64,000 nucleotides of DNA from a phage, in the sequence record OZ413489.1; one strand, 5' to 3'. The notes beneath the pieces were generated by a model. The model had not been told where the DNA came from. It worked only from the letters and a program-made list of their open reading frames with translations, and did no database searches. Below, one piece after another: positions 1 to 64,000 of this stretch. Position numbers and translations under genes: made by a program. The number at the start of each line of letters is the position of its first letter. Positions within the stretch are counted from its first letter, which is position 1.

Positions 1-1
1 A

Positions 2-400
2 ATGATTTCAGGTTTAACATGGCTGAGTAGGTATAGAGGGATCATAAAAGGTTTAGTTTTTGCAGCGGCTATAGGTACAGCTTATCTTGGGGCCGTGTAT
101 TGGTTTAACTCTAAGCTTAATGAAGCCTACCAAGAAGGTGTGTTAGCAACAGAGTTGAAGTGGGAACGGATCCTTGATCAGCAACAAAAGCAGGCCGACA
201 AAATTAAAATGGGCCACGCAGAGGAGGTTAAAAACCTTGAAAAATCCCTTTCTGATCTACAGGATAAATTAAATATAGCTGAGAGGGCAGGTAGAGAAAA
301 GCAGATTATCTACCTCCAATCGCCTGAAGGTAAGAAGTCAACACTTCCTGATCAGCTTATAGATATTTATAATGAGAGTATCAATCAGGAGGATCGATGA
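2..400 (+). CDS. i-spanin (Rz-like inner-membrane spanin)
   Basis: 132-aa ORF; N-terminal TM segment GIIKGLVFAAAIGTAYLGAVYWF then charged coiled-coil-like region; stop overlaps next start (ATGA). ATG at 2 may be the true start but upstream is outside the window. Confidence 0.45.
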   Translation: MISGLTWLSRYRGIIKGLVFAAAIGTAYLGAVYWFNSKLNEAYQEGVLATELKWERILDQQQKQADKIKMGHAEEVKNLEKSLSDLQDKLNIAERAGREKQIIYLQSPEGKKSTLPDQLIDIYNESINQEDR

Positions 401-684
401 GAGTTGCCACACTGTTTATTGCGTGCTTGTTATTATGTGGGTGTGCAACCAGCGTTGAGAGAGAATACAAGATTGACCCTCCGGATGTAGGAAGGTTGAT
501 TGTTAAACCCCCAGAAGGTGCCATGAAACCACCTGCTAAAGCTATGCCTTTGAAGAAAGGTGCGCCAGATGCAGTGAATTCTGGCATTATGAGGGATAAT
601 AATCTGTCTTGTAGCAATGATAGAGCTAAATTGATCATTTTGCAAGACTATATTAGAACACTTTTTCCAAAGGAGAGAGGTTAA
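397..684 (+). CDS. o-spanin (Rz1-like outer-membrane lipoprotein)
   Basis: 95 aa; signal peptide with lipobox-like LLLCGC; Pro-rich mature part; AGGAGG 5 nt upstream; stop overlaps terminase start (TAATG). Confidence 0.5.
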   Translation: MRVATLFIACLLLCGCATSVEREYKIDPPDVGRLIVKPPEGAMKPPAKAMPLKKGAPDAVNSGIMRDNNLSCSNDRAKLIILQDYIRTLFPKERG

Positions 685-1109
685 TGTCTAAGATTTACGG
701 ACCGTGTTCTGAAAAGCAGAAGATGATCCTAGAAAACGATGCAGATATTTTGGTAATCGGCGGTGCCGCAGGGTCTGGCAAGTCGTTCCTCTTGCAATTG
801 ATGCCACTTAAAATTATTGATGACCCCCACAGCTCTGTGGTTATGTTCCGAAGAACAACCCCACAGTTGGAAGGTGAGGGTGGATTATGGCCTAAAGCAG
901 TAGCTATTTATAGTGATCTGCCTGAAAACATTAAGCCAAAGTTTAGAGAGAAGGATCATAAGTTCATTTTTCCACGGTTTGATCCGAACACTGGCAAGTG
1001 GGATAGAAGCAAAAAGGGAGCTGTTGTAAAATACTGCCACATGGAGTATGTACAAGATAAGCTTAACCATCAGGGGCTTGAGTACACCATGGTTTGCTTC
1101 GATGAGGGT
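684..1109 (+). CDS. terL: terminase large subunit, exon 1 (ATPase N-terminal part)
   Basis: Walker A GGAAGSGKS and Walker B-like MVCFDE; frame closes with UAA at 1110-1112, which is the first codon of a group I intron. Confidence 0.8.
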
Positions 1110-1428
1110 TAATTTGTAGCTCTCGTAAAACCTCCCTAATTGCGGGGAAATCTTTATTATTGACACCACCAACCTGTCATGGTAACATGACAGAGGCTTC
1201 GAAGAGAGATCGAAGGTATGGTAACAGTGTGTTAATTTAGATAATCCGCAGCGAAGCATCCGAGAGGATGAACGTTCAACGACTAGTCGAAAGACGTAGA
1301 ATCAAGCGATTCGAAACGGGAGGGTAAGCGGTTGTTGTCGCTTATAAGATATAGTCTGGTCTGCATGGAGACATGCAGCTGCCTGAAAATGGCGGGGCAA
1401 GACTAGCGACCTTGCCCGAACATAAACG
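1110..1428 (+). ncRNA. group I intron 1 (ORF-less, self-splicing type)
   Basis: Core elements in order: P AATTGCGGGGAAA 1138-1150, Q AATCCGCAGC 1243-1252, R GTTCAACGACTAGTC 1274-1288, S AAGATATAGTC 1347-1356; GNRA-capped P9 hairpin 1361-1378; 7-bp P1 between exon 1103-1109 (UGAGGGU) and guide GCUCUCG 1119-1125 with U1109/G1119 wobble; 3' end at G1428 chosen by frame and by tail GAACAUAAACG shared with intron 2; alternative 3' sites 1443, 1446, 1449, 1461. Confidence 0.7.
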
Positions 1429-1745
1429 ACACAATTCGAATGGGAGCAGATAGACTATCTGATGTCTCGTCTGCGATCTCAGTCAAAGTATCCATCAAGA
1501 ATGGTTATCAGCTGTAACCCAGATTCAGAACACATGCTTGCCAAACTGGTTAGATGGTGGTTGGACGATGAAGGGTATCCAGATCCGGAGAAATGCGGTA
1601 AGAAAAGATATTTTATCCGACGCGACGGTGAATTTATCTGGGGAGACTCTAAAGAAGAGTTGATAGAGAAATACACCACGGTTAACGGACTGGGTGTGGA
1701 GATCAAGCCAAGACCGTTGTCATTCTCGTTCATAGGCGCAACCAT
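1429..1745 (+). CDS. terL: terminase large subunit, exon 2
   Basis: In frame with exon 1 when joined at 1109/1429; gives ...VCFDEG/TQFEWEQIDYLMSRLRSQSKYPSRMVISCNPD..., with DE-to-P spacing matching T4-type terminases (recollection); ends in a split codon AU at 1745. Confidence 0.6.
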
Positions 1746-2013
1746 TAAATAATAGTGGCTTCGTGCAGAAATGCACGTCGAATAACTTCGTTAATTGCTG
1801 GAAAATCCGATTGCTAAACGGACAATCAGCAGCCAAGCCTGAATATTCAGGAAGGTTCAACGACTATCCCGAGAGGGAGTAGGGCGCAAGCTTATGGCGC
1901 TCGAAAAGCGAAGCACCCTGAAAGGGGTGGTGATATAGTCTACTCTGCATGGTAACATGCAGCAGCACGTAATGGTGCGGAGGGTGGTGTTGCGACCACC
2001 TTTGAATATAAGG
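1746..2013 (+). ncRNA. group I intron 2 (ORF-less, paralogous to intron 1)
   Basis: P AATTGCTGGAAA 1793-1804, Q AATCAGCAGC 1824-1833, R GTTCAACGACTA 1855-1866, S GATATAGTC 1932-1940; GAAA-capped hairpin 1762-1777; P9 hairpin 1945-1962 (GUAA loop); 4-bp P1 exon CCAU 1742-1745 with GUGG 1755-1758; 3' end G2013 after tail GAAUAUAAGG; alternative 3' site G2031. Confidence 0.65.
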
Positions 2014-2818
2014 ATTCGATAATCCTGTCTGTTTGAGAGACAACCCAGAATACCTTGCTTTCCTTGAAGGTCTGCCGGAACTGGAAAAAGCTCAGCTTCT
2101 TCATGGTAACTGGTTTGCAAAGCCTGAGGGTGCAAACTATTTTCAAAGATCTTTCCTTCGTGATGCCGATAGAGTACCCCTTGGATCAGTATCTTGCAGG
2201 GCATGGGATAAGGCAGGAACCGAGAGAACTTCCGGTAATAAATTTCCTGACTTTACCGCCAGTATTAAGGTAAGTAAAGATAGCGACGGCTTTTATTACC
2301 TGTCCGGTGATTATTGTCCTGAGAACGTGGATGACGGGAGGTATTCCACAGGTCTGGAAGGCAAGTTCTGTAAAAAGGCTGGTGAACGAGATGTGATCAT
2401 CAGGAAACAGGCGCAGTTCGATGGTGATGATTGCATAATCGTCTTCTCTGTGGACCCAGGTCAGGCAGGTAAGAGTGAGTTCTTAACCTCATCCAGATCC
2501 TTGCTCGCCGAAGGGTTCAGGGTTGAAGAAGACCCAATGCCTTCCAACAAATCTAAACTGACAAGGTTCTCACCTTTTGCCAATCTTGCACAACAAGGAA
2601 TGGTGAGGATTGTAAAATCCAGTTTCCATCCTGATACTCTGGAAGCATTTCTGACTGAACTTGAAAAATTCAACGGGGAAAGATCAACATTTAACAGAAA
2701 AGACGACTGGGCCGACTGTGTAGCTTCTGCGATTAATTTCCTAGAGAAAGAGGAGGTAGCACTTCCTTGTGTGATTCCATCAATCTCATCACCTTCTATG
2801 TTCAAGCGTTTTATCTAA
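2014..2818 (+). CDS. terL: terminase large subunit, exon 3 (C-terminal nuclease-domain region)
   Basis: Joined 1745/2014 the codon AU+A reads Ile and continues FDNPVCLRDNPEYLAFLEGL...; spliced product about 515 aa; stop 2816-2818. Confidence 0.6.
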
Positions 2819-2821
2819 GTG

Positions 2822-2850
2822 TTGCCAATCTTAATTAGATGTGGTACAAT
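2822..2850 (+). promoter_or_regulatory. sigma70-like promoter, TTGCCA-17-TGgTACAAT
   Basis: -35 2822-2827, 17-nt spacer, TG-extended -10 2845-2850; upstream of portal gene. Confidence 0.45.
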
Positions 2851-2867
2851 AAAGTAATTGGAGATAC

Positions 2868-2896
2868 TAGCCCTCTGACGAGGGCTATTTTGTTAT
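2868..2896 (+). promoter_or_regulatory. 5' leader stem-loop (terminator-like) upstream of portal gene
   Basis: TAGCCCTC-TGAC-GAGGGCTA then TTTTGTTAT, between promoter and GTG start of portal. Confidence 0.35.
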
Positions 2897-2918
2897 ACTG
2901 TTTTGAGGGGTAAAGCTT

Positions 2919-4475
2919 GTGTCCAAAAAGAACCGCAGGAAACACAACGCCACAGCCAAAACTGTGAATAAATCTGGGAACGCAGGCGCACCAACTCATA
3001 ATGTTCGTATGAGTGAGATCGGTTCTGGCGCACTTTCCCAAATTATGGCAGAATCGCAATCTATGATGGTTGAGGAATTGCGTTGGCCTCAGCTGATTGC
3101 CACAGTGGAGACTATGAAATGTGATTCCACAGTTGCTACTGCCTTAGATACAAAATATGTTTTCATCACGAAAGCATTCAATGATTTTAAGATCCTTTAT
3201 AATGTTAAAAGTGAAGACTCTAAGAAAGCTGCCGAGCTTATAGAGTATTCTTTGCGTAATTTGGCAAACCAACAAACTCTTCGAGATATTGCAAGAAGCG
3301 CAGCTACCTTTAACGAGTATGGTTTTTCACTGTTTGAGAAAGTATACCGCAGAGAGAAAGAAGGTAAATATGCCGGGATGCTTCTTATCGATAAAATTGC
3401 ATTCCGACCTCAGGCCAGCCTGTCCAGATCAGAGCCGTTTGTTTTTGATAAGAATAGCAGAACACTGACAGGTATTTATCAGTCACCTAATGCATTTCTA
3501 AACACTCAGAATGCACGCTGGGCTGGACCTCTTGCTGCAATGCCTTCAAAAAGCTTTAATGAGCCTGAAATTTTCATCCCTGCTAAAAAGCTTATGCTCA
3601 TGACCCTGTCAGGAACAGAATCTAACCCTGCAGGTGTGTCACCGATGATAGGTTGCTACAGATCTTTCCGTGAGAAAGTTCTGATTGAAAACCTTGAGGT
3701 TGTTGGCTGTTCCAAAGACCTTGGTGGTGTGCTTGAGCTGAAAATTCCTTCCAATATTTTGAACAAGGCCAGCATTGACCCGAATTCAATGGAAGGGAGA
3801 ATGGTTGCAGATCTTATGCTTGACGCAGCAAACGCCCATAGTGGTGAGCAAAGTTTCTTTATACTTCCGTCTGATAGAGATAAGTCTGGTAAAGAGCTTT
3901 ACTCCATGACCCTGAAGGGGGTTGACGGTATGGGTAAGCAGTATTCCACTAAAGATTTGATTGATGCCCGTAAGAAGGCGATTCTTGACCGTTTCGGTGC
4001 TGGCTTTATTAACCTCGGTAACGATAACGTTGGATCCTTCTCTCTGTCTGAGTCAAAACAGTCTATCCATGGTCATTTTGTTCAGCGTGATATAGATATT
4101 ATCACTGAAGCCTTCAATAAGGATCTTATTCCACAGCTTCTGGCATTGAATGGTATCATCCTTGAAGATGATGATATGCCTAAACTGAAACCTGGTCTGA
4201 TTGAAGAAGTGGATATGGAGAGCTTCTCCAAGTTTGTCCAGAGGATCGGTGCTGTAGGTTACTTGCCAAAAACTCCTGCAGTAATTAATAAGATTCTTGA
4301 AGTAGGCGGGTTTGATGAAAGATTTGACGAGGACATGGATCAGGAAGAGCTGATGAAGCTCTTGGGCCAGGACATCAGTAGAGCTGGTGATGGAATGGCT
4401 GCAGGATCCACTGGCAACGGCACTTCTAAGATATCATCAACCAGAGATAATTCCATATCCAACATGGAAAATTAA
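2919..4475 (+). CDS. portal protein
   Basis: 518 aa, GTG start with GAGGGG RBS; immediately after terminase; size and position typical of portal. Confidence 0.65.
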   Translation: MSKKNRRKHNATAKTVNKSGNAGAPTHNVRMSEIGSGALSQIMAESQSMMVEELRWPQLIATVETMKCDSTVATALDTKYVFITKAFNDFKILYNVKSEDSKKAAELIEYSLRNLANQQTLRDIARSAATFNEYGFSLFEKVYRREKEGKYAGMLLIDKIAFRPQASLSRSEPFVFDKNSRTLTGIYQSPNAFLNTQNARWAGPLAAMPSKSFNEPEIFIPAKKLMLMTLSGTESNPAGVSPMIGCYRSFREKVLIENLEVVGCSKDLGGVLELKIPSNILNKASIDPNSMEGRMVADLMLDAANAHSGEQSFFILPSDRDKSGKELYSMTLKGVDGMGKQYSTKDLIDARKKAILDRFGAGFINLGNDNVGSFSLSESKQSIHGHFVQRDIDIITEAFNKDLIPQLLALNGIILEDDDMPKLKPGLIEEVDMESFSKFVQRIGAVGYLPKTPAVINKILEVGGFDERFDEDMDQEELMKLLGQDISRAGDGMAAGSTGNGTSKISSTRDNSISNMEN

Positions 4476-4542
4476 AAATTATCAACACAGGTGGTTGCAA
4501 AACCTCCTTTGGCGTGATAAAATAATCCACATGGGGAATAAG

Positions 4543-4962
4543 ATGCCACAGGAAGAAATGATTTCCTACGAAATCATCTACGAGCCTGACACTAAAGATG
4601 CTCACGGTGAGTGGATGAGTAAAGACACCATCAAAAAGGCTAAAGATAACTGGGACGCAGCATACGCTGCAGGCCTAGTTTCTGAAAACCTTTTCCACTT
4701 GACCTCTACAGATGCTTTCACTATTGAAAAGACGTGGATTCAAGAAGAGTTTGATGTTGTAGTAATTGGCACTGAGCAGGTCATCAAGGCTGGCTCTTGG
4801 GTTGCTAAAGTTAAATACAATAATCCTGAATTATGGGAAGCTAAGAAGGCTGGCATTGTTGGTGGCCTAAGCATTCAGGCAACAGGTAATGTTGATGAAG
4901 AAACTGGTGAAATTACCAACGTAAACTTCGGGATCAGTGTTGTAGAAGAGGGCAATGAATAA
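4543..4962 (+). CDS. head morphogenesis protein (function unknown)
   Basis: Track ORF 4387-4962 overlaps portal; ATG 4543 with GGGGA RBS chosen as start (139 aa); lies between portal and scaffold. Confidence 0.4.
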   Translation: MPQEEMISYEIIYEPDTKDAHGEWMSKDTIKKAKDNWDAAYAAGLVSENLFHLTSTDAFTIEKTWIQEEFDVVVIGTEQVIKAGSWVAKVKYNNPELWEAKKAGIVGGLSIQATGNVDEETGEITNVNFGISVVEEGNE

Positions 4963-5939
4963 TGTCTGAAAAAACGATTACTATTAAAGAGAAGGGGATT
5001 GCCCTGTGCCATAAGGCGCAAGGCTATAGCGCTAACAACAGACCTGTATCTCTTTTGATGAAGAGTGATCTTAAGCCTGAGCAGTTAACAGACGATATTG
5101 TTAAGGCACTTCGCCAAGTTACTGTGGAGCTTAGCTTTGAAGAATACCTGCGTCGTTTCTTCGATATGTGGTATGATGATGCTAAAGCACTTGCACACAT
5201 GCTTGGTTTTGAGATTGAAGAGGAGGCTTGGGCTAAAGAGCATCCTGATTGGGAATGGGCGCAAGCTGACGCAGAGTCTTGTATTGCATGGCTGGAAGAG
5301 CGTTGTGATAACGTGACCATTCATAAGGCTGCAAAAGAAGGCAAGCAGCTTAGTGTGGTAGATCAGTACAGCCTGTTAAAAACACAACAGATTTTTGAAC
5401 AAGTAACCGCTGATCTCTTCGATAAAGAAGGGAACCTGATCAAGGCGGTACAGGAACCTGCTGAGGTGGATAAAACTACCGAGGTGGATGATGTTGCAAA
5501 ATCCGCAAATACCGAGGAGAATCCGGTGGACGTAACCAAAACTAAAGAGTATCTGGATCTGCTGAAGCAAGTAGAAGAGCTGAAAGCAACCCAGAGTAAA
5601 GCTGAAGAAATCATCAAGGCCCAGGTTGAAGTTGAAAAAGCTAAAATGCTGACTAAGGCTCAAGCTTTAAGCTTTGTTGGTGAAGAAGATCACGCAACCC
5701 TGGTTGACTTCATGCTGGAAAAAGCTAACGAACCTATCGTAGCTATGCTGGAGAAAGCTCAAGCAAAAATTGAAGAGCTGGAAGCAGAGGTGCATAAAAC
5801 TAAAGAAGAGTTTGCCACCACTGAACATGGTAATGATGGCGAACCTGTTGTGGATGATATTGCGAAATCCGCAGAAGAAATTCTTGCTGAAAACGTTGCA
5901 AAAGCACTTGCTCGTGCACGTGCAGAATCTAACAAATAA
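4962..5939 (+). CDS. capsid scaffolding protein
   Basis: 325 aa, acidic, Ala/Glu/Lys-rich coiled-coil character with internal repeats; just upstream of major capsid gene; TAATG coupling. Confidence 0.55.
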   Translation: MSEKTITIKEKGIALCHKAQGYSANNRPVSLLMKSDLKPEQLTDDIVKALRQVTVELSFEEYLRRFFDMWYDDAKALAHMLGFEIEEEAWAKEHPDWEWAQADAESCIAWLEERCDNVTIHKAAKEGKQLSVVDQYSLLKTQQIFEQVTADLFDKEGNLIKAVQEPAEVDKTTEVDDVAKSANTEENPVDVTKTKEYLDLLKQVEELKATQSKAEEIIKAQVEVEKAKMLTKAQALSFVGEEDHATLVDFMLEKANEPIVAMLEKAQAKIEELEAEVHKTKEEFATTEHGNDGEPVVDDIAKSAEEILAENVAKALARARAESNK

Positions 5940-5959
5940 GACATTAACGGGGGAAATAA

Positions 5960-6349
5960 ATGATTACCGCTCAATATTCTGATATCGTGCTCGGCAAAGT
6001 TGATTCTAGCGATGCTGGCTACAATTTTAAAGAGATGGAAATTACACTGACAGAGCACCACCATGCGGGTACTGTTGTAACAAAAACTGGCACTATCGCT
6101 AACGATGATGGCTCAGACGTTTATGGTGTTCTTGTAGACCGAGCTTTGGTAAAAGATGCAGGAAAAGTTCATCTTGCTGAGCCTCTGCAAACAGGTCAGA
6201 AATATAAACTAGTTGTCGCAGTTCACGGTGTTACCTTTGCAAAAGATAAGCTGCTGGGGTCTAACGGTGAAGCAGCTAAGCAGGCTGTTCTTGAAAAGCT
6301 GGAAGCTCTGGGTAACAAAGTTCACGTCCAGACTCTTGGTGAAGAGTAA
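5960..6349 (+). CDS. small head protein (possible decoration or auxiliary capsid protein)
   Basis: 129 aa; GGGGGAAATAAATG RBS; between scaffold and major capsid genes. Confidence 0.35.
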   Translation: MITAQYSDIVLGKVDSSDAGYNFKEMEITLTEHHHAGTVVTKTGTIANDDGSDVYGVLVDRALVKDAGKVHLAEPLQTGQKYKLVVAVHGVTFAKDKLLGSNGEAAKQAVLEKLEALGNKVHVQTLGEE

Positions 6350-6397
6350 GTCCTAAATTGTTCGGGAAAATATTTAAGTTTTACTTTGGAGAAATAA

Positions 6398-7405
6398 ATG
6401 ATTACTCGTAAAGATGAATTTGGCATTGTTGATTTAGGTGCTACTCTGGACCTTGTTCCACGTCAATTCCGCCTGATTACTGGTATGGATCTGTTCGAAA
6501 CCCGTCTCGGCACCTCAACAATTGCTCAGATTGAGCGTGTTGATGAAGTTGTAACCGACATTCCGGCACGCCGTCGTGGTGGTGAGCGTAACTACGTTGG
6601 TAGTGAACGTGCTCAGGTTAAAAACCTGAACATCCCGTTCTTCCCTCTGGACAAAGGCATCACTGCCGCAGATGTTCAGAACTTCCGTCGTTACTTCACT
6701 CCTGATGCTCCGAAAACTGTTCAGGACGTAGTAACCCGCGTTGTTCGCCGTATCCGTGTTTCTCATGAAGCACTGCGTGAGAAAGCGCTGTTCCAGGCTA
6801 TTCTGGGTAAATCCTATGCACCTGGTGACACCACCTGTCAGTATGATTACTACACTCTGTGGGGTGTGTCTCAGAAGTCTGTTGAGATCGACCCTGCAAA
6901 AGCAGATCAGGATCCTATGGAGGTTCTGGAAGAAGCTCGTCTGCACATCGCACTGCAAGCTGGTGATAACGCAGCTGGCTATCGCATTGTAGCTCTGTGC
7001 TCACCGGAGTTCTTCAGTGCTGTTACTCATCACCCGCTGGTAGAACTGGCATACACCTATTACGGCTCTGCTCAGGAACCTCTGCGTCGCCGTCTGGGTG
7101 CTGGCGGTCAAGACAGCGTATACCGTGTGTTTGAGCATAAAGGTATCACCTTTATCGAAGATATCTCTGGCAATATTCCTAAGAAAGAAGCTCGCATTCT
7201 GCCGATGGGTATTGATCAGATGTTCCAGCTGCACTTTGCTCCGGCAGACGATGTTAACGAAGCAAACACTCCAGCACAGGAACTGTACATGTGGTATAAA
7301 CACTCTGCATACCTGCGTGAAGAGAAGATTGAATCTGAAACTTCCATGCTGGCAGTTAACACCCGTCCAGAGCTGGTTGTTAAAGCAACTCTGAAAGGTG
7401 AATAA
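6398..7405 (+). CDS. major capsid protein
   Basis: 335 aa; GGAGA RBS; biased codon use typical of a highly expressed gene; followed by a strong intrinsic terminator; position after scaffold. Confidence 0.6.
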   Translation: MITRKDEFGIVDLGATLDLVPRQFRLITGMDLFETRLGTSTIAQIERVDEVVTDIPARRRGGERNYVGSERAQVKNLNIPFFPLDKGITAADVQNFRRYFTPDAPKTVQDVVTRVVRRIRVSHEALREKALFQAILGKSYAPGDTTCQYDYYTLWGVSQKSVEIDPAKADQDPMEVLEEARLHIALQAGDNAAGYRIVALCSPEFFSAVTHHPLVELAYTYYGSAQEPLRRRLGAGGQDSVYRVFEHKGITFIEDISGNIPKKEARILPMGIDQMFQLHFAPADDVNEANTPAQELYMWYKHSAYLREEKIESETSMLAVNTRPELVVKATLKGE

Positions 7406-7429
7406 TCACTAAGGTGATTCATCCCATAT

Positions 7430-7462
7430 GGGGAGGGGGTTCTCCCCCTCCCCTTTTTATTT
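7430..7462 (+). terminator. rho-independent terminator
   Basis: GGGGAGGGGG-TTCT-CCCCCTCCCC then TTTTTATTTATT. Confidence 0.75.
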
Positions 7463-7486
7463 ATTAGGGTTTAACAGGAGTGTCCC

Positions 7487-8332
7487 GTGAAGAGAGCCGT
7501 ATATCCAGTTGAGTATGATCCTCTATTAAGAGTTTTCAACAATCAGTTAAGTTTTTATCAATTTTTAGCACAATATAATCCAGAAATCAATGTTGGTTTA
7601 TCAGCCCTGCTGCCACCAACAGAGTTCGTTATTGGCAGTGTTCACTATCCATGCAGAACGATTGTAGACTTCTTCGAGAAGATTGCAAAACACACAGGCC
7701 TGCCAATTGATACTGGTATTTCAACTATCCGTATGGGTGTTATTCTTCTGTTCTTCACAGAGAACCTTGATGAAAGCACTTTAACACTGCAAAGCGGGGA
7801 TGTCAATATTACACTCACTCCGTCAGTGTTTAAAGAGGTAGATGCTGCTTTCAAAGTTTCCGTGGCAGAGGGCCATCTGTGGGACCCTGAAGGTATGCCT
7901 AAAAAAGTGACCATAAACGATGAGCAATGCAACATTGTTTATGAAGAAGATACCCAAACTTTCACCATCGAGTGGCCTAAGAAACGTTCTCAGGTTGTAA
8001 ATCTTGGGCTGGTTTCTACAGTAGCTCCACTGCCTGAACCAGAGCCGGAGCCACCTGTAGGTCCTACTGAACCAGGTGGTGGCGGTGAAGAATCCCCAGA
8101 TCCGGCTGCACCGGGAGGCACTGAGCAGGATCCTGAACAGGCACAAGAATCAAGATCTTCTCGCAGTGATGTTGATGCCATACTGCAGCAGGCCGCAGCT
8201 CTTAACAACGAAGATGACAAAAGTGGTTCAAAAGATGCACTCCAAACCTTCGCCAAAGAGCACGGTGTTATCTTAAGTAAGGCAAAAACTTTCCAAAATA
8301 TGATGAAAGATTTTGAGGCTGCACTGGCATAA
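7487..8332 (+). CDS. virion protein with Pro/Glu-rich linker (function unknown)
   Basis: 281 aa; GTG start with AGGAG RBS; low-complexity PLPEPEPEPPVGPTEPGGGGEESPDPAAPGG segment. Confidence 0.4.
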   Translation: MKRAVYPVEYDPLLRVFNNQLSFYQFLAQYNPEINVGLSALLPPTEFVIGSVHYPCRTIVDFFEKIAKHTGLPIDTGISTIRMGVILLFFTENLDESTLTLQSGDVNITLTPSVFKEVDAAFKVSVAEGHLWDPEGMPKKVTINDEQCNIVYEEDTQTFTIEWPKKRSQVVNLGLVSTVAPLPEPEPEPPVGPTEPGGGGEESPDPAAPGGTEQDPEQAQESRSSRSDVDAILQQAAALNNEDDKSGSKDALQTFAKEHGVILSKAKTFQNMMKDFEAALA

Positions 8333-8342
8333 TTTTGTTAAG

Positions 8343-8377
8343 GCCCCTTCCAAATCAGGAATGGGGCTTTATTTTTA
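8343..8377 (+). terminator. rho-independent terminator
   Basis: GCCCCTTCC...GGAATGGGGC stem then TTTATTTTT. Confidence 0.6.
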
Positions 8378-8391
8378 CGAGGTATTTTCAA

Positions 8392-9012
8392 ATGGCATGG
8401 TATGAAGATGAAGAGATTATCCAGTCACCGCCTAACCATGATGGTGTAGTCGATACCCCAGAAGAACCACCAAAAGAAGATCCTGTACCTCCGGAACCTG
8501 ATCCAGACCAACCTCTTATTAATATTATGAGGTTGTTGCTTGGCAATGTTGATGAGGAAACCCTCCCTGATGAGGTAATTAAAACATTCCTTGACATGGA
8601 GAAGTTGAAACTAAATTATCCGGCAGATCCTGATAAGCTACCTCTACTTAAGTACAATGTGCTTGTGCAGCTGGTGCGGTGGCTGATGATGCAGGAAGTG
8701 TCCAGCGGTAATGCAAGTATAACTTCCCGTCTGGAAAAAATAGGTGATGAGACCATAGAGATTCGTGGTGGATCTTCCTACGCCCAATGGAAGGATTTCC
8801 TTGATTGGCTGCTGGCACACCCAGACTATGTAGATTCTGAGCTAGATGCTTACAGCAGAATGATTATCATTGGTGGTGTTCGTGTAGACGAAGGAATTCG
8901 GGTTAAATTTAATGAAAACAGCAACGGACCGTTCGATGTCCAGGGGATTACACCTATCAGCGGTCTAAATAACCAACCTCCTCGCCACCCAAGACGCAAA
9001 CGCAGTTTTTAA
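8392..9012 (+). CDS. hypothetical structural protein
   Basis: Track ORF 8335-9012 trimmed to in-frame ATG 8392 (MAWYEDEE...) because the upstream part overlaps the terminator; Pro-rich acidic N-terminus. Confidence 0.4.
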   Translation: MAWYEDEEIIQSPPNHDGVVDTPEEPPKEDPVPPEPDPDQPLINIMRLLLGNVDEETLPDEVIKTFLDMEKLKLNYPADPDKLPLLKYNVLVQLVRWLMMQEVSSGNASITSRLEKIGDETIEIRGGSSYAQWKDFLDWLLAHPDYVDSELDAYSRMIIIGGVRVDEGIRVKFNENSNGPFDVQGITPISGLNNQPPRHPRRKRSF

Positions 9013-9018
9013 AAATTG

Positions 9019-9047
9019 TTGCTTTTGATGTATCTTTGTGGTAAAAT
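9019..9047 (+). promoter_or_regulatory. sigma70-like promoter, TTGCTT-17-TGgTAAAAT
   Basis: -35 9019-9024, -10 9042-9047 preceded by TGG. Confidence 0.45.
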
Positions 9048-9065
9048 ACATTAGTGAGGGATATA

Positions 9066-9530
9066 ATGCTAAAGGTTAAATGTCAAACAAGGTTCAACCT
9101 AAAGCGTTTAGATCGCTTCTACAAAGAACTTGTGAGACTTGAAAGTAAAACAATAACCTACGGCTTTTATGACGAACCTCACCCGTCAGGCTTAAATATG
9201 GCAACATTGGCAGCCATTCACAACTTCGGTTGGAACGGGCTGCCTGTTCGCAATTTCATGGAGACAGCTTTTGCATTTCACAGCACTCAACTACAGACCT
9301 TGACAGAAAAATTGTTGAGAGCTATGGCTAGAGGATCAAGTGCAGAGGCTATTCTTAAGCAGATGGGGGACACAGGGGCCAAAGCTATCCAGTTTGTTAT
9401 TGAGGCTGGTCAGTTTAGTAACCCTACTGTTAGTGAGCAGTGGGCACAAGAGAAGGGCTTCAACGAGGCTATGCGGCATTACGATGTGCTGCTGGAATCT
9501 GCAACCTTTAAAATTGGACAGCAAAAATAA
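9066..9530 (+). CDS. hypothetical head-tail joining region protein
   Basis: Track ORF 9054-9530; ATG 9066 with GAGGGA RBS preferred; 154 aa. Confidence 0.4.
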   Translation: MLKVKCQTRFNLKRLDRFYKELVRLESKTITYGFYDEPHPSGLNMATLAAIHNFGWNGLPVRNFMETAFAFHSTQLQTLTEKLLRAMARGSSAEAILKQMGDTGAKAIQFVIEAGQFSNPTVSEQWAQEKGFNEAMRHYDVLLESATFKIGQQK

Positions 9531-9539
9531 GGGGGTTGA

Positions 9540-9965
9540 GTGGCAGCAGGTTATAAGCTGATAGGAAAGAACAGGCTAATACCCCGTAAAACATTCAAAG
9601 GTCGCCACAGAGTGTATAACAAAACAGTTGGTGGTCCTTTTGCTAACGAGGGGTTAGAATTTGAGTATGAAGAGTTTGATGTCTTAGAGTGTGTTGTGCA
9701 GCCGTTGACAGGAAGGGCAGCTAAAGATTACTCCTCTCAAATAAATCCAGAAGGTGACAGACAGTACGAGGCTTTTACAGTCTACTCCTCAACCAAGTTG
9801 TATAGTCCAGATGAAGGAACATATGCAATGGCTGATCAAATTCAGCTGCCTGACATCCGTGGTGACTTGAAATGGTTTACCGTTTTAAAATGCGATGCAT
9901 ATGTTACCTCTGGTGGTGGGAGATATAGATTTTTTGTGGTAGAAGAGCCTGAAGGAGAAGACTGA
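9540..9965 (+). CDS. hypothetical head-tail joining region protein
   Basis: 141 aa; GTG start with GGGGG RBS. Confidence 0.4.
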   Translation: MAAGYKLIGKNRLIPRKTFKGRHRVYNKTVGGPFANEGLEFEYEEFDVLECVVQPLTGRAAKDYSSQINPEGDRQYEAFTVYSSTKLYSPDEGTYAMADQIQLPDIRGDLKWFTVLKCDAYVTSGGGRYRFFVVEEPEGED

Positions 9966-10516
9966 TGGAAGCTTTCGAAAAAGTTTTTTCTGATCTTGAA
10001 ACAACCATTGCTAAGCTTGTCAAGGTTGCCACAGGAAGAACTGTAGTTTTGGCAGAAAGCTCTACCATACCGAAGCCGGAAGGTGAGTTTGTGCTTTTAC
10101 AAACCTTGGCGATCAATCCAACCACTTGGGAAGATAATGAGTTTCAAGACGCGGAGGGTAATGCCTACGTCACCCACAGTTACACTGTTACTTATCTGTT
10201 AACAGCTTATCGTGGCAGGGCATATGCTGCACTTAGCAGAGTATTGCAAGCAATAAACCTTCCGATGTTTTATGACAAGTATTTCCCTCTGGGATCGTGC
10301 TTTGCCTACTCTAACAATTCAACAATCTCACCTCAAAGAGTGCCGTTGAATAAGCAGACGTATGAAAATAGAGCCACTGTGATGCTGACATTTAACGTAA
10401 GGTTTGTTGAAACAGACATTGGGGCTTTTGAGGATCTTCAGGGAATTAAGGCTGAAATAACCACACACTTTCCTTCACCCAATTCTGGTAAAGCGGTTAC
10501 AGACAGTGGTCAGTAA
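9965..10516 (+). CDS. hypothetical head-tail joining region protein
   Basis: 183 aa; ATG overlaps upstream stop (TGATG). Confidence 0.4.
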   Translation: MEAFEKVFSDLETTIAKLVKVATGRTVVLAESSTIPKPEGEFVLLQTLAINPTTWEDNEFQDAEGNAYVTHSYTVTYLLTAYRGRAYAALSRVLQAINLPMFYDKYFPLGSCFAYSNNSTISPQRVPLNKQTYENRATVMLTFNVRFVETDIGAFEDLQGIKAEITTHFPSPNSGKAVTDSGQ

Positions 10517-10588
10517 TCGTTATAATTGTGTAGTGTAATGATTACACTGCGTGTTTGATATCCGTGCACAGATATTAAGAGGAAACAA

Positions 10589-11965
10589 ATGCCATATTTA
10601 GATAAAGTGGTAGATGTTACAGTTAACCTCGGAACCCAGCCTATTGACACTGTAGGTTTCGAAACTCCCCTGTTCATCGCTATCCACAACAACTTTACTG
10701 AGCGAGCTCGCGTATACGCTGAGCTGGATCAGATGGTGGAAGATGGTTTCGCACAAGGCTCTGCAGCGTATGAGTTTGCAGCAAAAGCTTTTGGTGGTGT
10801 ATTCCCTCCACAATACGTTATGATCGGCAGACAGGCCAAAGAAAAGACCACTGTAGATTTTAAAGGTATTGCTGCCGCAGCTGATACCGATGTCGTAATG
10901 ACTATTGCAAAAGGTAGCTACAATACTTCTTTGATAGTGCCTATCTCTGGTGGAACAGGTGCAACTCAGATTGCAGAGTCAATGAAGACTAAAATTGAAG
11001 CAGATGATAGCTTGAACGATATCACTGTAGAGGCTGCTGAAGGTGTTCTCACCATCACGGGTGATTGTACTGTTGGTTATCATACTGGCAACTATACAAT
11101 CAAAAATATCGCCAATGCTGAAAAACCTTCTACAGTAGTTGATAAGATCAATGCTGAGCGTGACAATTGGTACTTCCTGTGCCATGAAGACCACACCGAC
11201 ATTGAAGCATGTGCTAAGTGGGCTCAGGCTAACTACAAGCTGCATGTCTACTCTACTGCAGAAGATGTGACTGGTAAAGATAATAACATCGCCACCAAAC
11301 TGATGGCTGCACAATATGACAGTGTTGGCATGTACGATCCTCGTGCTGATAAAGATTTTCCAGAGGGTGGTATCGTAGGCGCTATGGCATCCAACGATCC
11401 GTCTTACGGTGACAGCTTGCACTTAAAACAGATGCCGGGTGTGATTGCACCATCTCTGACTTTAACTCAGCGTATGGCGATTTGGGAAAACCACGTTAAC
11501 TTCTACAGGATGATTAACGGTGTCGGTGCTTTCTGGGAAGGCAAGTGTGCTTCAGGTCAGTATGCAGACGCTATTCGTTTTGCACACTGGATCAAGTTCA
11601 GATCTGAAGAATCCATGTTTGGGTACATGCATCGTCGCTCCAATATGGGTTTAAGCATGAAGATGTCTGATGATGATCTTCCGGTTATCAAGTCTGTCCT
11701 GATGAACAACCCAATCAACACTGGCATTAAGAATGGTGCGATCCTGACAGGTTTCGACGAAGACAATAATGTATTCTACGACCCGATCATCACAGTTCCT
11801 AAACGTGCAGAAATCCCAACCAATCAGTTGGCTGCTCGTGTTCTGGAAGGTGTGAAAGTAGAACTGGTGTATAACAACGCCCTGCACTTCGTTCGTATCC
11901 GGATCAATGTCCTTCTGGACAAAGTTGGTTCTAAATCCACCAATGCTGTTGCAATGACTGAATAA
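10589..11965 (+). CDS. tail sheath protein (by gene order and size)
   Basis: 458 aa; AAGAGGA RBS; directly precedes a 157-aa tube-sized gene, the frameshifted chaperone and the tape measure. Confidence 0.5.
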   Translation: MPYLDKVVDVTVNLGTQPIDTVGFETPLFIAIHNNFTERARVYAELDQMVEDGFAQGSAAYEFAAKAFGGVFPPQYVMIGRQAKEKTTVDFKGIAAAADTDVVMTIAKGSYNTSLIVPISGGTGATQIAESMKTKIEADDSLNDITVEAAEGVLTITGDCTVGYHTGNYTIKNIANAEKPSTVVDKINAERDNWYFLCHEDHTDIEACAKWAQANYKLHVYSTAEDVTGKDNNIATKLMAAQYDSVGMYDPRADKDFPEGGIVGAMASNDPSYGDSLHLKQMPGVIAPSLTLTQRMAIWENHVNFYRMINGVGAFWEGKCASGQYADAIRFAHWIKFRSEESMFGYMHRRSNMGLSMKMSDDDLPVIKSVLMNNPINTGIKNGAILTGFDEDNNVFYDPIITVPKRAEIPTNQLAARVLEGVKVELVYNNALHFVRIRINVLLDKVGSKSTNAVAMTE

Positions 11966-11975
11966 GGAAGCCTAG

Positions 11976-12449
11976 ATGGAAACTCAAATTTTAACTCCTT
12001 ATGCGTATGACCCTAAAAAGGTCAAACTGTATCTGATGCAGCAGCGTGTCACTGGCTTCGCTGCTGACACCAAGATTGTTGTTTCAAGAAACGAAGACAA
12101 CATTTACCCTCACGTCGGTGTGGATGGTGAAATGTCTGCGGCTCTGTCTCGTAACCAATCTGGTGTTATGACCGTGTCTTTGCAGAACACTTCTGTATGG
12201 AACGCTTACCTTTCTGACTGGCAGAAACAGGCATCGATTACTGGTCTGGTATTCTTCCCAGTTCTGCTGGAAGGTAGCCAGGGTCCTGGTATTTCCACAA
12301 TTGGTTGGATCCAGAAACAGCCTGACCTGACTTACGGAACCGAAGTAGGTCAACTGGACTGGGATATCGGTATTCTGGATGCATGGCTCAACCGTGATAA
12401 CATCACTGGTGCTCTTACTGGCCTCGCAGGTCTTGCAGGTATTATCTAA
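11976..12449 (+). CDS. tail tube protein (by gene order and size)
   Basis: 157 aa; AAGGAAG RBS; followed by terminator, promoter and chaperone. Confidence 0.5.
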   Translation: METQILTPYAYDPKKVKLYLMQQRVTGFAADTKIVVSRNEDNIYPHVGVDGEMSAALSRNQSGVMTVSLQNTSVWNAYLSDWQKQASITGLVFFPVLLEGSQGPGISTIGWIQKQPDLTYGTEVGQLDWDIGILDAWLNRDNITGALTGLAGLAGII

Positions 12450-12467
12450 GGGCACACTTTAGCATAA

Positions 12468-12496
12468 GCCTCACCTTCGGGTGGGGCTTTTTGCTT
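12468..12496 (+). terminator. rho-independent terminator
   Basis: GCCTCACC-TTCG-GGTGGGGC then TTTTTGCTTTT. Confidence 0.7.
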
Positions 12497-12539
12497 TTAT
12501 GGTTTTGACACACGTTCTTGAATTGCTTGGAAGGTTAAA

Positions 12540-12568
12540 TTGACAATGCACCATAATCATGGTAAAAT
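12540..12568 (+). promoter_or_regulatory. sigma70-like promoter, TTGACA-17-TGgTAAAAT
   Basis: -35 12540-12545, -10 12563-12568 preceded by TGG. Confidence 0.5.
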
Positions 12569-12611
12569 ACACAAATATGGTGCACAACATGACTAATAAG
12601 GATGCTATAAA

Positions 12612-13085
12612 ATGGCTATAAACTTTAGACCTACAACAGAGATTGATTTAGCAGGGCACAACTTTGTGATCACCCACTGGGGACCGATGAAAGCAATGAA
12701 AAACATGCCTAAAATCGGTAAGATTGTGGCTGTCCCGCTAGGTGCTATCGGTGGATCTATTATCTCAGGCGGTCAGAACATGGCAGAGGTCCTTCCTACA
12801 GCTCTGGCTTACCTGTTCCAAGAACTTGATGATAACTCTATCGAAGAGTTATTTAAAATTTTGTTCGAAGATATTACCGTAGATGGTGTGGATAAGCTTA
12901 ACCCGGATGTTGTGTTTGCAGGGCATCTGCTGGAGATGATTAAGCTGGCAGGTAAGGTTCTGGAGGTTAACTACGGCTGTTTTTTCACACAAGACGGTTT
13001 AGGAAGCCTTCTGGAGATGTTACAGCAGATGGGTATGATTCAGCAGGTGAACAACCTGGATCAGACTCCGGAAGAGCAGGAATAA
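12612..13085 (+). CDS. tail assembly chaperone (G-like, frame 0 product)
   Basis: 157 aa between tube and tape measure genes; contains slippery heptamer. Confidence 0.5.
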   Translation: MAINFRPTTEIDLAGHNFVITHWGPMKAMKNMPKIGKIVAVPLGAIGGSIISGGQNMAEVLPTALAYLFQELDDNSIEELFKILFEDITVDGVDKLNPDVVFAGHLLEMIKLAGKVLEVNYGCFFTQDGLGSLLEMLQQMGMIQQVNNLDQTPEEQE

Positions 13086-13345
13086 GCAAGGTTGTTGTGA
13101 GGGCCAGTGAGTGGGCAGCCAAGAACAGTTCACTCAACTGGTTCGACTTTCTTTGGTGTAGAGTGCTCAAGAATTTCAAAGGGGAAAATTTTGAATCGCT
13201 AAATCTTGCAGATATGGCGTATTTCCTGAAGCTCTGTGAGTATCTTGATATCGAAGAATTCCTAGATACCGTCCAAAACAGGGAAATGGAGCGGGAGCAG
13301 AAGGCTGCCGCAGCTGCTGCGAAAGCTAAGCGCAGGAGAGGATAA
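12971..13345 (+). CDS. -1 frame extension of tail assembly chaperone (GT-like fusion by frameshift)
   Basis: -1 frame open 12971-13345 (track ORF 13097-13345 is its downstream part); predicted fusion about 244 aa. Confidence 0.4.
   Translation, partial: LRLFFHTRRFRKPSGDVTADGYDSAGEQPGSDSGRAGISKVVVRASEWAAKNSSLNWFDFLWCRVLKNFKGENFESLNLADMAYFLKLCEYLDIEEFLDTVQNREMEREQKAAAAAAKAKRRRG
12980..12986 (+). promoter_or_regulatory. candidate -1 ribosomal frameshift slippery site T TTT TTC
   Basis: X XXY YYZ heptamer in frame 0 (codons TGT TTT TTC); -1 frame is open from 12971 to 13345. Confidence 0.45.
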
Positions 13346-13350
13346 TCTAA

Positions 13351-13388
13351 GGGCCGGATTCCTTTTCTGGGATCTGGCCCTTTTTATT
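13351..13388 (+). terminator. rho-independent terminator
   Basis: 12-bp stem GGGCCGGATTCC/GGGATCTGGCCC then TTTTTATT. Confidence 0.7.
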
Positions 13389-13399
13389 ATGAGGAAACC

Positions 13400-15736
13400 A
13401 TGGCTACAAACAAAATAGTTGCCACAACAGTCAACAAGATTGGCTTTGAGATAGAGAACTCCTCCTACAAAAAAGCTGTAGAGAAAATTCGCAGTATTGG
13501 GAGGGAGTTCAGGAAACTGGGCGAGGATTTTAACTCAGCCAACCCCATGAGTAGATGGCAGGCGGTAGCTGTTAAAACCCAGCAGACAATGCAGCGGGTT
13601 GCCAGACAGCAATCTCAGGCAAATGCTAAACTGCACAGAGAGAGCGTAGCACAGGCCAAGAAAGAGGCTGCAGTAAGGGCTGCAATAGAACGTAGGGAGA
13701 ATGCGAGACGTAAACAAGCTGTAGGTAATCTTACCGCTAAAAATCCAGAAATGGCTAGGATGCGTAAGTTCTACCAGCAGCAAGCTAAAGAGGCCAAAAA
13801 GGCTGCCAAATCTGCACCAGTGTCTTACGGTGGTTATAAGGCACCTAAGGCAAGAGTTTTGGCTAATGCCAAATCTTTCAAATATATCCCAGGTAACCCT
13901 AATATGGGTGGTGTGGCTTCCGACCCTAACCTTGTGAAAGCTCAGACAGCCGCTATGAATCGTTATCATAGACAGCTAAGAAGAGACAGTAAAGCTGGTA
14001 TGGATAATAGGCTTATGTCGGATCGTGAGGCAAGGAGAACCCACCTCTACAACTCCGCGATAAGACTTTCTGCCAAGTATGGGGCCGGATTCCGTGGAAG
14101 CTTGCCAGGATACTCAGAGTTAGAGTCCAGGTTTGCTCGCGGGGAGATGAAGAAGTCAACCTTTAACGCCCACCTGTCAGCGCTGCAGTCTGGGTTTAAA
14201 AGCGCCACCAGCCAAACGCTTACACTAGGCGATGCCATGAGAGACTTACGTAGATCTGTTATTAATGCAACAGCTGCGTATACAGCTTTTTCTGGATTTG
14301 CTGCGGTTAACAGATCCGGTCACATGATGGAGGGGGCAAGTGCTGCTCTTACTGCTGTCACTGGAGATCCAAACAAAGCCAACAGTGAGGTTGCGTTTGT
14401 CCAGCAAGAGGCTATGCGTCTTGGTTTTGATCTCAAATCTGGTCTTCAAGGTTACGCCCAGATGTCGGTAAACGCCAAAAACCAGATGACAAATCAGGAA
14501 GTGCATGAGCTGTTTTCTGCATACTCCCAGTATGCTGCTGCTTATGGTGCCGATGAGGTAAAATACCAGCGCGGTATTATGGCTATCCAACAGATGCTTG
14601 GCAAGGGACAAGTAATGTCCGAAGAACTGAAGCAACAACTTGCTGAAGCATTGCCTGGTGCATACGAACCTTTTATCAAGGCCACCAAAGAGGCTTTTGG
14701 TCTTTCTGAACTCTCCATGGATCAGTTCATGGACATGATGAAGAAAGGTGAGGTTAAAACAGCCAAGATCATGAAGTATGTGGCTAAGTACATGAACGAG
14801 GCATCTGCAGCTGGTTATGAAAGAATGCAGAAGTCTAACGTGCTGGCAGAAAACAGACTGAAAACCTTCATCGAACTGACTCGTCAGAAACTGTTCACCC
14901 GTTGGTCTGACGAACTAACAGAGTTCTATTATACACTAATCCGCACTGGTGAGACTCTGCAATTTGTGTGGGATGCCTCTGGTGATTTTGTTAGCGGGTT
15001 TGTGAGAGGCCTTAACTGGGTAGTTGGTGAACTAAACAACACTATAGTCAAGATCCGCATGTTTTTCCTTGAATGGGGGATTAAATGGGGATTCATAACA
15101 GCTAAGACGAAGGAATATTCTGAAGAGCTTCATGACACCTTTAGCTATGCTAAATGGGCAGGGTTTGCTGCTGCCATCATGCTGGTAGTCAACGCCCTAA
15201 CAAAAGGTTTTGTCATGGCATCCATGCTTGTAAAAACCTTTAAATTCCTTAACTCTCTAAGGGGTGCAGCTGGAGCAGCGGGTGCCGCTACTACAGAAGG
15301 ATCTGGTGGTGGAGCTCCGGCAGGAAAAGGTGGGGGTGGCCTCAAGACACCTGGTGGCAAAGTTGGTCTGCTCGGTAAGCTGGGCATTATCGGTACAATA
15401 CTAAGCGCCGGGGAATTATTTAATGACCGTTACAACCCACTAAGTGAAAGAAATCAGCAGCTAGGTACTATCAGCGATATGATTCGCAAAGATATCATAT
15501 CGGGAGGTAACGGGTTTGTTAATCCTTTGGACACCTTACCTGGCGGGACTCTTCCGTTGCCGGGTGGCCCTGGTTTTGCTTCTCAATTAAGAACTATGGA
15601 AATGCTACCTTTAGAGATCAGTGATGGGAAAATCACGATTTCAATAGATGAGGGTGAGTTTAACAAAATATTTGATGCAAAACTTGAGTGGGAGAACAAT
15701 AAAGATATCAACTTCATGTCTACCGACCTTTGGTAA
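13400..15736 (+). CDS. tail tape measure protein
   Basis: 778 aa; helical Ala/Gln/Lys-rich N-terminal part, Gly-rich tract GAAGAAGAATTEGSGGGAPAGKGGGG; after chaperone pair. Confidence 0.65.
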   Translation: MATNKIVATTVNKIGFEIENSSYKKAVEKIRSIGREFRKLGEDFNSANPMSRWQAVAVKTQQTMQRVARQQSQANAKLHRESVAQAKKEAAVRAAIERRENARRKQAVGNLTAKNPEMARMRKFYQQQAKEAKKAAKSAPVSYGGYKAPKARVLANAKSFKYIPGNPNMGGVASDPNLVKAQTAAMNRYHRQLRRDSKAGMDNRLMSDREARRTHLYNSAIRLSAKYGAGFRGSLPGYSELESRFARGEMKKSTFNAHLSALQSGFKSATSQTLTLGDAMRDLRRSVINATAAYTAFSGFAAVNRSGHMMEGASAALTAVTGDPNKANSEVAFVQQEAMRLGFDLKSGLQGYAQMSVNAKNQMTNQEVHELFSAYSQYAAAYGADEVKYQRGIMAIQQMLGKGQVMSEELKQQLAEALPGAYEPFIKATKEAFGLSELSMDQFMDMMKKGEVKTAKIMKYVAKYMNEASAAGYERMQKSNVLAENRLKTFIELTRQKLFTRWSDELTEFYYTLIRTGETLQFVWDASGDFVSGFVRGLNWVVGELNNTIVKIRMFFLEWGIKWGFITAKTKEYSEELHDTFSYAKWAGFAAAIMLVVNALTKGFVMASMLVKTFKFLNSLRGAAGAAGAATTEGSGGGAPAGKGGGGLKTPGGKVGLLGKLGIIGTILSAGELFNDRYNPLSERNQQLGTISDMIRKDIISGGNGFVNPLDTLPGGTLPLPGGPGFASQLRTMEMLPLEISDGKITISIDEGEFNKIFDAKLEWENNKDINFMSTDLW

Positions 15737-15748
15737 TAAACTGTGCAA

Positions 15749-15773
15749 GGGGGCTCCGGCCCCCTTTATTTTA
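15749..15773 (+). terminator. rho-independent terminator
   Basis: GGGGGC-TCCG-GCCCCC then TTTATTTTA. Confidence 0.7.
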
Positions 15774-15779
15774 TCGGTG

Positions 15780-15808
15780 TTGTAAAAACGGCTATTTTAT
15801 GATACAAT
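15780..15808 (+). promoter_or_regulatory. sigma70-like promoter, TTGTAA-17-TGaTACAAT
   Basis: -35 15780-15785, -10 15803-15808 preceded by TGA. Confidence 0.45.
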
Positions 15809-15841
15809 ATCTAGATGGTATCGGAGTGTCCTGGAGAGGTT

Positions 15842-16726
15842 ATGCCAAGCAATATAGTTGATGAAAAAGACCTGTACAAGCCTCAAGAGGTTAAATCTCC
15901 AAAGGCTGAAAAGGCAGAGCAGCAAACTGAAAGCGATGTAAAGTACACTATGTTTGTCAGCGGTCTTAACTATGGCGGTCGCAATACGGAGATGAAGGGT
16001 AAAAACTTTACTAACGATCTTGCCATTATCTTCGATCAGGTTGAGAATTACTCTTTCAAACATTCTGTTGATAAGACTGGGTTTGCGGTGGAAGATAAAT
16101 CTACCCTGTCAGACCACGCCGTAATTAAAGATGGTGTATTTTCTTTTACTGGTAGGGTAAATACATCCCCACACATAATCTATGAGCAAAACTACATTGA
16201 TAGGAATACTGACTCTAAAAACCCTGCAGCATCTATGCGACCAGGCGCTGCATTGGAGGCTTTGACTGAGATTATCAATAAGCGACAGTTGGTTTCTTTG
16301 GTTACCGAGGAGAGACTTCTTGAGAACTACATCATAACCAGTCTTTCTGCCAACAAGTCTGTTGGTGAAGGCGCTGCAATGGTGTTTGATGTAGAACTTA
16401 CAGAGTTCCGCACATTCTACTTGAATAAGGTTGTTAATGCAACTGTATACAGCAATCCTAAGAAAGTAGGCAAGACCCAACAAAAAGGCGCTGTCAACGA
16501 CTGTAAGAATGGTAGTAACGTAGGTAACAAGAGGGACACAGGAGCATTCGCAGACACTGCATCCACAAACGCTGCAGAGGAGTGGCAGCCATACAAATCT
16601 ATGATGTGGACAGATGAAAACGGTGTTACCCAATCGGCTGCGGATTGGTATTATCAGGAATATGGAAGACCTTCTACCATAGTCCCATCTGAGCAGGGAA
16701 ACTACAACAAAGTTAACGGGAAATAA
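15842..16726 (+). CDS. tail or baseplate-associated protein (unknown)
   Basis: Track ORF 15815-16726; ATG 15842 with GGAGAGG RBS preferred (294 aa); first gene after tape measure. Confidence 0.4.
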   Translation: MPSNIVDEKDLYKPQEVKSPKAEKAEQQTESDVKYTMFVSGLNYGGRNTEMKGKNFTNDLAIIFDQVENYSFKHSVDKTGFAVEDKSTLSDHAVIKDGVFSFTGRVNTSPHIIYEQNYIDRNTDSKNPAASMRPGAALEALTEIINKRQLVSLVTEERLLENYIITSLSANKSVGEGAAMVFDVELTEFRTFYLNKVVNATVYSNPKKVGKTQQKGAVNDCKNGSNVGNKRDTGAFADTASTNAAEEWQPYKSMMWTDENGVTQSAADWYYQEYGRPSTIVPSEQGNYNKVNGK

Positions 16727-16738
16727 GGGGAGCGTATA

Positions 16739-17119
16739 ATGGAGCTTAAAGATTGGTGCATAATCACCTTTGTGTGGGACATTGACGGCTTTCCTGACCA
16801 AACCATGCGTGTTGTTTTAGACAATGAAACGTATGAAATGCGTATGCAATGGAATGAGAGGGATGAGTCCTGGTGGTTATCTCTTGGTCCAGTAGGTGAT
16901 AGCCCTTTAGTAACCAGAAAAGTAACAGCTTGTCAAGATATTTTAGACGGGCTGCATTACAGAGATGATTTACCGAAAGGAAGACTGATGGTGCTGTCGT
17001 TTAAAGACGATCAATATTGGGGTAGAGTTGGAAGATATAACCTTGGGGCGAGATCTGAGCTACAACTTGTATACGGCACCCCGGTTGATCTTTACAAGGA
17101 ACAGCAAGGGTTAGAATAA
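16739..17119 (+). CDS. small tail protein (unknown)
   Basis: 126 aa; AAGGGGA RBS. Confidence 0.35.
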   Translation: MELKDWCIITFVWDIDGFPDQTMRVVLDNETYEMRMQWNERDESWWLSLGPVGDSPLVTRKVTACQDILDGLHYRDDLPKGRLMVLSFKDDQYWGRVGRYNLGARSELQLVYGTPVDLYKEQQGLE

Positions 17120-18123
17120 TGGCAGAGTACAGACGTAGAACATGGCGATTATTGTTTGGTCGTCCTGTAGAACATGGCGGCAAATCAAAAACCAATATCC
17201 CAAAATCTGTTGAAAAGAAAGGGGAGAGTGATTCCGGAGTTTATGAAGTTAGCTCGGACACTGGTGCTGCCAATATAGAGTTTGACATACAAAAGGACAA
17301 TACCAAAGAGCCAAACAAAGGTTATGTGACAGTTTACAACCTGTCTGACGATACAGTTAACTATCTGGACATGCATCAGGCTGATGCCCTTGCAGTTATG
17401 TTTGAAGCTGGCTATGATGATGAGAACCAGTTAATATTCTCCGGAACTGTGGAGTTTGTTGAAGACAGATGGGAAGGTCCGACCAGAAAAACTAAGTTCA
17501 TCTTCGGGGATGGCACTGAGAACATCATTAAGTGCCAAAGCACAAGATCTTATCAGAAAGGCACACCTCTGAACTCTGTGCTTAATGACCTGCTGAAGGA
17601 TATGAACTTGCCAAAAGGTAGGGTTGTTGGTTTTGGAAACCAGACTTTGCAATACTCTATGGCTTTCTCTGGAAACACTGCAGAGAACCTCCGCAGGTTT
17701 GCAAGGCTGACCAACTCCACATTTAGCGTTCAGGATGGGGCTTTGTATTGGACCAAGGTTGGAAAAAGGTTCAAAGACTCTGTGTTTGAAATAAGTGCAG
17801 AGTCTGGGATGCACGGATCTCCTACCCCTAAAAACCCAGAACCTGCTAAAAAACGAAAAGCTAAAGCTGCTGCCAAAGGTGGTTCGACATCTAAAAAGAA
17901 AAAGAAAAACCCGAGAGAGGATGTTGGCCTTACTGTAACCACATGCCTTAACGGAGCTATCCTCCCAGAGTCCACTATTTATCTTAAAAGCAAGCAATAT
18001 ACAGGCTTCTATAAGGTGATTACGGTGCATCATAAGGGCACCATAGAAGGTGGTGATTACACTACAGAGCTTGGCCTTGGGGAAACAGTGGGTGGAGTTG
18101 TTGACAAAACTGAGGAGGTATAA
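17119..18123 (+). CDS. baseplate hub-like protein (by position) with Lys-rich linker
   Basis: 334 aa; precedes spike-like gene; low-complexity PAKKRKAKAAAKGGSTSKKKKKNPRE segment. Confidence 0.35.
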   Translation: MAEYRRRTWRLLFGRPVEHGGKSKTNIPKSVEKKGESDSGVYEVSSDTGAANIEFDIQKDNTKEPNKGYVTVYNLSDDTVNYLDMHQADALAVMFEAGYDDENQLIFSGTVEFVEDRWEGPTRKTKFIFGDGTENIIKCQSTRSYQKGTPLNSVLNDLLKDMNLPKGRVVGFGNQTLQYSMAFSGNTAENLRRFARLTNSTFSVQDGALYWTKVGKRFKDSVFEISAESGMHGSPTPKNPEPAKKRKAKAAAKGGSTSKKKKKNPREDVGLTVTTCLNGAILPESTIYLKSKQYTGFYKVITVHHKGTIEGGDYTTELGLGETVGGVVDKTEEV

Positions 18124-18800
18124 TGGCAATAAATAGGAAAGATGCTGCTGTAAGATCCTTTATAGAAAAAATAATGAGGGACTACCACACCAGTATCAGG
18201 GCCAGAGTTGTCAGTGTAGACTACAGTATCCCTTCTGCAGCCGTGCAGCCAATTGCTGAAACCACGTTTGATGACGGGGATGTAGAGAGATACCCTCTTA
18301 TCTATGACGTTCCAATTCAGGTGATGTCTGCAAACAGCGGAAAGGCAAGGTTAACACTCCCTATTAAGGCTGGAGATGTTGTAGGATTGCAGTTTTCAGA
18401 GAGAAATGAAAACAATAACGACGATCAACAAACTCACGGTCTGTTTCCGGGGTGGGCAATAACCTCTGTTCATTCAGACTCAAACGCTTTACAGATCGAT
18501 CCTGATAACGTAGAGTTATGGAATGATAGGGTTTATTTTAAACTGACACCTTCTGGAGATTTTGAGCTTCAAACACCCGGTGGGACATTACGGTGCGACA
18601 GCAGCGGGGAGTTTTCTTTCACTAACGGGGCTGCCAATTTGCGAGCTGCTGTGGATGGGAATATCAGAATGAATGGTGCTACAATAGACCCATCTGGTAG
18701 AATTATAACTGCTGCTGGCGTGGATTTGGATTCATTCTATGCAGAATATAAAGGTCATACCCACTCTTGCCCTGATGGCGAGACAAGTGGACCACACTAA
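18123..18800 (+). CDS. baseplate spike protein (gpV-like)
   Basis: 225 aa; His- and Cys-containing C-terminal tip motif (HTHSCPDGETSGPH); position after hub-like gene. Confidence 0.4.
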   Translation: MAINRKDAAVRSFIEKIMRDYHTSIRARVVSVDYSIPSAAVQPIAETTFDDGDVERYPLIYDVPIQVMSANSGKARLTLPIKAGDVVGLQFSERNENNNDDQQTHGLFPGWAITSVHSDSNALQIDPDNVELWNDRVYFKLTPSGDFELQTPGGTLRCDSSGEFSFTNGAANLRAAVDGNIRMNGATIDPSGRIITAAGVDLDSFYAEYKGHTHSCPDGETSGPH

Positions 18801-18812
18801 TAGAGGGCTTTA

Positions 18813-19529
18813 ATGGCTACGCTTTATAGTGATATATTGATGGACCCACAGACAGGCGATTTGGCGATAGACAAAGGTCTTGAGTTGATAGATTCAAACC
18901 AGGTAAGTCTGCGCCAGCGCTTGTGGATGAGGTTTAATACGTGGAAGGGGAGCTGGTACTTTGACGAACTGTTTGGCTTCCCTTATATGGACTTTCTCAG
19001 TAAGAAGGTCATGAAGACTGTTCTTGATAACAAGATCATGGAAGTGGCAAGACAAGAGCCGGATGTGCTAAACATCATAAACTTCCAGTCTACCATGGAC
19101 CGAAGATCGAGAACATACCAAGCGTTCTTTGAGGTTGTTACCAAAGAGAACGAGATTGTAAGGCTGGCTTTCGTAGGTCTTGATCAGTTCACCTACCCAC
19201 AACCTGATTCTGGGACAACCTCTCTCTGTGATGATGAGGGTTGGATTAAGTGGGCTAATAAACTGTACTATCTGATCAACTTCAGATTGCCTAGAACAGG
19301 AGATGCCACATGGTGGAACCAGTATGCTGGCCCTGAGATGGAAAATCCGATCCCTGTAGGCTCTCTGTTGACTCAGGATAAAGATCTGCTGATGACTGAG
19401 GCAGAACAAACCATTAACCGCAATACCTGGACGCTTGCTCCAGATGAGCGCGAATACTCTGGTGTTATTGCTACCTCCAATGATGAGGCTATTGCCAACC
19501 AGTCTGGTCGTGCTATTGATGTTAACTAA
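18813..19529 (+). CDS. baseplate wedge protein (W/gp25-like, tentative)
   Basis: 238 aa; GAGGG RBS; N-terminal pattern resembling gp25-like wedge proteins (recollection). Confidence 0.35.
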   Translation: MATLYSDILMDPQTGDLAIDKGLELIDSNQVSLRQRLWMRFNTWKGSWYFDELFGFPYMDFLSKKVMKTVLDNKIMEVARQEPDVLNIINFQSTMDRRSRTYQAFFEVVTKENEIVRLAFVGLDQFTYPQPDSGTTSLCDDEGWIKWANKLYYLINFRLPRTGDATWWNQYAGPEMENPIPVGSLLTQDKDLLMTEAEQTINRNTWTLAPDEREYSGVIATSNDEAIANQSGRAIDVN

Positions 19530-19538
19530 GGAGAAATC

Positions 19539-20207
19539 ATGGCTGTAGCTTATCCTACAATACCAATTCCAGATCTTGAAGATGCAGAAACAGTCCTGAG
19601 TGATGACTTCTTGGTTGTCAACCAGACTGATGGGACAAGAAAGGCTAAGATTGATGATGTTGTCAACGATCTCAGCATTACTAAAATAGTCTATTTCACA
19701 GAGGGTGGTTATCTTAAGAGCAAGAAGGACTTTGCTTATGATCCAGAAACTAAGCGCTACTACACGTGGAACGGGGATTATCCTAAAATAATCCTCCCAG
19801 ACTCCACTGTAGAGGGTGCTGGGGGTGTGTCTGCAAATGCCTGGTCTGTTTTTGGTGAGCTTGCTGCAACTTCTTCTGGCAGAATAGTTGATTACGGATC
19901 TATCGGTGGTCAGCTTGATATGGATCTTGAAGTTGCGGATACCTTTAAGGTTCGACTAACTTCAAATACCACAATCTCTTTTGAAAATCAAACAGAAGGT
20001 CTTGAAGGGGTGGCGAGAACTATAACCGTATGCATTACTCAGACCTCTGGCGGCAACAAAGTCTATTGGCCTGGTAATGTTAAATGGTCCTACGGAAGAG
20101 ATCCTATCCTAACATTTACAGCTGGTGCAACAGACATTTTCAAGTTGGAAACCTACGACAACGGGTTAACTTGGTACGGGGCACTGATTATCGCAGGAGC
20201 TATCTAA
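19539..20207 (+). CDS. tail fibre N-terminal anchor-like protein
   Basis: 222 aa; N-terminus (DDFLVVNQTDGTRKAKIDDVV) is paralogous to the N-terminus of the 1479-aa fibre (DDYLVVQQPDLTRRVKIGDVV). Confidence 0.4.
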   Translation: MAVAYPTIPIPDLEDAETVLSDDFLVVNQTDGTRKAKIDDVVNDLSITKIVYFTEGGYLKSKKDFAYDPETKRYYTWNGDYPKIILPDSTVEGAGGVSANAWSVFGELAATSSGRIVDYGSIGGQLDMDLEVADTFKVRLTSNTTISFENQTEGLEGVARTITVCITQTSGGNKVYWPGNVKWSYGRDPILTFTAGATDIFKLETYDNGLTWYGALIIAGAI

Positions 20208-20208
20208 G

Positions 20209-22806
20209 ATGCGTATTCAACATAACATTGATAACGTATTTCAGATGATTGAGGGGCACAGGAAGTGCCTCGATAACAACACAGGTATTACCAACACCCC
20301 TACACAAAATAAGCTAGTAAACCCTGATGGTCTTATAGCTGCAGGGTGGGCAGGTAATAAGATAAATAATGATTGGGCAATGCATGAGTCCCAAGCTGTG
20401 TTGATTCTGGGATACATTGAAGCATACAGGGCATCGAAAAGCGATTTCTATCTGGGTAGGGCAAAAGATGCTTGGGAAGCTTACAATAGCCATCTTCTGG
20501 GTGCATATGCAGTAGAAAGTAAAATGCAAAGATTGTCCCACTACCCCCTATCCACAGATGGGGTTCCATCACATGGTGGGTTTAAAGATGTGGTGGTGTC
20601 TTTTACCAACGGTAGAGGAAAAATCCCAGCTGGATCTCCGACATGGGGAGAATACCTTGACAAGGCATTCCAAGCGTATAACGGTGTGTTAGGAAGAAAC
20701 ACTGTAGACTCTGATGTTTACGGTGGCACAGATGCTAACCCAGATTGGACAACATCCGGATTAAGTTGGTGGGTTGAGTGGTACATAGCATGGGATGGTA
20801 ACCGCTATTGGGCTAACGGTAGCATAGCCGACAGTGGTCATACGTCTGTAGAGTTCGGCACAATCCAATTACAAGATAAGGGTGTTACAGGCAGCCACAA
20901 GGTGACCTATTGTGTAAGATTACCTCAAGAGCAGGGCGGATCGGTGATACCTGCAGGATCCCCTGTAATTGTAAATCCTATAAACGTGGTTGCAGATAAT
21001 CAGGCCCCAGAGTTGGACGGGGAAGAAATGTGGTGTGACGCTTGTTATCAACTCTACACCTTGACAGGTGAGGAAAAGTATTACACCGCGTTTAAACAGT
21101 CTTACAACAAATTGCTTAATTTCAGTGATATAAACGCCTACGACAAACTGTTTAGGAAGACCACGTTGATTAAGGCACCGTTTACAGATGGTACTTGCCT
21201 TGTTGCAGGAACAGTTCCTGCCATGAGCAGGGACAGTGACGGGTATATCAATTTTAGAATGAACGCACGCCAGCCTTGCGAAATAATTCAAAAAGGGACT
21301 ACATACAAAATAGGCAGAGATGCTGAAATTGTTATGAATTTCGGAGGAGAAGGGGTTCTGTTCCAGCCACATTTCATCCTTAATGATGGCAACAATAACA
21401 AAAAACAGTACAGGATAGGGGTTCCTTTTGGAGGGGCAGAGGTAACAGAAATAGTTGCCAAGGTTACTGATTTCGTAGAGGTAGTTGGTAAAGACGGTAA
21501 TCCGTATCTCTTACCTAAAGAGGAAAACATTGTCGTAAGCGGTGGCGCTAGTGTTAGTATGCAGTATGATACCGACATTTACAACCACTCTGACAACTTC
21601 ACCCGTTGTAATATAGCAAGAGGTAAAGTAACTTTCAATTTTGGGAGAGAGATTTCTTTAAACTCAGTAACTTATCGATCAGATGATGAGATGGTAAGGG
21701 TCAAATTTCTTGACAAAGATAGGTGGTTATGGTATGCTGATCTATATGCCACTAATGGACAATGGATAACAGAAACTCTTACTCTAGGAGATTTCAAACT
21801 AGATCCGACACAACCTCATCACACCGAAGAAGAGATTAAACCTTTCTTTGCTAATCCTAAGGGGCTCACCTCTGTAGATTTCAGCCTAAGCGACAGGCAG
21901 ATAGGTAATGGCTTGTTTGATCTGTACTGCGTAAACACGCTGCCGCAGTTCTATATTGCAGATAGGGATGCTTATCTAATATGGTTTAGCGTATGGATGG
22001 CAAGCAAGACAGAATCAACCGCTAAGGTTGGTGATTGCTATGTCAGAAACTACAAGCAAGGTGCATACAGGCACACACCAGGTGTGTTCCCTGCCGGAAA
22101 GGTGATAGATAAGGAAAACTATCTCTTAGAGGAAAAGCCAAATTGGCCCTACCCTGGCATGCAATACCCAGCAGTATACTGCATGGGTGCAGAAAACATA
22201 GATCGCCATAGATTGTCAAATACAATAGGCTTTCTGTATGACGCTCAAGTCTGGTATAACAATACATTTAAGACAGAGGGTCCAGTTGCCTCACGTTATG
22301 TATGGCAGAGAGGTAATGAAGGGTTGACTGGTTGGTGGGAGATGGTAGATAACTCTAAGCTCCAGTCAAGATCTTTTGTTGCTGCGTGCCGCACAATATA
22401 TGAGCTCAAGAAACATAAAGAACCTGTTGATGAAAGACTGTTCCTGTTCTGCCAGAAATGGGCATGGTTCCTCAACAGATTCCAGTCATCTCATTCAGGA
22501 AATCTACCTACAGACTTTAACACCTCTGGGGGATATTCTTATCAGGACAGAGGAGACAGGATGTGGGTGGTAGGTGAATGGCTTGCAGGCTGCTGCTGGC
22601 TAGGTCTGTGCGGGTATTCAGAGACAATACCTCAAATAGACATTGTTGTAGAAGCCTGTATGAAGCTACTGCAAAAGCACCACTTCATCAATGGGGATAA
22701 TGTTTTAAACGGCTGCTGGGCAGTTTCTGATCCGGTGGGCTATCACTCTGGCGAAATCCTTCGCGGTCTGGGCCTTTATGCTCAATACCGTGGATTGTAC
22801 CTTTAA
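20209..22806 (+). CDS. large tail-associated protein, possible glycan-degrading enzyme
   Basis: 865 aa; Trp/Tyr-rich with enzyme-like composition; sits right after the fibre-anchor-like gene; function inferred only. Confidence 0.3.
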   Translation: MRIQHNIDNVFQMIEGHRKCLDNNTGITNTPTQNKLVNPDGLIAAGWAGNKINNDWAMHESQAVLILGYIEAYRASKSDFYLGRAKDAWEAYNSHLLGAYAVESKMQRLSHYPLSTDGVPSHGGFKDVVVSFTNGRGKIPAGSPTWGEYLDKAFQAYNGVLGRNTVDSDVYGGTDANPDWTTSGLSWWVEWYIAWDGNRYWANGSIADSGHTSVEFGTIQLQDKGVTGSHKVTYCVRLPQEQGGSVIPAGSPVIVNPINVVADNQAPELDGEEMWCDACYQLYTLTGEEKYYTAFKQSYNKLLNFSDINAYDKLFRKTTLIKAPFTDGTCLVAGTVPAMSRDSDGYINFRMNARQPCEIIQKGTTYKIGRDAEIVMNFGGEGVLFQPHFILNDGNNNKKQYRIGVPFGGAEVTEIVAKVTDFVEVVGKDGNPYLLPKEENIVVSGGASVSMQYDTDIYNHSDNFTRCNIARGKVTFNFGREISLNSVTYRSDDEMVRVKFLDKDRWLWYADLYATNGQWITETLTLGDFKLDPTQPHHTEEEIKPFFANPKGLTSVDFSLSDRQIGNGLFDLYCVNTLPQFYIADRDAYLIWFSVWMASKTESTAKVGDCYVRNYKQGAYRHTPGVFPAGKVIDKENYLLEEKPNWPYPGMQYPAVYCMGAENIDRHRLSNTIGFLYDAQVWYNNTFKTEGPVASRYVWQRGNEGLTGWWEMVDNSKLQSRSFVAACRTIYELKKHKEPVDERLFLFCQKWAWFLNRFQSSHSGNLPTDFNTSGGYSYQDRGDRMWVVGEWLAGCCWLGLCGYSETIPQIDIVVEACMKLLQKHHFINGDNVLNGCWAVSDPVGYHSGEILRGLGLYAQYRGLYL

Positions 22807-22810
22807 CATA

Positions 22811-22830
22811 GGGGGCTGTTTGCCCCCTTT
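22811..22830 (+). terminator. weak terminator-like hairpin
   Basis: GGGGGC-TGTT-TGCCCCC followed by only TTT. Confidence 0.3.
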
Positions 22831-22841
22831 CAGGAGAAAGA

Positions 22842-25800
22842 ATGGCTGATATTAAAGTTGTCAGAATTGAATCTCTTCCTGCCACTACCGCAGTGACAGA
22901 GGATGATTACCTGGTTGTTCAACAACCAGACCTGACCCGTCGTGTAAAAATTGGCGATGTTGTCCATGTGGATGGGACTGTTTCTCATGTAATCTCCTTT
23001 AAGGAAGGTGGTAAGTTAAACGGCCCAATGGATTTTGCCTACTTCGAAGAGGAAGACCTCTACCTGCGTTGGAAAGGCGAATTTCCACACACTGTTCCTG
23101 CACTATCTTCACCGTACGCTGATGGTGGGATTACTGACGCTGCATGGATGGTATATACAGATCCGTCCTTAAGGGAGGAGCTGGAATCTACCATTGGCGC
23201 ATCTATGATCATGACAGCCGAAGGGCAGTCTGTCCAGGATGTAATGGATGTTACTGTTCAGACAGCTAACGATGCTAAAGCACTTGCACAGCGTGTAGAT
23301 TTTGGTACGGTGCACACTGTAGGTGATGTTATTCACCTTGATAACTTTGTGGGTCCTGCAGTTATTGAAGAGGGAAGAACTACCAACTACCCTTCTGTAG
23401 CAGCTGGTGAAAAATTTCTGAACGGTGTGGTATCTCGTCGTGATACTACAACTGTTGATGGTATTTTCCGTGGCGCTACCACCGGAGCCATGTACACCAT
23501 TGCAGTAACCAACGGTGTAGCAACAACGAAAAGAATAGCACTTCGTGATGAATTTAAACGCCTAGAGGCAAACAACCCAACAAGAACAGTTATCCGTGCT
23601 GGAGATGATTTAAATACGGCAGGGTACTTGCAGCTTGATGCAACAGGCCGTTGGGGTATGTGGAACCAACAAACAGCTTCGTGGCAACCTCTTGCTATAG
23701 AGCAAGGCGGCACAGGGGCTAGAGATGCCGCTGGAGTCCGTATCAATATCGGTGCTTTCTATAAGCAACGTGCAGCCCTTGAGCCAAATTTCAATATCAA
23801 TAACTTGACTGGTAATCAGGATGGTGTATACTACCAGCCAATGACTGCTTATGCAACTGAGGCAAATGGTTACCCTGCAGGTTCTGGTGCTGGTCACTTG
23901 ATTGTTTGGCAGAACAATGCTAACGGAGGTACAGGTTGTCGTCAGGAATACTATCCATTCTCTAACGTAGATGTTTGGTATTTGAGAACCTATCAGGCCA
24001 ACACAAATCAGTGGACTGCATGGCAGCCGATGGTCAGACCTCGTAACGATGATACCTTTAGATCGCACATCGGTCTCGGGTCTAGAAATACCCCTACCTT
24101 CGGGCACCTTTACCTGTCTCAAAGCACTTCTGAGGTTAAGTTGCCATCAGGTATTCTCCATGGGGATAAATACGGCGCTGACGGTGCCCTTGAGCATGGG
24201 TATAGGATCTACTCTGAGGTAAGAAACGACAATAAGGCTTGGCTGACAATCCACCTGCACAAAGGTGCAAAAGGATCTGAAACTCATAAATATTTAGGTT
24301 TCCGCGAAGACGGCGTATTAGACTGCCCTAAATATATGCAGGTTGGGGATCTTACTGGTCAGCTGACAAACTGGGGACTTGGAGAATGGATTCGTAGTTC
24401 AGGAGCAGAAAGAGGCTTCTGGGGGTCCAAGAAAGCCGCCAAGATGGTTATCTGGGATGGTGGGATGGACGAATCCGGTAACGGCACTCTGGAATGGGGT
24501 GTTTATAACAACCGGAAGGCCAAGTGGGAACCTCTACCTCAAGCCGCAGGTGGCACTGGGGCTACAACTTTAGCAGATGCTCAGAATCTGTTCAAAGTTC
24601 CTGTAGCGGCAGGCGTAAAAGACTTCTTAATACTGCCAAGAACTGCAGGAATGGAAGATGGGAAATACTACCCAATCATCGTTAGAACAGATCCGTATTA
24701 CGCCCCTTCGACAGGTACAGATATTACCATAGTCACCAGGTCTTCATCTGGAAATGACCCTATGAACTGTGCCACCCTGCAGTGTCACTATAGAACTGGC
24801 GGCTGGACGGACAGGGGAGACTCTTTCTACGGGGTAGTAAATTTCTACCAGAATGAAAAAGCACTTCTTGGGATGATTGCTCCAACAAGGGGTAAACAAG
24901 AGTATGTTGCTTTCTATGTGGAGGCTCGTGCTTTCCCTGTCAGCATATACGCAAGTAGAAATGTTGTCGAAGTGTTTACCAGAGAGCAAGATTACCAGGT
25001 TGGGACTGTAACAGACAATCAGAATGGGGTTAAGTTCGTTGCACCTCTTCAGTCAGCAGATTTGAATCTTGCTATTCTTGGAGATAACAACACCAATACC
25101 AGACCTATTGTCGACTTCAAAGGTACTTCAGGGTTCTACACTGGGGGCGGCACACAGTGGCACTATATAGGCACTGCTGAACGCTATGCTGTGATGAGCA
25201 AAATGAATATGCCAAAAGTCGAGCTATGGGCAGACGGTCTTGACTATTTGTGCTACGGCAGTCCTAGAAAGGCGTTATTCTCTAATGCAGGATTCCAGTG
25301 TGCATCCGATGGGACAGAGGATCTGACTAACGGTACGTTTACCTCTAAATGCGGTAATGGTGCTGGTCTCAAAGGTCAGGCAGAGTTCAGATCTACTCCA
25401 GAGGCTGGTCAAGTTATTGTTCGTGATGTTGTAGGTTCTGCTCACAGATTCTACAACTTCAACAAAGATGGCACTTTCTCAGCTCCTGGTGGTTTTGTAT
25501 GCCACACAGGTGCAGACTGGAACAACCAGTTCGGGAATAACAACCCTTCTAAAATAATGGCTGGTAACGTCAACGGACCTGAAGGTTCCATGGTTGTAGC
25601 AGGGTTGTCGGTTGGTTTTTCTGGAAACTACGCTTTCCAGATGGCAGGTCGTTTAGACCAGCTGTATACTCGTTCCATAGAGCAGGGAAACCACAGAGCG
25701 TGGAACAAAGTTATTCAGCACCGTGGTCAAGGGTTGGGAACTAATGACCTTAACGACTACAAGGCAGATCGTGAAGGGATTTACCATCAAGAGGCAAATG

Positions 25801-27281
25801 CCAACGCCACAGCGGAAAGAAATTACCCACCAGGACAGCAGATGGCTGGTACGCTGATCGTTCTTAGAAACTCCGCTAACGAAGGAACAGGTTGTATCCA
25901 GATATATAAAATGTATCTTGGTGGAACATGGGAAAGGTATTACAATAACCTTGGCAGCGGAATGGCTTGGAGTCCTTGGAAGAGAACAAGCTTCCCAGAA
26001 AACACAACTGCTCCAGTTATGCCTGACTTGTGGTTGCCTTTAACCTCTAACCTAAAACCTGCATTGGGTGAAGGTGAGATGGTCTTCTCCAGACCTTCCA
26101 CAGCAACCTATTTCACTAAGCGGGGTGTTATGGCTGTTGCACAAGCAAACCAACCACGTTTTGAAAGAGATGGGTTGCTTATCGAGGGGCAAAGGACAAA
26201 CCTCATGCTCAACAGTGAGGACCCAAGCAAGTGGGGTGCACAGCAAGCGATTACTGTCGGTAGCACTGTAACAAATACTAACGGCACAAAAGGTGCAAGA
26301 TTTACAGTAAACACCGCATCCGGTGTAGAAACAACAGCGTTAAACCTTGCCACTGTTCCAGCCACTAGGGGTGCCGATGTGACAGGTGCTGAGAAATTCT
26401 GTACTGGGTCTATTATTGCAAGGGGAGGTAAAGCGAACCAGAGATTACGTGTAAGATTCGACATGTATGACGGATCCACCACAGTATTCCAAGGTGACGC
26501 TTATGTTAACCTGTCAACACTTGAAGTTAAAACAACAGGGGATGCAGCTGGGAGAATTAAAGTAAAAGCTGAGAGATGGCAAACAGCCGGACCTGCTTGG
26601 GTAAGGATTGCCGCTACGTTTGAGGCAGCGGCCTCTGACAAGAATATCGGTTGCCAGTTCCAGATTGCCCCGCCGGAGAGTTCTCAACATGCCGTAGGGG
26701 ATTGGGTTGACGTTGCAATACCTCAGTTTGAGTTGGGATCTTGTGAGTCCTCGTTTATCCCTACAGGGTCTTCACCTGTAACCAGGGCGGCAGATCTTTG
26801 TAAATTCCCAATGACGGATAACCTAGCGCCCAGACCATTCACTATCGCCGCTACGGTTGATGCCAACTGGAGAGGCTGGGGCAAAGCTCCTAACGCAGCC
26901 CCTAGGGTTATTGATACAGAGGGTCATCAATCCGGTGCTTTATTTATCATGGGGTTTGGCTCTGCAACAAATATTGCGGAGGACGGTTATCCATACTGTG
27001 ATATTGGAGGGTCAAACAGACGTGTTTACGAGATGGCTAAAGCCCGTAAATTGAAAATTGGGTTCAGGATAAAAGGGGACGGTAAAACATGCTCTTTTGC
27101 TAACGGATTGGTAAGTACGGAAACACAGTCTTCTTGGGAGTTCCTGGCAGGAGGCGCTTTCCTCCGCATTGGTGGTCAAACGGCGACAGGTGAAAGACAC
27201 CTATTTGGTCATATTAAGGACATAAGAGTTTGGAACTCTGCGTTGACAGATACTCAACTCATGATGGAGAGTGTTGAATAA
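22842..27281 (+). CDS. long tail fibre protein
   Basis: 1479 aa; fibre anchor-like N-terminus; two GGTGA motifs; duplicated about 60-aa module; C-terminal lectin/LamG-like segment (recollection). Confidence 0.5.
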   Translation: MADIKVVRIESLPATTAVTEDDYLVVQQPDLTRRVKIGDVVHVDGTVSHVISFKEGGKLNGPMDFAYFEEEDLYLRWKGEFPHTVPALSSPYADGGITDAAWMVYTDPSLREELESTIGASMIMTAEGQSVQDVMDVTVQTANDAKALAQRVDFGTVHTVGDVIHLDNFVGPAVIEEGRTTNYPSVAAGEKFLNGVVSRRDTTTVDGIFRGATTGAMYTIAVTNGVATTKRIALRDEFKRLEANNPTRTVIRAGDDLNTAGYLQLDATGRWGMWNQQTASWQPLAIEQGGTGARDAAGVRINIGAFYKQRAALEPNFNINNLTGNQDGVYYQPMTAYATEANGYPAGSGAGHLIVWQNNANGGTGCRQEYYPFSNVDVWYLRTYQANTNQWTAWQPMVRPRNDDTFRSHIGLGSRNTPTFGHLYLSQSTSEVKLPSGILHGDKYGADGALEHGYRIYSEVRNDNKAWLTIHLHKGAKGSETHKYLGFREDGVLDCPKYMQVGDLTGQLTNWGLGEWIRSSGAERGFWGSKKAAKMVIWDGGMDESGNGTLEWGVYNNRKAKWEPLPQAAGGTGATTLADAQNLFKVPVAAGVKDFLILPRTAGMEDGKYYPIIVRTDPYYAPSTGTDITIVTRSSSGNDPMNCATLQCHYRTGGWTDRGDSFYGVVNFYQNEKALLGMIAPTRGKQEYVAFYVEARAFPVSIYASRNVVEVFTREQDYQVGTVTDNQNGVKFVAPLQSADLNLAILGDNNTNTRPIVDFKGTSGFYTGGGTQWHYIGTAERYAVMSKMNMPKVELWADGLDYLCYGSPRKALFSNAGFQCASDGTEDLTNGTFTSKCGNGAGLKGQAEFRSTPEAGQVIVRDVVGSAHRFYNFNKDGTFSAPGGFVCHTGADWNNQFGNNNPSKIMAGNVNGPEGSMVVAGLSVGFSGNYAFQMAGRLDQLYTRSIEQGNHRAWNKVIQHRGQGLGTNDLNDYKADREGIYHQEANANATAERNYPPGQQMAGTLIVLRNSANEGTGCIQIYKMYLGGTWERYYNNLGSGMAWSPWKRTSFPENTTAPVMPDLWLPLTSNLKPALGEGEMVFSRPSTATYFTKRGVMAVAQANQPRFERDGLLIEGQRTNLMLNSEDPSKWGAQQAITVGSTVTNTNGTKGARFTVNTASGVETTALNLATVPATRGADVTGAEKFCTGSIIARGGKANQRLRVRFDMYDGSTTVFQGDAYVNLSTLEVKTTGDAAGRIKVKAERWQTAGPAWVRIAATFEAAASDKNIGCQFQIAPPESSQHAVGDWVDVAIPQFELGSCESSFIPTGSSPVTRAADLCKFPMTDNLAPRPFTIAATVDANWRGWGKAPNAAPRVIDTEGHQSGALFIMGFGSATNIAEDGYPYCDIGGSNRRVYEMAKARKLKIGFRIKGDGKTCSFANGLVSTETQSSWEFLAGGAFLRIGGQTATGERHLFGHIKDIRVWNSALTDTQLMMESVE

Positions 27282-27613
27282 TGAATATTTTTACCCTTGG
27301 ATTCACTGACAGGGAGGACTTTAACGGTTTCATGGATGAAATCGGCTTTTATGAGAATGAGGTGTTGCAAAACACCCTTCTTGTAGAGGTTGTCGGGTTC
27401 ATTTACACAGAGACTGGAGACACTTATGAGGCCGAAGATGAGTTTGGCAACATGGTTGTCTACCCAGTTTGCGAGAAAAGTGAATTGTTTTATGTTAACG
27501 TTCTGGCTCTAAACGGGGATGCAGAAAACATCATCTCTAAAAGCGGAAAAGTTGTAGATCCGATAAGGTTGAACATGTTCGACCCATCAGTATCCACCTT
27601 GGAAGCACTTTAA
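27281..27613 (+). CDS. small acidic protein, candidate fibre chaperone
   Basis: 110 aa; start overlaps fibre stop (TAATG). Confidence 0.3.
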   Translation: MNIFTLGFTDREDFNGFMDEIGFYENEVLQNTLLVEVVGFIYTETGDTYEAEDEFGNMVVYPVCEKSELFYVNVLALNGDAENIISKSGKVVDPIRLNMFDPSVSTLEAL

Positions 27614-27620
27614 AGTATTG

Positions 27621-27648
27621 CCCTCGCTTCGGCGGGGGTTTTTTGTTT
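27621..27648 (+). terminator. rho-independent terminator
   Basis: CCCTCGC-TTCG-GCGGGGG then TTTTTTGTTTG. Confidence 0.7.
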
Positions 27649-27651
27649 GTA

Positions 27652-27680
27652 TTGCGTATTAACTTAAAATCTGGTAAAAT
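27652..27680 (+). promoter_or_regulatory. sigma70-like promoter, TTGCGT-17-TGgTAAAAT
   Basis: -35 27652-27657, -10 27675-27680 preceded by TGG. Confidence 0.45.
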
Positions 27681-27711
27681 AACTATCATAATTGTTTAAC
27701 CTGGAGGCATA

Positions 27712-28302
27712 ATGTTTTTATGGGAAAGGCCTAGATACCTTCCAGATATTAGATTAGAGTTGCTGGCAGATATTGTCACGTTTAAAAGTCCGTTTACAGG
27801 TAAAACGCAAAAAGTAACCTATGCCACGCCTAACTGGAAAGGCACTTTGACGGTCTCCAATATCAGCGAGTCACAGTTACTAGAGCTTAAGAGCTTTGTT
27901 GATCAGGTGTATAAAGATGGGAACATCTTTCTTATTAAAACTTACGGTCACTCGGTAACAGCTAACGAGCCAATCGCCCTTGGGCCTACTGGTAACGACG
28001 ATTTTTTGAAGACTGTTGGGTGGGAGCCAAACAGAGACATAGCCAGAGCCGGGGATAAAATATCTGTCAATGATGAATTGAAAGTGGTAACAGCTCCAGT
28101 GCGTAGCGATGGTGTTGGGTCTGCTGTTATAGGCATATCTCCAAGACTTAGAAAACCTATTGCCGCAGGGGACACCATGAAGATAATAACTCAATCTCCG
28201 AAGGGTAGGTTTCATATCAGAGATATTTATAAAATTAAGCAAAAAGTCGATGCTATGCAAAAAGGTGATAATATAGTTATCAACTTCTTTGAGGATTTCT
28301 AA
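27712..28302 (+). CDS. distal tail protein (lambda M / GTA g12-like, tentative)
   Basis: 196 aa; GGAGG RBS; first of four genes ending in a J-like host specificity gene. Confidence 0.3.
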   Translation: MFLWERPRYLPDIRLELLADIVTFKSPFTGKTQKVTYATPNWKGTLTVSNISESQLLELKSFVDQVYKDGNIFLIKTYGHSVTANEPIALGPTGNDDFLKTVGWEPNRDIARAGDKISVNDELKVVTAPVRSDGVGSAVIGISPRLRKPIAAGDTMKIITQSPKGRFHIRDIYKIKQKVDAMQKGDNIVINFFEDF

Positions 28303-28303
28303 G

Positions 28304-28855
28304 ATGATCAGAGCGCCATTAGATAATTTATTTCTTGAAAAGCTGGAGCTTGATGGTGTTGAGATCTTAATTGCTGCAAAGCTGGAGCTACCGACAGGAA
28401 CTGTCAGGGTGTGCTCAGGCACTGGTGTTGTAGTAATTGAGGGGCAACATTTTATAGGGATAGGTGGATCAGCAACATTAACCGCTGTGTCTGAGAAAGA
28501 TGCCACCAACTTCGGATCTGTGGTAGCGACATTGAACGGGTTTGATCCTAAGTATGTGGGTGATCTGCTAAAGACTGAGTATTCTGGTTGTCGTGCCACG
28601 TTGTACATTACCGCTATGGAGAATGGTCTGCCTGTTACAACTAATGGCTTGTTTGACGGCCTTATAACAGATATGGCTATTCAGACAGGTGAGAATAGCG
28701 CTTTGTCCATATCCATCTCTTCCATCTTTAACAGTTGGTTAAGAGGTTTTCCTTATCGGTACACGGAGGAAAGCCACAGCTCAAGAAACGATAATGACAG
28801 ATTTTTTAAATATGTGGATCAGGTGGCGAGCCGCCCGATCATTTGGGAGGTTTAA
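28304..28855 (+). CDS. distal tail protein (lambda L / GTA g13-like, tentative)
   Basis: Track ORF 28289-28855; ATG 28304 with GAGGA RBS (183 aa); assignment by order only. Confidence 0.3.
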   Translation: MIRAPLDNLFLEKLELDGVEILIAAKLELPTGTVRVCSGTGVVVIEGQHFIGIGGSATLTAVSEKDATNFGSVVATLNGFDPKYVGDLLKTEYSGCRATLYITAMENGLPVTTNGLFDGLITDMAIQTGENSALSISISSIFNSWLRGFPYRYTEESHSSRNDNDRFFKYVDQVASRPIIWEV

Positions 28856-29280
28856 TGAGCACACACCCTCGTTTAGTGGATTGGCAAGAAAGATTGTGGA
28901 AAGTGTTTGACGAAGAGGCCACCATACCTTTTGAATGGGGATTCCACGATTGTTGCACCTTTGCAGCTAAGTGTGTTGATGCCCAATACGGAACAGATTT
29001 TCTTTCTAACTTCGAAGGAACGTATAAAACAGAGTTGGAAAGCAAAAGATGGTGCATGCTTCGTTTCAAAACCACACACCTGCCTACTATTTTTGATCTC
29101 TTTATGACTCGGCTGGATACTCCTAAACAGGTTCAGCGTGGAGATATTGTCATTTTCGAAGGTCTGAACGGGCTCACCGCTGGTGTGTTCTGGAACAACC
29201 AGATTTGGGCGAAAGGTGATAAAGGGGTCTTTATGTTCGACATGAAAGATTCTATCGTTGTTGATGTCTGGAGGTATTAA
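28855..29280 (+). CDS. NlpC/P60-like tail peptidase (tentative)
   Basis: Track ORF 28843-29280; ATG 28855 (141 aa); WGFHDCCTF and GDIVIFEG resemble phage NlpC/P60 Cys-His peptidases located before J-like genes. Confidence 0.35.
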   Translation: MSTHPRLVDWQERLWKVFDEEATIPFEWGFHDCCTFAAKCVDAQYGTDFLSNFEGTYKTELESKRWCMLRFKTTHLPTIFDLFMTRLDTPKQVQRGDIVIFEGLNGLTAGVFWNNQIWAKGDKGVFMFDMKDSIVVDVWRY

Positions 29281-32200
29281 TGCCAATTGCAATGATTGAT
29301 AACATCGTTGCTTCTGCAAGATCTTCAAGTTATGACTGGAACGCATCCAAGGCAGCTCTGGCTGACAGCCTGAACACTGTGACCACCAGAACTTTGGATA
29401 AGATTTTTGAGGGCAACAAATCTTACAGAAGTCAGCAAGATAGACAAAAGCTTCTCAGATCTTCTGCTGCACCTTGCTCTGTAGTGTATGGGAAGACACG
29501 CACATCTGGATTGCTTGCGTTTTTGGAGCAGGATAGCGACAGAACCCTCCATTGTGCTATTGTTCTTGCCAATCACCCTCTGGAAGGTATAGAAGATATA
29601 CTCATCGACGGTAATCCTATTTCCTCGTATGGGGATTTGGTATCGTGGGAGCTACATAACGACAGAAAAACATCGGATCCTTTCATGGGTACACACTGCC
29701 CATCGTGGTCACCAGACATGATAGGTAGAGGGATCAGTTGGCTACGTGCCAGCTTCAGGTTTGACCCTAACAAGTTCCCTTTTGGGTTGCCAAACGTTAC
29801 ACTCGTCAAGGTTGGTAAAAAATGCTATGATCCCCGTATCAGTAAAGAGGTGTATACCAATAACGCGGCCTTGGTGATCCTAGACTATTTAAGAACGTAC
29901 CTTAAATGTCCTGACGAAACCATCAACTGGGAGTCCTTCAAGGAGGCTGCCAACATATGCGACGAGGCGGTAAAAAACGCGGACGGAACCAGTGAGCGCC
30001 GTTACACCATTAACGGTGAGTTCGACATGGATGAGGCTCCAGCAAGTATTATGGCAGAAATGCTGAAAGCTTGTGGTGCAGATCTCAGCTATGTAGCTGG
30101 TAAGTATGGACTGCTGGTAGGTGCATACTATGGCCCGGCAACAATGACACTAAGTGAGGATTGTGTCTGCGGTGAGGTTAAGATCTATCCTGAAGCCTCA
30201 TTTGACAAAAGATCTAACACAATAACTGGCAGATTCACTAGTCCGACCAAAGGGTATTCTGAAACAGATTTTCCATCAGTGTTTGTCCCAGAGTGGATAG
30301 AGAAGGATGGAGAAAGAAAGATAATCGATATAGACTATCGCTTTGTTACCAGCCCTTATCAAGCTCAGCGTGTTTCTGCAATATTCTTAAGACGTGCCAG
30401 AGCTGGCAGGATTATTGAAGTCACCTGCAATATGCGAGGTTTTAAATTTAAGCCTGGTCGTTACGTCACAATGGATCTTCCAAGTATTGGTATAGTGGGC
30501 CAAGAAATGAGGGTTCTTGAATGGGAGTTCACCAAAAAGGGCGGTGTCAAGGTAAAACTTCGTCAAGATGCTAAAGAGTGGAATGATGCCACAGGGCAAC
30601 TTCCGGATTCCGGCGATGTAGATATTCCGATATCCCCGTCCGGTGTAGCTCAGCCGCAAAACTTCAGATACTCCGTTCTCCAAGCTGGGGAAGTAACTCA
30701 CGGTGTTTTGGCCTGGGACAACGTTGGGACTTACGCTCAAAATATTGTGCAGGTAAGAAAGAACGGAGAGATTGTTTGGACAGCACAGACAGTTGAGCAG
30801 TTTGTCAGAGTAGAAGGTTTGACAAAAGGGTCATACACAGCAACCGTGGTTGCAACATCTTATAAAGGTGGTGTATCTCCAGAAGCGTATTGTGAGTTTA
30901 ACATTCAGGCACCTGAAGCTCCGGTTTCTGTAGAGGTTAAGCAAGGATACTTTGCTATCACCTTGATTCCGCATAGTAGGGATTTAGCAAGTGTTAGCAC
31001 CCAGTATGACTTTTGGACATCCGGTATGACAAGGTTGCCCGACACCAGTGATGCAACCGTTACTTCAAACGCCACCCGTATGGGTGTTGGTTCAACTTGG
31101 ACATCTGAAGGTCTGCAGAACGATAAGGTTTATTATTGGTATATTCGAACCACAAACGCTTTTGGTAGTTCTCAGTTTGTAGAATGCGCTGCACGCTGCT
31201 ACACCTCTATTGAGGATTTGATGCCTCAGATAGATGCTGAATTTAAAAAGACAGAAACTTATAAAGAGTTGATGAGCACTTTAGATTCATCTATTGAAGA
31301 GGTTGAAAATAGGGTCACAGAACTTAACAGGTACATGGATGGTAGGGTAGATGAGGCATTCCAGCAACTTGGAGACAGAATAGGTGCGGTAGTTACAGAG
31401 ACAACTCAGAAGTTTGAGGATGTCAATGGCAATATCACAGCGCTGGATAGGAAACTTGTTGCTGCACAGAACAAGTTCACCAACGATCTGAACACTGAAA
31501 GTGGAAGATTGGCATCCCTGATTGAGACAACCAATAAAGCAACTACTGATCTTCTGAACAAAAAGACAGAGGCTTTAGATGAGAAATTGGTTGCCGCCAA
31601 AGGTGAGCTGGTAGAGCAGATAGAGGGAGTTGAGAGCGGGTATTTGGCCGGAGATAAAACTCTGGATGGTAAGATCAATACTCAGAGAACAGAACTTGAC
31701 GCAAGCATCTTGAGCACTAACCAGGCCACTGTGGATCTTTTGAACAGGACATCTGAAACTCTGGATCAAAAGATTAGTCAGACAAACGCGACGGTATCTA
31801 AAAACTATACCACCCTTGACGGCAAGATAACTACCGCAAAAACTGACCTCAACACCTTGATTGCCAATACCAACAAGGCCACCACTGACTTGTTGAATCA
31901 GAAAACATCTGCACTGTCAGAGCAGATAACTTCTGCACGTGGGGAGATTTCTACCAACAAGCAAGCGATTGATGCTTTGGATGGAAAACTGACCTCCACA
32001 AAAACAGCGCTGGATGCTACAATTTCCGATACCAATAAAGCCACTGTGGACCTTATCAACGGCACAGCGTCAGCTATTCGTCAAGAACTTGCTGTTGCTA
32101 AGCAGGAGATCATTGATGATGTTGGGGATGTGTCTGAGATCAGGGCTGCAGTAGCTACAACATCTAAGGCTGTAACCGACTTAGAGGGTAAAGTAAATGC

Positions 32201-33119
32201 TCAATGGGGCACAAAAATACAGGTAGACTCCGCAGGGAATAAATATGTTGCAGGTATTCAGTTGGGGATGGAAGGGTCTGGAGGCCAAGTTCAATCCTAC
32301 TTCATGGTTAGCGCAAACAATTTTGCGGTATACAACCCTGGCAATGGAACAGCAACCCTTGCTTTCGCAATCAAGAACAACCAAGCGTTCTTGAAAGACG
32401 CTTTTATAGAGAATGGCACGATCTCCTCTGCCAAGATTGCACAAGAAATTTCGTCAAACAACTACGATGGCAACGGGTACCATAAATACGGTTGGTATAT
32501 TAACAAGAACGGGCACGCCCAATTTATGGATGTGTGGGTGAAAGGCAACATCAACGCCAGTTCTGGTAACTTCACAGGGGCAGTTAACGCCACTAGTGGT
32601 ACCTTCCGTGGGGATGTTTATGCCAATAATGGTAGCTTTAGAGGCACCATAGATGCAACCGGAGGTACCTTCCGTGGTCGTGTAGAAGCTTCTGTTATCC
32701 GCGCTAACCAGTTCGAAGGTGCAATTGTTGCACACAGGACTTACGGAGATTGTGCTCCAGTATATAACTCCCAGCAAAGGGTTTGCCGTTGGAGGTGGAG
32801 ATACGTAGATAACGTTTCAGGTCAGGGTAAGAACGTAACATTCTTCTTTAAACTGAATGGTACTCTTGCCAGCTCCCAACTGAATGCATGGATAGCTGGT
32901 CATCAGATCCTTGCTGGCAAGAAGTATTTTAACGACAACAACGGCATGTGCGCGGTAGGGATAACAGGTCTTGGTGAACAAACTATAGACATTGTTATCG
33001 AGATTTACACACCGTGGTCAACGTCGAGCGTGACAGGTGTCACAATTTCCTGTCCTACTGTGATAGTAAGTCGTTCAAACTCTAGCTTCCAGGGACCTTG
33101 GAACGAGTCTCACGACTAA
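29280..33119 (+). CDS. host specificity / central tail fibre protein (lambda J-like)
   Basis: 1279 aa; N-terminal region resembling J-type tail proteins, FN3-like segment, four tandem coiled-coil repeats, C-terminal Gly-rich beta-helix-like repeats. Confidence 0.5.
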   Translation: MPIAMIDNIVASARSSSYDWNASKAALADSLNTVTTRTLDKIFEGNKSYRSQQDRQKLLRSSAAPCSVVYGKTRTSGLLAFLEQDSDRTLHCAIVLANHPLEGIEDILIDGNPISSYGDLVSWELHNDRKTSDPFMGTHCPSWSPDMIGRGISWLRASFRFDPNKFPFGLPNVTLVKVGKKCYDPRISKEVYTNNAALVILDYLRTYLKCPDETINWESFKEAANICDEAVKNADGTSERRYTINGEFDMDEAPASIMAEMLKACGADLSYVAGKYGLLVGAYYGPATMTLSEDCVCGEVKIYPEASFDKRSNTITGRFTSPTKGYSETDFPSVFVPEWIEKDGERKIIDIDYRFVTSPYQAQRVSAIFLRRARAGRIIEVTCNMRGFKFKPGRYVTMDLPSIGIVGQEMRVLEWEFTKKGGVKVKLRQDAKEWNDATGQLPDSGDVDIPISPSGVAQPQNFRYSVLQAGEVTHGVLAWDNVGTYAQNIVQVRKNGEIVWTAQTVEQFVRVEGLTKGSYTATVVATSYKGGVSPEAYCEFNIQAPEAPVSVEVKQGYFAITLIPHSRDLASVSTQYDFWTSGMTRLPDTSDATVTSNATRMGVGSTWTSEGLQNDKVYYWYIRTTNAFGSSQFVECAARCYTSIEDLMPQIDAEFKKTETYKELMSTLDSSIEEVENRVTELNRYMDGRVDEAFQQLGDRIGAVVTETTQKFEDVNGNITALDRKLVAAQNKFTNDLNTESGRLASLIETTNKATTDLLNKKTEALDEKLVAAKGELVEQIEGVESGYLAGDKTLDGKINTQRTELDASILSTNQATVDLLNRTSETLDQKISQTNATVSKNYTTLDGKITTAKTDLNTLIANTNKATTDLLNQKTSALSEQITSARGEISTNKQAIDALDGKLTSTKTALDATISDTNKATVDLINGTASAIRQELAVAKQEIIDDVGDVSEIRAAVATTSKAVTDLEGKVNAQWGTKIQVDSAGNKYVAGIQLGMEGSGGQVQSYFMVSANNFAVYNPGNGTATLAFAIKNNQAFLKDAFIENGTISSAKIAQEISSNNYDGNGYHKYGWYINKNGHAQFMDVWVKGNINASSGNFTGAVNATSGTFRGDVYANNGSFRGTIDATGGTFRGRVEASVIRANQFEGAIVAHRTYGDCAPVYNSQQRVCRWRWRYVDNVSGQGKNVTFFFKLNGTLASSQLNAWIAGHQILAGKKYFNDNNGMCAVGITGLGEQTIDIVIEIYTPWSTSSVTGVTISCPTVIVSRSNSSFQGPWNESHD
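31520..32100 (+). repeat. tandem 150-190-nt repeat units inside J-like gene
   Basis: Four diverged copies starting near 31530, 31716, 31869 and 32021 (ACCAATAAAGC... / TNKATxDLLN at protein level). Confidence 0.5.
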
Positions 33120-33127
33120 CCTTTAAA

Positions 33128-33153
33128 GCCCCGCTTCGGCGGGGTTTATTTTT
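33128..33153 (+). terminator. rho-independent terminator
   Basis: GCCCCGC-TTCG-GCGGGG then TTTATTTTT. Confidence 0.7.
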
Positions 33154-33162
33154 ATGCTCAGA

Positions 33163-33191
33163 TTGACTATTGTTACAAAATTTGGTAAAAT
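33163..33191 (+). promoter_or_regulatory. sigma70-like promoter, TTGACT-17-TGgTAAAAT
   Basis: -35 33163-33168, -10 33186-33191 preceded by TGG. Confidence 0.5.
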
Positions 33192-33224
33192 ACCTTGTAG
33201 AGATTTTCATACCGGAGGAGTGAC

Positions 33225-34715
33225 GTGGCTAAGTATGGATTGACAGAGGCTGGTTTCGTTATACCAACCCTAAATGACCTAATCGTTGAAACTAAGCAAA
33301 GCCTGATCCGTGCTTTTGGCGAAAACTTCAACGTACAGAGTAACTCCGTTGCAGATAAGCTGACCACTATCTTCAACGAGCGAGAGTATCAACTTATTCT
33401 TATGGCAGCATCTGTATACGCATCACAGACGCTGTATGGGGCAGAAGGTATTTACCTAGATGAGCTTCTTGGAAGACAGGGTATTTACCGAAGAGGCCGT
33501 TCTAAATCATCAGGTACCTGCCAGTTGACAATCAACACAACTGTGCCGTACAATATGATTTATGATTCCAAAACTTATACACTGGATAGTGGCAACTTTG
33601 TTCTTAGCAATGATGTGCAGGTGGCAGGGAATCTTATTGCCCACAGAATAAATGCTCCAGACCTAAGGATTGGTAAATACAACTTTCAAATCACCAACCA
33701 GACAGATGGAAGTATCAAAACAAAAAGTCTGGTTTTAACAGATAAGTCTCTGGACTCTTCTGATCTGCCAAGCTTTTACGGAGAGATTAAGCAGTTCATT
33801 GTCGATAATACAACCCTGTTGAACGACGATTTGATTCAGATCGATATGTTGACAGGAACGTTGTGGATAGGGTACAATTCGAATCTTGATCAAGTTGGAC
33901 TTAATAGTAGGGTAGATTTCAGAGTATCCCCGATTGTAGGGGAAAGAACTATCACACTGGATGTTATCGCTAACGAGGCTGGTGAGCTGTCAAGAGAAGC
34001 AGAAACCGTGACAACAATGTCACCTACTCCTAGTGGATTTATCAAGCTTACCAACCGAGAAAGATTCAATGAGGGCAGGGATGTTGAGAAAGACTCAGAG
34101 TATCGCTTAAGAGCTTCCAGCACAAAACAGTTAACATCTAAGGCTACCCGTCCTGCAATCCTTAGCGCTGTAAGCGAGGTGAAAGGTGTTGAGAAAGTGA
34201 GAGTGTTCTCCAACAACACCGATAAAACTGATGCTAAAGGTATACCTCCTTACAAGTTCCAAGTGGTTGTGTTTGGTGGTGCAACGGAAGACATTTGCCA
34301 AGCACTTTACCAAACTATAGCCTGTACGAACAGGACTTATGGTAATATTTTCTACGATGTCACTACATCTGATGGTCAAACTGAAAGAATTTATTACTCC
34401 AAGGCAAATACCTACCGCCTAGATGTAAGAATTACCTACTCCGGTGCCGCACTTTCCACAACCGAAAAAGATGCCATTGTAGAGGCTCTTTTGCAGGTTG
34501 TTAACGGACTGGATGTTGCAGATACGTTGTATAATATCCAATTGGTCGGCGCTGCATCTGCTGCTGTATCAATAGGCAGATTTAATAGACTGGTAATTCA
34601 AGTTAAACCAGTAGGAGCTTCTGATGAAGCTTACACTACAAACGATATTGTTGCGAACATGACCGAGGTGTTTGACCTCGACGAAAGTAATATAACTTTC
34701 CAACAAACTATTTAA
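33225..34715 (+). CDS. baseplate J-like protein
   Basis: 496 aa; GTG start with GGAGGAG RBS; N-terminus (YGLTEAGF...ADKLTTIF...ASQTLYGAEGIYLDELLGRQGIYRRGRSKSSG) matches the Baseplate_J family pattern as recalled. Confidence 0.55.
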   Translation: MAKYGLTEAGFVIPTLNDLIVETKQSLIRAFGENFNVQSNSVADKLTTIFNEREYQLILMAASVYASQTLYGAEGIYLDELLGRQGIYRRGRSKSSGTCQLTINTTVPYNMIYDSKTYTLDSGNFVLSNDVQVAGNLIAHRINAPDLRIGKYNFQITNQTDGSIKTKSLVLTDKSLDSSDLPSFYGEIKQFIVDNTTLLNDDLIQIDMLTGTLWIGYNSNLDQVGLNSRVDFRVSPIVGERTITLDVIANEAGELSREAETVTTMSPTPSGFIKLTNRERFNEGRDVEKDSEYRLRASSTKQLTSKATRPAILSAVSEVKGVEKVRVFSNNTDKTDAKGIPPYKFQVVVFGGATEDICQALYQTIACTNRTYGNIFYDVTTSDGQTERIYYSKANTYRLDVRITYSGAALSTTEKDAIVEALLQVVNGLDVADTLYNIQLVGAASAAVSIGRFNRLVIQVKPVGASDEAYTTNDIVANMTEVFDLDESNITFQQTI

Positions 34716-34726
34716 GGCGGCGAGAT

Positions 34727-35413
34727 ATGGCAGAGATTAAGTCGGATGTTAACCACATCCACACTCTGCCAGATTTTGTTCAGGGAGGTCTTGACTACCT
34801 GCCTGGAGATTTTCTGGCTGAGAAGGTTAATTTGGTCACATTCTTAACCGTGTACCTTAAAAGGTTGGAGGATGTTGATAAGATGCTGGTAGGTTTGGCT
34901 GAAGGAAGATTGCTTAACAATGCCAGCGGAAGATACCTTGACGAAGTTGGTAATCAACTTGGTATTCTTAGGAATGGACTTTCAGATGCTGATTTTCGTG
35001 CCACACTAATTATTCAGCAGGCCGCAGCATCAAGGGGCGGGACTCGCGAAGATGTCATCTCCACCTTGCGACAATTGTTCGGAAGAAACAATTTCGATAC
35101 GTGGAAAGGAGACAACTTCAGGTTTGACATAAATATTAGAAAAACTTGCTTTGACATATTGCAGTCTATCGATCAGATCTTAGATATGCTACCATTGCCT
35201 TGTCATTTGCGTCTTACAGAATCGCAAGGGCAAGCTTTTGGTTTTGAAGGGGACCATACAGCTCTTGGCTTCGGATCAGTGTGGGAAGAAAACCAATTCG
35301 GAGTTGGTGGGCTGGCTACTTTGCTGTATGTTCCTGACGTAAGACCTGATTGGGACACCACAACCATTTATTGTGAAAGTATTACAGTAAACGCAACTAG
35401 ACAGGAGGGTTAA
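34727..35413 (+). CDS. baseplate protein (gpI-like, tentative)
   Basis: 228 aa; follows J-like gene as in P2/Mu-type baseplate modules. Confidence 0.4.
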   Translation: MAEIKSDVNHIHTLPDFVQGGLDYLPGDFLAEKVNLVTFLTVYLKRLEDVDKMLVGLAEGRLLNNASGRYLDEVGNQLGILRNGLSDADFRATLIIQQAAASRGGTREDVISTLRQLFGRNNFDTWKGDNFRFDINIRKTCFDILQSIDQILDMLPLPCHLRLTESQGQAFGFEGDHTALGFGSVWEENQFGVGGLATLLYVPDVRPDWDTTTIYCESITVNATRQEG

Positions 35414-37485
35414 TGGCAACAGCTATTTTTAAACCTTACCGTGATTACTCTACAATGGCTGCACGGTTTCATTACCGCACAGTTCAGGATACTGCAGTTC
35501 CTGGTAGGGATTATAATCATGTTGAGGGTGATGTAACTATCCCAATTGGGGCAACCAGTATTGAGATCCCAGTGGAAATTGTTGACAAATTACCCAACAG
35601 GTTGCCAAGAAGCTTCTTTATGGAGTTTTCATCAAAATCTCAAGGGGTGATGATTGGAACACAAAGGGCGAAATGTACAATAGTTTCAGATGAGAATCTT
35701 GACAGGATATCTTGGGATACTGTCGAGGAGAGAATGTTTCACCCAAGATATTGGGTTACATCTACCCAGCAGACTGAAAGCACCTGTATTGTTGCAGATA
35801 ATAACTGTTGTATTAACCGTTTAGTGTCAAGAACATATGGAGGTATGGCTGGGTGCATTTGGGAAACAGTTGACAAGTATGACCATTTCGGTATTGGGTT
35901 TGATGATCATTATGAGATGAGAAATACCAAGCTTTGGTTCAGAATGTCAATAACCAACGCCAGCAACTTCTCCACTCCTGAAAAGATGATTATGACTGTA
36001 GACCTTGTTGATGGCACAATCATCTATGTTCCTTTAGCTCAATATGCTGTCAGCATCTCAGAGGATAAGAATGTTGCAGAAATTCATATTGATTTCGAGG
36101 ACTGCGTCGGGATGGACCAGAACAACAATATGATGGGTGTTGATCCTCGACAGGTGAGAAGGATTTTAATACCGCTTATGCCTAAAGATTGGGTAAGCAA
36201 TAGCACAAACCCAAGAACGGAAAATGTAGAGTGTGAGTTGCGCCTAGATCTGCTTCAGCCAGACACAGGCTGGAAAATGATGCAACTTAACAATATTCAG
36301 GTGAAAGAACACGACGTTGGGATCTGCACAGCATATGACGATATGTGGAACGTGTCTCCTTTAAGGGTGTTGAACAATATCAAGCGTCTGGGCTATACCG
36401 GAACCATAAACCATTATGTTGGTATGAGTCATTATTATGACTACACATGGTCAGGAACTCAATGGTCTATAAACAGAACAGGAGCGCTAAACGCTGCAGC
36501 TTATAAATGGCATGATGATTTTATGTACAATGCCAAACGACATAACTTCGACGTTATGCAATCTGTAAGTTTTGAGCTTTTCAGCGATGCCTGCCCGTTG
36601 GAATGGACCCAAAGAGACTGGAACGATAACTACGCTAAAACAGGGTATACACCTTGTAGCTACCTCCTGTCTCCAACCATTGAAGAGGGTATGAATTTCC
36701 TTACTGCAGTATTTAAGAATTTTGCATCAGCCGCTATGAGAAACAACCTGCCAGTGATTATGCAGGTTGGTGAACCGTGGTGGTGGTACAATACCGATAC
36801 TCGTAGACCTTGTATTTATGATTACCCTACAAAGCAGGCGTTTTATGATGAGACAGGTGAGTATGCATTAGATATTGGGACTATTGACGATCCTAAAACT
36901 GGCGGTGTTTACGACAAGTATGTAGCATTTTGTCGTGGTAAGCTTGGCGCTCGTATTGCGGCTATTTCAAAGGCAATAAAGGCACACGCTGCATCAGCTC
37001 AGATGACAGCTCTACTGTTTTTCCCAACCATTATGGAAACCGAGCTTACGCAAAAGCTTAACCTTGCTGACCAATATAAAAAGGAAGCAGGTGCTCTTGA
37101 TTTCTTCTGCACCGAGTGCTACGATTGGGTGATGCAGGGAGGTATTGAAAAGGCAAAAGAGTCTGTAAACATACCTATCGTTAAGTTAGGTTGGCAACCG
37201 TCTGAAATACAATACCTTGCAGGGTTCGTTCCTAGTAAAGAGCTTGCTCCGGTATATGGTTACGACCCAACCAGGAATTACCAAGAATTTTTATGGAGAT
37301 GTATTTGCGGAAACATGGCAACTATAGAGTATAGATATCCTGAGGTAAAACAGTATGTGTGGGCATACCCGCAAGTAATGTCTGACAGCATCACTGTTAC
37401 CGCTAGAGATTCTACCGTGCTTCATATGGGGCAGGTTGCTCTGAAAGGGTATGTAGAAGATGTTGTCCCGCCAGACTTCTCATAA
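35413..37485 (+). CDS. tail-associated protein with Calx-beta-like N-terminus and enzyme-like body
   Basis: 690 aa; GRDYNHVEGDVTIPIGATSIEIPVEIVD resembles a Calx-beta fold; remainder Trp/Tyr-rich. Confidence 0.35.
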   Translation: MATAIFKPYRDYSTMAARFHYRTVQDTAVPGRDYNHVEGDVTIPIGATSIEIPVEIVDKLPNRLPRSFFMEFSSKSQGVMIGTQRAKCTIVSDENLDRISWDTVEERMFHPRYWVTSTQQTESTCIVADNNCCINRLVSRTYGGMAGCIWETVDKYDHFGIGFDDHYEMRNTKLWFRMSITNASNFSTPEKMIMTVDLVDGTIIYVPLAQYAVSISEDKNVAEIHIDFEDCVGMDQNNNMMGVDPRQVRRILIPLMPKDWVSNSTNPRTENVECELRLDLLQPDTGWKMMQLNNIQVKEHDVGICTAYDDMWNVSPLRVLNNIKRLGYTGTINHYVGMSHYYDYTWSGTQWSINRTGALNAAAYKWHDDFMYNAKRHNFDVMQSVSFELFSDACPLEWTQRDWNDNYAKTGYTPCSYLLSPTIEEGMNFLTAVFKNFASAAMRNNLPVIMQVGEPWWWYNTDTRRPCIYDYPTKQAFYDETGEYALDIGTIDDPKTGGVYDKYVAFCRGKLGARIAAISKAIKAHAASAQMTALLFFPTIMETELTQKLNLADQYKKEAGALDFFCTECYDWVMQGGIEKAKESVNIPIVKLGWQPSEIQYLAGFVPSKELAPVYGYDPTRNYQEFLWRCICGNMATIEYRYPEVKQYVWAYPQVMSDSITVTARDSTVLHMGQVALKGYVEDVVPPDFS

Positions 37486-37497
37486 TCAGGAGATAAA

Positions 37498-38538
37498 ATG
37501 TCAAAACCTAGTTTTCCATTAGAGATTTGGGCAGAGGAGGATCAGGTTCTGCCTAACACCCACAGACAGAACAGGCTACGCCCGATTGATGATTTGTGGA
37601 GAAAAGGTTGGGATCTTGGTCAAAAGCCCTCATGTGAAGAACTTAACTATATTTTCAATATGCTCGGGACTTGGGCAAAATACATCGCTGACGAGCAGAT
37701 CCCCGCTCAAGAAGGCCGTTATCTGGTACGTGATAATAACTTGAGTGATCTTTTGAACATTCCTGTTGCCCGTAGAAACCTTGGGATTATTACTAAGGAA
37801 GAGGCAGACGCCAGGTATGTAAAAGTTACAGGTGATACAATGACAGGCCCATTGGGTTTGCAACGTATCAACTTTAAAGCTGCCGAGTCAGATAAGGCTT
37901 GGATAGAGACAACTATTGGCCCAGATAAGACAACTCTCGACTTTGGGTTAAGTGATAATACCGGGTCGTTTGATGATGGTGGTACATCTACAGTGGATGC
38001 GTTCCGTTGGAGATTCCAGCCAACTCAGCCGGATATTAATCCAGAGTTCACTTTGATGTACCTTAACGCGATCACGGCTAACCGTGCGCTGTTGAAAGTG
38101 GTAGGCAATGTTGAAGTTGTCGATAACATGAGGTGCAATAACCTTACTATCAGCAATACAGCGACATTCACCAACTGTAATGTGGCTAGTCAGTTGACGG
38201 CTGGGTCAGTGTATGTTAATGGTGGTGCAAGTTGTGACAGTATGGTTGTAAGAAGCCAGCACTGTGTTGTCGGTAACAGAAATGTGGTTCGCTCTGTGAA
38301 CGGAGTGACGGCTAACGGTAACGGTGATGTAACGATCACTATCCCGCAGACAGGTGTGCAAGACATCAGAATCGGTGCAAGACTTGTTGACGGCGTTTCC
38401 GAATCTCCAATTCGCAACGGCTACGTTGTCACAGGCTGGCATTTCGGTGACAAAAAAGAGATGCGTGGTTCAACCTACTGGGCAGGACCTTTACAAAAAC
38501 TTGTAAACGGTCAATGGATCACTGTTAATTATGCATAG
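37498..38538 (+). CDS. tail fibre protein (P2 H-like C-terminus), copy 1
   Basis: 346 aa; AGGAGA RBS; C-terminus ...LQKLVNGQWITVNYA resembles the P2 H fibre C-terminus (recollection); followed by Tfa gene. Confidence 0.55.
   Translation: MSKPSFPLEIWAEEDQVLPNTHRQNRLRPIDDLWRKGWDLGQKPSCEELNYIFNMLGTWAKYIADEQIPAQEGRYLVRDNNLSDLLNIPVARRNLGIITKEEADARYVKVTGDTMTGPLGLQRINFKAAESDKAWIETTIGPDKTTLDFGLSDNTGSFDDGGTSTVDAFRWRFQPTQPDINPEFTLMYLNAITANRALLKVVGNVEVVDNMRCNNLTISNTATFTNCNVASQLTAGSVYVNGGASCDSMVVRSQHCVVGNRNVVRSVNGVTANGNGDVTITIPQTGVQDIRIGARLVDGVSESPIRNGYVVTGWHFGDKKEMRGSTYWAGPLQKLVNGQWITVNYA
38494..38523 (+). repeat. 30-nt conserved segment at fibre 3' end (copy 1)
   Basis: CAAAAACTTGTAAACGGTCAATGGATCACT; 29/30 identical to 40552-40581. 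Confidence 0.6.
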
Positions 38539-38552
38539 ATCGGAGGACTAGC

Positions 38553-39137
38553 ATGAAAATACTTCAAGAGTTTAAACTTTACCAACCGGGATCTGGCGAA
38601 TACCACTCCAACAAGGAAACCAAGGAGCTGACCCCTCAAGAGGTTGAGGATTACACCGCATACACTGGGTATTTTTTACGTAATGATGATGGCGATTGGT
38701 ATGTGCAGTCACGAACATTACGACAAGAAAATCCGGGTTGTATCTTCCTACTTGTTGACGAGAAGGGAATTCTTAAGACATCTACAGAAGAACCTGATGC
38801 CTTATGGCCTGCTCCAGGTCTTCGTGTGGTTATCGCCAAAAAAGAAGAGGTACCAGAAAACATTATGCTTCACCACGACGCTTTGCGTTTAGTTGGTGAT
38901 GAATTTGTCACAGATAATGAATTCTTTGTTCAACAGGCAGAGGGTGTCATAGAGACAGAACTTGCTTGGGCTACTGCTAGAATTGGTGCCTATCAAGACA
39001 TGATTGACCTTGAATATGATCTTACTGATGACCAGAAACGTAACATCAGAGATTTGAAAATGTACAGGGTAAAACTTCTTGAAATAGATACATCTAAAGC
39101 CCCTGACATTTTCTTCCCGGAGCGACCTACCCTCTAA
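38553..39137 (+). CDS. tail fibre assembly protein (Tfa-like)
   Basis: 194 aa; C-terminal ELAWATARIGAYQDMIDLEYDLTDDQKRNIRDLKMYRVKLLEIDTSKAPDIFFPERP matches the Tfa C-terminal domain pattern. Confidence 0.55.
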   Translation: MKILQEFKLYQPGSGEYHSNKETKELTPQEVEDYTAYTGYFLRNDDGDWYVQSRTLRQENPGCIFLLVDEKGILKTSTEEPDALWPAPGLRVVIAKKEEVPENIMLHHDALRLVGDEFVTDNEFFVQQAEGVIETELAWATARIGAYQDMIDLEYDLTDDQKRNIRDLKMYRVKLLEIDTSKAPDIFFPERPTL

Positions 39138-39148
39138 GAGGAGGTGTT

Positions 39149-39463
39149 GTGGAGTTGGATTTGGCGGCATTGTACGGTATCTGCATGGGTACCGTTGTCC
39201 CGATCTGTGTATGGGCTTTCAACCAGTGGCACACCAAATGGAAAGGCATTTCCAAGAGGTTGGATGAACTGGAGAAAGACCTCATCTTAGTGAAAAACAG
39301 TATGGTTACAAAAGATAAACTTGATTCCGTTATCGAGACCCGGTTAAGCAAGCTAGAGGCCGATATTAACGACCTTAAGCAGGATGTCAGGACAGATGTC
39401 TCCGGCATCCGAGCTGATGTACAAAAGATTTTGCACATGCTCGTAGAGCATAGTAAAAGGTAA
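39149..39463 (+). CDS. small membrane-anchored coiled-coil protein
   Basis: 104 aa; GTG start with AGAGGAGG RBS; hydrophobic N-terminus AALYGICMGTVVPICVWAF then coiled coil. Confidence 0.3.
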   Translation: MELDLAALYGICMGTVVPICVWAFNQWHTKWKGISKRLDELEKDLILVKNSMVTKDKLDSVIETRLSKLEADINDLKQDVRTDVSGIRADVQKILHMLVEHSKR

Positions 39464-39472
39464 ACAAAGGTC

Positions 39473-39505
39473 AGAACGGAAAGGACTCCGTTCTTGCATT
39501 TTGTT
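39473..39505 (+). terminator. rho-independent terminator
   Basis: AGAACGGA-AAGGAC-TCCGTTCT then TGCATTTTGTT. Confidence 0.55.
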
Positions 39506-39522
39506 CTCTAAAGTGTTAAAAT
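39494..39522 (+). promoter_or_regulatory. sigma70-like promoter, TTGCAT-17-TGtTAAAAT
   Basis: -35 39494-39499 (overlaps terminator 3' end), -10 39517-39522 preceded by TGT. Confidence 0.4.
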
Positions 39523-39552
39523 AGTCCTAAGGAATTTTCTCAGGAGAACGTG

Positions 39553-40596
39553 ATGACTAAACCAGTTATCCCTCTTGATATTTGGGCCAATCAGGATGTT
39601 GTGCTTGAAAATACGGGAGAGTTGAATAAATCTCAACCAAAAAAAGAAGAGAGATTGAAAGGTTGGGATATGACACAAAGAGTGGCATGTGAAGTTGTTA
39701 ACTTTGAACTCCACATGCTTTCTGCGTGGTTAAAGCATTTAACAGAAGATGTTGTCCCAGGATGGGATAATAGATTCTTAAGGGTCACTAATAATCTAGC
39801 AGACGTTCCAGACAAAGCTGCTGCACGTCAAGTTCTCAATGTATACTCGCCTGAAGAAATGGACGATCTGTATGTTGACAAGTCTGGAGACATAATGACT
39901 CAGACTCAAACTTTAGGCCTTCAAAGAATCGAGTTTGCATCTGCGTCAACAGACAATGCGGCAATATATACCACCATAACTCCAGACAAGACGACGATGG
40001 ATTTCTGGATTATGGACAACATCGGTGGTGCTGACGGCACAGACCTTGATGATCCTTCTCACCAAATAGACGGGTTCCGTTGGAGATTTCAACCTTCTGG
40101 TGGGCAGCCTGTGTTTTCGGCTATGAAGCTCAATGCTATAACTGCCAACCGTGCAAGACTGGCCATCCAAGGAAATCTTGAATGCAACGATGCAAAAAGT
40201 TCCTCTGCAAATGCCAATGCGGTCACGATACCAAGAGCCACTGTTAACGGACAACAATCCTGCGGAATCGCTCAAATAGGTGGAAGAGTTGATTGTAACG
40301 ATGAAACAGTCAGGGGTCAATATGCAACAGTTGGTGGAAGAAACGTGGTCCGCAGGGTAAATGGTAACGGCGCAGACAGTAGTGGTAACCTTACTATCCC
40401 TATGCCCAGCAGAGGGGTTGATGATGTAAGGATAGCAAACCGTTTCAAAACCACCTACAGAGAGTCAAGAGTCTACCCTGGACATGTGATGTGCTCTGGT
40501 AACTACGCTTATAAACACCCTTATCAAGGTGATTACTGGACAGGTGCTATCCAAAAACTTGTAAATGGTCAATGGATCACTATATCTTATGCTTAA
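39553..40596 (+). CDS. tail fibre protein (P2 H-like C-terminus), copy 2
   Basis: Track ORF 39550; ATG 39553 with AGGAGA RBS; 347 aa; diverged paralogue of 37498-38538 with shared FRWRFQP and ...QKLVNGQWITISYA. Confidence 0.55.
   Translation: MTKPVIPLDIWANQDVVLENTGELNKSQPKKEERLKGWDMTQRVACEVVNFELHMLSAWLKHLTEDVVPGWDNRFLRVTNNLADVPDKAAARQVLNVYSPEEMDDLYVDKSGDIMTQTQTLGLQRIEFASASTDNAAIYTTITPDKTTMDFWIMDNIGGADGTDLDDPSHQIDGFRWRFQPSGGQPVFSAMKLNAITANRARLAIQGNLECNDAKSSSANANAVTIPRATVNGQQSCGIAQIGGRVDCNDETVRGQYATVGGRNVVRRVNGNGADSSGNLTIPMPSRGVDDVRIANRFKTTYRESRVYPGHVMCSGNYAYKHPYQGDYWTGAIQKLVNGQWITISYA
40552..40581 (+). repeat. 30-nt conserved segment at fibre 3' end (copy 2)
   Basis: CAAAAACTTGTAAATGGTCAATGGATCACT. 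Confidence 0.6.
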
Positions 40597-40607
40597 AAAG
40601 AGGGTAA

Positions 40608-40874
40608 ATGAAACTAACTCAGTTTTTATGGGGACTGGTTGCGGCATCTGATGACCCTACGAAAGTGTCCCAAACTAAGCTATGGTCGAACATAGGCATG
40701 GCGGTGATGACTGGGGTGTTTATTCATATGGGGTATAATGATACGCTTCCTGAATGGTATGCGTGGATATACGCGCCTTCAGTAGCTTGCCCCCAGCTTA
40801 TTAGCAAATTCATCTCGCTCCGGTGGGGTTGCCAGCACCCTGACCACGTTAAAAACGAAGAGCAAAAAGCTTAA
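40608..40874 (+). CDS. small membrane protein
   Basis: 88 aa; AGAGGG RBS; hydrophobic segments IGMAVMTGVFIHMGY and WYAWIYAPSVA. Confidence 0.3.
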   Translation: MKLTQFLWGLVAASDDPTKVSQTKLWSNIGMAVMTGVFIHMGYNDTLPEWYAWIYAPSVACPQLISKFISLRWGCQHPDHVKNEEQKA

Positions 40875-40883
40875 GGAGAAATC

Positions 40884-42629
40884 ATGGCGCAAGACATGAC
40901 AAGCTTTGAGCAGGCGGTAGATCAAGTAATTGTTGATTCTGAACGTTTGCACCTGATTGTCAACGGTAACGCTGTGGATGAAGTTGTCGTAGAGGATGGG
41001 ACCACCATCCCTACGGTACGAAAAGCCATGCTTGACACCCTTTATTTTAAAACGCCACCGATCCCTTGGGCGTATGGTGCATCCACAACAGTTTTTAACC
41101 AGCTGTACGAGTTTAAAGGGGACACAGGCCCTCAGTGGTGGTACGCTCCCGCAGCATCAAAATCTAACCCGGTTAGAATGCCAGCAGATCCTTCACAATC
41201 TCCAAACTGGAGATTATATACCGATTCTGCAGTAATGGCAAAATACTACGCAAAACTTAACAGTCCGAGGTTCGAAGGTGACCCGCGAGTACCTACGCCT
41301 CCAATGGACGACAAATCCGAGTCTATAGCAAACACAGAGTTTGTTGTTGACTATGTGGATAGCATATTTGAAGCCATGGAGGGAATGAAAGTTACTGTAG
41401 GGTCTTTGGTGGTAAAAGGTCTTACAGAACTTGCTAACACTATAGTTGGTGGCACACTCACCTTACATGGGCCTGTTAATGGAGCAGATTCTACTGCACG
41501 CTTCAGGAACCTAATCCTCACGGCAAATACTTCTACACTTACTTTTGCGTGGAGTGATCCTAAGCATGCAGACTGGAGAAGCACAGAGCTGCAACCTCAT
41601 GAAGTGTCCACCCACAGGGTTATAGCTGACACTATAACTTCTGGGAAACCAGTGGCTAATAATAACGATGTGCATTTTGATGGTCTAGGTAATAACTTTT
41701 TTGACTACGTGTACATTCGTGGTAATGCCATGAAGGCAGCAACCGAACCGACATTGCAGGTAGATGGAACCACCAGGGTTAAGAACCTTGAGGTGACAGG
41801 CACTGTTACAGGGATAACCTACTCTGTCGATGGCACCATGATTTACCCTAGCTATATTGAAAGCACGGGGGACGCATTAATAAATGGTGATTTAGAAGTT
41901 GGCGGATCTGTAGTTATTCGAGGTACAGCCTCTATCCAAAACATAGCTCTGAATACCCTAAGAGTCAATGAGCGTGCAACTTTTGAAGGGGAAGGGCTTA
42001 CAGCCAACAAAGGTGTAATTACCGAGCTGACAACCACTACTTTAACTGCAACAACTGCAAACTCTGAAAACTGCAACGTTACCAGAAACTTGCAGGTAAA
42101 TGGAGATGTTAGTTTAAACGCAGCAGGGACGGGCACCACCTACCTTCACAACCTTGAAATATCCGGCACAGTGACTGGGTGGCTGCCAGACTTCTCTAAT
42201 GTCAACTTTGTTTGTAATGGCATTAACTCCAGTGGCAAGATAACCACCTCTCAAGAAATTGAGGCGGGTAAAACCATTACTGCCCCTACTTTCCACGCAG
42301 GAAAGGTAGATTTTGATTTAGAGGAGGTTGACGCGTCCAGTGGGACATGGACACCTAACGGGCAGGCCAGTATGTATGTTGTCCACGCGAAAGGGGATTT
42401 TACAATAGGACAATGGCCTGGTACATCAGCGGAAGATAAACCTTATCCATTCACTGCGGTTATCTATGTCATTCAGGATGCTGTAGGTCACAACGTGACT
42501 TTGCACGATAAGTATGCTATCCTGTCGGCAACGCCTGTTATTAATAACAAGGCTAATAGTGTTACCTTGCTGCAATTAACATATTGTGGTGTTGGTGATA
42601 TCGTAGACGTAGTAATTGCACAACGTTAA
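40884..42629 (+). CDS. tail fibre or spike protein
   Basis: 581 aa; AAGGAG RBS; Thr/Gly/Val-rich beta-helix-like repeats. Confidence 0.4.
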   Translation: MAQDMTSFEQAVDQVIVDSERLHLIVNGNAVDEVVVEDGTTIPTVRKAMLDTLYFKTPPIPWAYGASTTVFNQLYEFKGDTGPQWWYAPAASKSNPVRMPADPSQSPNWRLYTDSAVMAKYYAKLNSPRFEGDPRVPTPPMDDKSESIANTEFVVDYVDSIFEAMEGMKVTVGSLVVKGLTELANTIVGGTLTLHGPVNGADSTARFRNLILTANTSTLTFAWSDPKHADWRSTELQPHEVSTHRVIADTITSGKPVANNNDVHFDGLGNNFFDYVYIRGNAMKAATEPTLQVDGTTRVKNLEVTGTVTGITYSVDGTMIYPSYIESTGDALINGDLEVGGSVVIRGTASIQNIALNTLRVNERATFEGEGLTANKGVITELTTTTLTATTANSENCNVTRNLQVNGDVSLNAAGTGTTYLHNLEISGTVTGWLPDFSNVNFVCNGINSSGKITTSQEIEAGKTITAPTFHAGKVDFDLEEVDASSGTWTPNGQASMYVVHAKGDFTIGQWPGTSAEDKPYPFTAVIYVIQDAVGHNVTLHDKYAILSATPVINNKANSVTLLQLTYCGVGDIVDVVIAQR

Positions 42630-42638
42630 TATATATCT

Positions 42639-42669
42639 AACCGCTCCTGACGGGGCGGTTTTCTTATCT
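42639..42669 (+). terminator. rho-independent terminator immediately upstream of giant gene
   Basis: AACCGCTCC-TGAC-GGGGCGGTT then TTCTTATCT; only about 10 nt before RBS of 42680. Confidence 0.55.
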
Positions 42670-42679
42670 GGAGAACACA

Positions 42680-45600
42680 ATGCTTCCAATCCCTTTGCTA
42701 AAACTTGGTCGTCATTTCCTCGATAAGAGGGGTGGAATTAAGGAACTTGCTGTTCTGTCATACCCAATAGACAACAGTGATGGTACAAGCAACACAGTAT
42801 CCTATGTAAATAGCTTAGCTATACTTTTTGATGATGGTCAGCTTAATATTACTGGCTATAATAGGTTCGGAGAGTGTCGGACTGGAGATCTTGATACAAT
42901 AAACTATCCTAATGAGGCAGCTTGGAACGTAGACCATGTTTGGAGAGCTGACCGTGCATTTGTAATCCGCACATTCGATAATAAATTTTTCTATATTGGT
43001 TGCACAGCTGGTCTTATCGGATCGGAGGCAGCAGGTGGAAACGATGTTTGTGTCAGAGAGTGGACACCTTTGCCGGAACAGATCGTAACAGGGTTGCATT
43101 TGGACACCCATCCTGAGAGACTTGTTGAAGTAATGGGTGGCGTAAACAATACAGTGTGGGTAATTGCTGCACCAGAGGCTGATGGTATGCTTCACCTGTA
43201 CGGCTCTGGCAATAATACTTACGGCTCTCTTCATGTTGACAAAAGTCAACACGCTACTCCAGTTAAGATCGGTGAAACATCTGAAAGTCCAGAGACAGGT
43301 CCTTGGAAAAATCCAAGAATTAATTGTGAAGTTCATGACAACTCGGTTATTTTTGGTGGTCCTAACGGATTCTGGATTGCAGGTTACGATTTCTTAAGAA
43401 ATAACAGCAAAAACACACTAGTTTATCCAGCCGAGCATGTGACTCTTGACCAGTTTAAAGGCATCCCGGTGGGCGAGACATGGAAAGGGTTCATGTGTGG
43501 ACCTAATGGTGCAATTATAGCCACAGAAAGGATGCACAAACCTGATGACCAACAGCTTGTTAACGTATTCTACGGGCAAGACGTCTGGGGAGATGACACA
43601 TGGCGTTCCTTAAATATCACCTACACCCATGAGGTGATAATGGCTCGTGGATACGGCACAAGTGGCATTTTCTTCAATAATGGCACTAAACAGTATCGTG
43701 GATTCTCTCGCAACTTGTGTAATGATATTGGTGCACAATCTGCAAACAATAGCCCTAGGGCTAATTTTATCCACTATCAGGCTCTTGCTACAGCTAAATA
43801 TGTTGAGCAACGCCTGCCAGTTAGCTGGACAGAGAGTGTTTATTTCCAAGGCATCCACAGGGAAGGTTTCTTAGGAACCTTTACTGTTGTTAATGGCAAA
43901 CTTTGGTGGTCAGGCATCCCAAGGGGGAGTTTTGCAGGATCTAACAACCTCTTTGGCGGCAGACTTAACAGCCAAGGGTTCACAGAGATTCCGGAGAATT
44001 GGTATAAAAATGTCCCGGTAGATAGCTGGGGTATCGAAGACATCTTTGATGTCAATGGTGTGAGCAATGTTAGCAACATTTACATCGGAGATACTGTCAA
44101 GATGAAATTGAAACCTCAGCCGGAGGGTGCTACGTTCATTATTGACAAGATTGAGTTGGTAAATGCTGCAGGCACTGTTGTTACAGATGCAAACTATCAG
44201 TTCTCCACTAACTGGAACCATGGTGGTGCTAACGAAGTTGTGGTCACCCAGTATAACCGTAACATCAACAGACGTGGTTTGTATTCTATCAAGATCACCT
44301 ACCATGACAAGCATGGCACTGGAAGAACCTGTACGACAAGGACTTTGAACTGGAACACTATAGTTCCTGCGTATCCGTCCAACGGCAAGTGGCATACCGT
44401 TGGTAGAAACAAGCAGTTCCATGTTAACGATACTGTATACTTTGGGCTGAATGGGACCCAGCCTGCAGTAGAAGGGGATACATCGTATATGGTCAGACTC
44501 CACAGAATGGATGCTGGATCAGTCACTTATGATGTGACCCAAGAGATCTACGATCAAAGACGCGCCACGTATGACAATATTGTGAAAACACAAGCCTTGT
44601 GGAAGTTCAATCCTAATGGCAAGGGTGGTAAAATGTTGCAGGTTAATGAGCAGAACGGAACGTCGTTGACTGTTCACGAACACCCAGACCCTTGGCCTGA
44701 TCCTGGAAAACCTCACCCGGGAGCTCGTACACTGAAAATTGTCAGCCATGATGCAGGGTATTTCGGAATACGCTGGGAAGCTACAGTAAGATATGTCGAC
44801 GGGACAACAAACAACATAGGGATTACACTTGGCGGCACTAGTGAAGATAACTCGCTGAAAATTGCCTACACGCCTAGAGGTATCTCTATTGATAATATGG
44901 ATGTTGTTCGCAATGGTTACGGCGATGTGAATGTCAAAGTTACTCTTGGCGAACATCTTGGTGGGGAAAGGATCATCATGTATGCCTTTGATCATGATCC
45001 ACGCACCAATGGAACTTATGCAAATCAGGCATGGAGTTACCTGATAAATGCACCTGAGCCGAATACTAAAGAGTTCTACTATGGTATGAAGCGAGATGTG
45101 TGCAAGAAAACAGGAACACATGACTGGATTGCTATCTGCGTTAAAGATGAGCGCACAGCTTGGGATGAGCCTGTTAACAGATGGTTCATAGGTATTCCTA
45201 CCAGAAGTGATAAGTATGTCGCAGAATATATTGTATGCATGGGCGGTACCAACCTAAACATGTGTTGGAACGAAGATGTAAACAAATACTCTGATTATGA
45301 CTATATGAGGGATTACTCTTGTAATTTGTGGTTTAACCAAACTACAGGTTACCCTCCGCGTCAGGCAAGGGTAAATCCTGCAATCTTTACAGATACGCAG
45401 GTTTTCTTGACAAAACAGGCCAACGAGGTTCAGACCTTCAAGAATAACTATGACCCTAACAAGTGGTTCTACAACTGTTACGGCGCATTTTTCTGGGGAC
45501 CTGGTGAGTTACCTGGTGGAGGATCTTGCTTGAATGAGGCAACTTACGCCAGTGACTACATCATGGGGCAGGTCAAGAAGTATAAGATAATCCCCGGTCC

Positions 45601-48316
45601 TGAGACTCTGGGCAATGCCGTTGACCCTTATATCATCATGACTGCACTGAGATCAAACATGGACGGGACATCCATGTCTATGCAAATTCCGGTAACAAAC
45701 GGGTACAAACGTGTTGTGATGATCATTAAGTGCGATCTGATCGGGAAGCAAGTTCTTGCAGAAAACGGGACATCCACACATCCTTTTGAGATCGCTCTGC
45801 ACTATCAGTTTGCTGACTCACCTTTTGCAGGGGATAAGAGAATATCTGATACAGACGCACAGCGTTGTAAGAAAGTATTGTTGGGTGCAGGTTGGTGGTG
45901 GTATGAGTTTGATTTAACAGACAAATTCACCGACACGTCTAAAGTTGTAACAGGACTTCGTCTAGACCTTGGCGAGAACATGCACAAAGCTGTTTGTGAT
46001 GGCACCTATGGTGACCCTACAATATACCTAAAATATGTTTCTTTTGAGCATCCGGAAGATGTTGTCTACGGTCCAAAACTGAGATTGTTTGGCAGCTGGA
46101 TTGCAAAAGATAGGGTAGGCATGGGTAAGAAGGTAAGAGGGCTCTTGGTTGATGCAGGAACAGAAGACATGCTGGTTAATGCAGTGTGGCCTGAATTACC
46201 TGGGACTCAGTGGGACAACTCAGCCAAATCTATAAACTGGTTTAACATTCATAGGGCCATGTGGACCACTAACTGCTACTTGTGGAGAGAGCTTAACGAT
46301 CAGGCCTTTGGATTCAGCGATGGTAGAAGGATGGCGATCATTTGCTGGACAACACTGCAAAGATGTTATGACCATGACTATGAGATTGGGGGCAGGGCAT
46401 GGAAAAATATCAGGGATAGAATCATAACCAATTTTGCAGACGACAACGGTGGTGGAGCACATAACTTTGGCACAAGCCGACTCATCCATTTGAACGGATC
46501 CTCAGCCTACAAGAAAGAAGGTTACTCTGGGTCTATGATCGAGTGGGGTCTGGTGAAAGATGCTCGCGTATTGATGGGCCAGCAACTTGCTGCCGCAATA
46601 GGTCCCAGCGCAGTGCAGTCGGTTAAACCAGCGTGGTTCGATATTCCATTGTGGTCACCCGGAACACCGGGAACTGCTGCAATCAACCCTACCACTGGGG
46701 ATCTAGAAATCTCCTGGGAGGACTTGAAGCAGGTCGGTGGTTGGGACAAAACAGGGTACCAGGTTCAGTGGTGGAGAGCTGATGGATCTTTAGCTGCTGA
46801 TGAGTTTGTTAAGGACAATTTCTACACTATGTCCTCTGCAAAAGCACAGCAATTATTTGGTCAGGCAACTCCGTCAACGATCACCATGTCTATGTGCTGT
46901 AAAGACAACAGGACTGGAGCTTTGGGGCCAAGGGTTGCTAAAGTTTTCTCAGGTATTAAATGGAATCTACCTGTCCAAAGTATTTCATGGAAGCAAATAG
47001 GTGATAACAAGCTGCTGGTTACCCCTGCCTGTCAGTTCAACGCAACTCTTAACGTTGATCCTGCTGTTGCGGCAAACTCAGCTAAAGCTTCTGACTTCTC
47101 TGTGTCTAACACTGCTATGGCAGATGTGAGGAAGATTGACACGCTGAACGCCAGAATTACCTGTAAAAACACTTATGGCACATTCCAGATCATCAACAAC
47201 TTCACAGATGCTGATTCTAAGGTAGTGAGGACAGCAAGCCAGACTTTGAGTTTAGGAACTCTGGCCTATGCGGCCCTGATCACTGAACAGTCGGCAACAC
47301 TCCAAGGAGGTGGTGTAGGCAAGTCCATTACAACACCTGTGTGGAAGCCAAATGAGTGGGTTGTGTTTGATTTGACTGTGGACTTCTCCAGCGATAATAA
47401 CTGGACATGGGTAAGGAATTGTTTGTCACAGTTGATGGGCGGTCCAAGCTCCGTTAGTGATAGTCACGACTCTACTGACCCGAGTGTGTTCCAGGTAGGT
47501 AAAACTCACCCAGAGACTGGAGAAACGTTGCCTGACAGGAAGTATGCTTTGGTTTGCATCTCTTACGGGAAGGCAGATGTCACCTTCTCAGGGACACACA
47601 CTTATAACGGAACCTACAACTTCTCAAGGAAGTATAGTCTCAAAGCAGGGAACATTATAGACGAGGTTGGTGTGCTGTATAATCCGGGCAACGGCATAGG
47701 GATTGTTGGTGGTAAACTGCAGATGCAGGAACCTTCTATTACCCCTTCCAACGTATCCGGGATTAGAAAGACTTGGGAAAGTAGTAATACCAACATTGCA
47801 ACAGTGGATGCCACCACAGGACTGGTAACATTTAAAGCTACTGGGAATGTCACCATAAAGTTTGTAGTTACAGATGATGCAGGGCGCAAAACGTCTTCAA
47901 CATCTTTTACTGTCAAACAGATGGCACCACAGTGGAGAATGTGGATAGGTACAGCAACAAACGGGGCATACCCTAATCCGGCAGGTACTTCTGGTATGAA
48001 GACTTTCTCTACAAGCAAACCGATGGAGTACGGCAGCGGTCCTAAGGTAGGGCAGATGGTGTACTTTGGTGCGTATATTCCTGAAATTATAGGGCTTCCG
48101 AGAAGTCAGCTTCAGTTGCTGTTTGGGGCTGGTGTTGACGATCTTGCCACTTTCGGGTATAGCGACAACATCGAGGCTGCAAGGAGTTCAGGATGGGTAG
48201 GGTTCAGAATGGAGTCTGGAAAGGAAGGCAGGATTCTAGGGACAGCCTCTATAGGTGTTATGTTCCCTGGTGACCAGCAGTATCGTCTAGAAGCCTACGC
48301 AACCTTTTCTCGTTAA
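42680..48316 (+). CDS. giant virion-associated protein with C-terminal Ig-like domain
   Basis: 1878 aa; GGAGA RBS; Big_2-like segment (TWESSNTNIATVDATTGLVTFKATGNVTIKFVVTDDAGRKTSSTSFTV); last gene of the plus-strand operon. Confidence 0.4.
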   Translation: MLPIPLLKLGRHFLDKRGGIKELAVLSYPIDNSDGTSNTVSYVNSLAILFDDGQLNITGYNRFGECRTGDLDTINYPNEAAWNVDHVWRADRAFVIRTFDNKFFYIGCTAGLIGSEAAGGNDVCVREWTPLPEQIVTGLHLDTHPERLVEVMGGVNNTVWVIAAPEADGMLHLYGSGNNTYGSLHVDKSQHATPVKIGETSESPETGPWKNPRINCEVHDNSVIFGGPNGFWIAGYDFLRNNSKNTLVYPAEHVTLDQFKGIPVGETWKGFMCGPNGAIIATERMHKPDDQQLVNVFYGQDVWGDDTWRSLNITYTHEVIMARGYGTSGIFFNNGTKQYRGFSRNLCNDIGAQSANNSPRANFIHYQALATAKYVEQRLPVSWTESVYFQGIHREGFLGTFTVVNGKLWWSGIPRGSFAGSNNLFGGRLNSQGFTEIPENWYKNVPVDSWGIEDIFDVNGVSNVSNIYIGDTVKMKLKPQPEGATFIIDKIELVNAAGTVVTDANYQFSTNWNHGGANEVVVTQYNRNINRRGLYSIKITYHDKHGTGRTCTTRTLNWNTIVPAYPSNGKWHTVGRNKQFHVNDTVYFGLNGTQPAVEGDTSYMVRLHRMDAGSVTYDVTQEIYDQRRATYDNIVKTQALWKFNPNGKGGKMLQVNEQNGTSLTVHEHPDPWPDPGKPHPGARTLKIVSHDAGYFGIRWEATVRYVDGTTNNIGITLGGTSEDNSLKIAYTPRGISIDNMDVVRNGYGDVNVKVTLGEHLGGERIIMYAFDHDPRTNGTYANQAWSYLINAPEPNTKEFYYGMKRDVCKKTGTHDWIAICVKDERTAWDEPVNRWFIGIPTRSDKYVAEYIVCMGGTNLNMCWNEDVNKYSDYDYMRDYSCNLWFNQTTGYPPRQARVNPAIFTDTQVFLTKQANEVQTFKNNYDPNKWFYNCYGAFFWGPGELPGGGSCLNEATYASDYIMGQVKKYKIIPGPETLGNAVDPYIIMTALRSNMDGTSMSMQIPVTNGYKRVVMIIKCDLIGKQVLAENGTSTHPFEIALHYQFADSPFAGDKRISDTDAQRCKKVLLGAGWWWYEFDLTDKFTDTSKVVTGLRLDLGENMHKAVCDGTYGDPTIYLKYVSFEHPEDVVYGPKLRLFGSWIAKDRVGMGKKVRGLLVDAGTEDMLVNAVWPELPGTQWDNSAKSINWFNIHRAMWTTNCYLWRELNDQAFGFSDGRRMAIICWTTLQRCYDHDYEIGGRAWKNIRDRIITNFADDNGGGAHNFGTSRLIHLNGSSAYKKEGYSGSMIEWGLVKDARVLMGQQLAAAIGPSAVQSVKPAWFDIPLWSPGTPGTAAINPTTGDLEISWEDLKQVGGWDKTGYQVQWWRADGSLAADEFVKDNFYTMSSAKAQQLFGQATPSTITMSMCCKDNRTGALGPRVAKVFSGIKWNLPVQSISWKQIGDNKLLVTPACQFNATLNVDPAVAANSAKASDFSVSNTAMADVRKIDTLNARITCKNTYGTFQIINNFTDADSKVVRTASQTLSLGTLAYAALITEQSATLQGGGVGKSITTPVWKPNEWVVFDLTVDFSSDNNWTWVRNCLSQLMGGPSSVSDSHDSTDPSVFQVGKTHPETGETLPDRKYALVCISYGKADVTFSGTHTYNGTYNFSRKYSLKAGNIIDEVGVLYNPGNGIGIVGGKLQMQEPSITPSNVSGIRKTWESSNTNIATVDATTGLVTFKATGNVTIKFVVTDDAGRKTSSTSFTVKQMAPQWRMWIGTATNGAYPNPAGTSGMKTFSTSKPMEYGSGPKVGQMVYFGAYIPEIIGLPRSQLQLLFGAGVDDLATFGYSDNIEAARSSGWVGFRMESGKEGRILGTASIGVMFPGDQQYRLEAYATFSR

Positions 48317-48325
48317 CAAGGGGGT

Positions 48326-48359
48326 AAATAAAAAGGGGCCAAACGGCCCCTTTCTTTTT
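48326..48359. terminator. bidirectional rho-independent terminator
   Basis: A-run, GGGGCC-AAAC-GGCCCC, T-run; between convergent genes. Confidence 0.75.
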
Positions 48360-48363
48360 ATAG

Positions 48364-48564
48364 TTAGTAATACTCCCAACATGCCCCATCTTCAGACGGC
48401 TTGACGCGCTTACCTTTATGGTCAACATAGGTATAGCCACAACCTTCACAAATAACAGGTGCTGCATAACCTTCCTTCCACTGCTTCTCCGTGATCAATC
48501 CTTTCAGATCTCCGCAGTCACGACCAAACAACTCTTCAGAACAGTCTTTACAAAAATCAGCCAT
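48364..48564 (-). CDS. small Cys-rich zinc-ribbon-like protein
   Basis: 66 aa; CxxC...C...CxGC pattern (CKDC, CEGCG). Confidence 0.35.
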   Translation of the reverse strand: MADFCKDCSEELFGRDCGDLKGLITEKQWKEGYAAPVICEGCGYTYVDHKGKRVKPSEDGACWEYY

Positions 48565-48633
48565 CTCTATCAGTCTCCATATTTAACCAATCTATATTAC
48601 ATATTGCCGAAGAAACAGTATTTCATTTCATTA

Positions 48634-48852
48634 TCACAGATCTCCAACAACTTCCCAAATACCCCAGTGAGCATCTATATCCTTGATAAAGTATCTTTCT
48701 CCACGGTTTGTCCACACACCTATCCCAACTTTACCATCTATCCCATTGTATACATCTGCCTCATACTCTTTGCCCGGTGTAAAGTGTACACCCATCATAA
48801 GGGCTGTTATTCCATTAGGATTTTTAAATTTAACAAATTTTACTTTGCTCAT
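48634..48852 (-). CDS. hypothetical protein
   Basis: 72 aa ORF, compact spacing with neighbours. Confidence 0.3.
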   Translation of the reverse strand: MSKVKFVKFKNPNGITALMMGVHFTPGKEYEADVYNGIDGKVGIGVWTNRGERYFIKDIDAHWGIWEVVGDL

Positions 48853-48853
48853 A

Positions 48854-49183
48854 TTACTTAATCCTTGCAGTTACAGTAGCGCTATACCCCATGTAGTTAT
48901 GAGACATAAAGAATGTAAGCCCTTTAAGTTCAGGATTCTTTCTAAGAAATCGTTTCAATTTTCGAATGCAATTAACACCATGATCATAGTTTGAGAAATT
49001 AAATTTAATACCCTGCTCCATCATAGTGCACACTTCTTCATGGGTATGCCATTGTCTATCGTGGTCACAAAACCAGTAACCAATACCTTCTTTTTCTTGG
49101 ATATGCAATCCCCAAAATACTTTATGCATTGGATATTTTGGTTTTCTACCATGATAATGTAGTTTAATATTCACATGTGCCAT
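48854..49183 (-). CDS. hypothetical His/Cys-rich protein
   Basis: 109 aa; GGAG RBS 9 nt upstream of ATG; candidate promoter upstream. Confidence 0.35.
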   Translation of the reverse strand: MAHVNIKLHYHGRKPKYPMHKVFWGLHIQEKEGIGYWFCDHDRQWHTHEEVCTMMEQGIKFNFSNYDHGVNCIRKLKRFLRKNPELKGLTFFMSHNYMGYSATVTARIK

Positions 49184-49216
49184 TTTTTGTTACTCCGTTC
49201 TGTATCTGTGATAATG

Positions 49217-49246
49217 AGAATAGCAAACTGGGGTGTGTGCTGTCAA
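49217..49246 (-). promoter_or_regulatory. sigma70-like promoter on minus strand, TTGACA-18-TATTCT
   Basis: Reverse complement of 49241-49246 is TTGACA; of 49217-49222 is TATTCT. Confidence 0.35.
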
Positions 49247-49324
49247 CAACATTTTTAAGCGTTTTGGGGAAGTTTTTTGAAAGGTGGGTGTAATCACAAG
49301 AGAGGGTGGAGTTATTGAAGGCAC

Positions 49325-49342
49325 AGGCCTCTTTTGAGGCCT
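49325..49342. other. perfect palindrome AGGCCTC-TTTT-GAGGCCT (hairpin without U tract)
   Basis: Lies between two minus-strand genes; no flanking T-run on either strand. Confidence 0.3.
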
Positions 49343-49351
49343 TAAAGTCGA

Positions 49352-49732
49352 TTATGACACTTTGACGTAGCGCTCTGACAGAGCTGGAAAGCCAAAAGCA
49401 GTACCTATACTACCGTATGCTACCCACCATTGAAGTTCATCGTGACACCATTTTCCGATCAGGAAGGTGCTGGGGTAGCGGGTCAGTATTTTGGCATAAG
49501 CTTTAGGGTCTGCATCTTCTGGGATAATGATACTTGGAACATCTTTGTTATGGCCACAGCAGCAGTTTAGAGTTTTCAATCCTGCCGCCCATAGACTCAT
49601 GATAGGCTTAGCCATGCACTTATCAAGGCACACACGTTTTTTGCCGTCACGGAGCTTTTTAGGCACATCAACGATAACATTTTGATGCTTGGCACCTTTC
49701 ACTTTCCAATTATAGGATTTACACTTGCACAT
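49352..49732 (-). CDS. hypothetical Cys-rich protein
   Basis: 126 aa; GGAGA RBS; Cys clusters CKCK, CLDKC, CCCGHNK. Confidence 0.35.
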   Translation of the reverse strand: MCKCKSYNWKVKGAKHQNVIVDVPKKLRDGKKRVCLDKCMAKPIMSLWAAGLKTLNCCCGHNKDVPSIIIPEDADPKAYAKILTRYPSTFLIGKWCHDELQWWVAYGSIGTAFGFPALSERYVKVS

Positions 49733-49762
49733 TTAATCAGTCTCCATCTAGAAAGCAATACT

Positions 49763-49933
49763 TTACTTAAAATCTTTGTCACCTATTACGATTGCACGAA
49801 TCCACTCATTGTGATGTTCAATGGCGGTAAGGTGTAACATAATGCAGTGATTGTCATTACCAAACACGGTGCGGTAAGCTTTAGCAGCACCATGATATAA
49901 CTTCCACATCAGGTAATGATATCTTCGCCTCAT
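49763..49933 (-). CDS. unannotated small ORF (56 aa), translationally coupled
   Basis: Not in the supplied track (under 60 aa); ATG overlaps stop of upstream HAD gene (ATGA); MRRRYHYLMWKLYHGAAKAYRTVFGNDNHCIMLHLTAIEHHNEWIRAIVIGDKDFK. Confidence 0.25.
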   Translation of the reverse strand: MRRRYHYLMWKLYHGAAKAYRTVFGNDNHCIMLHLTAIEHHNEWIRAIVIGDKDFK

Positions 49934-50409
49934 GGCTCTTTCTCCGGTTCAGGATCTGGGTAATCTTCAATAATAAAGGGCCATCCGTTCCGCTTAGCCT
50001 CAGACTTGTACTCAATCTCCTTCATTGCAAACTCTAACTGATTTTTAGCCGGAATACATGCCGGAGAATCATCAACCCAGATATCTGGGTAGATATCAAA
50101 CTGCGCCAGGTAGGCTGCCTTCTGAACACCGCCAGTATAAAACACACCAACATCGAGCTCCTTGCGCCAATACTCAATGTCCACATTGTCTTGAGTAATG
50201 AATCGGAAAGTCACAAGGTATACTGTCCACCCCTCCTTCTTCAGGTCCCTGATCAGGCGGGAGAAGATGAAAGGGCTCGCATTAAACGTTCCATCAAAGT
50301 CAATGGCAATGATGTGCGTGCCGTGGCGAGTCTCATATGGATTGCTTGTGGTAAGATTGCTGTAGTTAAAAGGGACCTCTTCCCCGCAGTAGCTGTAGTC
50401 CATATTCAC
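49930..50409 (-). CDS. HAD-superfamily phosphatase-like protein
   Basis: 159 aa; motif I IAIDFDGT (DxDGT) and acidic motif WVDDS. Confidence 0.45.
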   Translation of the reverse strand: MNMDYSYCGEEVPFNYSNLTTSNPYETRHGTHIIAIDFDGTFNASPFIFSRLIRDLKKEGWTVYLVTFRFITQDNVDIEYWRKELDVGVFYTGGVQKAAYLAQFDIYPDIWVDDSPACIPAKNQLEFAMKEIEYKSEAKRNGWPFIIEDYPDPEPEKEP

Positions 50410-50681
50410 ACCTTCTCGTTGATAAATTTACGGGCGGTTTGGTGAGTTGTTTCTGCTGTCTTCAGAATAATATTAATTTTATCGTCAAGATCATTCATCT
50501 CAGCAGTTAATTCAGGAATCTCTCCGGCATGCATAGTGAAATCATACATAGACATGCCAAGAATCTCATTGATTCGGCGGTTGCATTCTGCAGCACGCTG
50601 GTTCATTTTCCAAGCTAACACCAGAGCCTCTTGCGTAGCCTCCAGTGCAAAGTCTAATACGTCAGCTTCTTCTTTCGTCAT
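50406..50681 (-). CDS. hypothetical helical protein
   Basis: 91 aa; start overlaps downstream gene. Confidence 0.3.
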   Translation of the reverse strand: MTKEEADVLDFALEATQEALVLAWKMNQRAAECNRRINEILGMSMYDFTMHAGEIPELTAEMNDLDDKINIILKTAETTHQTARKFINEKV

Positions 50682-50736
50682 CTCAGTCTCTCTTGTTGTA
50701 TTGTTGGTAGGTGCATGAACACCTTATATCTCACTT

Positions 50737-51303
50737 TTATTCAAACTGCAATAGTAAGTCCACCACCGCGCTAGGTCTGTCAACAAATTCCCCAGGTCCA
50801 CATGCCCACAGAGGGTATCCGTCTACATACCGCCAAATCCAACCTGCGGTGTGGAGTTCGAGCAGGGCAGTGCCGTCCTTACTGTCAACCACTCTTTCCC
50901 ACAGTGTCGGGCAGCGAAGCTTGAGGATCGGATCCCCTCCCTTATACCCATCCATGTAGATACCCATTGCAAAGTTCAGCATCATCTTTTTGTGCACTGA
51001 TCTTTTACTGAGGGTACTCATCACTTCCTCTTTGTGAATGTTTGTAAGCTTCTCCTTGGCTACCCGCAGATCGTTGCAACCATTGTTCAGCAGATCTTCC
51101 AGACACTTGATCCGAAGGTCGTGAATGTCTTTGTCGTGTACCGTTGGCACAGGGTCGTAGCGGTATAGCACTGTTGATACAAGGTTGCTCGGGTGTGGGT
51201 CTGACAGCAACCCATAACCCCAATACTCTTCTGTATCTGAAAGGACAAGACACCCAATGTCTCTGTCAAGCTTTCCTGTGTTGTAAGCCACATTGACCGC
51301 CAT
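50737..51303 (-). CDS. hypothetical protein
   Basis: 188 aa ORF in minus-strand operon. Confidence 0.35.
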   Translation of the reverse strand: MAVNVAYNTGKLDRDIGCLVLSDTEEYWGYGLLSDPHPSNLVSTVLYRYDPVPTVHDKDIHDLRIKCLEDLLNNGCNDLRVAKEKLTNIHKEEVMSTLSKRSVHKKMMLNFAMGIYMDGYKGGDPILKLRCPTLWERVVDSKDGTALLELHTAGWIWRYVDGYPLWACGPGEFVDRPSAVVDLLLQFE

Positions 51304-51305
51304 GA

Positions 51306-51551
51306 CTATAGCTCCACTAGCAAAGTGCTTTCAAAGTGCCGTTCATGCAAACCGTTGTAAGGGACCACTTCTACAACGCCATCACGGACATATGGGGCCA
51401 TCATGGTGGTATAATCTCCAAACGGGTTGGTATTGTCACTAACCACAACCACCTTCTGCCCTTCCTTGGCAGAGTGCCAAATAGATCTGCACTTCATCAG
51501 GTGTTCGAGAGCTCCAGGTAAAATTTTGTTACGTTCTTTACGGGTCTTCAT
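51306..51551 (-). CDS. hypothetical protein
   Basis: 81 aa; overlaps neighbours by a few nt. Confidence 0.3.
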   Translation of the reverse strand: MKTRKERNKILPGALEHLMKCRSIWHSAKEGQKVVVVSDNTNPFGDYTTMMAPYVRDGVVEVVPYNGLHERHFESTLLVEL

Positions 51552-51997
51552 AACAGATATAGCTCCTTATGAAAGTGGTCTTTTAATTTCTCACTGAGAA
51601 ACTTCTTGATACCTTCCTCTAAAGTGTTTTCGATGTAGTCCAGCTTAACTGCTTCGATGGACATATCATAGATTGCCAGCTCTAAGCTGTCAAGTCCCAT
51701 CATAGCATGAACCATAAGATTTTCATCTTCAGATACATTCAGGGGACTTCCTATAACATCTGGAGGCAGAATAGTTTCCCAATTATTCTGGGTGGTAGTT
51801 CTCCCGCCATCTACTTTACGGCGCAGTTCGAATGTGTTCTTAGTGTAGAACACTTCATAAGAAACGATACGACTGTCACTCTCATAATAAACGAAGTTCA
51901 GGTAGGAGCCTAGCCGCAGTCGGCAAACTTCCACCCCAAACCATTGTTTCTTATAAGAATTCAGGCTAATGCTGTCGCATTCACGTTTGCTCAACAC
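51548..51997 (-). CDS. hypothetical protein
   Basis: 149 aa. Confidence 0.35.
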   Translation of the reverse strand: MLSKRECDSISLNSYKKQWFGVEVCRLRLGSYLNFVYYESDSRIVSYEVFYTKNTFELRRKVDGGRTTTQNNWETILPPDVIGSPLNVSEDENLMVHAMMGLDSLELAIYDMSIEAVKLDYIENTLEEGIKKFLSEKLKDHFHKELYLL

Positions 51998-52013
51998 GGC
52001 TATCTCCTTTTTG

Positions 52014-52247
52014 TTAATCTTCGTAAATCAGGATTTCTGCTTTAGGTTTTCGTGCTTTCAGATCCAGCTCTATCCAATGCACCATGGCTGTTTCAAGAAA
52101 AACAGCCTGGATGCATCCGTCCTCAGCGTGCCCTACCAACATAACAAGATCTTCACCTTCGTCATCTGCATCACGAACATACAGAATCTCTCCAGATTCA
52201 AAGTCTTTCACAACCTGATTGCTGGATAATTTACGAATTTTTGCCAT
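52014..52247 (-). CDS. small protein, paralogue family member 3
   Basis: 77 aa; KDFESGEILYV...GEDLVMLVGHAEDGCIQAVFLET aligns with 52249-52512 product. Confidence 0.4.
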   Translation of the reverse strand: MAKIRKLSSNQVVKDFESGEILYVRDADDEGEDLVMLVGHAEDGCIQAVFLETAMVHWIELDLKARKPKAEILIYED

Positions 52248-52248
52248 A

Positions 52249-52512
52249 TCAGAAACCCTCTAAAAAGCTCTTGTAGAAAACAATCTCAGTATCCACACCA
52301 GTCACAATCTTGTCGTTCCTGATTTCATCAGTAAGATAGGTGTCAAAACGCAGAACCTGTGTGGTATTGTCGCACATCCACTCAGCTGTGACCATGGCGA
52401 AAATCTTAGCATCCTCATTATCTGGTGTAAATGTTACCACCTCACCACATTTAAATTTTTCGATAGGTTGCGTGTTAGCTTTCGGTTCTGCAATAGTGAT
52501 TTTCGTGGTCAT
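52249..52512 (-). CDS. small protein, paralogue family member 2
   Basis: 87 aa; EKFKCGEVVTF...AKIFAMVTAEWMCDNTTQVLRFDT. Confidence 0.4.
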   Translation of the reverse strand: MTTKITIAEPKANTQPIEKFKCGEVVTFTPDNEDAKIFAMVTAEWMCDNTTQVLRFDTYLTDEIRNDKIVTGVDTEIVFYKSFLEGF

Positions 52513-52769
52513 TACTCTTCCTCCATAGTTTCACCAAATACTTCGATACGAGCATCGAGCTCTGTTGCTTTCAGCTCCCCAACAAAATCTTTTAGTTCTT
52601 TCTCGTCCAGATCGTAAGCCCACACACAAGAAGAACATGCAGATTTCACAATCAGCAGCGTAGATACACGGCCTGACTCTGTGATCATGCTCACAATGGT
52701 TCCCACAGGGAACGTGTTGATAGCTTTTTTAACTGGGCGTTCAGATTTGATTACTACTTCTGTTGCCAT
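52512..52769 (-). CDS. small protein, paralogue family member 1
   Basis: 85 aa; similar length and N-terminal pattern (MATEVVIKSERP / MTTKITIAEPKA). Confidence 0.4.
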   Translation of the reverse strand: MATEVVIKSERPVKKAINTFPVGTIVSMITESGRVSTLLIVKSACSSCVWAYDLDEKELKDFVGELKATELDARIEVFGETMEEE

Positions 52770-52784
52770 AAATAACGTCCTCTC

Positions 52785-54266
52785 TTACTTAGCGTACTCG
52801 ATTAATTCCACAGTTTTCCCAAAGCTCGGGATATAATTTTTATTATACCCTTCGGTGAGAACCCATAAAGTATCGTACTTTTTCCACTTGTTGTCAACAG
52901 CCTTTTGTTCAAAGTTATGCTCAAAGTATAGGTCGGTCAGGACGATGACATCTTTTGCATTTGGTATGTTGGCATCCAGATACTCGAACACGCAAGCAGC
53001 TGTTGTGCCCCATGTTGAGTGGACCTCATAGTTAATCATCTCATCGATGTTACCGCGAGTGTATACTTTAACCTCTCCAACCTCCGTTGACCAACAGAAC
53101 ATAGTAACCTTAAACTCTTTATACAAATTGCACAACCCGGTGATCTCATTGAACATTTTCTTTAAAGTTCTTTGTGAGATCGACCCAGAAACGTCTAAAG
53201 CCACTACAATATCTATAGTGTTTTCCGGATTACGACCAGGAACAATAACGTGTTGATTCTTGTTTATAGCTCCAACTTTTCGCATTGTGGTGGTCAAAGA
53301 CCCAGATCGGCGACCAGGTTTTCTGTAGGTTAACTCAGCCTTTCTTTTAGATAACATACGTTGCTTAATAATATCTATATAATTGATTACAGGCTTGCCT
53401 CTGTTTTTGACAAACTCGCGCACCGCCTCGGGGCAACGACCTCCTGAAGCTTGCATTGCTGCTTCCAACATGTCACCAGAGTCCTGCATGGCCTGATCTT
53501 TGTCAGATTGACTGATTACTGGTTGCGGCTGATCATACCCCATAGCCTTTCCAAGATCATCACTAGTGCCACCGTTCCCGCTCATGTGATCATCGGTTTG
53601 TCGTTTATCTCCTTGGGAGTTCTCACCTTTACCGTTCTTACTTTTACCGTTATTCTGATCTCTTTGCTTATCAAGAACTGCATAGACGTTCTCAGCAATC
53701 CATCCATGAAACCTCATGTCGCAGTAGCAATTAGCTAAGAAGCCAAAAGGCTTACCTTTTACGAACTCAGTGCTTTTCCCCTTCGGGAAGAAAACACAAG
53801 GAGGCTTACTAAAGTCAACCACAAGACCTGTGTTGATAACGTGATCACAAGCAATATTGAACAGTTCCGGCTCAAAGCTTTTACCACGGACCAGATGATC
53901 ACAGATAATATGCCCCACCTCATGTGACAGAAGAAAGGCCACCTCTTTCACAGATTTTGGGGAATAGAAAACCTCAGCCATCTCAAACTGCTTGTCAGTC
54001 AGAGATGCTTTAAGAATGGTTTTACGCTCATCCGCCAACCCCATAATGAACTCAGGGCTGTAGTAGATGCGTTTATGGTCGGTTGCCATGGTGGAGCACC
54101 ATGTGTGGTTTTCTACGAACTGCAACCCTGACAGTAGTGTGCCATAAAACGGCAGCTTTTCAAGGAGATACATACGTGCAGCCTGCAACATTCTCAGGGC
54201 ATCATCTTTCTGTGAGGCAATGATTTCTGAACTTCTGCTATCCATTAAAACTCCAGAAGGGGCCAT
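52785..54266 (-). CDS. VWA-domain protein with N-terminal HExxH metallopeptidase-like domain (DUF2201-like)
   Basis: 493 aa; LSHEVGHIICDH zinc-binding-like motif; Gly/Asp/Ser-rich linker; C-terminal VWA MIDAS motif IVVALDVSGS. Confidence 0.55.
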   Translation of the reverse strand: MAPSGVLMDSRSSEIIASQKDDALRMLQAARMYLLEKLPFYGTLLSGLQFVENHTWCSTMATDHKRIYYSPEFIMGLADERKTILKASLTDKQFEMAEVFYSPKSVKEVAFLLSHEVGHIICDHLVRGKSFEPELFNIACDHVINTGLVVDFSKPPCVFFPKGKSTEFVKGKPFGFLANCYCDMRFHGWIAENVYAVLDKQRDQNNGKSKNGKGENSQGDKRQTDDHMSGNGGTSDDLGKAMGYDQPQPVISQSDKDQAMQDSGDMLEAAMQASGGRCPEAVREFVKNRGKPVINYIDIIKQRMLSKRKAELTYRKPGRRSGSLTTTMRKVGAINKNQHVIVPGRNPENTIDIVVALDVSGSISQRTLKKMFNEITGLCNLYKEFKVTMFCWSTEVGEVKVYTRGNIDEMINYEVHSTWGTTAACVFEYLDANIPNAKDVIVLTDLYFEHNFEQKAVDNKWKKYDTLWVLTEGYNKNYIPSFGKTVELIEYAK

Positions 54267-54273
54267 TGGCCCC
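54259..54273. promoter_or_regulatory. palindrome GGGGCC-ATT-GGCCCC spanning start codon of 52785-54266 gene
   Basis: Perfect 6-bp inverted repeat; ATG (complement of 54264-54266) and G-rich RBS lie inside the stem. Confidence 0.35.
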
Positions 54274-54278
54274 TGTCA

Positions 54279-55319
54279 TTATTTAACGTGTTTGAAAATA
54301 CCTGCCAACTCGGTCATTGTCATGCGGGTGGTCTTCATAAGATCTGTCATAGCTTTCTCCATAATTGGAGATACTACCATAAAGTTTCCTTTAGTGAAAC
54401 CTTTATTCCAGTCGGTCACCAACAGTGGTTTAAGTCCAGCTCTGAGACGTTCACCAGTTAAAGCACAGCATTTGCGAATATACGAACTCTTAAATTGGCT
54501 GAACGACAGATCAACTTTCATACCTGCATCGTAGAACGTTTGACAATAGAAAGTGTAAGCCTTAGCAATCTCAACATCATCAGGCAGTGCAGGAACCTCT
54601 TCTGCAATCCCCTCTTCGACCTCCTGAGGCTCTTTTTCCTCTTCAGAGTTCTGTTCTTCAACTTCTTCTGTCACAGTCTCGTTCACGATGTCTGAAATGT
54701 GTTTGTTGGCTGCACGATCAGCCATGAAATTTTTAAAGTCCTGCATTGGTGACATATCTTCTTCCTCTTCGTCAAATAGTGCTAGTTTATCTTCTTCTGT
54801 CCCGTATTGCAAGATGAAATCTTCAAAAGTATAATAACCTTTCAATTTCTCCATACGCTCTTCGCTCAGGTGGAGCATCATCTGCTGGACAATTTTTCGA
54901 TCAGTTTTGTCTTTAATCAGGATTGCAGTCTTTTTATCTACCAGACAGTCTTTCAGAGCATTGCACCTCAACCCTACCACACAACAATTGTCAATTGCGT
55001 AAGGACCTTCATCATCTATACGCTCCAAAGATGGGTAGAAAGGATTCCCCAGCCCGTTTTCATCTGTGTGCATGTCAAAAGGTATAAGGGTATAGTCGCA
55101 TACTCCATCTCCTAAAAGTTTTTTACCAAATAGGAGGTATTCTTCCCATGACAGGTCGAACTCTATATCTCGTTTCCGTGCGTTATTCTGTTTGCGTCTA
55201 TATTTTTTGAGCAAGCGCTCTAACTCTTCTGGTGTATAATATTTTTCAAGATTCATGAGTCGTCTCTCGTGCTCTGTAAGTGAAGAAATCGTATCAATTG
55301 TCTCAACAGATGTCAACAT
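54279..55319 (-). CDS. acidic protein with tandem His-Me-finger (HNH-like) zinc-loop modules
   Basis: Track ORF to 55322 (TTG); ATG at 55319 preferred; SLERIDDEGPYAIDNCCVVGLRCNALK resembles the HNH zinc-binding loop, with a degenerate second copy; long Glu/Asp-rich linker. Confidence 0.35.
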   Translation of the reverse strand: MLTSVETIDTISSLTEHERRLMNLEKYYTPEELERLLKKYRRKQNNARKRDIEFDLSWEEYLLFGKKLLGDGVCDYTLIPFDMHTDENGLGNPFYPSLERIDDEGPYAIDNCCVVGLRCNALKDCLVDKKTAILIKDKTDRKIVQQMMLHLSEERMEKLKGYYTFEDFILQYGTEEDKLALFDEEEEDMSPMQDFKNFMADRAANKHISDIVNETVTEEVEEQNSEEEKEPQEVEEGIAEEVPALPDDVEIAKAYTFYCQTFYDAGMKVDLSFSQFKSSYIRKCCALTGERLRAGLKPLLVTDWNKGFTKGNFMVVSPIMEKAMTDLMKTTRMTMTELAGIFKHVK

Positions 55320-55329
55320 CAAAAACGTG

Positions 55330-55358
55330 TTGACTTTACTCTAACTCTACAATATAGT
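55330..55358 (+). promoter_or_regulatory. sigma70-like promoter, TTGACT-17-TATAGT
   Basis: -35 55330-55335, -10 55353-55358; in divergent intergenic region upstream of 55399. Confidence 0.5.
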
Positions 55359-55398
55359 GCACCCATTCGAAAGAAAACTAACATAGGAGCACTTACTT

Positions 55399-56298
55399 AT
55401 GGCAAATCTTAACAGTTTTAGTACGCGGTGGAAACAGGACATAACAACCAATCTTTCAGCTGGGGACATCCTTTCTGCAATTTACGAGGCTTTAGATGAT
55501 AAAGCTACTTCAAAAGCGGTTTGTACCAACCCGCTAATTCCTGTAGTGATGAAGGTTATTGAGCGTAGATTGGTATCTGGGTCTGATAAGTGGACATATT
55601 TAGATAATGAAGGACACACCTATTCCAATGGGTACGTCGATATAAAAGTAGAATACGCGGTATCATACCGCCGGAGCGGTTCTGTAACTTTCAACTTCTC
55701 TGGAGGTTTTCGATCTCTGGCTACCTCACCTTTTGTTTCCTCAGAGGAGAAGTATGAGCTGCCATTTCTTTGGATGATGGCTAACGCGACAGGAAAAACC
55801 CCCGTTAGCATCCGAGTAAAATACAACTACAACGGATCTAGTAAGATCTATGCCGAAAGTGTCTCAGCAAGTTTTTATTTTGTGATGGGGGATGGAATCC
55901 TCAAACATATAAAGATGTGCGATATGCATGATGTTATAAATGAAGTGACTGATAAGAATGTTCTAGTGAAAGACCTCAACAATTTTTATACACCCGGAGA
56001 CTATTACGTCAGCCGTCCACTGTGCATCTTTAATGCCGCACACCCTCTAGGTGAGTATTTGATCGCCAATAGCGATATTGCCAATAACCGCTTCGAGGTA
56101 GCAAGAGTTCAGAATGAGGTATTGACATCTTGCAAGAGCGGTGATAAGTTTACCGAAGAAGAGATGGGTGTTTTAGAAATGATGGGATATAAGTGTAGCC
56201 TTTGGGTAGATGAGGTGTTTAATGATTGCATCTATGGACAGGATATTTACCCATTAAAGAAGTATACTGATACAAGTTTAATTTATGCAAGGGTTTGA
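55399..56298 (+). CDS. hypothetical protein
   Basis: 299 aa; first gene of plus-strand early operon. Confidence 0.4.
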   Translation: MANLNSFSTRWKQDITTNLSAGDILSAIYEALDDKATSKAVCTNPLIPVVMKVIERRLVSGSDKWTYLDNEGHTYSNGYVDIKVEYAVSYRRSGSVTFNFSGGFRSLATSPFVSSEEKYELPFLWMMANATGKTPVSIRVKYNYNGSSKIYAESVSASFYFVMGDGILKHIKMCDMHDVINEVTDKNVLVKDLNNFYTPGDYYVSRPLCIFNAAHPLGEYLIANSDIANNRFEVARVQNEVLTSCKSGDKFTEEEMGVLEMMGYKCSLWVDEVFNDCIYGQDIYPLKKYTDTSLIYARV

Positions 56299-56300
56299 CT

Positions 56301-56573
56301 ATGATGAAGGCATGTGGTAATGTATATTACGTCGGTGAACATGTTCAGGCAGACAGTGTGTGGAAATCTATTAAGTCCACCACTGACGATGCCTTTCTGA
56401 GTGGACTATGTTTCCCCAATCCGGGAGACATCCTCCCTCATCCTGGAGATTTTGTTGTCAACAAGATGGACGGTTATACCGTGTGCCTGATGGTTGAAAA
56501 AATCTTTTTAGACACTAGACACAATCACCGTCTTGTGTTAAAATTTCAAGAATGTAAAATGACAATTGCCTAA
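56301..56573 (+). CDS. hypothetical protein
   Basis: Track ORF 56295 (TTG); ATG 56301 preferred; 90 aa. Confidence 0.3.
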   Translation: MMKACGNVYYVGEHVQADSVWKSIKSTTDDAFLSGLCFPNPGDILPHPGDFVVNKMDGYTVCLMVEKIFLDTRHNHRLVLKFQECKMTIA

Positions 56574-56586
56574 GGAGACCTTACCG

Positions 56587-56943
56587 ATGTCTAAAGTTAC
56601 TTATCGTGCAGCTATTTACTGCAATGAACACCCAATCAACAATGATGGTCACTGCCTTTTTAAAGAAAATCAGTTGGGATGTATTGTCCTCCCTGATGAA
56701 GGGAAAGGTTATCTGATTGCATTGACAGGGTTTGAACCTGAAGCTCTGGAAGCCAATCTGGACTACCTGGTAGAAGAGGGTGCTGCAGACCTGGTTGCCA
56801 ATGGCTTCTCCATAAGCCTTGACGAAGTGGAGCGCTTCATGGGCAATTACCGTGTAGTGCGTGAGTTTACTATCGAGGTGGAAACTCCAGAGTGGGGTAG
56901 CCATGAAACTAATGCCGAAGAAAAAGAAGAGGAGGTAGAATAA
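56587..56943 (+). CDS. hypothetical acidic protein
   Basis: Track ORF 56566 (TTG); ATG 56587 with AAGGAGA RBS preferred; 118 aa. Confidence 0.35.
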   Translation: MSKVTYRAAIYCNEHPINNDGHCLFKENQLGCIVLPDEGKGYLIALTGFEPEALEANLDYLVEEGAADLVANGFSISLDEVERFMGNYRVVREFTIEVETPEWGSHETNAEEKEEEVE

Positions 56944-57200
56944 TGAAAGTGCAGATCTTGACTAATGCCGAGAAGATGTTTATTGAAGATACACCTTTTG
57001 AAGCTGGTGAGCTCCAGTTCATTTATTTTGTTGACTTAGATAAGGTGTTCCCTGCACTGAATCTTGGTCTGGATGAAGTTCCTCATAAGGTTTTGTGCCA
57101 AGTTGTTCGTGCATTAGCGGCAGATGGGGAGTTCCACACCCTTGAAGATGTCCAGACCTACGGGTATCTTGAACTACAACGAGAAGAAGAGGTGGACTGA
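56943..57200 (+). CDS. hypothetical protein
   Basis: 85 aa; TAATG coupling. Confidence 0.3.
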   Translation: MKVQILTNAEKMFIEDTPFEAGELQFIYFVDLDKVFPALNLGLDEVPHKVLCQVVRALAADGEFHTLEDVQTYGYLELQREEEVD

Positions 57201-57202
57201 TA

Positions 57203-57583
57203 ATGGCCCGGTGGAAGACAACAGTTGACCTTCATGATCAGTGGTTAGGACGCATCACTGAAGACGGGAAGCTAGTGGAGTGGGACAATAAGCATGTTAG
57301 CGAGTTGGCAAGTATTGTGGCTGGCAAGTTACGCTCCAAGTTCCCTGAACAACTGGATCCTGATAGTTCAAAGTTCGATCCTGAGTTGGAGGATGTTGTA
57401 TACTACTTCGACACCGTTGATGACTACGACGCGTGGTTTGCAGCACGGGAGCTTTACCCACAAGGCTCTGCTATGCGTCAGATGGAAGAAGATTATCCTC
57501 CGTGTGAGCAATTCAATAGTGCAATGACTTGCCTCTATGATTGGGCAGATAAGAACCTTGTCTGGATTCGGACTGCATTTTAG
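57203..57583 (+). CDS. hypothetical protein
   Basis: 126 aa. Confidence 0.3.
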   Translation: MARWKTTVDLHDQWLGRITEDGKLVEWDNKHVSELASIVAGKLRSKFPEQLDPDSSKFDPELEDVVYYFDTVDDYDAWFAARELYPQGSAMRQMEEDYPPCEQFNSAMTCLYDWADKNLVWIRTAF

Positions 57584-57627
57584 TGGGCAGGAATGGCGGC
57601 AAGGATGCTGCTTAAGGAGTAGTAGAG

Positions 57628-57897
57628 ATGTTATACCAGCAATATGAACTTCGTGCAGAAAAAGAGTTAAATTTTGACAAAGATATTCACAGATATTATT
57701 ATGGGAAAGTTAGAGGGCAAGCAAGAAAGTGTACTCCAACACTCTTTTATGCCAGCAGACGACTAGCGCCAGAAGAGGCAACAGCAGAAAGGGTTGCGTA
57801 CAACTGGAGAGTCACGTATGATATTGACAGATCCGATGTGATATCTGTTTTGGAAAACTTTGAAAACACTTACACACAAGTAGAGGACTTTTACTAA
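57628..57897 (+). CDS. hypothetical protein
   Basis: 89 aa; AAGGAG RBS. Confidence 0.35.
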   Translation: MLYQQYELRAEKELNFDKDIHRYYYGKVRGQARKCTPTLFYASRRLAPEEATAERVAYNWRVTYDIDRSDVISVLENFENTYTQVEDFY

Positions 57898-59081
57898 TGT
57901 CAAGAAACGTATTCGAAAGTGGTCAAATCACTGTCCGTGAGTTGCCAGCTATTATTCAGTTTGCCCAACGTCATAGCCGATCTGTCCTAATTTTGGGACC
58001 AATGGGTGTGGGTAAAAGTCAGGTGATGAAGCAGATCGCTGATAATATGTTCGGTGAGCGAGATGACAACCTTGTTGACGTGCGACTGTCAGATAAAGAT
58101 CCTGCCGACTTATCTGGGCTACCTATCCCTGTAGAGGCGGATGGAACTACACGTACAGTGTTTGCAATTCCAGAATTTTGGCCTGCGGATCCTGACTGGA
58201 GCGGAATTATCTTTCTGGATGAGCTCACTCATGCAGATAACTACCTGCAAAAGGTTGCAATGCAAATTATGCTTGACCACAAGTGCGGTACCTATGCATT
58301 CCCTAAGGGTTCTGTTTTTGTGGCTGCTGGTAACCGTTCTACAGATGGTGCGGTTCTTTCGGCGCTCGAAGCCCCTCTGGCTAACCGTTTTATCATTGTA
58401 GAGGTTACAAGCAATGCAGAGGTGTTTATTGAGGACTACGCATTCCTTAATGGGGTGCACTCCTCTGTAATTGGATATCTGAAAAGAGTTCCATCAGCTA
58501 TCGATAATTATGAGGCCATGGCTGAGATTAATTGTCCATCTTTTGCCACACCGCGATCTTGGGTTGCTGCATCTGATATCTTGCACGATTTTGACAGCGG
58601 TATTATTTCTGACGCTATGGCCCGTGTTCTTCTGCAAGGTGCTATTGGTCACACTGCAGCGGTAGAGATCTGGACATACCACACCAAGAAACGCAATTTA
58701 CCTGAAATCGGTCGGATTATGGCAGGTGGTTGCAAAGAATACGTAGGTCCTAAGCAGCCAGACATTTTGTGGATTCTTGGATCTGAAGGTTGTATCGCTA
58801 TTCGTAATATGATGGAAAATGCAAGTATCTCAGACGAAGATCTTGTCAGCTGCGTGGCAAACTTCCTCGATTTCCTTTGGGAAAACTTCAAGGACGAGAA
58901 CCGAGATTTTGTATTCTCAGTCTTTATGGCGATGATGAAACCTAATGCCTTAGGAAATGCCTTGCTTATCGGCAAAGGGCGTGACAAGATTGTTGCTCAG
59001 CTGATCAAAGCATACCCAAACCTGATGAAGATTGTAAAAGAGTTTGGTGAAGAGTTTAGCGCCATTTTGGCTAAAGCTTAA
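57897..59081 (+). CDS. AAA+ ATPase (MoxR/CobS-like, AAA_5 type)
   Basis: 394 aa; Walker A GPMGVGKS, Walker B IIFLDE, sensor-like AAGN. Confidence 0.6.
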   Translation: MSRNVFESGQITVRELPAIIQFAQRHSRSVLILGPMGVGKSQVMKQIADNMFGERDDNLVDVRLSDKDPADLSGLPIPVEADGTTRTVFAIPEFWPADPDWSGIIFLDELTHADNYLQKVAMQIMLDHKCGTYAFPKGSVFVAAGNRSTDGAVLSALEAPLANRFIIVEVTSNAEVFIEDYAFLNGVHSSVIGYLKRVPSAIDNYEAMAEINCPSFATPRSWVAASDILHDFDSGIISDAMARVLLQGAIGHTAAVEIWTYHTKKRNLPEIGRIMAGGCKEYVGPKQPDILWILGSEGCIAIRNMMENASISDEDLVSCVANFLDFLWENFKDENRDFVFSVFMAMMKPNALGNALLIGKGRDKIVAQLIKAYPNLMKIVKEFGEEFSAILAKA

Positions 59082-59090
59082 GGGGGTTGT

Positions 59091-59471
59091 ATGGCTAAAG
59101 TAGGTAAGCGGGGAAACTGCCTGGTGGTATTGACCGAGGAGCCGGAGAAGGAGTACGAATGCAGCTCCACTTGCGTGATCGATATCCGAGAAAAAGATGT
59201 AGATGAAATCTGGTTTAAAATATTGGACGCTTGCGACAGCAGTGATTATTTCTTCATCTATGTCAACGATAAGGCTGGGTTCTTCCATGACGACGGAGAG
59301 TTGCCGTATGAAATCTATGAACTTGTAGAGGCTTGCCATCGTGGAGATGCGGAGTTGTTTGGCTTACGGCTGAAAAGCGGTAAATTCTTCTATCAAGATG
59401 AGTGCATGAATCTTCATAACTTTGTAGAGGGAACTTGCAACGATGGAGAGATTTTGGCACACTATGATTAA
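59091..59471 (+). CDS. hypothetical protein
   Basis: 126 aa; followed by terminator. Confidence 0.35.
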   Translation: MAKVGKRGNCLVVLTEEPEKEYECSSTCVIDIREKDVDEIWFKILDACDSSDYFFIYVNDKAGFFHDDGELPYEIYELVEACHRGDAELFGLRLKSGKFFYQDECMNLHNFVEGTCNDGEILAHYD

Positions 59472-59484
59472 TTTCTAAGACCTC

Positions 59485-59511
59485 CCCCGCTTCGGCGGGG
59501 ATTTTCTATTT
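59485..59511 (+). terminator. rho-independent terminator
   Basis: CCCCGC-TTCG-GCGGGG then ATTTTCTATTT. Confidence 0.65.
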
Positions 59512-59520
59512 GGAGTTATT

Positions 59521-60021
59521 GTGAAAATTAAGATCTTTGCTATTATTTTGAGCGCATTTTTATCGCTGCCTGTTGTTGCAGCACCAAAACAAAAAGTATA
59601 CCATACTTGCAAGCCATCAGATACTAAGGAAAACATTCTAGCATGCAATATCTACAGGGAAGCTAGAGGGGATGGCACGATGGGTATGCTGGCATCTGGG
59701 TTTGCCACCCTAAACAGGAAATCTCACCCCAAATACCCAGACACCATAAGAAAGATTGTCTACCAACCTAACCAGTTTTCGTGGACAAACCACGGCAAAA
59801 CTTTTAAGGTGACAGAAAAAGATTCATGGGATCACGCTAAAAGTCTTGCAAAGATGCTTCTAAAGGTCTATAATAACAACCATGTTGCATACATGGCTAT
59901 GGACATAACAGGTGGAGCAACACACTACCATACAACCAAAGTACGACCGAAATGGGCAAAAAAGATGCAGAGGACAGCTCAATTCGGGAGTCATATCTAC
60001 TACAAGGAGCGCAATAAATGA
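59521..60021 (+). CDS. secreted cell wall hydrolase (SleB-like)
   Basis: 166 aa; GTG start with GGAG RBS; cleavable signal peptide MKIKIFAIILSAFLSLPVVAAP; CNIYREARGDGTMGMLASGFATLNRK...YQPNQFSWTN matches the SleB/Hydrolase_2 pattern. Confidence 0.5.
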   Translation: MKIKIFAIILSAFLSLPVVAAPKQKVYHTCKPSDTKENILACNIYREARGDGTMGMLASGFATLNRKSHPKYPDTIRKIVYQPNQFSWTNHGKTFKVTEKDSWDHAKSLAKMLLKVYNNNHVAYMAMDITGGATHYHTTKVRPKWAKKMQRTAQFGSHIYYKERNK

Positions 60022-60563
60022 TTGTAAACAGTAATGAAACTAAAGCAGTACTAACCGGAAATATGGAGGTCACCAGGGGCTCAATTTCTCTGAACAAAGA
60101 GACTTTTGGGCTAATCATTAAAGGGATTTACGAAGATAAGGTGCTGGCAAGCTGCCGTGAACCAATCTTCAATGCTGTGGACTCTCATGTTGAGTCTGGA
60201 CGGGGTGATGTACCGATCATCATTCACTCCCCTACAGACCTTGAACCATACTTCTTTGTGCAGGACGTTGGATTGGGTATGTCAGAAGAGATGGTCCGCA
60301 ACACTTTCATGAACCTCGGGGAGTCAACCAAGCGCAACAGCAACGCTCTGGTAGGTAATAAAGGTGTAGGTTCAAAGGCCCCGTTCAGCATGGTTGACCC
60401 TGCAGATGTGGTTAGTGTGCCATACCAACACAATAGCGCCAAGTGCCGTGCATGCCGCTATGAGATTGTGGTAGCTCCGGAAGCACGCAAAGATGGAGAC
60501 CCTATTGAATATGTAGTTGATCGTGACGGTAACACTATCGACATTCTTTACGAGGAGGCGTAA
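60018..60563 (+). CDS. GHKL-type (Bergerat fold) ATPase domain protein
   Basis: 181 aa; N-box EPIFNAVD, G1 box DVGLGM, G2 box GNKGVGSKAPFS. Confidence 0.45.
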   Translation: MIVNSNETKAVLTGNMEVTRGSISLNKETFGLIIKGIYEDKVLASCREPIFNAVDSHVESGRGDVPIIIHSPTDLEPYFFVQDVGLGMSEEMVRNTFMNLGESTKRNSNALVGNKGVGSKAPFSMVDPADVVSVPYQHNSAKCRACRYEIVVAPEARKDGDPIEYVVDRDGNTIDILYEEA

Positions 60564-61933
60564 TGGAAAAAGGGCAGTATGATGTAGGCACAGATGCTGC
60601 CCTCGTTGCAATCATGAGCGGTGAGAATGTCTTCGTTTCAGGACCTGCAGGTTGTGGGAAGACGTATCTCATCAACATGATCCAGTCGATGTATGGAGAC
60701 TCTTGCATAACGGTTGCCCCGACAGGGGTAGCCGCTTTAAACGTTAATGGAGCAACAGCACACCGAACCTTCGATCTTGCAGCAGGTGTGAGCATGGAGT
60801 CAGACTGGACCGCAATAAGGGCAAAAACAGCAAAGCCTTTGAAAAGCAAGGCATTTACCATCCTAATTATCGATGAAATCTCTATGATCCGTGCTGATAA
60901 GTTTATAGAGATGGATAGGAAACTCCGCTTCCTTCGAAAAAATGACAAACCTTTCGGAGGCATACAGGTCATATTGTTTGGCGATTTTTACCAGGCACCT
61001 CCTGTTGTCTCTTCTATGGAGAAGGAAGCCTACTTCAACTTCTACCATACGGACCTGTGTTGCTATACCGAATCTTGGAAAGAGCTTGACCTCCACAACA
61101 TAGCCCTAATAGATCAGTTCCGACAGGAGTCTATTCGATTTGCCACAATGCTCAACTGTGTTCGTGAGGGTCGTCGCATAAAAGAGGTTGTAGCAGAACT
61201 TAATGCTCGCTGTTACAAAGGAGGTGTACCAACAGATGCTCTCACAATTTGCGCCACCAACAAACAAGCAGAGGAAGTGAACAGAAGGTTCTATGATGCC
61301 ATCAACGCCCCAGAGAAGGTATACACTGGTGAAATGAAGGGTAAGTTTCCCTCCACCCTGCCAGTTGAGCAGGAGATGAAGTTGAAAATTGGCATGAAAG
61401 TTATGATAACCGCCAACGATGTTGACCCGACGCACAAAGTACCTTATTATGTTAACGGAACACGTGCCACAATTGTTAAATTTAAGAACAAGGCGGTGGT
61501 GGTAGAGCTTGAAGATGGAACACAGGTTGACATAGAGCAGAGGTTGTGGGAGAATAACGAGTATAAGCCATCTCAGAGATACAACATTGCAGAAAGGAAG
61601 ATGGAGAAGTTTATAGAGAGGGTAGTGATTGGGTCATACAGGCAACTTCCTCTGAAATCTGGGTATGCCGTAACATCTCATAAAAGTCAAGGACTTACGC
61701 TAGATTGTTACAACCTGGACCTTGGAAAGAACGGAGCTTTCTCTCCTGGGATGACGTATGTTGCTTTGAGTCGGGTTAAGACAATACAAGGAATAAACTT
61801 GTTGCGTCCACTAAGAGAAGTTGACATTATTGTTGACCCGCGAGTCGTAGAGTTTTACAATACAACATTCCCTGACTTAGACAAAATTGTCAGGAAAGAT
61901 TTTGAAACCAGAGCCGAAGAGGGGGACGTATGA
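60563..61933 (+). CDS. SF1B DNA helicase (Dda/Pif1/RecD-like)
   Basis: 456 aa; Walker A GPAGCGKT, Walker B ILIIDEISM, GDFYQAPPV, SHKSQGLTLD. Confidence 0.6.
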   Translation: MEKGQYDVGTDAALVAIMSGENVFVSGPAGCGKTYLINMIQSMYGDSCITVAPTGVAALNVNGATAHRTFDLAAGVSMESDWTAIRAKTAKPLKSKAFTILIIDEISMIRADKFIEMDRKLRFLRKNDKPFGGIQVILFGDFYQAPPVVSSMEKEAYFNFYHTDLCCYTESWKELDLHNIALIDQFRQESIRFATMLNCVREGRRIKEVVAELNARCYKGGVPTDALTICATNKQAEEVNRRFYDAINAPEKVYTGEMKGKFPSTLPVEQEMKLKIGMKVMITANDVDPTHKVPYYVNGTRATIVKFKNKAVVVELEDGTQVDIEQRLWENNEYKPSQRYNIAERKMEKFIERVVIGSYRQLPLKSGYAVTSHKSQGLTLDCYNLDLGKNGAFSPGMTYVALSRVKTIQGINLLRPLREVDIIVDPRVVEFYNTTFPDLDKIVRKDFETRAEEGDV

Positions 61934-62271
61934 GTTTGTGGAGAAATATCGTTAACTACGTGTGCGGCAATCCAACTCCTGAAGAGAAGGATGTTGTGAT
62001 TCACGATTTTACTAAAAGATCTCGTGAAAAAGATCTACTGCTAACAAAGGTGACTGATAAAGATCCTGCAGTAGGGGACTGGGCAGGTTTTGCGTTTACA
62101 TCGGACAAATACACCTTTAACAAAGGTGACTACCTTGTTGTGGATTTTAACGAAGACATTGAGGGTGCTGAACCTTACTATCAAACCCTTATTGTTGCAG
62201 GGTGTGTTGATCTCTCTGCAGGCATGCACAGTTTGATTCTTTTTGAGCTTGACTCTGAAGACCTTGAGTAG
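61930..62271 (+). CDS. hypothetical protein
   Basis: 113 aa; start overlaps helicase stop. Confidence 0.3.
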   Translation: MSLWRNIVNYVCGNPTPEEKDVVIHDFTKRSREKDLLLTKVTDKDPAVGDWAGFAFTSDKYTFNKGDYLVVDFNEDIEGAEPYYQTLIVAGCVDLSAGMHSLILFELDSEDLE

Positions 62272-62331
62272 TAAGATGTGAGTATAAAGGGGAGGCACTC
62301 CTCCCCACAAAAACTAAGGAAGCACTAAACG

Positions 62332-62634
62332 ATGAAACGTTATAAACCATACACTTTTGAAATCGATTTCGAACTTGACGATATGTTTACTGTGGAAGCT
62401 CAGGCAGTAGTTCAGTTGCCAGATCCGGAGTGCCGGGATTCTGATGTTGACTGTTACGGATTTAGACAAATCACCGATGTGCATGTTTACCACAACGGTG
62501 AAGAGGTGGACTTCCACCAACTGCCAAACGATATGCGCCACTCAATTTACAAACGTGCAGCCCGTGAACTAGAGTCCTATCTGGATGCAGCGACGACAGC
62601 AGCTGCATTTGCTGAAGAAGTGGGAGGTTTCTGA
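62332..62634 (+). CDS. hypothetical protein
   Basis: 100 aa; AAGGAAG RBS. Confidence 0.3.
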   Translation: MKRYKPYTFEIDFELDDMFTVEAQAVVQLPDPECRDSDVDCYGFRQITDVHVYHNGEEVDFHQLPNDMRHSIYKRAARELESYLDAATTAAAFAEEVGGF

Positions 62635-63029
62635 TGATTACAGGTGTGAAGATTATCCAATACCACTTAACCAAATTGGAAGATGCTGAAAAAGAGCTTG
62701 CAGAAGTTCTGAATAGTGGATATACTTTACTATCATGCGCCTGCTCAGACACATACGCTGTGTGGACACTTATCCGGAAGGAAGAGCCTGCGTGGATCTT
62801 GGTGCCAAACCCTAAGATCATTAGTGAGGTGGATGACTACGCTCAGGACGGCCTGCCAGAAGGCTGGGAAGTATGGGAAGGTGGTGAAAACCCTGCACCA
62901 GGTAAGTGGGTAAAATACAAACTACGTAGCGGTGCACAGTACGCTGACTACTCTGATGACCTGGACTGGAGTCATTCTTCACCAGGATCATCTGCAAGTT
63001 CATATGATATCGTAGCTTTTCAGGAATAA
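62634..63029 (+). CDS. hypothetical protein
   Basis: 131 aa. Confidence 0.3.
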   Translation: MITGVKIIQYHLTKLEDAEKELAEVLNSGYTLLSCACSDTYAVWTLIRKEEPAWILVPNPKIISEVDDYAQDGLPEGWEVWEGGENPAPGKWVKYKLRSGAQYADYSDDLDWSHSSPGSSASSYDIVAFQE

Positions 63030-63041
63030 GGAGAAGAAGGT

Positions 63042-63524
63042 ATGTCAGATTTTATGTGGAAAGTAGGTTACGCAACCCCTGAAATGTGTGAGGCTTGCTT
63101 TGTTAAAATAGGCCGCGAGGATATCGACAAAGTGATCCTTAAGTTTCGTGATGTGGCTGTAATCGGCAACCGAGTGCTTAAGCACTTAAAGAATCTGAAG
63201 CTCACCAAAAAGAAGTTCTTTGGACTTTTCGAAGAGAAGGTTGATGCTTGGACCCATTGCATTCAGGAAGCTAAATCTCACTACAGTGCCATCGTTACTC
63301 CAGAACGGGTAGCAAAGATGGAAGGATTCATCAACAGCACAGAATTTGAGTGCCTAAAGGCTGCCCTTGATAGCTATCCAAAGTGCCTCAAACACCTTGA
63401 CAAGTATGCAGAAAAGGATGGTGAAATGTATCTCACCCTGGACGCATATTATGAGATGCAAGAAATTTTAAATTTAGATTTGACATTGGTATCCACCGAG
63501 TATACAATAGGTATCCGGGTTTAA
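63042..63524 (+). CDS. hypothetical protein
   Basis: 160 aa; AAGGAGAAGAAGG RBS. Confidence 0.35.
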   Translation: MSDFMWKVGYATPEMCEACFVKIGREDIDKVILKFRDVAVIGNRVLKHLKNLKLTKKKFFGLFEEKVDAWTHCIQEAKSHYSAIVTPERVAKMEGFINSTEFECLKAALDSYPKCLKHLDKYAEKDGEMYLTLDAYYEMQEILNLDLTLVSTEYTIGIRV

Positions 63525-63530
63525 CACTAG

Positions 63531-63557
63531 GCCCTGCCCGAAAGGGTGGGGCTTTTT
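63531..63557 (+). terminator. rho-independent terminator
   Basis: GCCCTGCCC-GAAA-GGGTGGGGC then TTTTTGC. Confidence 0.55.
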
Positions 63558-63575
63558 GCATTAGGAGACAGCAAA

Positions 63576-64000
63576 TTGAAATTTATCTACAAAGAACACT
63601 ACCACAAAGGTGTTGTGTGGAGTCTATTTGACGGGTCTGGTGGTGCAGTCATTGACTGGGCAAAAGCTGGGTACCTGTGCCTGTGCTTTAATGCAGAAGG
63701 TGCTGATCACGGCAGTTATGCAGAGGTTATAACCGATCATCCCAACATTCACTATGTGGATTATTGGATTGACCCATGGTTCCCTCAGGAAACTTTTTGC
63801 ATGTACCCAGCTCCAGACTTTATTCTTGCATTTCCTCCGTGCACGCATTTAGCGGTATCAGGTGCTGCACATTTTAAGAAAAAGCTGGCTAAGGACCCCA
63901 TGATCCAAATTAATGCTGTAAAGGATGCTCGGGTTGCGGAAGAGCTGGGAGAGATTTACGATTGCCCGTGGCATGTAGAGAATCCTGTGGGTGTTATGTC
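63576..64000 (+). CDS. DNA (cytosine-5) methyltransferase, N-terminal part (runs off window)
   Basis: TTG start 7 nt after AGGAGA; open to window end; motif I LFDGSGG and motif IV FPPCTHLAVSG. Confidence 0.55.
   Translation, partial: MKFIYKEHYHKGVVWSLFDGSGGAVIDWAKAGYLCLCFNAEGADHGSYAEVITDHPNIHYVDYWIDPWFPQETFCMYPAPDFILAFPPCTHLAVSGAAHFKKKLAKDPMIQINAVKDARVAEELGEIYDCPWHVENPVGVM

What the first reader, a model, noticed from the sequence alone, without database searches (positions are those of the whole stretch)
2..686. Separate spanin pair abuts terminase with no small terminase gene between
A TM-anchored coiled-coil protein and a lipobox-bearing Pro-rich lipoprotein are encoded as adjacent genes overlapping by 4 nt, not in the embedded Rz/Rz1 arrangement. 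The o-spanin stop overlaps the terminase start, so no TerS gene lies between lysis and packaging genes. TerS must be elsewhere or very divergent.
Basis: partly seen in the sequence, partly recalled or inferred. Interest (0 to 1): 0.4.

Follow-up and report, generated by a model that had tools for sequence, protein, structure and literature searches.

The report
Known rV5 spanins beside split terminase
These are the already-catalogued spanin lysis genes of an rV5-like coliphage, sitting directly in front of its intron-split large terminase gene; the 'missing' small terminase is probably a tiny unrecognised gene about 1.3 kb further upstream, outside the window.

Summary
ORF 2-400 encodes a membrane-anchored helical protein and ORF 397-684 a lipobox lipoprotein. 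They overlap by ATGA, and the second stop overlaps the terminase ATG (TAATG). It is not new. The window is a Vequintavirus about 99% identical to phage RudolfGeigy, where these genes are annotated i-spanin and o-spanin. Kongari et al. 2018 already list the rV5 pair under the 'separated' architecture. The lack of a recognisable TerS in this terminase clade has been noted since 2010.

The new part is a TerS candidate. It is a 112-aa 'hypothetical' gene (rV5 ORF74, phrog_3330) 1330 nt upstream of the i-spanin, outside the window.
- Its divergent homologues sit in the TerS slot, 0-54 nt before TerL, in five loci.
- In other relatives they are separated from TerL only by a spanin pair.
- Its helical core matches a TerS family (hhalign 92.6%, controls ≤0.3%).

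The spanins therefore look like an insertion into an old terS-terL operon. This is inference, with probability about 0.6. The finding as given is ordinary.

The parts
2..400 (+). i-spanin gene (132 aa): N-terminal transmembrane helix, long periplasmic helix, no Cys
   Evidence: ORF. KD peak at residues 14-32. phrog_4297 'Rz-like spanin' at 1.1e-47. AF2 helix 3-105 plus 117-127. Annotated i-spanin in MZ501102 and Rz-like spanin in NC_011041.
397..684 (+). o-spanin gene (95 aa): SPII lipobox LCGC (Cys16), Ala at +2, 11% Pro, one periplasmic Cys (C72). Overlaps the i-spanin by ATGA.
   Evidence: phrog_1267 'Rz-like spanin' at 1.8e-22. 100% identical to the rV5 protein and annotated o-spanin in many records.
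684..1109 (+). TerL exon 1 (Walker A GGAAGSGKS). The start codon shares base 684 with the o-spanin stop.
   Evidence: Uninterrupted CR8 TerL aa 1-129 aligns to 684-1109. Annotated as join of 3 pieces in relatives.
1110..1428 (+). Group I intron 1 (319 nt, no ORF). 5' exon ends in U, intron ends in G.
   Evidence: Rfam RF00028 at 84 bits against a gathering score of 50. Junctions from the CR8 alignment and sequence.
1429..1745 (+). TerL exon 2
   Evidence: CR8 TerL aa 130-227 aligns to 1429-1746. The junction is fixed by the intron-less JohannBauhin allele.
1746..2013 (+). Group I intron 2 (268 nt, no ORF). Absent from phage JohannBauhin.
   Evidence: Rfam RF00028 at 96 bits. megablast gap against L008. 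The spliced codon ATA equals the intron-less allele.
2014..2818 (+). TerL exon 3 (nuclease domain). The spliced product is 515 aa.
   Evidence: CR8 aa 228-490 aligns to 2015-2803. The spliced protein hits Terminase_6N (72 bits, across both junctions) and Terminase_6C.
2868..2887 (+). Intrinsic terminator-like hairpin closing the spanin-TerL unit. A promoter-like site lies at 2822-2850.
   Evidence: A Rho-independent terminator is annotated at the same place in rV5.

Best explanation
The window starts at the i-spanin gene of an rV5-like Vequintavirus. Genes 2-400 and 397-684 are its two-component spanin.

- The first is an inner-membrane-anchored helical protein.
- The second is an outer-membrane lipoprotein.
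- From the lambda and T4 paradigms, the two are inferred to bridge the periplasm and fuse or disrupt the outer membrane as the last step of lysis.

The arrangement is the T4-like 'separated' type, and the genes are unlinked to the holin and endolysin. The pair is packed head-to-tail against the large terminase gene (ATGA and TAATG junctions). No promoter or terminator signal lies between them. The three genes are therefore inferred to be one late, translationally coupled unit that ends at the terminator at 2868-2887. TerL itself needs two group I introns spliced out.

The reason no TerS lies between is inference, with probability about 0.6. I think the ancestral terS-terL pair was pried apart. 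The TerS equivalent would be the 112-aa ORF74/phrog_3330 protein. It has an AT-hook-like RGRP arm, a three-helix core, an acidic linker and a conserved PFTTEI tail. It is encoded 1330 nt upstream of the i-spanin, off the window. The spanin pair, and in Vequintavirinae also tRNA genes and one small ORF, were inserted between it and TerL.
For: Identity:
- The window is 99.1% identical to RudolfGeigy and 98.7% to rV5.

Spanins:
- TM helix, lipobox and Pro content were found.
- PHROG spanin families match at 1e-47 and 2e-22.
- The AF2 model is helical.
- Relatives annotate the genes as spanins.
- They are listed as 'separated' in PMC6139136.
- The endolysin and putative holin lie far away in the relative.

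TerL:
- Rfam detects both introns.
- The exons are colinear with the uninterrupted CR8 TerL.
- The spliced protein hits Terminase_6N and Terminase_6C.
- No promoter or terminator signal lies within 1-2800 apart from chance-level matches.

TerS candidate, homology:
- P0047, the family's remote member, hits phrog_2538 'terminase small subunit' at 5e-9. The hit overlaps the residues that hit phrog_3330 at 1e-7.
- Three core members hit TerS PHROGs weakly, at 2.5e-3 to 7e-3.
- P0047's relative is an annotated TerS that overlaps TerL.
- hhalign of the ORF74 family against that TerS family gives 92.6% (P = 4.5e-7). Reversed and shuffled controls give at most 0.3%.

TerS candidate, synteny:
- The homologue is 0 nt from the TerL start in L014, L018, Aeromonas phage 2L372X and phiA047, and 54 nt in L012.
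- It is separated from TerL only by a spanin-like pair (plus one 53-aa ORF in L011) in L011 and L019/L020.
- It is always co-oriented with TerL.
- It holds the same relative position in CR8 and Hena1.
Against: - No experiment exists for any of these proteins in this phage.
- The spanin model comes from lambda and T4. Here the o-spanin has one periplasmic Cys, not two as in T4.
- The TerS link is weak at the sequence level. ORF74 itself hits only phrog_3330 'unknown function' and no Pfam family.
- The hhalign match covers only 42 columns. It was made against a family picked as the best remote hit of a 1.84-billion-protein search.
- In rV5 a sigma70-type promoter is annotated before ORF74. tRNA genes and a terminator-like hairpin separate it from TerL. 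It is therefore not co-translated with TerL in this lineage.
- A small DNA-binding regulator would also fit an AT-hook plus helices.
Confidence: 0.85

Rival explanations
1. The lineage truly lacks a small terminase. TerL alone, or with host factors, initiates packaging, so nothing is 'missing' next to the spanins. ORF74 would be something else, for example an AT-hook transcription or nucleoid factor.
For: The literature says Felix O1, wV8, phiEa21-4 and rV5 have 'single terminases' and raises an alternative packaging mechanism (PMC3185647; PMC7289586). No TerS is annotated in relatives. ORF74 has no Pfam or annotated PHROG hit of its own.
Against: The ORF74-family gene abuts or nearly abuts the TerL start in five independent loci and is always co-oriented with it. 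Profile links to TerS families exist, with clean controls. From general knowledge, headful or cos packaging in tailed phages with T4-type TerL normally uses a TerS.
Confidence: 0.2
2. TerS exists but is another unrecognised gene elsewhere in the 137-kb genome. Candidates include the 89-aa ORF68 directly upstream of the i-spanin, the wHTH ORF79, the 192-aa ORF77, or a head-module hypothetical.
For: Many small hypothetical genes exist. ORF79 has an HTH_36/wHTH. ORF68 is the immediate upstream neighbour.
Against: None of these gave a convincing TerS-family signal in PHROGs or Pfam. The only TerS-named hit was a P-loop-only match of the polynucleotide kinase to phrog_800 (E = 0.008, no significant stretch). 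ORF79 matches replication-initiator families at 3e-80. ORF68 is absent from the equivalent position in L011, L019, L014 and L018. The window's head-module proteins match connector, protease, chaperone or unknown-function families.
Confidence: 0.12
3. The two ORFs are not functional spanins. They would be, for example, a superinfection-exclusion or other envelope protein pair that merely has a TM helix and a lipobox.
For: There is no functional test in any rV5-like phage. Pfam has no hit. The periplasmic Cys count differs from T4.
Against: All sequence-level spanin criteria are met. The TM-protein then lipoprotein order recurs in CR8, L011 and L019/L020, and the o-spanin C-terminal motif recurs in L011 (NDRAKLIILQDYI / NDRNRLKTLQDYI). 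No other spanin candidate is annotated in the genome.
Confidence: 0.03

Closest known systems
rV5 gp068/gp067 ('rv5' spanin families of Kongari et al. 2018; i-spanin/o-spanin of BASEL Vequintaviruses)
   Same: It is the same genes. The o-spanin is 100% identical to that of rV5. The gene order, the ATGA overlap and the abutment on TerL are the same. It is filed as the 'Separated' architecture.
   Different: Nothing of substance. There are a few substitutions in the i-spanin (80-97% identity to database clusters).
Phage T4 PseT.3/PseT.2 spanins
   Same: Both have the separated architecture and lie away from the holin and endolysin. The i-spanin has no Cys and a two-helix periplasmic domain. The o-spanin is larger than lambda Rz1 (PMC6139136).
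   Different: They are different sequence families, and no cross-hit was seen in PHROGs. The o-spanin here has one periplasmic Cys (C72), whereas T4 has two essential ones. Here the genes overlap by 4 nt and sit in the packaging operon.
Lambda Rz/Rz1
   Same: The inferred job and topology are the same: an inner-membrane type II protein plus an outer-membrane lipoprotein spanning the periplasm.
   Different: Lambda's Rz1 is embedded in Rz in the +1 frame and sits in a holin-endolysin-spanin cassette. Rz carries Cys residues. Neither is the case here.
Canonical terS-terL operon (e.g. Desulfofustis phage LS06-2018-MD01 TerS, phrog_2538)
   Same: The core helices of the ORF74 family align to this TerS family (hhalign 92.6%). 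Homologues of ORF74 occupy the same slot, abutting TerL, in Plateaulakevirus and in metagenomic phages.
   Different: ORF74 is about 110 aa and lacks the N-terminal HTH. It has an RGRP AT-hook-like arm instead. In this lineage it is displaced 2 kb from TerL by tRNA genes, one ORF and the spanins.
Group I introns in phage terminase genes (rV5; Lactobacillus phage LL-H terL)
   Same: TerL is interrupted by self-splicing-type introns. This is described for rV5 in PMC3606486.
   Different: In this window both introns are ORF-less. rV5 carries an HNH endonuclease ORF in that region, and JohannBauhin lacks intron 2.

Membership tests
Two-component spanin (i-spanin + o-spanin) | i-spanin: a single N-terminal transmembrane domain (type II) | tested here: met
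   KD19 = 1.8 at residues 14-32, the only hydrophobic segment.
Two-component spanin (i-spanin + o-spanin) | i-spanin: a largely alpha-helical / coiled-coil periplasmic domain | tested here: met
   AF2 gives helix 3-105 and helix 117-127, with pLDDT about 70 over the long helix. The protein is 28% charged residues. Coiled-coil oligomerisation itself was not tested.
Two-component spanin (i-spanin + o-spanin) | o-spanin: signal peptidase II lipobox with an invariant Cys | tested here: met
   MRVATLFIACLLLCGC matches the PS51257-type pattern, with LCGC and Cys16. No dedicated predictor such as LipoP or SignalP was available.
Two-component spanin (i-spanin + o-spanin) | o-spanin: outer-membrane sorting (no Asp at +2); short, Pro-rich mature domain | tested here: met
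   Ala is at +2. The mature protein is 80 aa with 9 Pro.
Two-component spanin (i-spanin + o-spanin) | At least one periplasmic Cys for a homotypic intermolecular disulfide | tested here: met
   o-spanin has Cys72 and the i-spanin has none. The rule comes from PMC6139136. Disulfide formation was not tested.
Two-component spanin (i-spanin + o-spanin) | Separated architecture: adjacent genes, o-spanin not embedded in the i-spanin | tested here: met
   Only the 4-nt ATGA is shared. rV5 is listed under 'Separated'.
Two-component spanin (i-spanin + o-spanin) | Sequence membership of a recognised spanin family | tested here: met
   phrog_4297 at 1.1e-47 and phrog_1267 at 1.8e-22. No Pfam family matched.
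Two-component spanin (i-spanin + o-spanin) | Function: required for outer-membrane disruption; complements lambda Rz-am Rz1-am | not testable with these tools
   Needs an experiment.
Large terminase, T4-type (Terminase_6) | N-terminal ATPase and C-terminal RNaseH-like nuclease domains above the Pfam thresholds | tested here: met
   The spliced 515-aa product hits Terminase_6N at 72.2 bits (cut-off 22) and Terminase_6C at 27 bits (cut-off 22.6).
Group I intron | Match to the RF00028 covariance model above the gathering score | tested here: met
   96 and 84 bits against a gathering score of 50, with full-length model matches.
Group I intron | 5' exon ends in U, intron ends in G, and excision restores an ORF colinear with intron-less homologues | tested here: met
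   The junctions are GGU|UAA...ACG|ACA and CAU|UAA...AGG|AUU. The exons are colinear with CR8 TerL and with the JohannBauhin allele.
Group I intron | Self-splicing in vitro / in vivo | not testable with these tools
   Needs RT-PCR or an in-vitro splicing assay.
Small terminase (TerS): candidate ORF74/phrog_3330, off-window | Gene immediately upstream of, and co-oriented with, terL | tested here: inconclusive
   This is met in homologues: the gap is 0 nt in L014, L018, 2L372X and phiA047, and 54 nt in L012. It is not met in this lineage, where the gap is 2012 nt and holds tRNAs, ORF68 and the spanins.
Small terminase (TerS): candidate ORF74/phrog_3330, off-window | Sequence or profile similarity to a recognised TerS family | tested here: inconclusive
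   hhalign gives 92.6% over 42 columns, with controls ≤0.3%. Members hit phrog_2538 and phrog_7344 only at 2.5e-3 to 7e-3. ORF74 itself has no TerS hit.
Small terminase (TerS): candidate ORF74/phrog_3330, off-window | N-terminal DNA-binding domain, helical oligomerisation core, C-terminal TerL-binding tail | tested here: inconclusive
   An invariant RGRP basic arm is present where an HTH would be expected (weak AT_hook hits, E about 0.01). There are three helices and a conserved C-terminal PF[TS]T[DE]I after an acidic linker. The functions of these parts are inferred only.
Small terminase (TerS): candidate ORF74/phrog_3330, off-window | Ring oligomer; binds pac/cos DNA; stimulates TerL | not testable with these tools
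   Needs biochemistry or multimer modelling.

The most novel reading that the evidence does not exclude
The 112-aa ORF74/phrog_3330 protein, encoded 1330 nt upstream of the window's i-spanin, is the long-sought small terminase of Vequintavirinae and related myoviruses. It would be a minimal TerS in which an AT-hook-like RGRP arm replaces the usual HTH domain. The spanin pair of this finding would be a secondary insertion into an ancestral terS-terL operon. Plateaulakevirus and several uncultured phages keep terS abutting terL. Other relatives carry only the spanins in between (plus one 53-aa ORF in L011). Vequintavirinae added tRNA genes as well.
Probability: 0.6. Interest if true: 0.5.

Novelty: already known. 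Interest (0 to 1): 0.25.

Why it matters
As given, the finding matters little. The spanin pair, its separated architecture, its position in front of TerL, the TerL introns and the absence of a recognisable TerS are all in GenBank annotations and published papers.

The side result could matter to phage biologists and annotators. 'No small terminase' has been repeated for the Felix O1 / rV5 / V22 terminase clade since 2010. It has been used to suggest an unusual packaging mechanism, and it forces arbitrary genome linearisation.

A concrete, testable TerS candidate has three uses:
- The packaging question becomes directly addressable by knockout, TerL pull-down and pac mapping.
- The annotation of hundreds of therapeutic-candidate coliphage genomes would improve.
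- It would give an example of lysis genes and tRNAs invading a terS-terL operon.

Tried and rejected
- Pfam on both spanins and on ORF68 gave nothing meaningful.
- ORF68 (89 aa), directly upstream of the i-spanin, was rejected as TerS or holin. It matches phrog_8729 of unknown function and shows no TerS signal. It is missing from that position in divergent relatives.
- ORF79 (wHTH) was rejected as TerS. It matches replication-initiator PHROGs at 3e-80.
- ORF77, ORF76, ORF75 and ORF78 gave no informative hits.
- Ten head-module proteins of the window were screened for TerS families. None matched.
- The exhaustive profile search with the ORF74 family found only 22 representatives, so no large annotated family was reached directly.
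- The search for homologous proteins on the i-spanin returned only close (≥80%) relatives. The AF2 alignment was therefore shallow and the model only moderately confident.
- tblastn of P0041 and P0044 found no counterpart in Felix O1-type phages. I cannot extend the TerS candidate to Ounavirinae.
- I did not read the rV5 RefSeq annotation beyond 70.5 kb. The statement that no TerS is annotated rests on the full RudolfGeigy record plus rV5 1-70.5 kb.

Full report
**What the window is.** Megablast of window 1-3000 finds 156 phage records. The best is Escherichia phage RudolfGeigy (MZ501102, Vequintavirus, BASEL collection) at 99.1% identity, with window position 2 equal to record position 1. rV5 itself is at 98.7%. 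The window's left edge therefore coincides with the conventional start of these records. [quoted passage not shown]

**The observation.** ORFs 2-400 (132 aa) and 397-684 (95 aa) exist on the + strand.
- The first has one hydrophobic segment at residues 14-32. It is otherwise highly charged and has no Cys. AlphaFold2 predicts a single long helix 3-105, a linker and a short helix 117-127, at moderate confidence with pLDDT 63.6.
- The second begins MRVATLFIACLLLCGC. This is a lipobox (LCGC, Cys16) with Ala at +2. The mature protein is 80 aa with 9 Pro and one further Cys at 72.
- The junctions are ATGA (397-400) and TAATG (682-686), each preceded by a Shine-Dalgarno sequence.
- PHROG 'Rz-like spanin' families match at 1.1e-47 and 1.8e-22. 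Pfam has nothing.
- In rV5, where the upstream DNA is contiguous, the i-spanin starts at the same ATG. An in-frame stop, a terminator-like hairpin and an RBS precede it. It is therefore not the tail of a larger protein.

**It is already known.** RudolfGeigy annotates these genes as i-spanin, o-spanin and a three-piece terminase large subunit. RefSeq rV5 calls them 'Rz-like spanin' twice. Many other records do likewise, and the o-spanin is 100% identical to that of rV5.

The 2018 spanin census lists an 'rv5' o-spanin family of seven phages and an i-spanin group of three under the Separated architecture. That class holds 118 of 528 two-component systems. T4 PseT.3/PseT.2 is its paradigm, and in T4 too the spanins are unlinked to the holin and endolysin (PMC6139136). 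In RudolfGeigy the endolysin is about 10 kb upstream on the other strand and the putative holin about 50 kb away.

The terminase ORF that starts at 684 stops at 1112. Rfam finds two group I introns, at 84 and 96 bits against a gathering score of 50. The uninterrupted TerL of Cronobacter phage CR8 aligns colinearly to 684-1109, 1429-1746 and 2015-2803. Phage JohannBauhin lacks the second intron.

With the U/G splice rules, the exons are 684-1109, 1429-1745 and 2014-2818. The introns are 1110-1428 (319 nt) and 1746-2013 (268 nt). The spliced 515-aa protein hits Terminase_6N across both junctions, and Terminase_6C. Introns in rV5 terL were published in 2013 (PMC3606486).

No promoter or terminator signal stands out between position 1 and the TerL stop. 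A terminator-like hairpin lies at 2868-2887 (also annotated in rV5).

**Where is TerS?**
- No TerS is annotated among the 231 features of RudolfGeigy.
- None is annotated in rV5 1-70.5 kb.
- None appears among the feature names shown for the 60 relatives listed for the 5 kb upstream. Those name lists are truncated.
- The Felix O1 paper (2010) already groups rV5 with phages that have only a 'single terminase' (PMC3185647).
- A 2020 paper repeats this for the related V22 clade and suggests an alternative packaging mechanism (PMC7289586).
- Ten unannotated proteins of the window's head module show no TerS signal.
- The upstream ORFs 68, 75, 76, 77, 78 and 79 show none either.

**A candidate.** One upstream gene stood out: rV5 ORF74 = bas52_0224. 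It is 112 aa and lies on the same strand as TerL. It ends 1330 nt before the i-spanin start, so it is outside the window. It belongs to phrog_3330 'unknown function'.

Twenty-six homologues show four features:
- an invariant basic arm, RRxGRPLKEESNAIQLEKN;
- a helical middle;
- an acidic linker;
- an invariant C-terminal PF[TS]T[DE]I.

**Homology evidence for the candidate.**
- The most remote relative, P0047 (207 aa), hits phrog_2538 'terminase small subunit' at 5.4e-9. The hit overlaps the residues that hit phrog_3330 at 1.1e-7.
- Three core members hit TerS PHROGs weakly.
- P0047's relative in Desulfofustis phage is an annotated TerS whose stop overlaps the TerL start.
- Profile-profile comparison of the ORF74 family (without P0047) against the P0047 family gives 92.6% probability, P = 4.5e-7, over 42 columns.
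- Reversed and 30 column-shuffled controls give at most 0.3%.

**Synteny evidence for the candidate.** This is the strongest independent evidence.
- In every informative locus the family member is co-oriented upstream of a Terminase_6 TerL.
- The gap is 0 nt in two metagenomic contigs (L014, L018) and in the cultured Aeromonas phages 2L372X and phiA047. It is 54 nt in L012.
- In L011 (plus one 53-aa ORF) and L019/L020, what lies between the gene and TerL is a TM-protein plus lipoprotein pair (lipoboxes VVGC and LSGC). The L011 lipoprotein shares the C-terminal motif of the window's o-spanin.
- In CR8 and Hena1 the gene sits inside the tRNA cluster upstream of the spanins and TerL.

**Interpretation.** Two things are shown: the spanin identity at the sequence level, and the split TerL. 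The rest is inferred.
- The three genes probably form one late, translationally coupled unit.
- An ancestral terS-terL pair was probably split by insertion of the spanin pair, and in Vequintavirinae also by tRNAs and ORF68.
- ORF74 would then be a minimal TerS that uses an AT-hook-like arm instead of an HTH.

I put the TerS assignment at about 0.6. The rivals are no TerS at all (about 0.2) and another unrecognised gene (about 0.12).

**Verdict.** The finding as written is correct but ordinary and already described, so interest is low. The only potentially new element is the TerS candidate. It lies outside the given coordinates and needs experimental confirmation.

Noticed in passing
window 1110-1428 and 1746-2013: Two ORF-less group I introns split the large terminase gene into three exons. 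The first-stage reader treated the terminase as a simple ORF start.
   Followed up: yes
L001:7333-7671 (rV5 ORF74) = L005:35712-36050; 1330 nt upstream of window position 2: A conserved 112-aa 'hypothetical' protein (phrog_3330) has an invariant RGRP basic arm and a PFTTEI tail. Its homologues abut TerL in other phages, and its core matches a TerS family. It is a candidate cryptic small terminase.
   Followed up: yes
L001:10866-11561; L008; L011:4042-6141; L019:5299-7833; L012; L018; L022; L023: TerL of this clade is a hotspot for selfish elements. The region between TerL exons holds an HNH ORF in rV5, and intron 2 is absent in JohannBauhin. TerL is split in Aeromonas and metagenomic relatives. 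The 699-aa and 844-aa TerLs look intein-bearing (GGAAGC|VSAETEY… in L011).
   Followed up: partly
window 2822-2887: A promoter-like site (TTGCCA-17-TACAAT) and a strong terminator-like hairpin lie between TerL and the portal gene. They mark the end of the spanin-TerL unit.
   Followed up: partly
L001:~8950-8995 (just upstream of the i-spanin in rV5; off-window): A terminator-like hairpin (CCCCG…CGGGGTTTTTT) lies immediately before the i-spanin RBS. The spanin-TerL unit may therefore depend on read-through or on an unrecognised late promoter.
   Followed up: no
window 4387-4962: The prohead protease gene is annotated 'DNA methyltransferase' in RefSeq rV5 (gp063). It hits both phrog_1530 'DNA methyltransferase' and phrog_3017 head maturation protease. 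This is probably a propagated misannotation.
   Followed up: partly
records MG0656xx (hits H6, H8, H9 etc.): Eighteen records named 'Campylobacter phage' are 97-98% identical to E. coli rV5-like phages over this region. They are likely mislabelled or contaminant assemblies.
   Followed up: no
L005:37006-37275 (ORF68/bas52_0231, off-window): An 89-aa acidic protein of unknown function (phrog_8729) sits between the tRNA cluster and the i-spanin in Vequintavirus. It is not present at that position in more distant relatives.
   Followed up: partly

What the first reader, a model, noticed from the sequence alone, without database searches (positions are those of the whole stretch)
684..2818. Large terminase gene split by two paralogous, ORF-less group I introns
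Three in-frame terminase segments (Walker A/B in the first, ...RMVISCNPD in the second, C-terminal domain in the third) are separated by inserts of about 319 and 268 nt. Each insert carries the four group I core elements in canonical order (P AATTGCGGGGAAA / AATTGCTGGAAA, Q AATCCGCAGC / AATCAGCAGC, R GTTCAACGACTA, S GATATAGTC), a GNRA-capped P9 hairpin CTGCATG-GAGA/GTAA-CATGCAG and an exon-guide pairing that ends on a U-G wobble. An in-frame UAA sits at each exon-intron boundary, so the unspliced mRNA would give truncated protein. Neither insert has room for a homing endonuclease. Two related introns in one essential packaging gene suggest intron duplication or repeated homing, and splicing could gate terminase production.
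Basis: partly seen in the sequence, partly recalled or inferred. Interest (0 to 1): 0.8.

Follow-up and report, generated by a model that had tools for sequence, protein, structure and literature searches.

The report
Two known introns in rV5-type terminase gene

Summary
The window is a Vequintavirus (rV5-like E. coli myovirus), 99.1% identical to phage RudolfGeigy. Both inserts pass the Rfam group I intron model (84 and 96 bits; E 6e-20 and 2e-23). The boundaries are exact: intron 1 = 1110-1428 (319 nt) and intron 2 = 1746-2013 (268 nt). Removing them gives a 1548-nt reading frame that lines up base for base with the uninterrupted terminase gene of sibling phage MaxTheCat (98% nt identity, 1 aa difference in 515). 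Both have a U·G 5' splice site, a terminal G, P1-P10, and the P7.1/P7.2 helices typical of T4 td-type (IA) phage introns.

It is already known. Kropinski et al. 2013 has a section 'Introns in terminase' for rV5, and the RudolfGeigy record annotates the same three-part join.

Two side claims fail or remain untested. The introns are not duplicates of each other: they score 25.6 bits against each other but 99-104 bits against introns of unrelated phages. Regulatory 'gating' has no support.

Both introns are optional within the genus. Sibling genomes have each site empty, ORF-less, or carrying a homing endonuclease (EndoVII-type in P8 of intron 1, HNH-type in P6 of intron 2). These are the ORF-less forms of ordinary mobile phage introns.

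The parts
684..1109 (+). Terminase large subunit exon 1 (aa 1-142). It holds Walker A (GGAAGSGKS) and Walker B (MVCFDE) and ends ...DEG with GGU.
   Evidence: ORF list, splice reconstruction, Pfam Terminase_6N covering aa 25-294.
1110..1428 (+). Group I intron 1, 319 nt, no ORF. It starts with an in-frame UAA (1110-1112) and ends with omega-G at 1428.
   Evidence: Rfam RF00028 84 bits, E 6.4e-20. Exactly absent from MaxTheCat. 66 records have an uninterrupted junction.
1104..1124 (+). Intron 1 P1: exon GAGGGU plus intron UA (1104-1111) paired with the internal guide UAGCUCUC (1117-1124). U1109·G1119 is the wobble at the 5' splice site. P10 is ACA (1429-1431) with UGU (1115-1117).
   Evidence: Complementarity checked by script: 8/8 and 3/3 pairs.
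1131..1356 (+). Intron 1 catalytic core: P3 1131-1136/1318-1323; P4 1141-1146/1245-1250; P5 with extension hairpins 1151-1241 (including CUGUCAUG-GUAA-CAUGACAG at 1174-1193); P6/P6a 1251-1275; P7 1281-1285/1352-1356; P7.1 1286-1295; P7.2 1299-1312; P8 1325-1344.
   Evidence: All helices are fully paired. The layout agrees with the Rfam alignment.
1325..1344 (+). Intron 1 P8 mini-hairpin (UAAGCG-GUUGUUGU-CGCUUA). In relatives, window 1326-1343 is replaced by 582 nt holding an Endonuclease VII-type homing endonuclease ORF.
   Evidence: blastn break points against rV5_ev168 and HdK5, junction sequences, Pfam Endonuclease_7 2e-21.
1361..1417 (+). Intron 1 peripheral 3' helices: P9 1361-1378 (GAGA loop), P9.1 1379-1395, P9.2 1395-1417 (P9.1 and P9.2 as drawn both use G1395).
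   Evidence: Script check: 7/7, 5/5 and 7/7 pairs.
1429..1745 (+). Terminase exon 2 (317 nt; ...TQFEWEQ...SRMVISCNPD...FIGAT-I).
1746..2013 (+). Group I intron 2, 268 nt, no ORF. In-frame UAA at 1750-1752; omega-G at 2013.
   Evidence: Rfam RF00028 96 bits, E 1.7e-23. Exactly absent from phages naam, ev168 and MaxTheCat. 93 records have an uninterrupted junction.
1742..1758 (+). Intron 2 P1: CCAU (exon) plus UA paired with UAGUGG (1753-1758). U1745·G1755 is the wobble. P10 is AUU (2014-2016) with AAU (1751-1753).
   Evidence: Script check: 6/6 and 3/3 pairs.
1762..1940 (+). Intron 2 core: P2 1762-1777; P3 1786-1792/1907-1913; P4 1796-1801/1826-1831; P5 1806-1822; P6/P6a 1832-1856; P7 1862-1866/1936-1940; P7.1 1867-1878; P7.2 1883-1901; P8 1914-1929.
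   Evidence: (all fully paired), Rfam alignment.
1834..1854 (+). Intron 2 P6a mini-hairpin region (stem 1838-1842/1847-1851). In rV5 and HdK5, window 1834-1854 is replaced by 732 nt holding an HNH homing endonuclease ORF.
   Evidence: blastn break points, junction sequences, Pfam HNH_3 1.7e-6 plus HTH, rV5 gp066 annotation.
1945..2002 (+). Intron 2 P9 (1945-1962, GUAA loop), P9.1 1965-1978, P9.2 1981-2002.
2014..2818 (+). Terminase exon 3 (805 nt including the stop codon): ...(I)FDNPVCLRDNPEYL... and the RNaseH-like nuclease domain.
   Evidence: Pfam Terminase_6C at aa 394-489.

Best explanation
The region is the large terminase (TerL) gene of an rV5-like E. coli phage (Vequintavirus), interrupted by two independent group I self-splicing introns of the phage IA (T4 td-like) type. 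Inferred mechanism: after transcription each intron folds, P1 presents the U·G pair at the 5' splice site (U1109, U1745), a free guanosine bound in P7 attacks there, and the terminal G (G1428, G2013) then takes its place so that the exons are joined. The result is one 1548-nt reading frame for a 515-aa terminase. The stop codons just inside each intron halt ribosomes on unspliced RNA. Both introns are the ORF-less forms of mobile introns. In sibling phages the same introns, 98-99% identical elsewhere, carry a homing endonuclease gene in a terminal loop: EndoVII-type in P8 of intron 1 and HNH-type in P6 of intron 2. Each site is also found empty in the genus. The ORF-less copies most likely persist as near-neutral selfish passengers. 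They could spread by recombination in mixed infections or by endonuclease supplied in trans from a co-infecting relative. Shown here by computation: intron identity, boundaries, structure, collinearity with uninterrupted alleles, and population polymorphism. Inferred: actual splicing, and the mode of spread.
For: Rfam RF00028 scores 84 and 96 bits against a gathering score of 50, and these are the only hits in 64 kb. The spliced ORF has the same length as the uninterrupted MaxTheCat TerL, with 98.0% nt identity and 1/515 aa difference. Precise 268-nt absence in naam. Pfam Terminase_6N (6e-20) runs across both junctions, plus Terminase_6C. P1-P10, P7.1/P7.2 and P9.1/P9.2 are all fully paired in both introns, and 8 of 10 shared helices differ in sequence but keep pairing. 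The 3' part of intron 1 is 82% identical to the T4 td intron. Census: 66 records empty, 23 ORF-less and about 30 EndoVII-bearing at site 1; 93 empty and 9 ORF-less at site 2, the rest HNH-bearing. Endonuclease families and their insertion loops. The exon bases needed for P1 (U at site 1, C at site 2) are present in every intron-bearing allele and replaced synonymously in every empty allele, in 7 of 7 genomes. Public annotation as a 3-part join in RudolfGeigy and rV5. The rV5 paper has a section 'Introns in terminase' (PMC3606486). An HNH intron in TerL of the related Certrevirus CB7 splices in vivo by RT-PCR and Sanger sequencing (PMC7344957).
Against: No RNA data exist for this phage, so splicing is inferred and not observed. 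The CB7 precedent may not be the same intron or site: the only phiTE match I located was in nrdA, not TerL. Whether P7 carries a functional G-binding site cannot be judged from sequence alone. P1 of intron 2 is short, with 4 exon bp plus 2 intron bp. How ORF-less copies are maintained is not addressed by any data here.
Confidence: 0.95

Rival explanations
1. Regulatory gating: splicing efficiency of the two introns controls the timing or amount of terminase, so the introns serve the phage.
For: Stop codons lie at or near both 5' splice sites, so unspliced RNA gives only a truncated product. The stop in intron 2 is kept as UAA here and UGA in relatives.
Against: 66 and 93 public records of the same genus lack intron 1 and intron 2 respectively, and some lack both, yet they encode an essentially identical TerL. 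The introns are therefore dispensable. Stop codons early in the intron are a general feature of phage group I introns (own knowledge: T4 td). No regulatory signal was found.
Confidence: 0.05
2. Protective allele in phage-phage competition: the ORF-less introns are kept because they split the target sites of the EndoVII-type and HNH-type homing endonucleases carried by co-infecting relatives, protecting the essential terminase gene from cleavage.
For: Endonuclease-bearing versions of the same introns circulate in the same genus. Nearly all combinations of site states occur among genomes that are 97-99% identical. There is a published precedent for an intron endonuclease mediating interference between co-infecting phages (PMC11620839).
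Against: This was not tested. The same pattern is expected from purely selfish gain and loss. Empty sites are the most common state (66 and 93 records), which argues against strong selection for occupancy.
Confidence: 0.2
3. The two introns arose by duplication of one intron within the gene (paralogues).
For: They belong to the same subgroup, with identical R, S and P9 stem sequences.
Against: Outside the universally conserved core blocks they are unalignable: best 25.6 bits with default blastn, against 99-104 bits for each to introns in unrelated phages. With intron 2 as query, the RudolfGeigy record gave a single matching place, so intron 1 was not detected. They have different peripheral architecture (intron 1 lacks P2 and has a large P5 extension) and different associated endonuclease families and insertion loops.
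Confidence: 0.05
4. Not introns: a degraded or split terminase gene giving three separate polypeptides, or an assembly artefact.
For: Several public records naively call the segments as separate ORFs (naam, HdK5).
Against: Strong covariance-model hits, precise restoration of the frame, and the same structure in many independently sequenced genomes. TerL is essential.
Confidence: 0.01

Closest known systems
Terminase introns of Escherichia phage rV5 (ORF64ABC; Kropinski et al. 2013, Virol J 10:76, PMC3606486) and the RudolfGeigy annotation (MZ501102.1, bas52_0003, 3-part join)
   Same: Same gene, same two insertion sites, and 98-99% identical intron sequence. RudolfGeigy has both introns ORF-less at the same coordinates, offset by one base.
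   Different: rV5 carries an HNH endonuclease ORF (gp066) in P6 of intron 2, and the window does not. The 2013 paper calls them introns (citing the LL-H group I intron) but gives no structure.
T4 td / nrdB / sunY group I introns (subgroup IA2)
   Same: Phage-borne, with P7.1/P7.2 between P7 and P3' and stop codons early in the intron. In ORF-bearing variants the endonuclease ORF sits in a peripheral loop. They are optional among close relatives. The 3' part of intron 1 is 82% identical to td over 79 nt.
   Different: Different host gene (packaging, not nucleotide metabolism). Both copies here are ORF-less. The associated endonucleases in relatives are EndoVII- and HNH-type.
[quoted passage not shown]
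   Same: A group I intron interrupting a large terminase gene.
   Different: An unrelated siphovirus with a single intron. No sequence comparison was made here.
HNH-containing terminase intron of Pectobacterium phage CB7 (Certrevirus, Vequintavirinae; PMC7344957)
   Same: Same phage subfamily and same host gene. Splicing was shown in vivo by RT-PCR and Sanger sequencing.
   Different: It carries an endonuclease ORF. Whether the insertion site is homologous was not established (the phiTE match I examined was in nrdA).

Membership tests
Group I catalytic intron (Rfam RF00028) | Conserved core (P3-P8 with the P, Q, R, S elements) scoring above the curated covariance-model threshold | tested here: met
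   84 and 96 bits against a gathering score of 50; E 6.4e-20 and 1.7e-23.
Group I catalytic intron (Rfam RF00028) | 5' splice site follows a U that forms a U·G wobble with the internal guide sequence in P1 | tested here: met
   U1109·G1119 and U1745·G1755. Empty alleles have C at site 1 and lose a P1 pair at site 2.
Group I catalytic intron (Rfam RF00028) | Intron ends in G (omega-G), with P10 pairing to the 3' exon | tested here: met
   G1428 and G2013. P10 is 3/3 bp in both introns.
Group I catalytic intron (Rfam RF00028) | P7 helix (guanosine-binding site) forming a pseudoknot with P3 | tested here: inconclusive
   GACUA/UAGUC, 5/5 bp in both introns, in the correct topology. G-binding competence cannot be judged from sequence.
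Group I catalytic intron (Rfam RF00028) | Precise excision restores the host reading frame | tested here: met
   The spliced ORF equals the uninterrupted MaxTheCat TerL in length (1548 nt), with 1/515 aa difference. This is a computational test only.
Group I catalytic intron (Rfam RF00028) | GTP-dependent self-splicing | not testable with these tools
   Needs in vitro transcription and splicing, or RT-PCR.
Subgroup IA (T4 td-like phage introns) | Extra helices P7.1 and P7.2 between the P7 5' strand and the P3 3' strand | tested here: met
   Intron 1: 1286-1295 and 1299-1312. Intron 2: 1867-1878 and 1883-1901. The definition of the subgroup is from my own knowledge (Michel & Westhof 1990).
Mobile (homing) group I intron | Encodes a homing endonuclease | tested here: not met
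   No ORF of 60 aa or more lies on the + strand inside either intron. The endonuclease ORFs are present only in relatives. These copies cannot home autonomously.
Terminase large subunit | N-terminal ATPase with Walker A and B motifs plus a C-terminal RNaseH-like nuclease | tested here: met
   Pfam Terminase_6N 6.2e-20 (aa 25-294) and Terminase_6C 5.1e-6 (aa 394-489) on the spliced product.

The most novel reading that the evidence does not exclude
The terminase gene of vequintaviruses may be a site of competition between co-infecting phages. The ORF-less introns in this window would then be kept as protective alleles, because they split the target sites of the EndoVII-type and HNH-type endonucleases carried by sibling phages. 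The near-complete mix of empty, ORF-less and ORF-bearing states at two sites in genomes that are 97-99% identical would make this a natural system for measuring the intron homing cycle and endonuclease-mediated interference.
Probability: 0.2. Interest if true: 0.4.

Novelty: already known. Interest (0 to 1): 0.12.

Why it matters
For annotation it matters modestly. Many public vequintavirus records (for example naam and HdK5) still list the terminase as two or three separate ORFs, and the exact splice coordinates given here would correct them. Biologically it adds nothing new in kind: optional group I introns, with or without homing endonucleases, in conserved phage genes have been known since T4, and these particular introns were reported in 2013. 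The only mildly useful by-product is the census. It shows three states at each of two sites assorting almost freely among near-identical genomes, with exon-flank haplotypes that track intron presence. That would be a convenient system for studying homing and phage-phage interference.

Tried and rejected
(1) The MAFFT alignment of the two introns was unreliable in the 5' half, so I replaced it with local blastn and helix-by-helix comparison.
(2) A PDB sequence search with the spliced TerL gave no hit at E<=0.01, so no motif mapping to a solved terminase was possible.
(3) Rfam at gathering threshold misses or barely detects the ORF-bearing variants: rV5 and HdK5 intron 2 and HdK5 intron 1 were missed, and ev168 intron 1 scored 50.8 bits. 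This is expected with 580-730-nt loop insertions, so the model could not be used for the census and I used junction probes instead.
(4) I checked whether the intron-2-like match in Pectobacterium phiTE lies in TerL, which would link directly to the CB7 splicing experiment. It lies in nrdA.
(5) The terminase intron of Vibrio phage IBT_VpB-34 is at a different site, upstream of Walker B, so these insertion sites are not shared outside the genus in the samples examined.
(6) I looked for further introns, other RNA families and tRNAs in the 64 kb and found none.
(7) I considered and rejected the assembly-artefact and split-gene readings (see rival explanations).
Full report
WHAT THE WINDOW IS. The first 6 kb match 156 phage records. 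The best is Escherichia phage RudolfGeigy (MZ501102.1, Vequintavirus) at 99.1% over the full length, followed by rV5 at 99.0%. The 64 kb is mostly collinear with RudolfGeigy positions 1-66000. It runs through the spanins, large terminase, portal, head, tail and tail-fibre genes and then early genes.

CHECKING THE OBSERVATION. Rfam's group I intron model (RF00028, gathering score 50) scores 84 bits (E 6.4e-20) at 1100-1378 and 96 bits (E 1.7e-23) at 1736-1962 on the + strand. Nothing else in the 64 kb matches any Rfam family, even at E<=0.1.

From the U·G pair that closes P1 and the terminal G, I placed intron 1 at 1110-1428 (319 nt) and intron 2 at 1746-2013 (268 nt). Joining 684-1109, 1429-1745 and 2014-2818 gives 1548 nt with no internal stop, encoding 515 aa. 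That protein matches Pfam Terminase_6N (6.2e-20) over aa 25-294, which spans both junctions, and Terminase_6C (5.1e-6). One wording correction: the three segments lie in three different genomic frames and become in-frame only after excision.

NATURAL CONTROLS FOR THE BOUNDARIES.
- Phage MaxTheCat annotates an uninterrupted TerL CDS of exactly 1548 nt. Against my spliced sequence it aligns without gaps at 98.0% nt identity, with one amino-acid difference in 515.
- Phage naam lacks exactly the 268 nt of intron 2.
- Short probes spanning the predicted spliced junctions find 66 records with an uninterrupted exon1-exon2 junction and 93 with an uninterrupted exon2-exon3 junction.
The boundaries are therefore exact, and both introns are optional in the genus.

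ANATOMY. Both introns have a full helix set, with every base pair verified by script.
- Intron 1: P1 1104-1111/1117-1124 (U1109·G1119), P10 1429-1431/1115-1117, P3, P4, a long P5 extension with GNRA-capped hairpins, P6/P6a, P7 1281-1285/1352-1356, P7.1, P7.2, P8 1325-1344, P9 1361-1378, P9.1, P9.2 and omega-G1428. It has no P2.
- Intron 2: P1 1742-1747/1753-1758 (U1745·G1755), P2 1762-1777, P3 through P9.2 and omega-G2013.
- Eight of the ten helices common to both differ in sequence yet are fully paired in each. Only P7 and P9 are identical.
- P7.1/P7.2 between P7 and P3' mark the IA type of phage intron, as in T4 td (definition from my own knowledge). Consistent with this, the 3' part of intron 1 is 82% identical to the td intron over 79 nt.
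- In-frame stops lie at 1110-1112 and 1750-1752. In relatives the second is UGA instead of UAA, so it is still a stop.

ARE THE TWO INTRONS PARALOGUES? Only in the sense that they belong to the same class. With default blastn scoring they share at most 25.6 bits, a 16-nt stretch of the R element. With permissive scoring the best local match is 39/50 nt over S and P9. By contrast, intron 1 scores 104 bits against introns of phiKZ-like Pseudomonas phages, and intron 2 scores 99-102 bits against Bacillus SPR and phiNIT1 and 100 bits against an nrdD intron of vequintavirus HMD-6. With intron 2 as the query, the RudolfGeigy record gave a single matching place, so intron 1 was not detected. Duplication within the gene is not supported. 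Independent acquisition from the shared pool of phage IA introns is the better reading.

POPULATION PICTURE. Relatives carry homing-endonuclease ORFs in the same introns.
- In rV5_ev168 and HdK5, window 1326-1343 (the P8 loop of intron 1) is replaced by 582 nt encoding a 196-aa protein that matches Pfam Endonuclease_7 at 2e-21.
- In rV5 and HdK5, window 1834-1854 (the P6a hairpin of intron 2) is replaced by 732 nt encoding a 231-aa HNH_3 + HTH protein.
- The rest of each intron stays 98-99% identical, but the whole hairpin, stem included, differs between ORF-less and ORF-bearing forms. This is a module swap, not a simple deletion scar.
- Probes specific to the compact hairpins find 23 records with ORF-less intron 1 and 9 vequintavirus records with ORF-less intron 2.
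- With 53 records holding intron 1 at 80% coverage or more, roughly 30 carry the EndoVII ORF.
- Five public records have both introns ORF-less, as in this window: RudolfGeigy, JEP1, and three records labelled Campylobacter phage (A147, C11, A135).
- At least seven of the nine combinations of site states are seen among the sampled genomes.
- In all seven genomes inspected, the exon bases that P1 needs are present when the intron is present (GGU at site 1, ACC at site 2) and are synonymously different when the site is empty (GGC...ACG CAG, and ACA).
- All 66 empty site-1 junction hits are 90-95% identical to the 48-nt probe; each of the 40 listed rows shows 93.8%, i.e. three mismatches. This is what co-conversion during homing, together with the splicing constraint, would produce.

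WHAT IS ALREADY KNOWN.
- The RudolfGeigy record annotates TerL as a three-part join at 683..2817, which is the finding's coordinates shifted by one base.
- rV5 annotates ORF64ABC as a three-part join with HNH gp066 inside.
- Kropinski et al. 2013 has a section 'Introns in terminase', which states that the TerL gene is divided into three segments, one containing a homing endonuclease. The paper cites the LL-H terminase group I intron and thanks D. Shub for defining the intron location (PMC3606486).
- The BASEL collection paper says intron boundaries were set by comparative annotation (PMC8594841).
- In the same subfamily, an HNH intron in TerL of Pectobacterium phage CB7 was shown to splice in vivo by RT-PCR and Sanger sequencing (PMC7344957).
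- I found no paper dedicated to the vequintavirus intron polymorphism.

MECHANISM AND RIVALS. The best explanation is ordinary group I self-splicing that restores TerL mRNA. These copies are ORF-less relatives of mobile introns, maintained as near-neutral passengers and perhaps mobilised in trans.
- Regulatory gating is unsupported, because most genomes of the genus lack one or both introns and encode the same protein.
- A protective role against the endonucleases of co-infecting siblings is conceivable, with a precedent in PMC11620839, but it is untested.
- The split-gene and artefact readings are excluded.

VERDICT. The duplication claim is not supported and the gating claim is untested. The feature is already published and annotated, so interest is low.

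Noticed in passing
window 60018-60563 (junction about 60389-60420): An in-frame fusion ORF of 181 aa joins rIIA aa 1-127 to rIIB aa 345-402 of RudolfGeigy. This is a ~2.62-kb deletion of most of rIIA and rIIB at a short patch of similarity (AGCATGGTgGAC / GTCATGGTtGAC). All 12 best relatives listed carry the extra ~2.65 kb. It resembles the classical T4 r1589 rIIA-rIIB fusion deletion (own knowledge).
   Followed up: partly
window about 62327-62335: The window lacks the ~1.3-kb putative N6-adenine methyltransferase gene that RudolfGeigy has at 64269-65594. Some relatives have it and some do not.
   Followed up: partly
window 25643-27614: A stretch of about 2 kb inside a lateral tail fibre gene has no megablast match to RudolfGeigy, although the flanks are ~97% identical. 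It is probably a swapped receptor-binding module.
   Followed up: no
public records MG0656xx (e.g. MG065644.1, MG065652.1, MG065690.1): Records labelled 'Campylobacter phage' with host C. jejuni are 98% identical to E. coli rV5-like phages across this locus, so the host label looks doubtful.
   Followed up: no
window 1751 (intron 2): The in-frame stop just inside intron 2 is UAA here but UGA in RudolfGeigy, rV5 and HdK5. The stop is kept through a base change, and the P10 pair changes from U-A to U·G.
   Followed up: partly
relatives: HMD-6 PQ505080.1 34911-35042; phi92 FR775895.2 119741-119819; JEP1 MT740314.1: Other vequintavirus-like phages carry related group I introns in the anaerobic ribonucleotide reductase gene (nrdD). 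JEP1 and HMD-6 each have three places matching intron 1. No such intron lies within this 64-kb window.
   Followed up: no
PQ006092.1 'bajarodcaudo virus 1' 70670-70718: A 98.6-kb virus from pocket-mouse faeces matches the ORF-less P6 region of intron 2 at 87.8%. The same ORF-less intron form therefore occurs outside the E. coli vequintavirus records.
   Followed up: no
relatives L004 1326-1918 (rV5_ev168) and L002 1834-2565 (rV5): The EndoVII-type ORF starts inside the 5' strand of a long P8 stem and ends at the UAG within the conserved S element (GAUAUAG). The stop codon of the HNH ORF lies in the 3' strand of P6. Both endonuclease ORFs therefore overlap intron helices, which may couple their translation to intron folding.
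   Followed up: no

Follow-up and report, generated by a model that had tools for sequence, protein, structure and literature searches.

Two td-family group I introns in the terminase large subunit gene of an rV5-like coliphage

Results

The terminase gene lies in three pieces separated by two introns

The window, by which we mean the whole 64,000-nucleotide (64 kb) stretch of phage DNA that was analysed, comes, by its sequence, from an rV5-like coliphage of the genus Vequintavirus. Over positions 600-2900 megablast gave 98.9% identity to Escherichia phage RudolfGeigy and 98.4% to phage V5/rV5. Three open reading frame (ORF) pieces lie on the same strand in this region (684-1112, 1462-1752 and 2033-2818), with the i-spanin and o-spanin genes upstream and the portal gene downstream. 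Together with two matches to the Rfam group I intron family RF00028, these pieces indicate that the gene for the terminase large subunit (TerL) is split by two group I introns, giving the following arrangement.

684-2818, plus strand: TerL gene, split by two introns
684-1109, plus strand: TerL exon 1, residues 1-142, ending in DEG, within the ORF 684-1112
1110-1428, plus strand: group I intron 1, 319 nt, td-like, without an ORF, absent from phages bov25_3 and Murica
1429-1745, plus strand: TerL exon 2, residue 143 to the first two bases of codon 248, beginning TQFEWEQIDYLMSRLRS
1746-2013, plus strand: group I intron 2, 268 nt, without an ORF, a paralogue of intron 1
2014-2818, plus strand: TerL exon 3, last base of codon 248 to residue 515, plus the stop codon

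Joining 684-1109, 1429-1745 and 2014-2818 gives a TerL protein of 515 amino acids, with the junction peptides ...CFDEGTQFEWEQIDYLMSR and ...PLSFSFIGATIFDNPVCLR. In translation both the Walker A (GGAAGSGKS) and the Walker B (MVCFDE) motifs are within exon 1. Intron 1 is positioned right behind Walker B (DEG/TQF, the slash marking the junction here and below) and intron 2 right ahead of the invariant DNP (ATI/FDNP). The spliced protein matches Pfam Terminase_6N with 72 bits (cut-off 22) and Terminase_6C with 27 bits (cut-off 22.6). Searches of PDB sequences with the single protein and with a 39-sequence profile gave no terminase match, and the fold was then assigned through structure prediction and Foldseek. 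The AlphaFold model, made with the 39-sequence alignment as input and having a mean pLDDT of 90.1, matches the large terminases D6E, Sf6 gp2, T4 gp17 and P74-26, the E-values ranging from about 1e-13 for D6E to about 1e-7 for the ATPase domain of P74-26. The protein thus has the Walker A/B ATPase at the N-terminus and the RNase H-like nuclease at the C-terminus that are typical of large terminases. Inteins are found in Walker A of homologous TerLs.

Both inserts have a group I core and neither carries an ORF

Intron 1 scores 84 bits at 1100-1378 and intron 2 scores 96 bits at 1736-1962 against RF00028 (gathering score 50). Both matches span the full model, from 1 to 253, and they are the sole Rfam matches across the 64 kb window; the family model therefore recognises in both inserts the conserved group I core, P3-P8 with the guanosine-binding site in P7. 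The two introns are 61% identical to each other and have a common P7-P9-P9.1-P9.2-tail layout. Intron 1 opens with an in-frame TAA and closes with a terminal G at 1428, while intron 2 has an in-frame stop at 1750-1752 and a terminal G at 2013. In the list of ORFs for the window there is none of more than 46 amino acids that is contained entirely in one of the introns. Both are therefore without a homing endonuclease and fall outside the class of introns that carry one. The elements next to the splice sites, with the P1 helices taken from the cmscan alignment, are as follows.

1104-1124, plus strand: P1 helix of intron 1, with a U1109-G1119 wobble at the 5' splice site
1418-1428, plus strand: 3' tail of intron 1, DNA GAACATAAACG, RNA GAACAUAAACG, which aligns with the td tail GAACAUAAUG/CUACCA
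1740-1760, plus strand: P1 helix of intron 2, with a U1745-G1755 wobble at the 5' splice site
2004-2013, plus strand: 3' tail of intron 2, DNA GAATATAAGG, RNA GAAUAUAAGG

In both introns the last base of the 5' exon is thus a U within the U-G wobble of P1. In alleles without the intron the base matching U1109 is C (GGC vs GGT). At the other end, each omega-G is followed directly by the 3' exon, and the segments absent from the intron-less alleles extend up to and including G1428 and G2013.

The dinucleotide ahead of each omega-G is complementary to J7/9. In intron 1, A1426-C1427 can pair with G1359-U1360, and in intron 2, A2011-G2012 can pair with C1943-U1944, making both pairs candidates for P9.0. 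The J7/9 and pre-omega-G dinucleotides are AU and AU in the introns of td, of Pectobacterium phage CB7 and of the metagenomic locus L023, as against GU and AC in intron 1 and CU and AG in intron 2; of the two pairs, the intron of a second metagenomic locus, L024, has just one. We read this complementarity as a probable P9.0 with covariation. A 3-bp P10 also seems possible at both introns in the identical register, through A1429-U1117, C1430-G1116 and A1431-U1115 in intron 1 and through A2014-U1753, U2015-A1752 and U2016-A1751 in intron 2.

Complementarity to P10 was rejected as the sole discriminator of the 3' splice site, as G1446 and G1449 do as well as G1428 or better: 5-bp P10 runs, wobble pairs included, can be drawn for both, and the CA ahead of G1449 is able to pair with UG of J7/9. 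Given this P10 potential, the initial annotation, which had regarded the junctions as not uniquely fixed, was right that simple rules leave several candidate sites, and the decision falls to the comparative data.

Relatives without the introns define the junctions

Two sister phages, bov25_3 (MT884011.2) and Murica (KT001917.1), are without exactly 1110-1428 and 1746-2013, while in naam and JohannBauhin only 1746-2013 is missing. Exon 1 is joined directly to exon 2 in bov25_3, in Murica and in the IMG/VR locus L010. These alleles set all four borders, at 1109/1110, 1428/1429, 1745/1746 and 2013/2014. The spliced 515-residue TerL is 100% identical to that of bov25_3, in one unbroken tblastn piece, to the uninterrupted ORF of L010 and to P0001, a protein cluster of 195 members. 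A shift of either junction by one base would leave the protein unchanged; this ambiguity is removed because U1109 and U1745 take part in the P1 U-G pairs and the absent segments have G1428 and G2013 as their final bases. The splice junctions of both TerL introns, 1109/1429 and 1745/2014, are therefore unambiguous, contrary to the main claim of the initial annotation. That annotation had placed its preferred 3' sites behind G1428 and G2013 on the basis of reading frame and shared 3' tails, and had proposed a comparison with intron-less relatives; both tails are in the sequence as it quoted them, its reasoning from them was sound, and the comparison yields exactly these two junctions. Our literature search for cDNA or RNA-seq data on splicing in Vequintavirus returned papers on Certrevirus only.

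All four combinations of intron presence and absence occur among TerLs that are more than 99% identical, the IMG/VR locus L016, for example, having intron 2 without intron 1. The IMG/VR scan yielded 15 loci, a number too small for population statistics, and probes for the exon-intron boundaries were used on GenBank instead. Among the matching phage records, 53 of 110 had intron 1 and 24 of 106 had intron 2; approximately half of the matching Vequintavirus records are without intron 1 and three-quarters without intron 2. Such precise presence and absence, with the reading frame left intact, is what would be expected of mobile introns.

The same comparison bears on whether the interruptions are splicing elements at all. 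Naam, HdK5, phiWec and other records annotate separate 'terminase' ORFs, as might be expected if TerL were fragmented or pseudogenised, or were made as three separate polypeptides. However, both inserts are well over the Rfam group I threshold and are precisely missing from sister genomes in which the ORF is intact. The phages concerned are lytic, viable and in propagation, and a functional TerL is required in such phages for DNA packaging. Since splicing of the homologous CB7 intron has also been demonstrated, we consider this reading extremely improbable, and excision of the two inserts as introns is preferred.

The introns belong to a known family

Introns in the TerL gene of rV5 (ORF64ABC) have already been published (Kropinski et al, 2013, Virol J 10:76, PMC3606486), D. 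Shub being thanked in that paper for help in locating the intron. The rV5 introns occupy the same two insertion sites in the same gene, with about 98% nucleotide identity and a spliced protein that is 100% identical. The GenBank record (DQ832317) annotates 'ORF64ABC' as a three-piece join with an HNH ORF, and it is here that the two phages differ: intron 2 of rV5 has an HNH homing endonuclease ORF of ~711 nt, whereas the introns of the window have none. In both rV5 and HdK5 the HNH ORF is inserted at a place equivalent to ~1835-1853 of the window, in the P6 loop, and intron 1 of HdK5 has an EndoVII-like ORF inserted at ~1329-1338. TerL is likewise annotated as a join in the records of RudolfGeigy (three pieces) and of the BASEL collection, and the genome announcement of LL12 describes predicted introns that disrupt its TerL and DNA polymerase genes.

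At its 3' end intron 1 resembles T4-type td introns, with 82% identity over the last 79 nt. Intron 1 and td share the 5' context GGGU/UAAUU, in which an in-frame UAA forms the first codon of the intron, as well as the same P7-P9 architecture and a similar tail (GAACAUAAUG in td compared with GAACAUAAACG in intron 1). The td alignment runs up to GAACATAATG/CTACCA, and this junction yields VDVFLG/LPFNIASYA and an intron of 1016 nt, equal in length to the td intron as published. The td intron differs in its host gene, in its size (1016 nt as against 319 and 268 nt in TerL) and in having I-TevI in a loop where the window introns have no ORF; its P1 guide sequence also differs, being suited to another exon.

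Pectobacterium phage CB7 (Certrevirus, Vequintavirinae) has a td-family intron in the homologous TerL, at Walker B, and its splicing has been demonstrated by RT-PCR (PMC7344957). The tail of this intron is GAACAAAAAUG/GAAGGU in RNA (GAACAAAAATG/GAAGGT in DNA), and the same tail adjoins the exon in the TerL introns of CB7, L023 and L024. In contrast to intron 1, the CB7 intron is inserted 6 nt further upstream (GVD/EGTQF as against DEG/TQF) and contains an HNH ORF, because of which it falls under the Rfam gathering threshold (35 bits). Intron 2 shows 72% identity over 86% of its length to the bnrdE intron of Bacillus phage SPbeta, which resides in a Bacillus prophage, within a gene for ribonucleotide reductase; this intron was left out of the comparison of 3' tails. 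A group I intron in the large terminase gene of an unrelated siphovirus offers a precedent, the likeness being one of description only.

The residues at the junctions are conserved

Conservation was assessed over 95 aligned sequences, the query and 94 homologues of 45-100% identity. None of the 95 has a gap at either junction. The residues close to the junctions are conserved as follows.

D140 and E141: each in 95 of 95 sequences
F145: 90 of 95
Q149: 90 of 95
Y152: 94 of 95
D250: 94 of 95
N251: 95 of 95
P252: 93 of 95
N258: 93 of 95
P259: 85 of 95
Y261: 95 of 95
2018-2047, plus strand: codons for DNPVCLRDNP, the TerL motif DNPxxxxxNP(xY), with the counts given above

Splicing after G1428 and G2013 gives ...GATIFDNPVCLRDNPEYL... 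and two DNPs in the translation, as had been predicted, the first at residues 250-252 (nt 2018-2026) and the second at residues 257-259 (nt 2039-2047). The initial annotation regarded the pair as a duplicated motif. Position 257 is variable in the alignment (48 sequences have N, 14 have S and 12 have A, while D is found only rarely); the motif is therefore better written as DNPxxxxxNPxY, the second D being specific to the lineage. The DN...NPxY spacing is kept even at 30-35% identity, for example in TIDDNPPLMKSNPQY and KVTDNYTLMRSNPQY. The two DNPs thus belong to a motif of N-P pairs conserved throughout the family, and the idea of a duplication is mistaken. In the AlphaFold model a strand at 239-246 is followed by helices at 252-257 and 259-266, such that each N-P pair is predicted to begin a short helix beyond the final strand of the ATPase. 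These helices may form a helical lid or linker behind the ATPase core.

It had also been suggested that other in-frame guanosines (G2031 for intron 2; G1443, G1446, G1449 and G1461 for intron 1) are sometimes ligated, giving shorter isoforms of TerL, one of which would retain the second DNP only. All of these guanosines are indeed in frame, although the list was incomplete, G1464, G1473 and G2037 being in frame too. A 3' site after G2031 does, as described, delete FDNPVC to yield GATILRDNPEYL, and the TI-LR-DNP that remains is similar to TI-F-DNP. Further in its favour are the formal P10 potential of G1446 and G1449, the P9.0-like dinucleotide ahead of G1449 and a literature search that found no Vequintavirus cDNA contradicting such sites. 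Use of G2031, however, would cost the protein D250, N251 and P252 (present in 94, 95 and 93 of 95 sequences) and, in the AlphaFold model, the whole of the predicted helix 252-257, while the alternatives for intron 1 would remove F145, Q149 or Y152 just behind Walker B (90-94 of 95). A gap of this sort is seen in none of the 95 homologues, nor in any at 30-35% identity. The td-family tail ends at omega-G in every related intron examined, and the intron-less sister phages have only the long form of TerL. Guanosine occupies approximately a quarter of in-frame positions, and chance would give about as many in-frame guanosines as are seen, namely four over the 33 nt downstream of 1428 and two over the 24 nt downstream of 2013. 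Ligation at these alternative sites is thus very unlikely, and a single 3' site for each intron, after G1428 and G2013, remains the preferred reading.

A hairpin covers the 3' splice site of intron 2

Two perfect 6-bp hairpins lie close to the 3' junctions.

1447-1461, plus strand: CAGAUA-GAC-UAUCUG, within exon 2, not conserved
2011-2026, plus strand: AGGAUU-CGAU-AAUCCU, 3 nt of intron 2 and 13 nt of exon 3

A link between the first of these and intron 1 was considered and rejected, as a synonymous change of TAT to TAC breaks the stem both in HdK5, which carries intron 1, and in bov25_3, which does not. The second had been pointed out in the initial annotation, correctly as to its sequence and perfect pairing but with its position given as 2012-2027, one base too far downstream. 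It is composed of the intronic AGG, which comprises the P9.0 dinucleotide and the terminal G, the exonic AUU, and the codons for N251 and P252 (AAUCCU). In a fold of the precursor that considers secondary structure only it has a stability of -3.7 kcal/mol and pair probabilities of 0.66-0.99, and it would be in competition with P9.0 and P10.

Such a hairpin, sequestering omega-G, P9.0 and P10, might be a functional RNA element that delays or regulates exon ligation. Its perfect stem, its predicted stability and pair probabilities in the ensemble fold and the fact that it covers just those nucleotides that P9.0, the terminal G and P10 require would all fit with this, as would its sequence, which is the same in all of the carriers of intron 2 examined. 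Against it, this sameness offers no variation for a test of covariation, and similar structures are frequent, the window containing 169 perfect 6-bp hairpins with loops of 3-8 nt, or 0.0026 per nt. The exonic part is explained by the coding of I, F, D, N and P, of which D, N and P are near-invariant, and the exon arm (ATTCGATAATCCT) is unchanged in alleles that never had intron 2. The exon has therefore not been reshaped to suit the intron, contrary to the proposal that exon sequence was co-opted into intron structure. The intronic AGG is accounted for by the terminal G and the P9.0 covariation, and no equivalent hairpin is present in intron 1 or in the introns of td, CB7, L023 or L024. From the intron-less exon arm, the P9.0 covariation, the lack of equivalents and the chance rate we conclude that the hairpin is a by-product. 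A regulatory role for it is improbable, with a small residual chance of a kinetic effect on the second step of splicing. The extra in-frame guanosines and the hairpin are accordingly taken to be products of chance or of coding, not signs of alternative splicing.

Discussion

It is highly likely that the TerL gene of the window is interrupted by two td-family group I introns without ORFs, each of which is excised at one defined pair of junctions. In the mechanism that we envisage, the 5' splice sites would lie directly after the U of the P1 U-G wobble (U1109-G1119 and U1745-G1755) and the 3' splice sites after the omega-G, G1428 or G2013, of the conserved tail GAA(C/U)AUAA(n)G. The omega-G would presumably be positioned by the 2-bp P9.0 with J7/9 and by the 3-bp P10 with the first bases of the exon, and the ligated mRNA would encode a TerL of 515 amino acids, the same as the protein of sister phages without introns. 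Both introns are probably self-splicing, as judged from their sequences. What the analysis provides directly is the identity of the introns, their exact borders and the conservation of the protein. There is a very slight chance that the hairpin at 2011-2026, together with a G1449 competent for P10, might permit a low level of regulated or erroneous choice of the 3' site; if so, a minor variant of TerL might be made, or the production of TerL might be timed late in infection.

That TerL genes of this type contain introns is already known, from the publication on rV5 in 2013 and from joins in GenBank, and the sole difference between the window and rV5 is that both of its introns are without ORFs. 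Many rV5-like records in GenBank still list TerL as two or three 'terminase' ORFs. The junctions 1109/1429 and 1745/2014 would permit TerL to be annotated correctly as a join, with little import beyond annotation. The locus is a textbook case of mobile elements placed where the codons of an essential gene are most conserved, and the polymorphism in intron presence and absence among near-identical phages may be used for studies of intron homing.

Intron insertion sites in TerL

Group I introns of the td family are found in the terminase large subunit (TerL) gene of the window, in two metagenomic loci (L023 and L024) and in Pectobacterium phage CB7 (L025), at the following positions:

window 1110-1428, + strand: intron 1, site DEG|TQF
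window 1746-2013, + strand: intron 2, site ATI|FDNP
L023 ~4295-4565: intron at D|E of Walker B
L025 (CB7) 385-1347: intron at D|E of Walker B
L024 ~4340-4599: intron at YQG|IQISNIFYDE

The 3' tail GAACAUAAUG, or a close variant of it, is common to these introns. Together they occupy at least four distinct positions in TerL and the sites around Walker B lie only a few codons apart, so the Walker B region is a recurrent intron target.

Other TerL homologues, of 659-864 amino acids in total, carry inserts of 149-363 amino acids in the Walker A loop:

P0037, P0047, P0064, P0077 and P0093: insert after GGAAG
P0084, P0088 and P0119: insert after GK

Inserts of the first set have intein-like ends, with Cys as the first residue and Asn as the last, followed by Ser. 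Those of the second begin with Val or Ala and end in His-Asn, followed by Thr or Ser, and all three have precomputed Pfam matches to homing-endonuclease/LAGLIDADG domains. Selfish elements are present in all three of the most conserved ATPase motifs of this TerL family.

Sequences flanking the introns

Comparison of window 1104-1112, 1429-1434 and 1741-1746 with TerL loci L004 and L005 revealed synonymous changes flanking both insertion sites. At the intron 1 site, alleles that carry the intron have GGT|ACA CAA and those that lack it have GGC|ACG CAG; at the intron 2 site the corresponding sequences are ACC AT|A and ACA AT|A. The bases required for pairing in P1, the helix whose U-G wobble pair marks the 5' splice site, are T1109 and C1743, both of which differ from the intron-less alleles. 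The intron 1 flank of the relative HdK5 is a mosaic of the two allele types (ACA CAG), which suggests co-conversion tracts.

Position 1751 is A in the window and G in RudolfGeigy, rV5 and HdK5. Either base leaves the P1 loop with its in-frame stop codon (TAA or TGA) and preserves the proposed P10 pair 1751-U2016 with the 3' exon (A-U or G-U).

A second perfect 6-bp hairpin (CAGATA-GAC-TATCTG, window 1447-1461) lies 19 nt into exon 2. It overlaps the in-frame G's that the initial annotation had proposed as alternative 3' sites of intron 1. A synonymous TAT>TAC change disrupts the stem in HdK5 and in bov25_3, a near-identical phage with neither intron, so the hairpin is not conserved.

Annotation of TerL loci

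Between TerL and the portal gene is a further element:

window 2868-2895: GC-rich stem-loop and then a run of T's (AGCCCTCTGACGAGGGCTATTTTGTT)

In rV5, Murica and HdK5 a rho-independent terminator is annotated at the equivalent place, and the window element matches it.

Eighteen GenBank records (MG0656xx) are titled 'Campylobacter phage', with the host given as Campylobacter jejuni. They contain the E. coli Vequintavirus TerL locus, introns included, at ~97% nucleotide identity, and their host or organism labels look doubtful. In many genomes (naam, HdK5 and phiWec records, compared with window 684-2818) the TerL exons are entered as separate 'terminase' or 'hypothetical' CDSs, and in one record the o-spanin gene is labelled 'putative large terminase subunit'. 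The split CDSs and the o-spanin label are annotation errors, which the TerL junctions determined in the window would correct.

Follow-up and report, generated by a model that had tools for sequence, protein, structure and literature searches.

Putative TG-extended -10 promoters recur, and are conserved, in the structural gene block of an rV5-like Vequintavirus

The structural gene block of this phage contains eight copies of a sequence that combines a partial -35 element, a spacer of exactly 17 nt and a TG-extended -10 element, and these are probably internal promoters of the structural (late) block that would be read by host RNA polymerase with sigma-70. The window analysed here, a stretch of 64,000 nt, shares about 98% identity with rV5 and with other Vequintavirus genomes, and by this comparison is assigned to an rV5-like Vequintavirus, a phage of E. 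coli. A first-pass annotation had listed seven 29-nt sites; all seven lie at the positions and have the architecture that it described, and the same pattern has an eighth match that it lacked, in the portal-to-protease gap at 4495-4523 (Table 1). The plus-strand gene block occupies 2-48316 and is closed by the terminator at 48332-48353, which agrees with the late operon of roughly 48 kb that had been proposed.

Table 1. Putative promoters and terminators of the structural gene block, as predicted from sequence.
Feature	Position	Strand	Context
Promoter TTGCCA-N17-(TGG)TACAAT	2822..2850	+	3 nt past terminase stop, upstream of portal gene (2919); rV5 P064
Intrinsic-terminator-like hairpin and T-run	2868..2887	+	downstream of 2822 promoter; Table S4D t064ABC
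Promoter TTGCAA-N17-(TGA)TAAAAT	4495..4523	+	portal-to-prohead-protease gap; outside published rV5 lists; kept in five genera
Strong terminator	7430..7453	+	after major capsid gene; no promoter motif behind
Promoter TTGCTT-N17-(TGG)TAAAAT	9019..9047	+	5' of neck/tail-completion gene (9066); rV5 P056; kept in six genera
Terminator	12466..12489	+	after tail tube gene; 50 nt 5' of 12540 promoter
Promoter TTGACA-N17-(TGG)TAAAAT	12540..12568	+	5' of chaperone gene (12612); rV5 P051
Terminator	13349..13382	+	before tape-measure gene; no promoter motif behind
Terminator	15747..15766	+	after tape-measure gene; first half of cassette kept in five genera
Promoter TTGTAA-N17-(TGA)TACAAT	15780..15808	+	5' of gene 15842; shares gap with rV5 P048
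Terminator	27620..27639	+	adjoins 27652 promoter on upstream side
Promoter TTGCGT-N17-(TGG)TAAAAT	27652..27680	+	5' of tail fibre gene (27712); rV5 P040
Terminator	33126..33147	+	adjoins 33163 promoter upstream; cassette kept in five genera
Promoter TTGACT-N17-(TGG)TAAAAT	33163..33191	+	5' of baseplate wedge gene (33225); rV5 P036
Weak hairpin, poor T-run	39473..39494	+	abuts -35 of 39494 promoter
Promoter TTGCAT-N17-(TGT)TAAAAT	39494..39522	+	5' of short tail fibre gene (39550); rV5 P030
Terminator	42639..42660	+	before last large tail fibre gene; no promoter motif behind
Terminator	48332..48353	+	closes plus-strand structural gene block

The occurrence of these sites is not random. The pattern TTGNNN-N14-TGN-TAMAAT matches eight times in the window, always on the plus strand, against a chance expectation of 0.17 (about 47-fold over), and eight matches were reached in none of 100 shuffles. 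The longer string said to be common to several sites was borne out too, TGGTAAAATA being present in four copies (9039, 12560, 27672 and 33183) where 0.14 are expected. Only the TG-extended class stands out in this way; a generic sigma-70 consensus, scanned between 20 and 40 kb, gave no enrichment (33 matches against 34.9 expected). Placement is equally distinctive, in that all eight sites are intergenic and lie 19-69 nt upstream of the start codon of a plus-strand structural gene, and each late-block gap of at least 86 nt contains one of them. The late block (1-48316) has 16 plus-strand TGNTANAAT sites, eight intergenic and eight intragenic, and a TTG exactly 14 nt upstream, which gives the 17-nt spacing, accompanies every one of the intergenic sites and none of the intragenic.

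In composition the sites resemble the extended -10 class of E. coli sigma-70 promoters, a class with the consensus TRTGnTATAAT that accounts for about 20% of the promoters of that host. TGn lies one base upstream of the hexamer in 8/8 sites, the hexamer is TAAAAT or TACAAT in all of them (position 2 always being A and position 6 always T), and the base that follows it is always A. A purine occupies -16 in six of the eight, and bases -17 and -16 agree with the published extension, defined as T-17 R-16 T-15 G-14 (PMC7403470). The position of TG, the common purine at -16, the invariant A2 and T6 and a -35 element at 17 nt, which is optional in the E. coli class, are shared features; unlike that class, the sites here always have TA(A/C)AAT and never TATAAT, and are far more uniform. 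We considered, and rejected, an operator or inverted repeat shared by the sites around the -10 element: a 9-bp inverted repeat flanks the -10 of the 12540 site (12547-12555 and 12576-12584; p ~0.003), the other seven sites are at chance level, and no arm sequence is held in common.

The motif itself, and six of the seven sites first annotated, were already published in 2013, and to this extent our finding re-discovers a known bioinformatic prediction. Kropinski et al. (2013; Virol J 10:76, PMC3606486, Table S4C) found TggTAaAAtA independently, with MEME, in rV5, a phage of the same species group, and listed its occurrences as 'putative late promoters'; their entries P064, P056, P051, P040, P036 and P030, at homologous positions, are identical to six of the seven sites. 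The seventh, at 15780, shares a gap with P048 in a different register, and orthologous sequences support the register 15780-15808 over that published. The rV5 list lacks the 4495 site and includes P055, which is intragenic, has no TTG and is probably a false positive; nor does the paper point out the fixed -35 TTG of the whole class. What we add is the TTG at 17 nt in all intergenic sites, conservation across genera, two conserved terminator-promoter cassettes, and the contrast with other rV5 promoters.

That contrast is marked. TGn is found in 8/8 late sites against 11/31 other rV5 promoters (p = 0.001), and T at position 3 of the -10 hexamer in 0/8 against 19/31 (p = 0.003); a full TTGACA with a variable -10 characterises the other rV5 promoters, where the late class has the partial -35 TTGnnn. 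The unusual uniformity of the late class could be caused by an extra specificity factor. The rest of the genome holds just one more full match, rV5 P074, located in the same transcription unit 5' of the tRNA genes. This additional member emerged from the position weight matrix scan of the genome that the first-pass annotation had suggested as a check, a scan that over-fits the spacer columns and was used solely for finding P074.

When the gaps are compared with their orthologues in up to six genera, TGnTA(A/C)AAT is kept in 21/21 cases and TTG in 18/21, such that the -35 and extended -10 elements stand out as invariant blocks between flanks that have diverged; the three orthologous sites that lost TTG all retain the extended -10. 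An apparent fifth conserved site in the relatives (L006:39130, L008:37728, L009:22106 and L010:29357) was rejected on finding that it consists of the ribosome-binding site of a conserved membrane protein gene together with the start codon of that gene (ATG-TTA-AAA). In Phapecoctavirus, which represents a sister subfamily, the terminase-to-portal, portal-to-next and post-tape-measure gaps contain sigma-70 promoters of the TTGACA type, and the gap at the neck has one of the TTGCAT type. Since promoters of TTGACA type occupy these corresponding gaps, use of the host polymerase is indicated. The paper describing the Certrevirus CB7 reports early sigma-70 promoters only. Placement and orientation, the -35 TTG at 17 nt, the full extended -10 motif and this phylogenetic footprinting all argue that the sites form a promoter family, as originally proposed.

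The association with terminators is less general than first thought. It had been claimed that most sites sit just after an intrinsic terminator; a clear hairpin and T-run precedes the sites at 12540, 15780, 27652 and 33163, and a weak one that at 39494, but the sites at 4495 and 9019 have none, and at 2822 the terminator (2868-2887) follows the -10. The terminator-promoter cassette describes four to five of the eight sites. Five genera conserve it at two positions, one following the tape-measure gene and the other preceding the baseplate-wedge gene. A transcript beginning at about 2857 would have the 2868-2887 hairpin at its very start; that the 2822 promoter runs directly into a terminator hairpin counts against its being read by host sigma-70.

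Our reading of how the block may work is as follows. The TTG at -35 would be contacted by sigma region 4.2, the end of the 17-nt spacer, (T)RTGn, by region 3.0, and TA(A/C)AAT with the following A by region 2; transcription would start some 7 nt downstream of the -10, producing leaders of roughly 12-62 nt. About ten predicted intrinsic terminators would cut the structural block, and at four to five places a promoter would follow a terminator within 15-50 nt. Upstream transcripts would be attenuated at these cassettes and a fresh, defined dose of transcription begun for the next module, the modules being protease to capsid, neck to sheath to tube, chaperones with the tape measure, baseplate, and fibres. 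Initiation by the sigma-70 polymerase at these sites, their start points, promoter activity and 'late' timing are what we infer from the elements described above; a literature search on Vequintavirinae phages returned neither transcription-start maps nor RNA-seq nor in vitro transcription.

The first-pass annotation left two options for the recognition of these sites, host sigma-70 or a phage-modified polymerase. The latter would have a phage protein remodel sigma-70 region 4 or the beta-flap, shutting off TTGACA-dependent early and host promoters while extended -10 promoters remained active, and perhaps promoting terminator read-through as well. There are precedents in T4 AsiA, P23-45 gp39 and Xp10 P7, phage sigma-4 repressors that spare extended -10 promoters, of which gp39 and P7 also antiterminate (PMC7403470, PMC3950348, PMC3351154). 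The Thermus phage P23-45, and with it T4 AsiA and Xp10 P7, offers a close analogy, with host polymerase used for structural genes, extended -10 promoters (middle and late in P23-45) and many late-gene terminators. The late class here would suit such a switch in being uniformly extended -10 with a partial -35, unlike the other rV5 promoters, in keeping the extended -10 at the three orthologous sites that lost TTG, and in lying within a block with many terminators, some of them without a promoter after them. Yet promoters of the P23-45 type have no -35 element, while the sites here keep TTG at exactly 17 nt in 8/8 cases in the window and in 18/21 orthologues; there would be no selection for TTG if region 4 were displaced, and its conservation argues against displacement. 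Pfam was searched with 145 proteins of the rV5 genome type that are small or unknown, and the best 25 of the 42 families matched include no sigma-70 domain, AsiA, MotA or gp55/gp33, and within the same limit no gp39- or P7-like protein nor any other known appropriation family. One gp11-like protein (54279-55322, minus strand) has weak PHROG matches to 'decoy of host sigma70' and to Srd; it was rejected as an anti-sigma factor, having no Pfam match and a best PHROG annotated as HNH endonuclease. T4 Srd is linked to stimulation of RNase E and is not known to act in promoter switching. We consider selection of the late regulon by a modified polymerase unlikely, and somewhat less likely still the specific proposal that the uniform TRTGnTA(A/C)AAT-A class is a late regulon kept active, with terminator read-through, by an undiscovered small remodeller of sigma-70 region 4 or the beta-flap. 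Plain host sigma-70 is favoured because the -35 TTG is retained, because the best 25 of 42 Pfam families include no sigma or appropriation protein, and because the sister subfamily has TTGACA promoters in the corresponding gaps.

The rV5 authors hinted at a different comparison, likening their motif to T4 late promoters by the partial similarity of TAAAATA to TATAAATA (PMC3606486). On such an account TggTAaAAtA would be akin to TATAAATA and read by a divergent gp55-like phage sigma that makes no -35 contact; both kinds of site are A/T-rich -10-region motifs upstream of structural genes. We think this very improbable. T4 late promoters, which depend on gp55, gp33 and gp45, differ in sequence, TATAAATA being found in 0/8 sites and in three copies in the window, all on the minus strand and at chance level; the -35 TTG and TRTG are conserved here, and neither is used by a gp55-type factor. 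Homologues of gp55, gp33 and gp45 were not found by the rV5 authors (PMC3606486), the best 25 of 42 Pfam families for the 145 proteins include no sigma-like match, and canonical sigma-70 promoters stand at the same positions in the sister subfamily. T4 middle promoters were also rejected as a model: TTGCTT occurs in one of the eight sites, at the -35 position, and the best 25 of 42 Pfam families include neither MotA nor AsiA. The MotA box, (a/t)(a/t)(a/t)TGCTTtA, is centred at -30. Finally, the sites might be no promoters at all but have arisen by chance in AT-rich intergenic DNA, or be binding or processing sites of another kind, and the absence of enrichment among generic sigma-70-like matches between 20 and 40 kb, as well as the start-codon origin of the L006:39130 match and its orthologues, would be consistent with this. 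Such a reading is strongly disfavoured, and we give it very little credence, given the excess of the specific pattern on a single strand, the restriction of TTG co-occurrence to intergenic sites and the invariance of the blocks across genera whose flanks have diverged.

Phages of the genus Vequintavirus find wide use in phage-therapy cocktails and in O157 typing, and are represented in the BASEL collection, but to our knowledge no map of their transcription programme has ever been made. The conservation across genera described here strengthens a published prediction and leaves the overall picture unchanged. A reliable map of promoters and terminators in the structural block would assist engineering, such as the insertion of reporters or the swapping of fibres with expression intact. 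Were a remodeller of the polymerase to exist after all, it would represent a switch resembling AsiA or gp39 in myoviruses of E. coli, Salmonella and Klebsiella, a large and common group for which no transcription regulator is yet known. Near-optimal sigma-70 promoters would be expected to be active from the onset of infection, which is an odd fit with 'late' structural genes. A promoter and terminator map of the block also frames the question of how the structural genes are delayed when their putative promoters resemble strong promoters of the host.

With nucleotides 1-25000 as the megablast query, 108 phage records match at 80% or greater coverage and 95-99% identity, including rV5 (DQ832317), HdK5 and the BASEL phage WalterGehring, all of the genus Vequintavirus (Vequintavirinae). 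A gene map taken from the annotation of these records places all structural genes on the plus strand, in a block that opens with spanins, a split terminase, portal, protease, scaffold, decoration and major capsid genes, continues through neck, sheath, tube, chaperone and tape-measure genes, and ends with baseplate genes and a long run of fibre genes, after which a terminator closes the block. This extent is consistent with the roughly 48-kb late operon supposed in the first-pass annotation. Non-coding DNA within it amounts to only ~2 kb, counting two non-coding stretches in the terminase large subunit gene; this gene has three exons, and the stretches belong to its introns rather than to intergenic DNA. 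The gene also holds an internal ORF, and the annotation of related records puts a homing endonuclease inside the split terminase gene.

The seven 29-nt promoter-like strings reported along this operon all lie exactly where the first-pass annotation placed them, and the pattern TTGNNN-N14-TGN-TAMAAT that they share matches eight times in the window, always on the plus strand, where 0.17 matches are expected; none of 100 shuffles reached eight. The further match lies at 4495. That several sites share a longer string also holds, since there are four copies of TGGTAAAATA where 0.14 would be expected. The key control is provided by TGNTANAAT: all eight of its intergenic plus-strand copies have TTG exactly 14 nt upstream, giving a 17-nt spacer, whereas none of the eight copies inside late genes does. 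Over the whole window this string is found 19 times on the plus strand versus twice on the minus strand, several plus-strand copies being intragenic. Every gap of at least 86 nt in the late block holds a site, while shorter gaps hold at most a hairpin. A scan of the whole genome (the window plus the rest of rV5) returned P074, named in the rV5 promoter tables, as the sole further full match.

Predicted late promoters and other features, in window coordinates unless stated; published promoter names are from rV5 Table S4A-C (Kropinski et al. 2013, PMC3606486)
Feature	Position	Strand	rV5 promoter	Remark
Late site 2822	2822-2850	+	P064
Late site 4495	4495-4523	+		additional site; pattern match in portal/prohead protease gap
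Late site 9019	9019-9047	+	P056
Late site 12540	12540-12568	+	P051
Late site 15780	15780-15808	+	P048	P048 shares the gap, register differs
Late site 27652	27652-27680	+	P040
Late site 33163	33163-33191	+	P036
Late site 39494	39494-39522	+	P030
Further full match	outside window, upstream of tRNA genes preceding it	same orientation and transcription unit	P074	TTGACA-N14-TGATAAAAT
Structural gene block	2-48316	+
Terminator closing the block	48332-48353
Terminase introns	1113-1461; 1753-2032
ORF inside split terminase	1462-1752
Hairpin and T-run by 2822	2868-2887
Terminators lacking a promoter	7430; 13349; 42639
Inverted repeat	12547-12555; 12576-12584			TGCACCATA / TATGGTGCA
Gap upstream of tail sheath gene	10517-10588
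Same gap, relatives	L006 19872-20000; L008 19882-20000; L010 15338-15449
Rejected match, relatives	L006:39130; L008:37728; L009:22106; L010:29357
Terminase-to-portal gap, Phapecoctavirus	L012 12591-12691
gp11-like protein gene	54279-55322	-

The finding is a re-discovery, six of the seven first-pass sites being already in Table S4C of the rV5 study, which reported 33 sigma-70-type promoters, 11 with an extended -10 (PMC3606486); site 4495 is missing from the published lists. The published P055 is intragenic and without TTG, and so probably spurious. When the other 31 rV5 promoters of Table S4A/B (PMC3606486) were scored by hand, TGn occupied the extended -10 position in 11, compared with 8/8 late sites (Fisher p 0.001), and T stood at -10 position 3 in 19/31 but in none of the eight (Fisher p 0.003). 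Only TTG is fixed in the -35 element of the late sites, whereas the other promoters almost always have full TTGACA. The late sites form an architectural class of their own.

The comparison covered the structural gene regions of five relatives with 52-59% identity in the tail sheath protein: Salmonella phage SEW_6S, Raoultella phage Ro1 (Mydovirus), Erwinia phage pEp_SNUABM_01 (Henunavirus), Pectobacterium phage POP17 (Certrevirus) and E. coli phage A5-4. Alignment of the portal-to-protease gap leaves invariant columns at cTTGCAAAA / GTGnTAAAATAA, and that of the gap upstream of the neck gene at TTGnTTTTG / GTGGTAAAATA, amid diverged flanks. Across four orthologous gaps TGnTA(A/C)AAT is retained in 21/21 cases and TTG at 17 nt in 18/21, the three exceptions being TTT. 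All five genera compared have terminator-promoter cassettes both downstream of the tape-measure gene and ahead of the baseplate-wedge gene, and the neck-promoter pattern recurs in 27 IMG/VR contigs, mostly of 84-153 kb with some short fragments. No counterparts of the 2822 and 12540 promoters were found in the other genera compared. A more distant phage, a Phapecoctavirus (Stephanstirmvirinae) with a 29% identical sheath, has TTGACA-N17/18-TAnnnT promoters in three corresponding gaps and a TTGCAT promoter in the neck gap, and the cassette after the tape-measure gene appears again. The promoter-family interpretation is supported: the sites are real, non-random and conserved, and were correctly read.

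One conserved match to TTG-N14-TG(T/C)TAAAAT in four relatives was rejected as a promoter. It consists of the ribosome-binding site and start codon of a small membrane protein gene (ATG TTA AAA, or ATG CTA AAA in L009), and coding constraints can therefore create the promoter pattern. Separately, the other genera share a long, conserved gap ahead of the tail sheath gene. It lacks a promoter motif and holds a GC-rich hairpin that has no T-run and is bordered by GGTTATTGATAAGCAC ... GTGCTGGTCAATAAC; the gap may act as a structured leader or in RNA processing.

The proposal that most sites directly follow an intrinsic terminator survives only in part. A clear hairpin and T-run lie immediately upstream of 12540, 15780, 27652 and 33163, a weak hairpin adjoins 39494, and there is none at 4495 and 9019. 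Site 2822 shows the opposite order, its terminator lying ~10 nt past the predicted start, so that this promoter would fire into it. A folding energy of -21.6 kcal/mol (z = -2.5) was computed for the predicted leader, and we infer that the hairpin may both end terminase transcripts and cap the 5' end of the portal mRNA. In the Phapecoctavirus relative, too, the terminase-to-portal gap has a promoter and then a hairpin. Three other terminators have no promoter behind them, and the genes downstream must therefore rely on read-through. Site 12540, the nearest to consensus (TTGACA) and confined to Vequintavirus, has its -10 bracketed by a perfect 9-bp inverted repeat (shuffle p ~0.003; repeats at the remaining seven promoters are at chance level), which might serve as an operator or fold into a hairpin in read-through transcripts.

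The late sites agree in each element with what sigma-70 recognizes: they have their -35 TTG at optimal spacing, both invariant -10 bases, and a spacer end that fits the TRTG extension (as defined in PMC7403470), with a purine at -16 in 6/8. The phage has no RNA polymerase gene, and no sigma domain, AsiA, MotA or gp55/gp33 appeared among the best 25 of 42 Pfam families matched by 145 small or unknown proteins of this genome type. The simplest and most likely reading is that host sigma-70 holoenzyme would initiate at these sites. Promoters of this kind would be expected to work as soon as infection begins, which fits awkwardly with structural genes being late. A T4-late reading was rejected: TATAAATA occurs no more often than chance predicts and lies on the wrong strand, and the rV5 authors noted the lack of homologues of gp33, gp45 and gp55 (PMC3606486). 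The main rival is a switch that remodels sigma region 4 in the manner of AsiA, gp39 or P7, sparing extended -10 promoters and able to antiterminate; it would fit the uniform TG and the abundance of terminators, but the conserved -35 TTG speaks against it, as does the lack of a candidate factor among those 25 Pfam families.

The gp11-like protein, encoded by the first gene of a divergent early unit, is an 'anti-sigma factor' in the BASEL annotation and was called Srd-like in the rV5 paper (PMC3606486). Pfam gives no match to it. The top PHROG hit (2e-109) carries an HNH endonuclease annotation, and the Srd/decoy families match weakly (2e-14, 6.5e-9). Small rV5 proteins outside the window match a Macro domain (1e-5), T7 gene 1.1-like (3e-11), a ribosome hibernation factor (2e-12) and an HTH_36 regulator (2e-5), none of which is known to act in promoter choice.

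A literature search turned up neither transcription-start nor expression data for phages of this group, and the activity, start points and timing of the late sites are predicted from sequence and conservation. The late sites are an ordinary kind of element already in the literature. Read by host sigma-70 holoenzyme, they and the terminators would together give each successive structural module its own transcript level.
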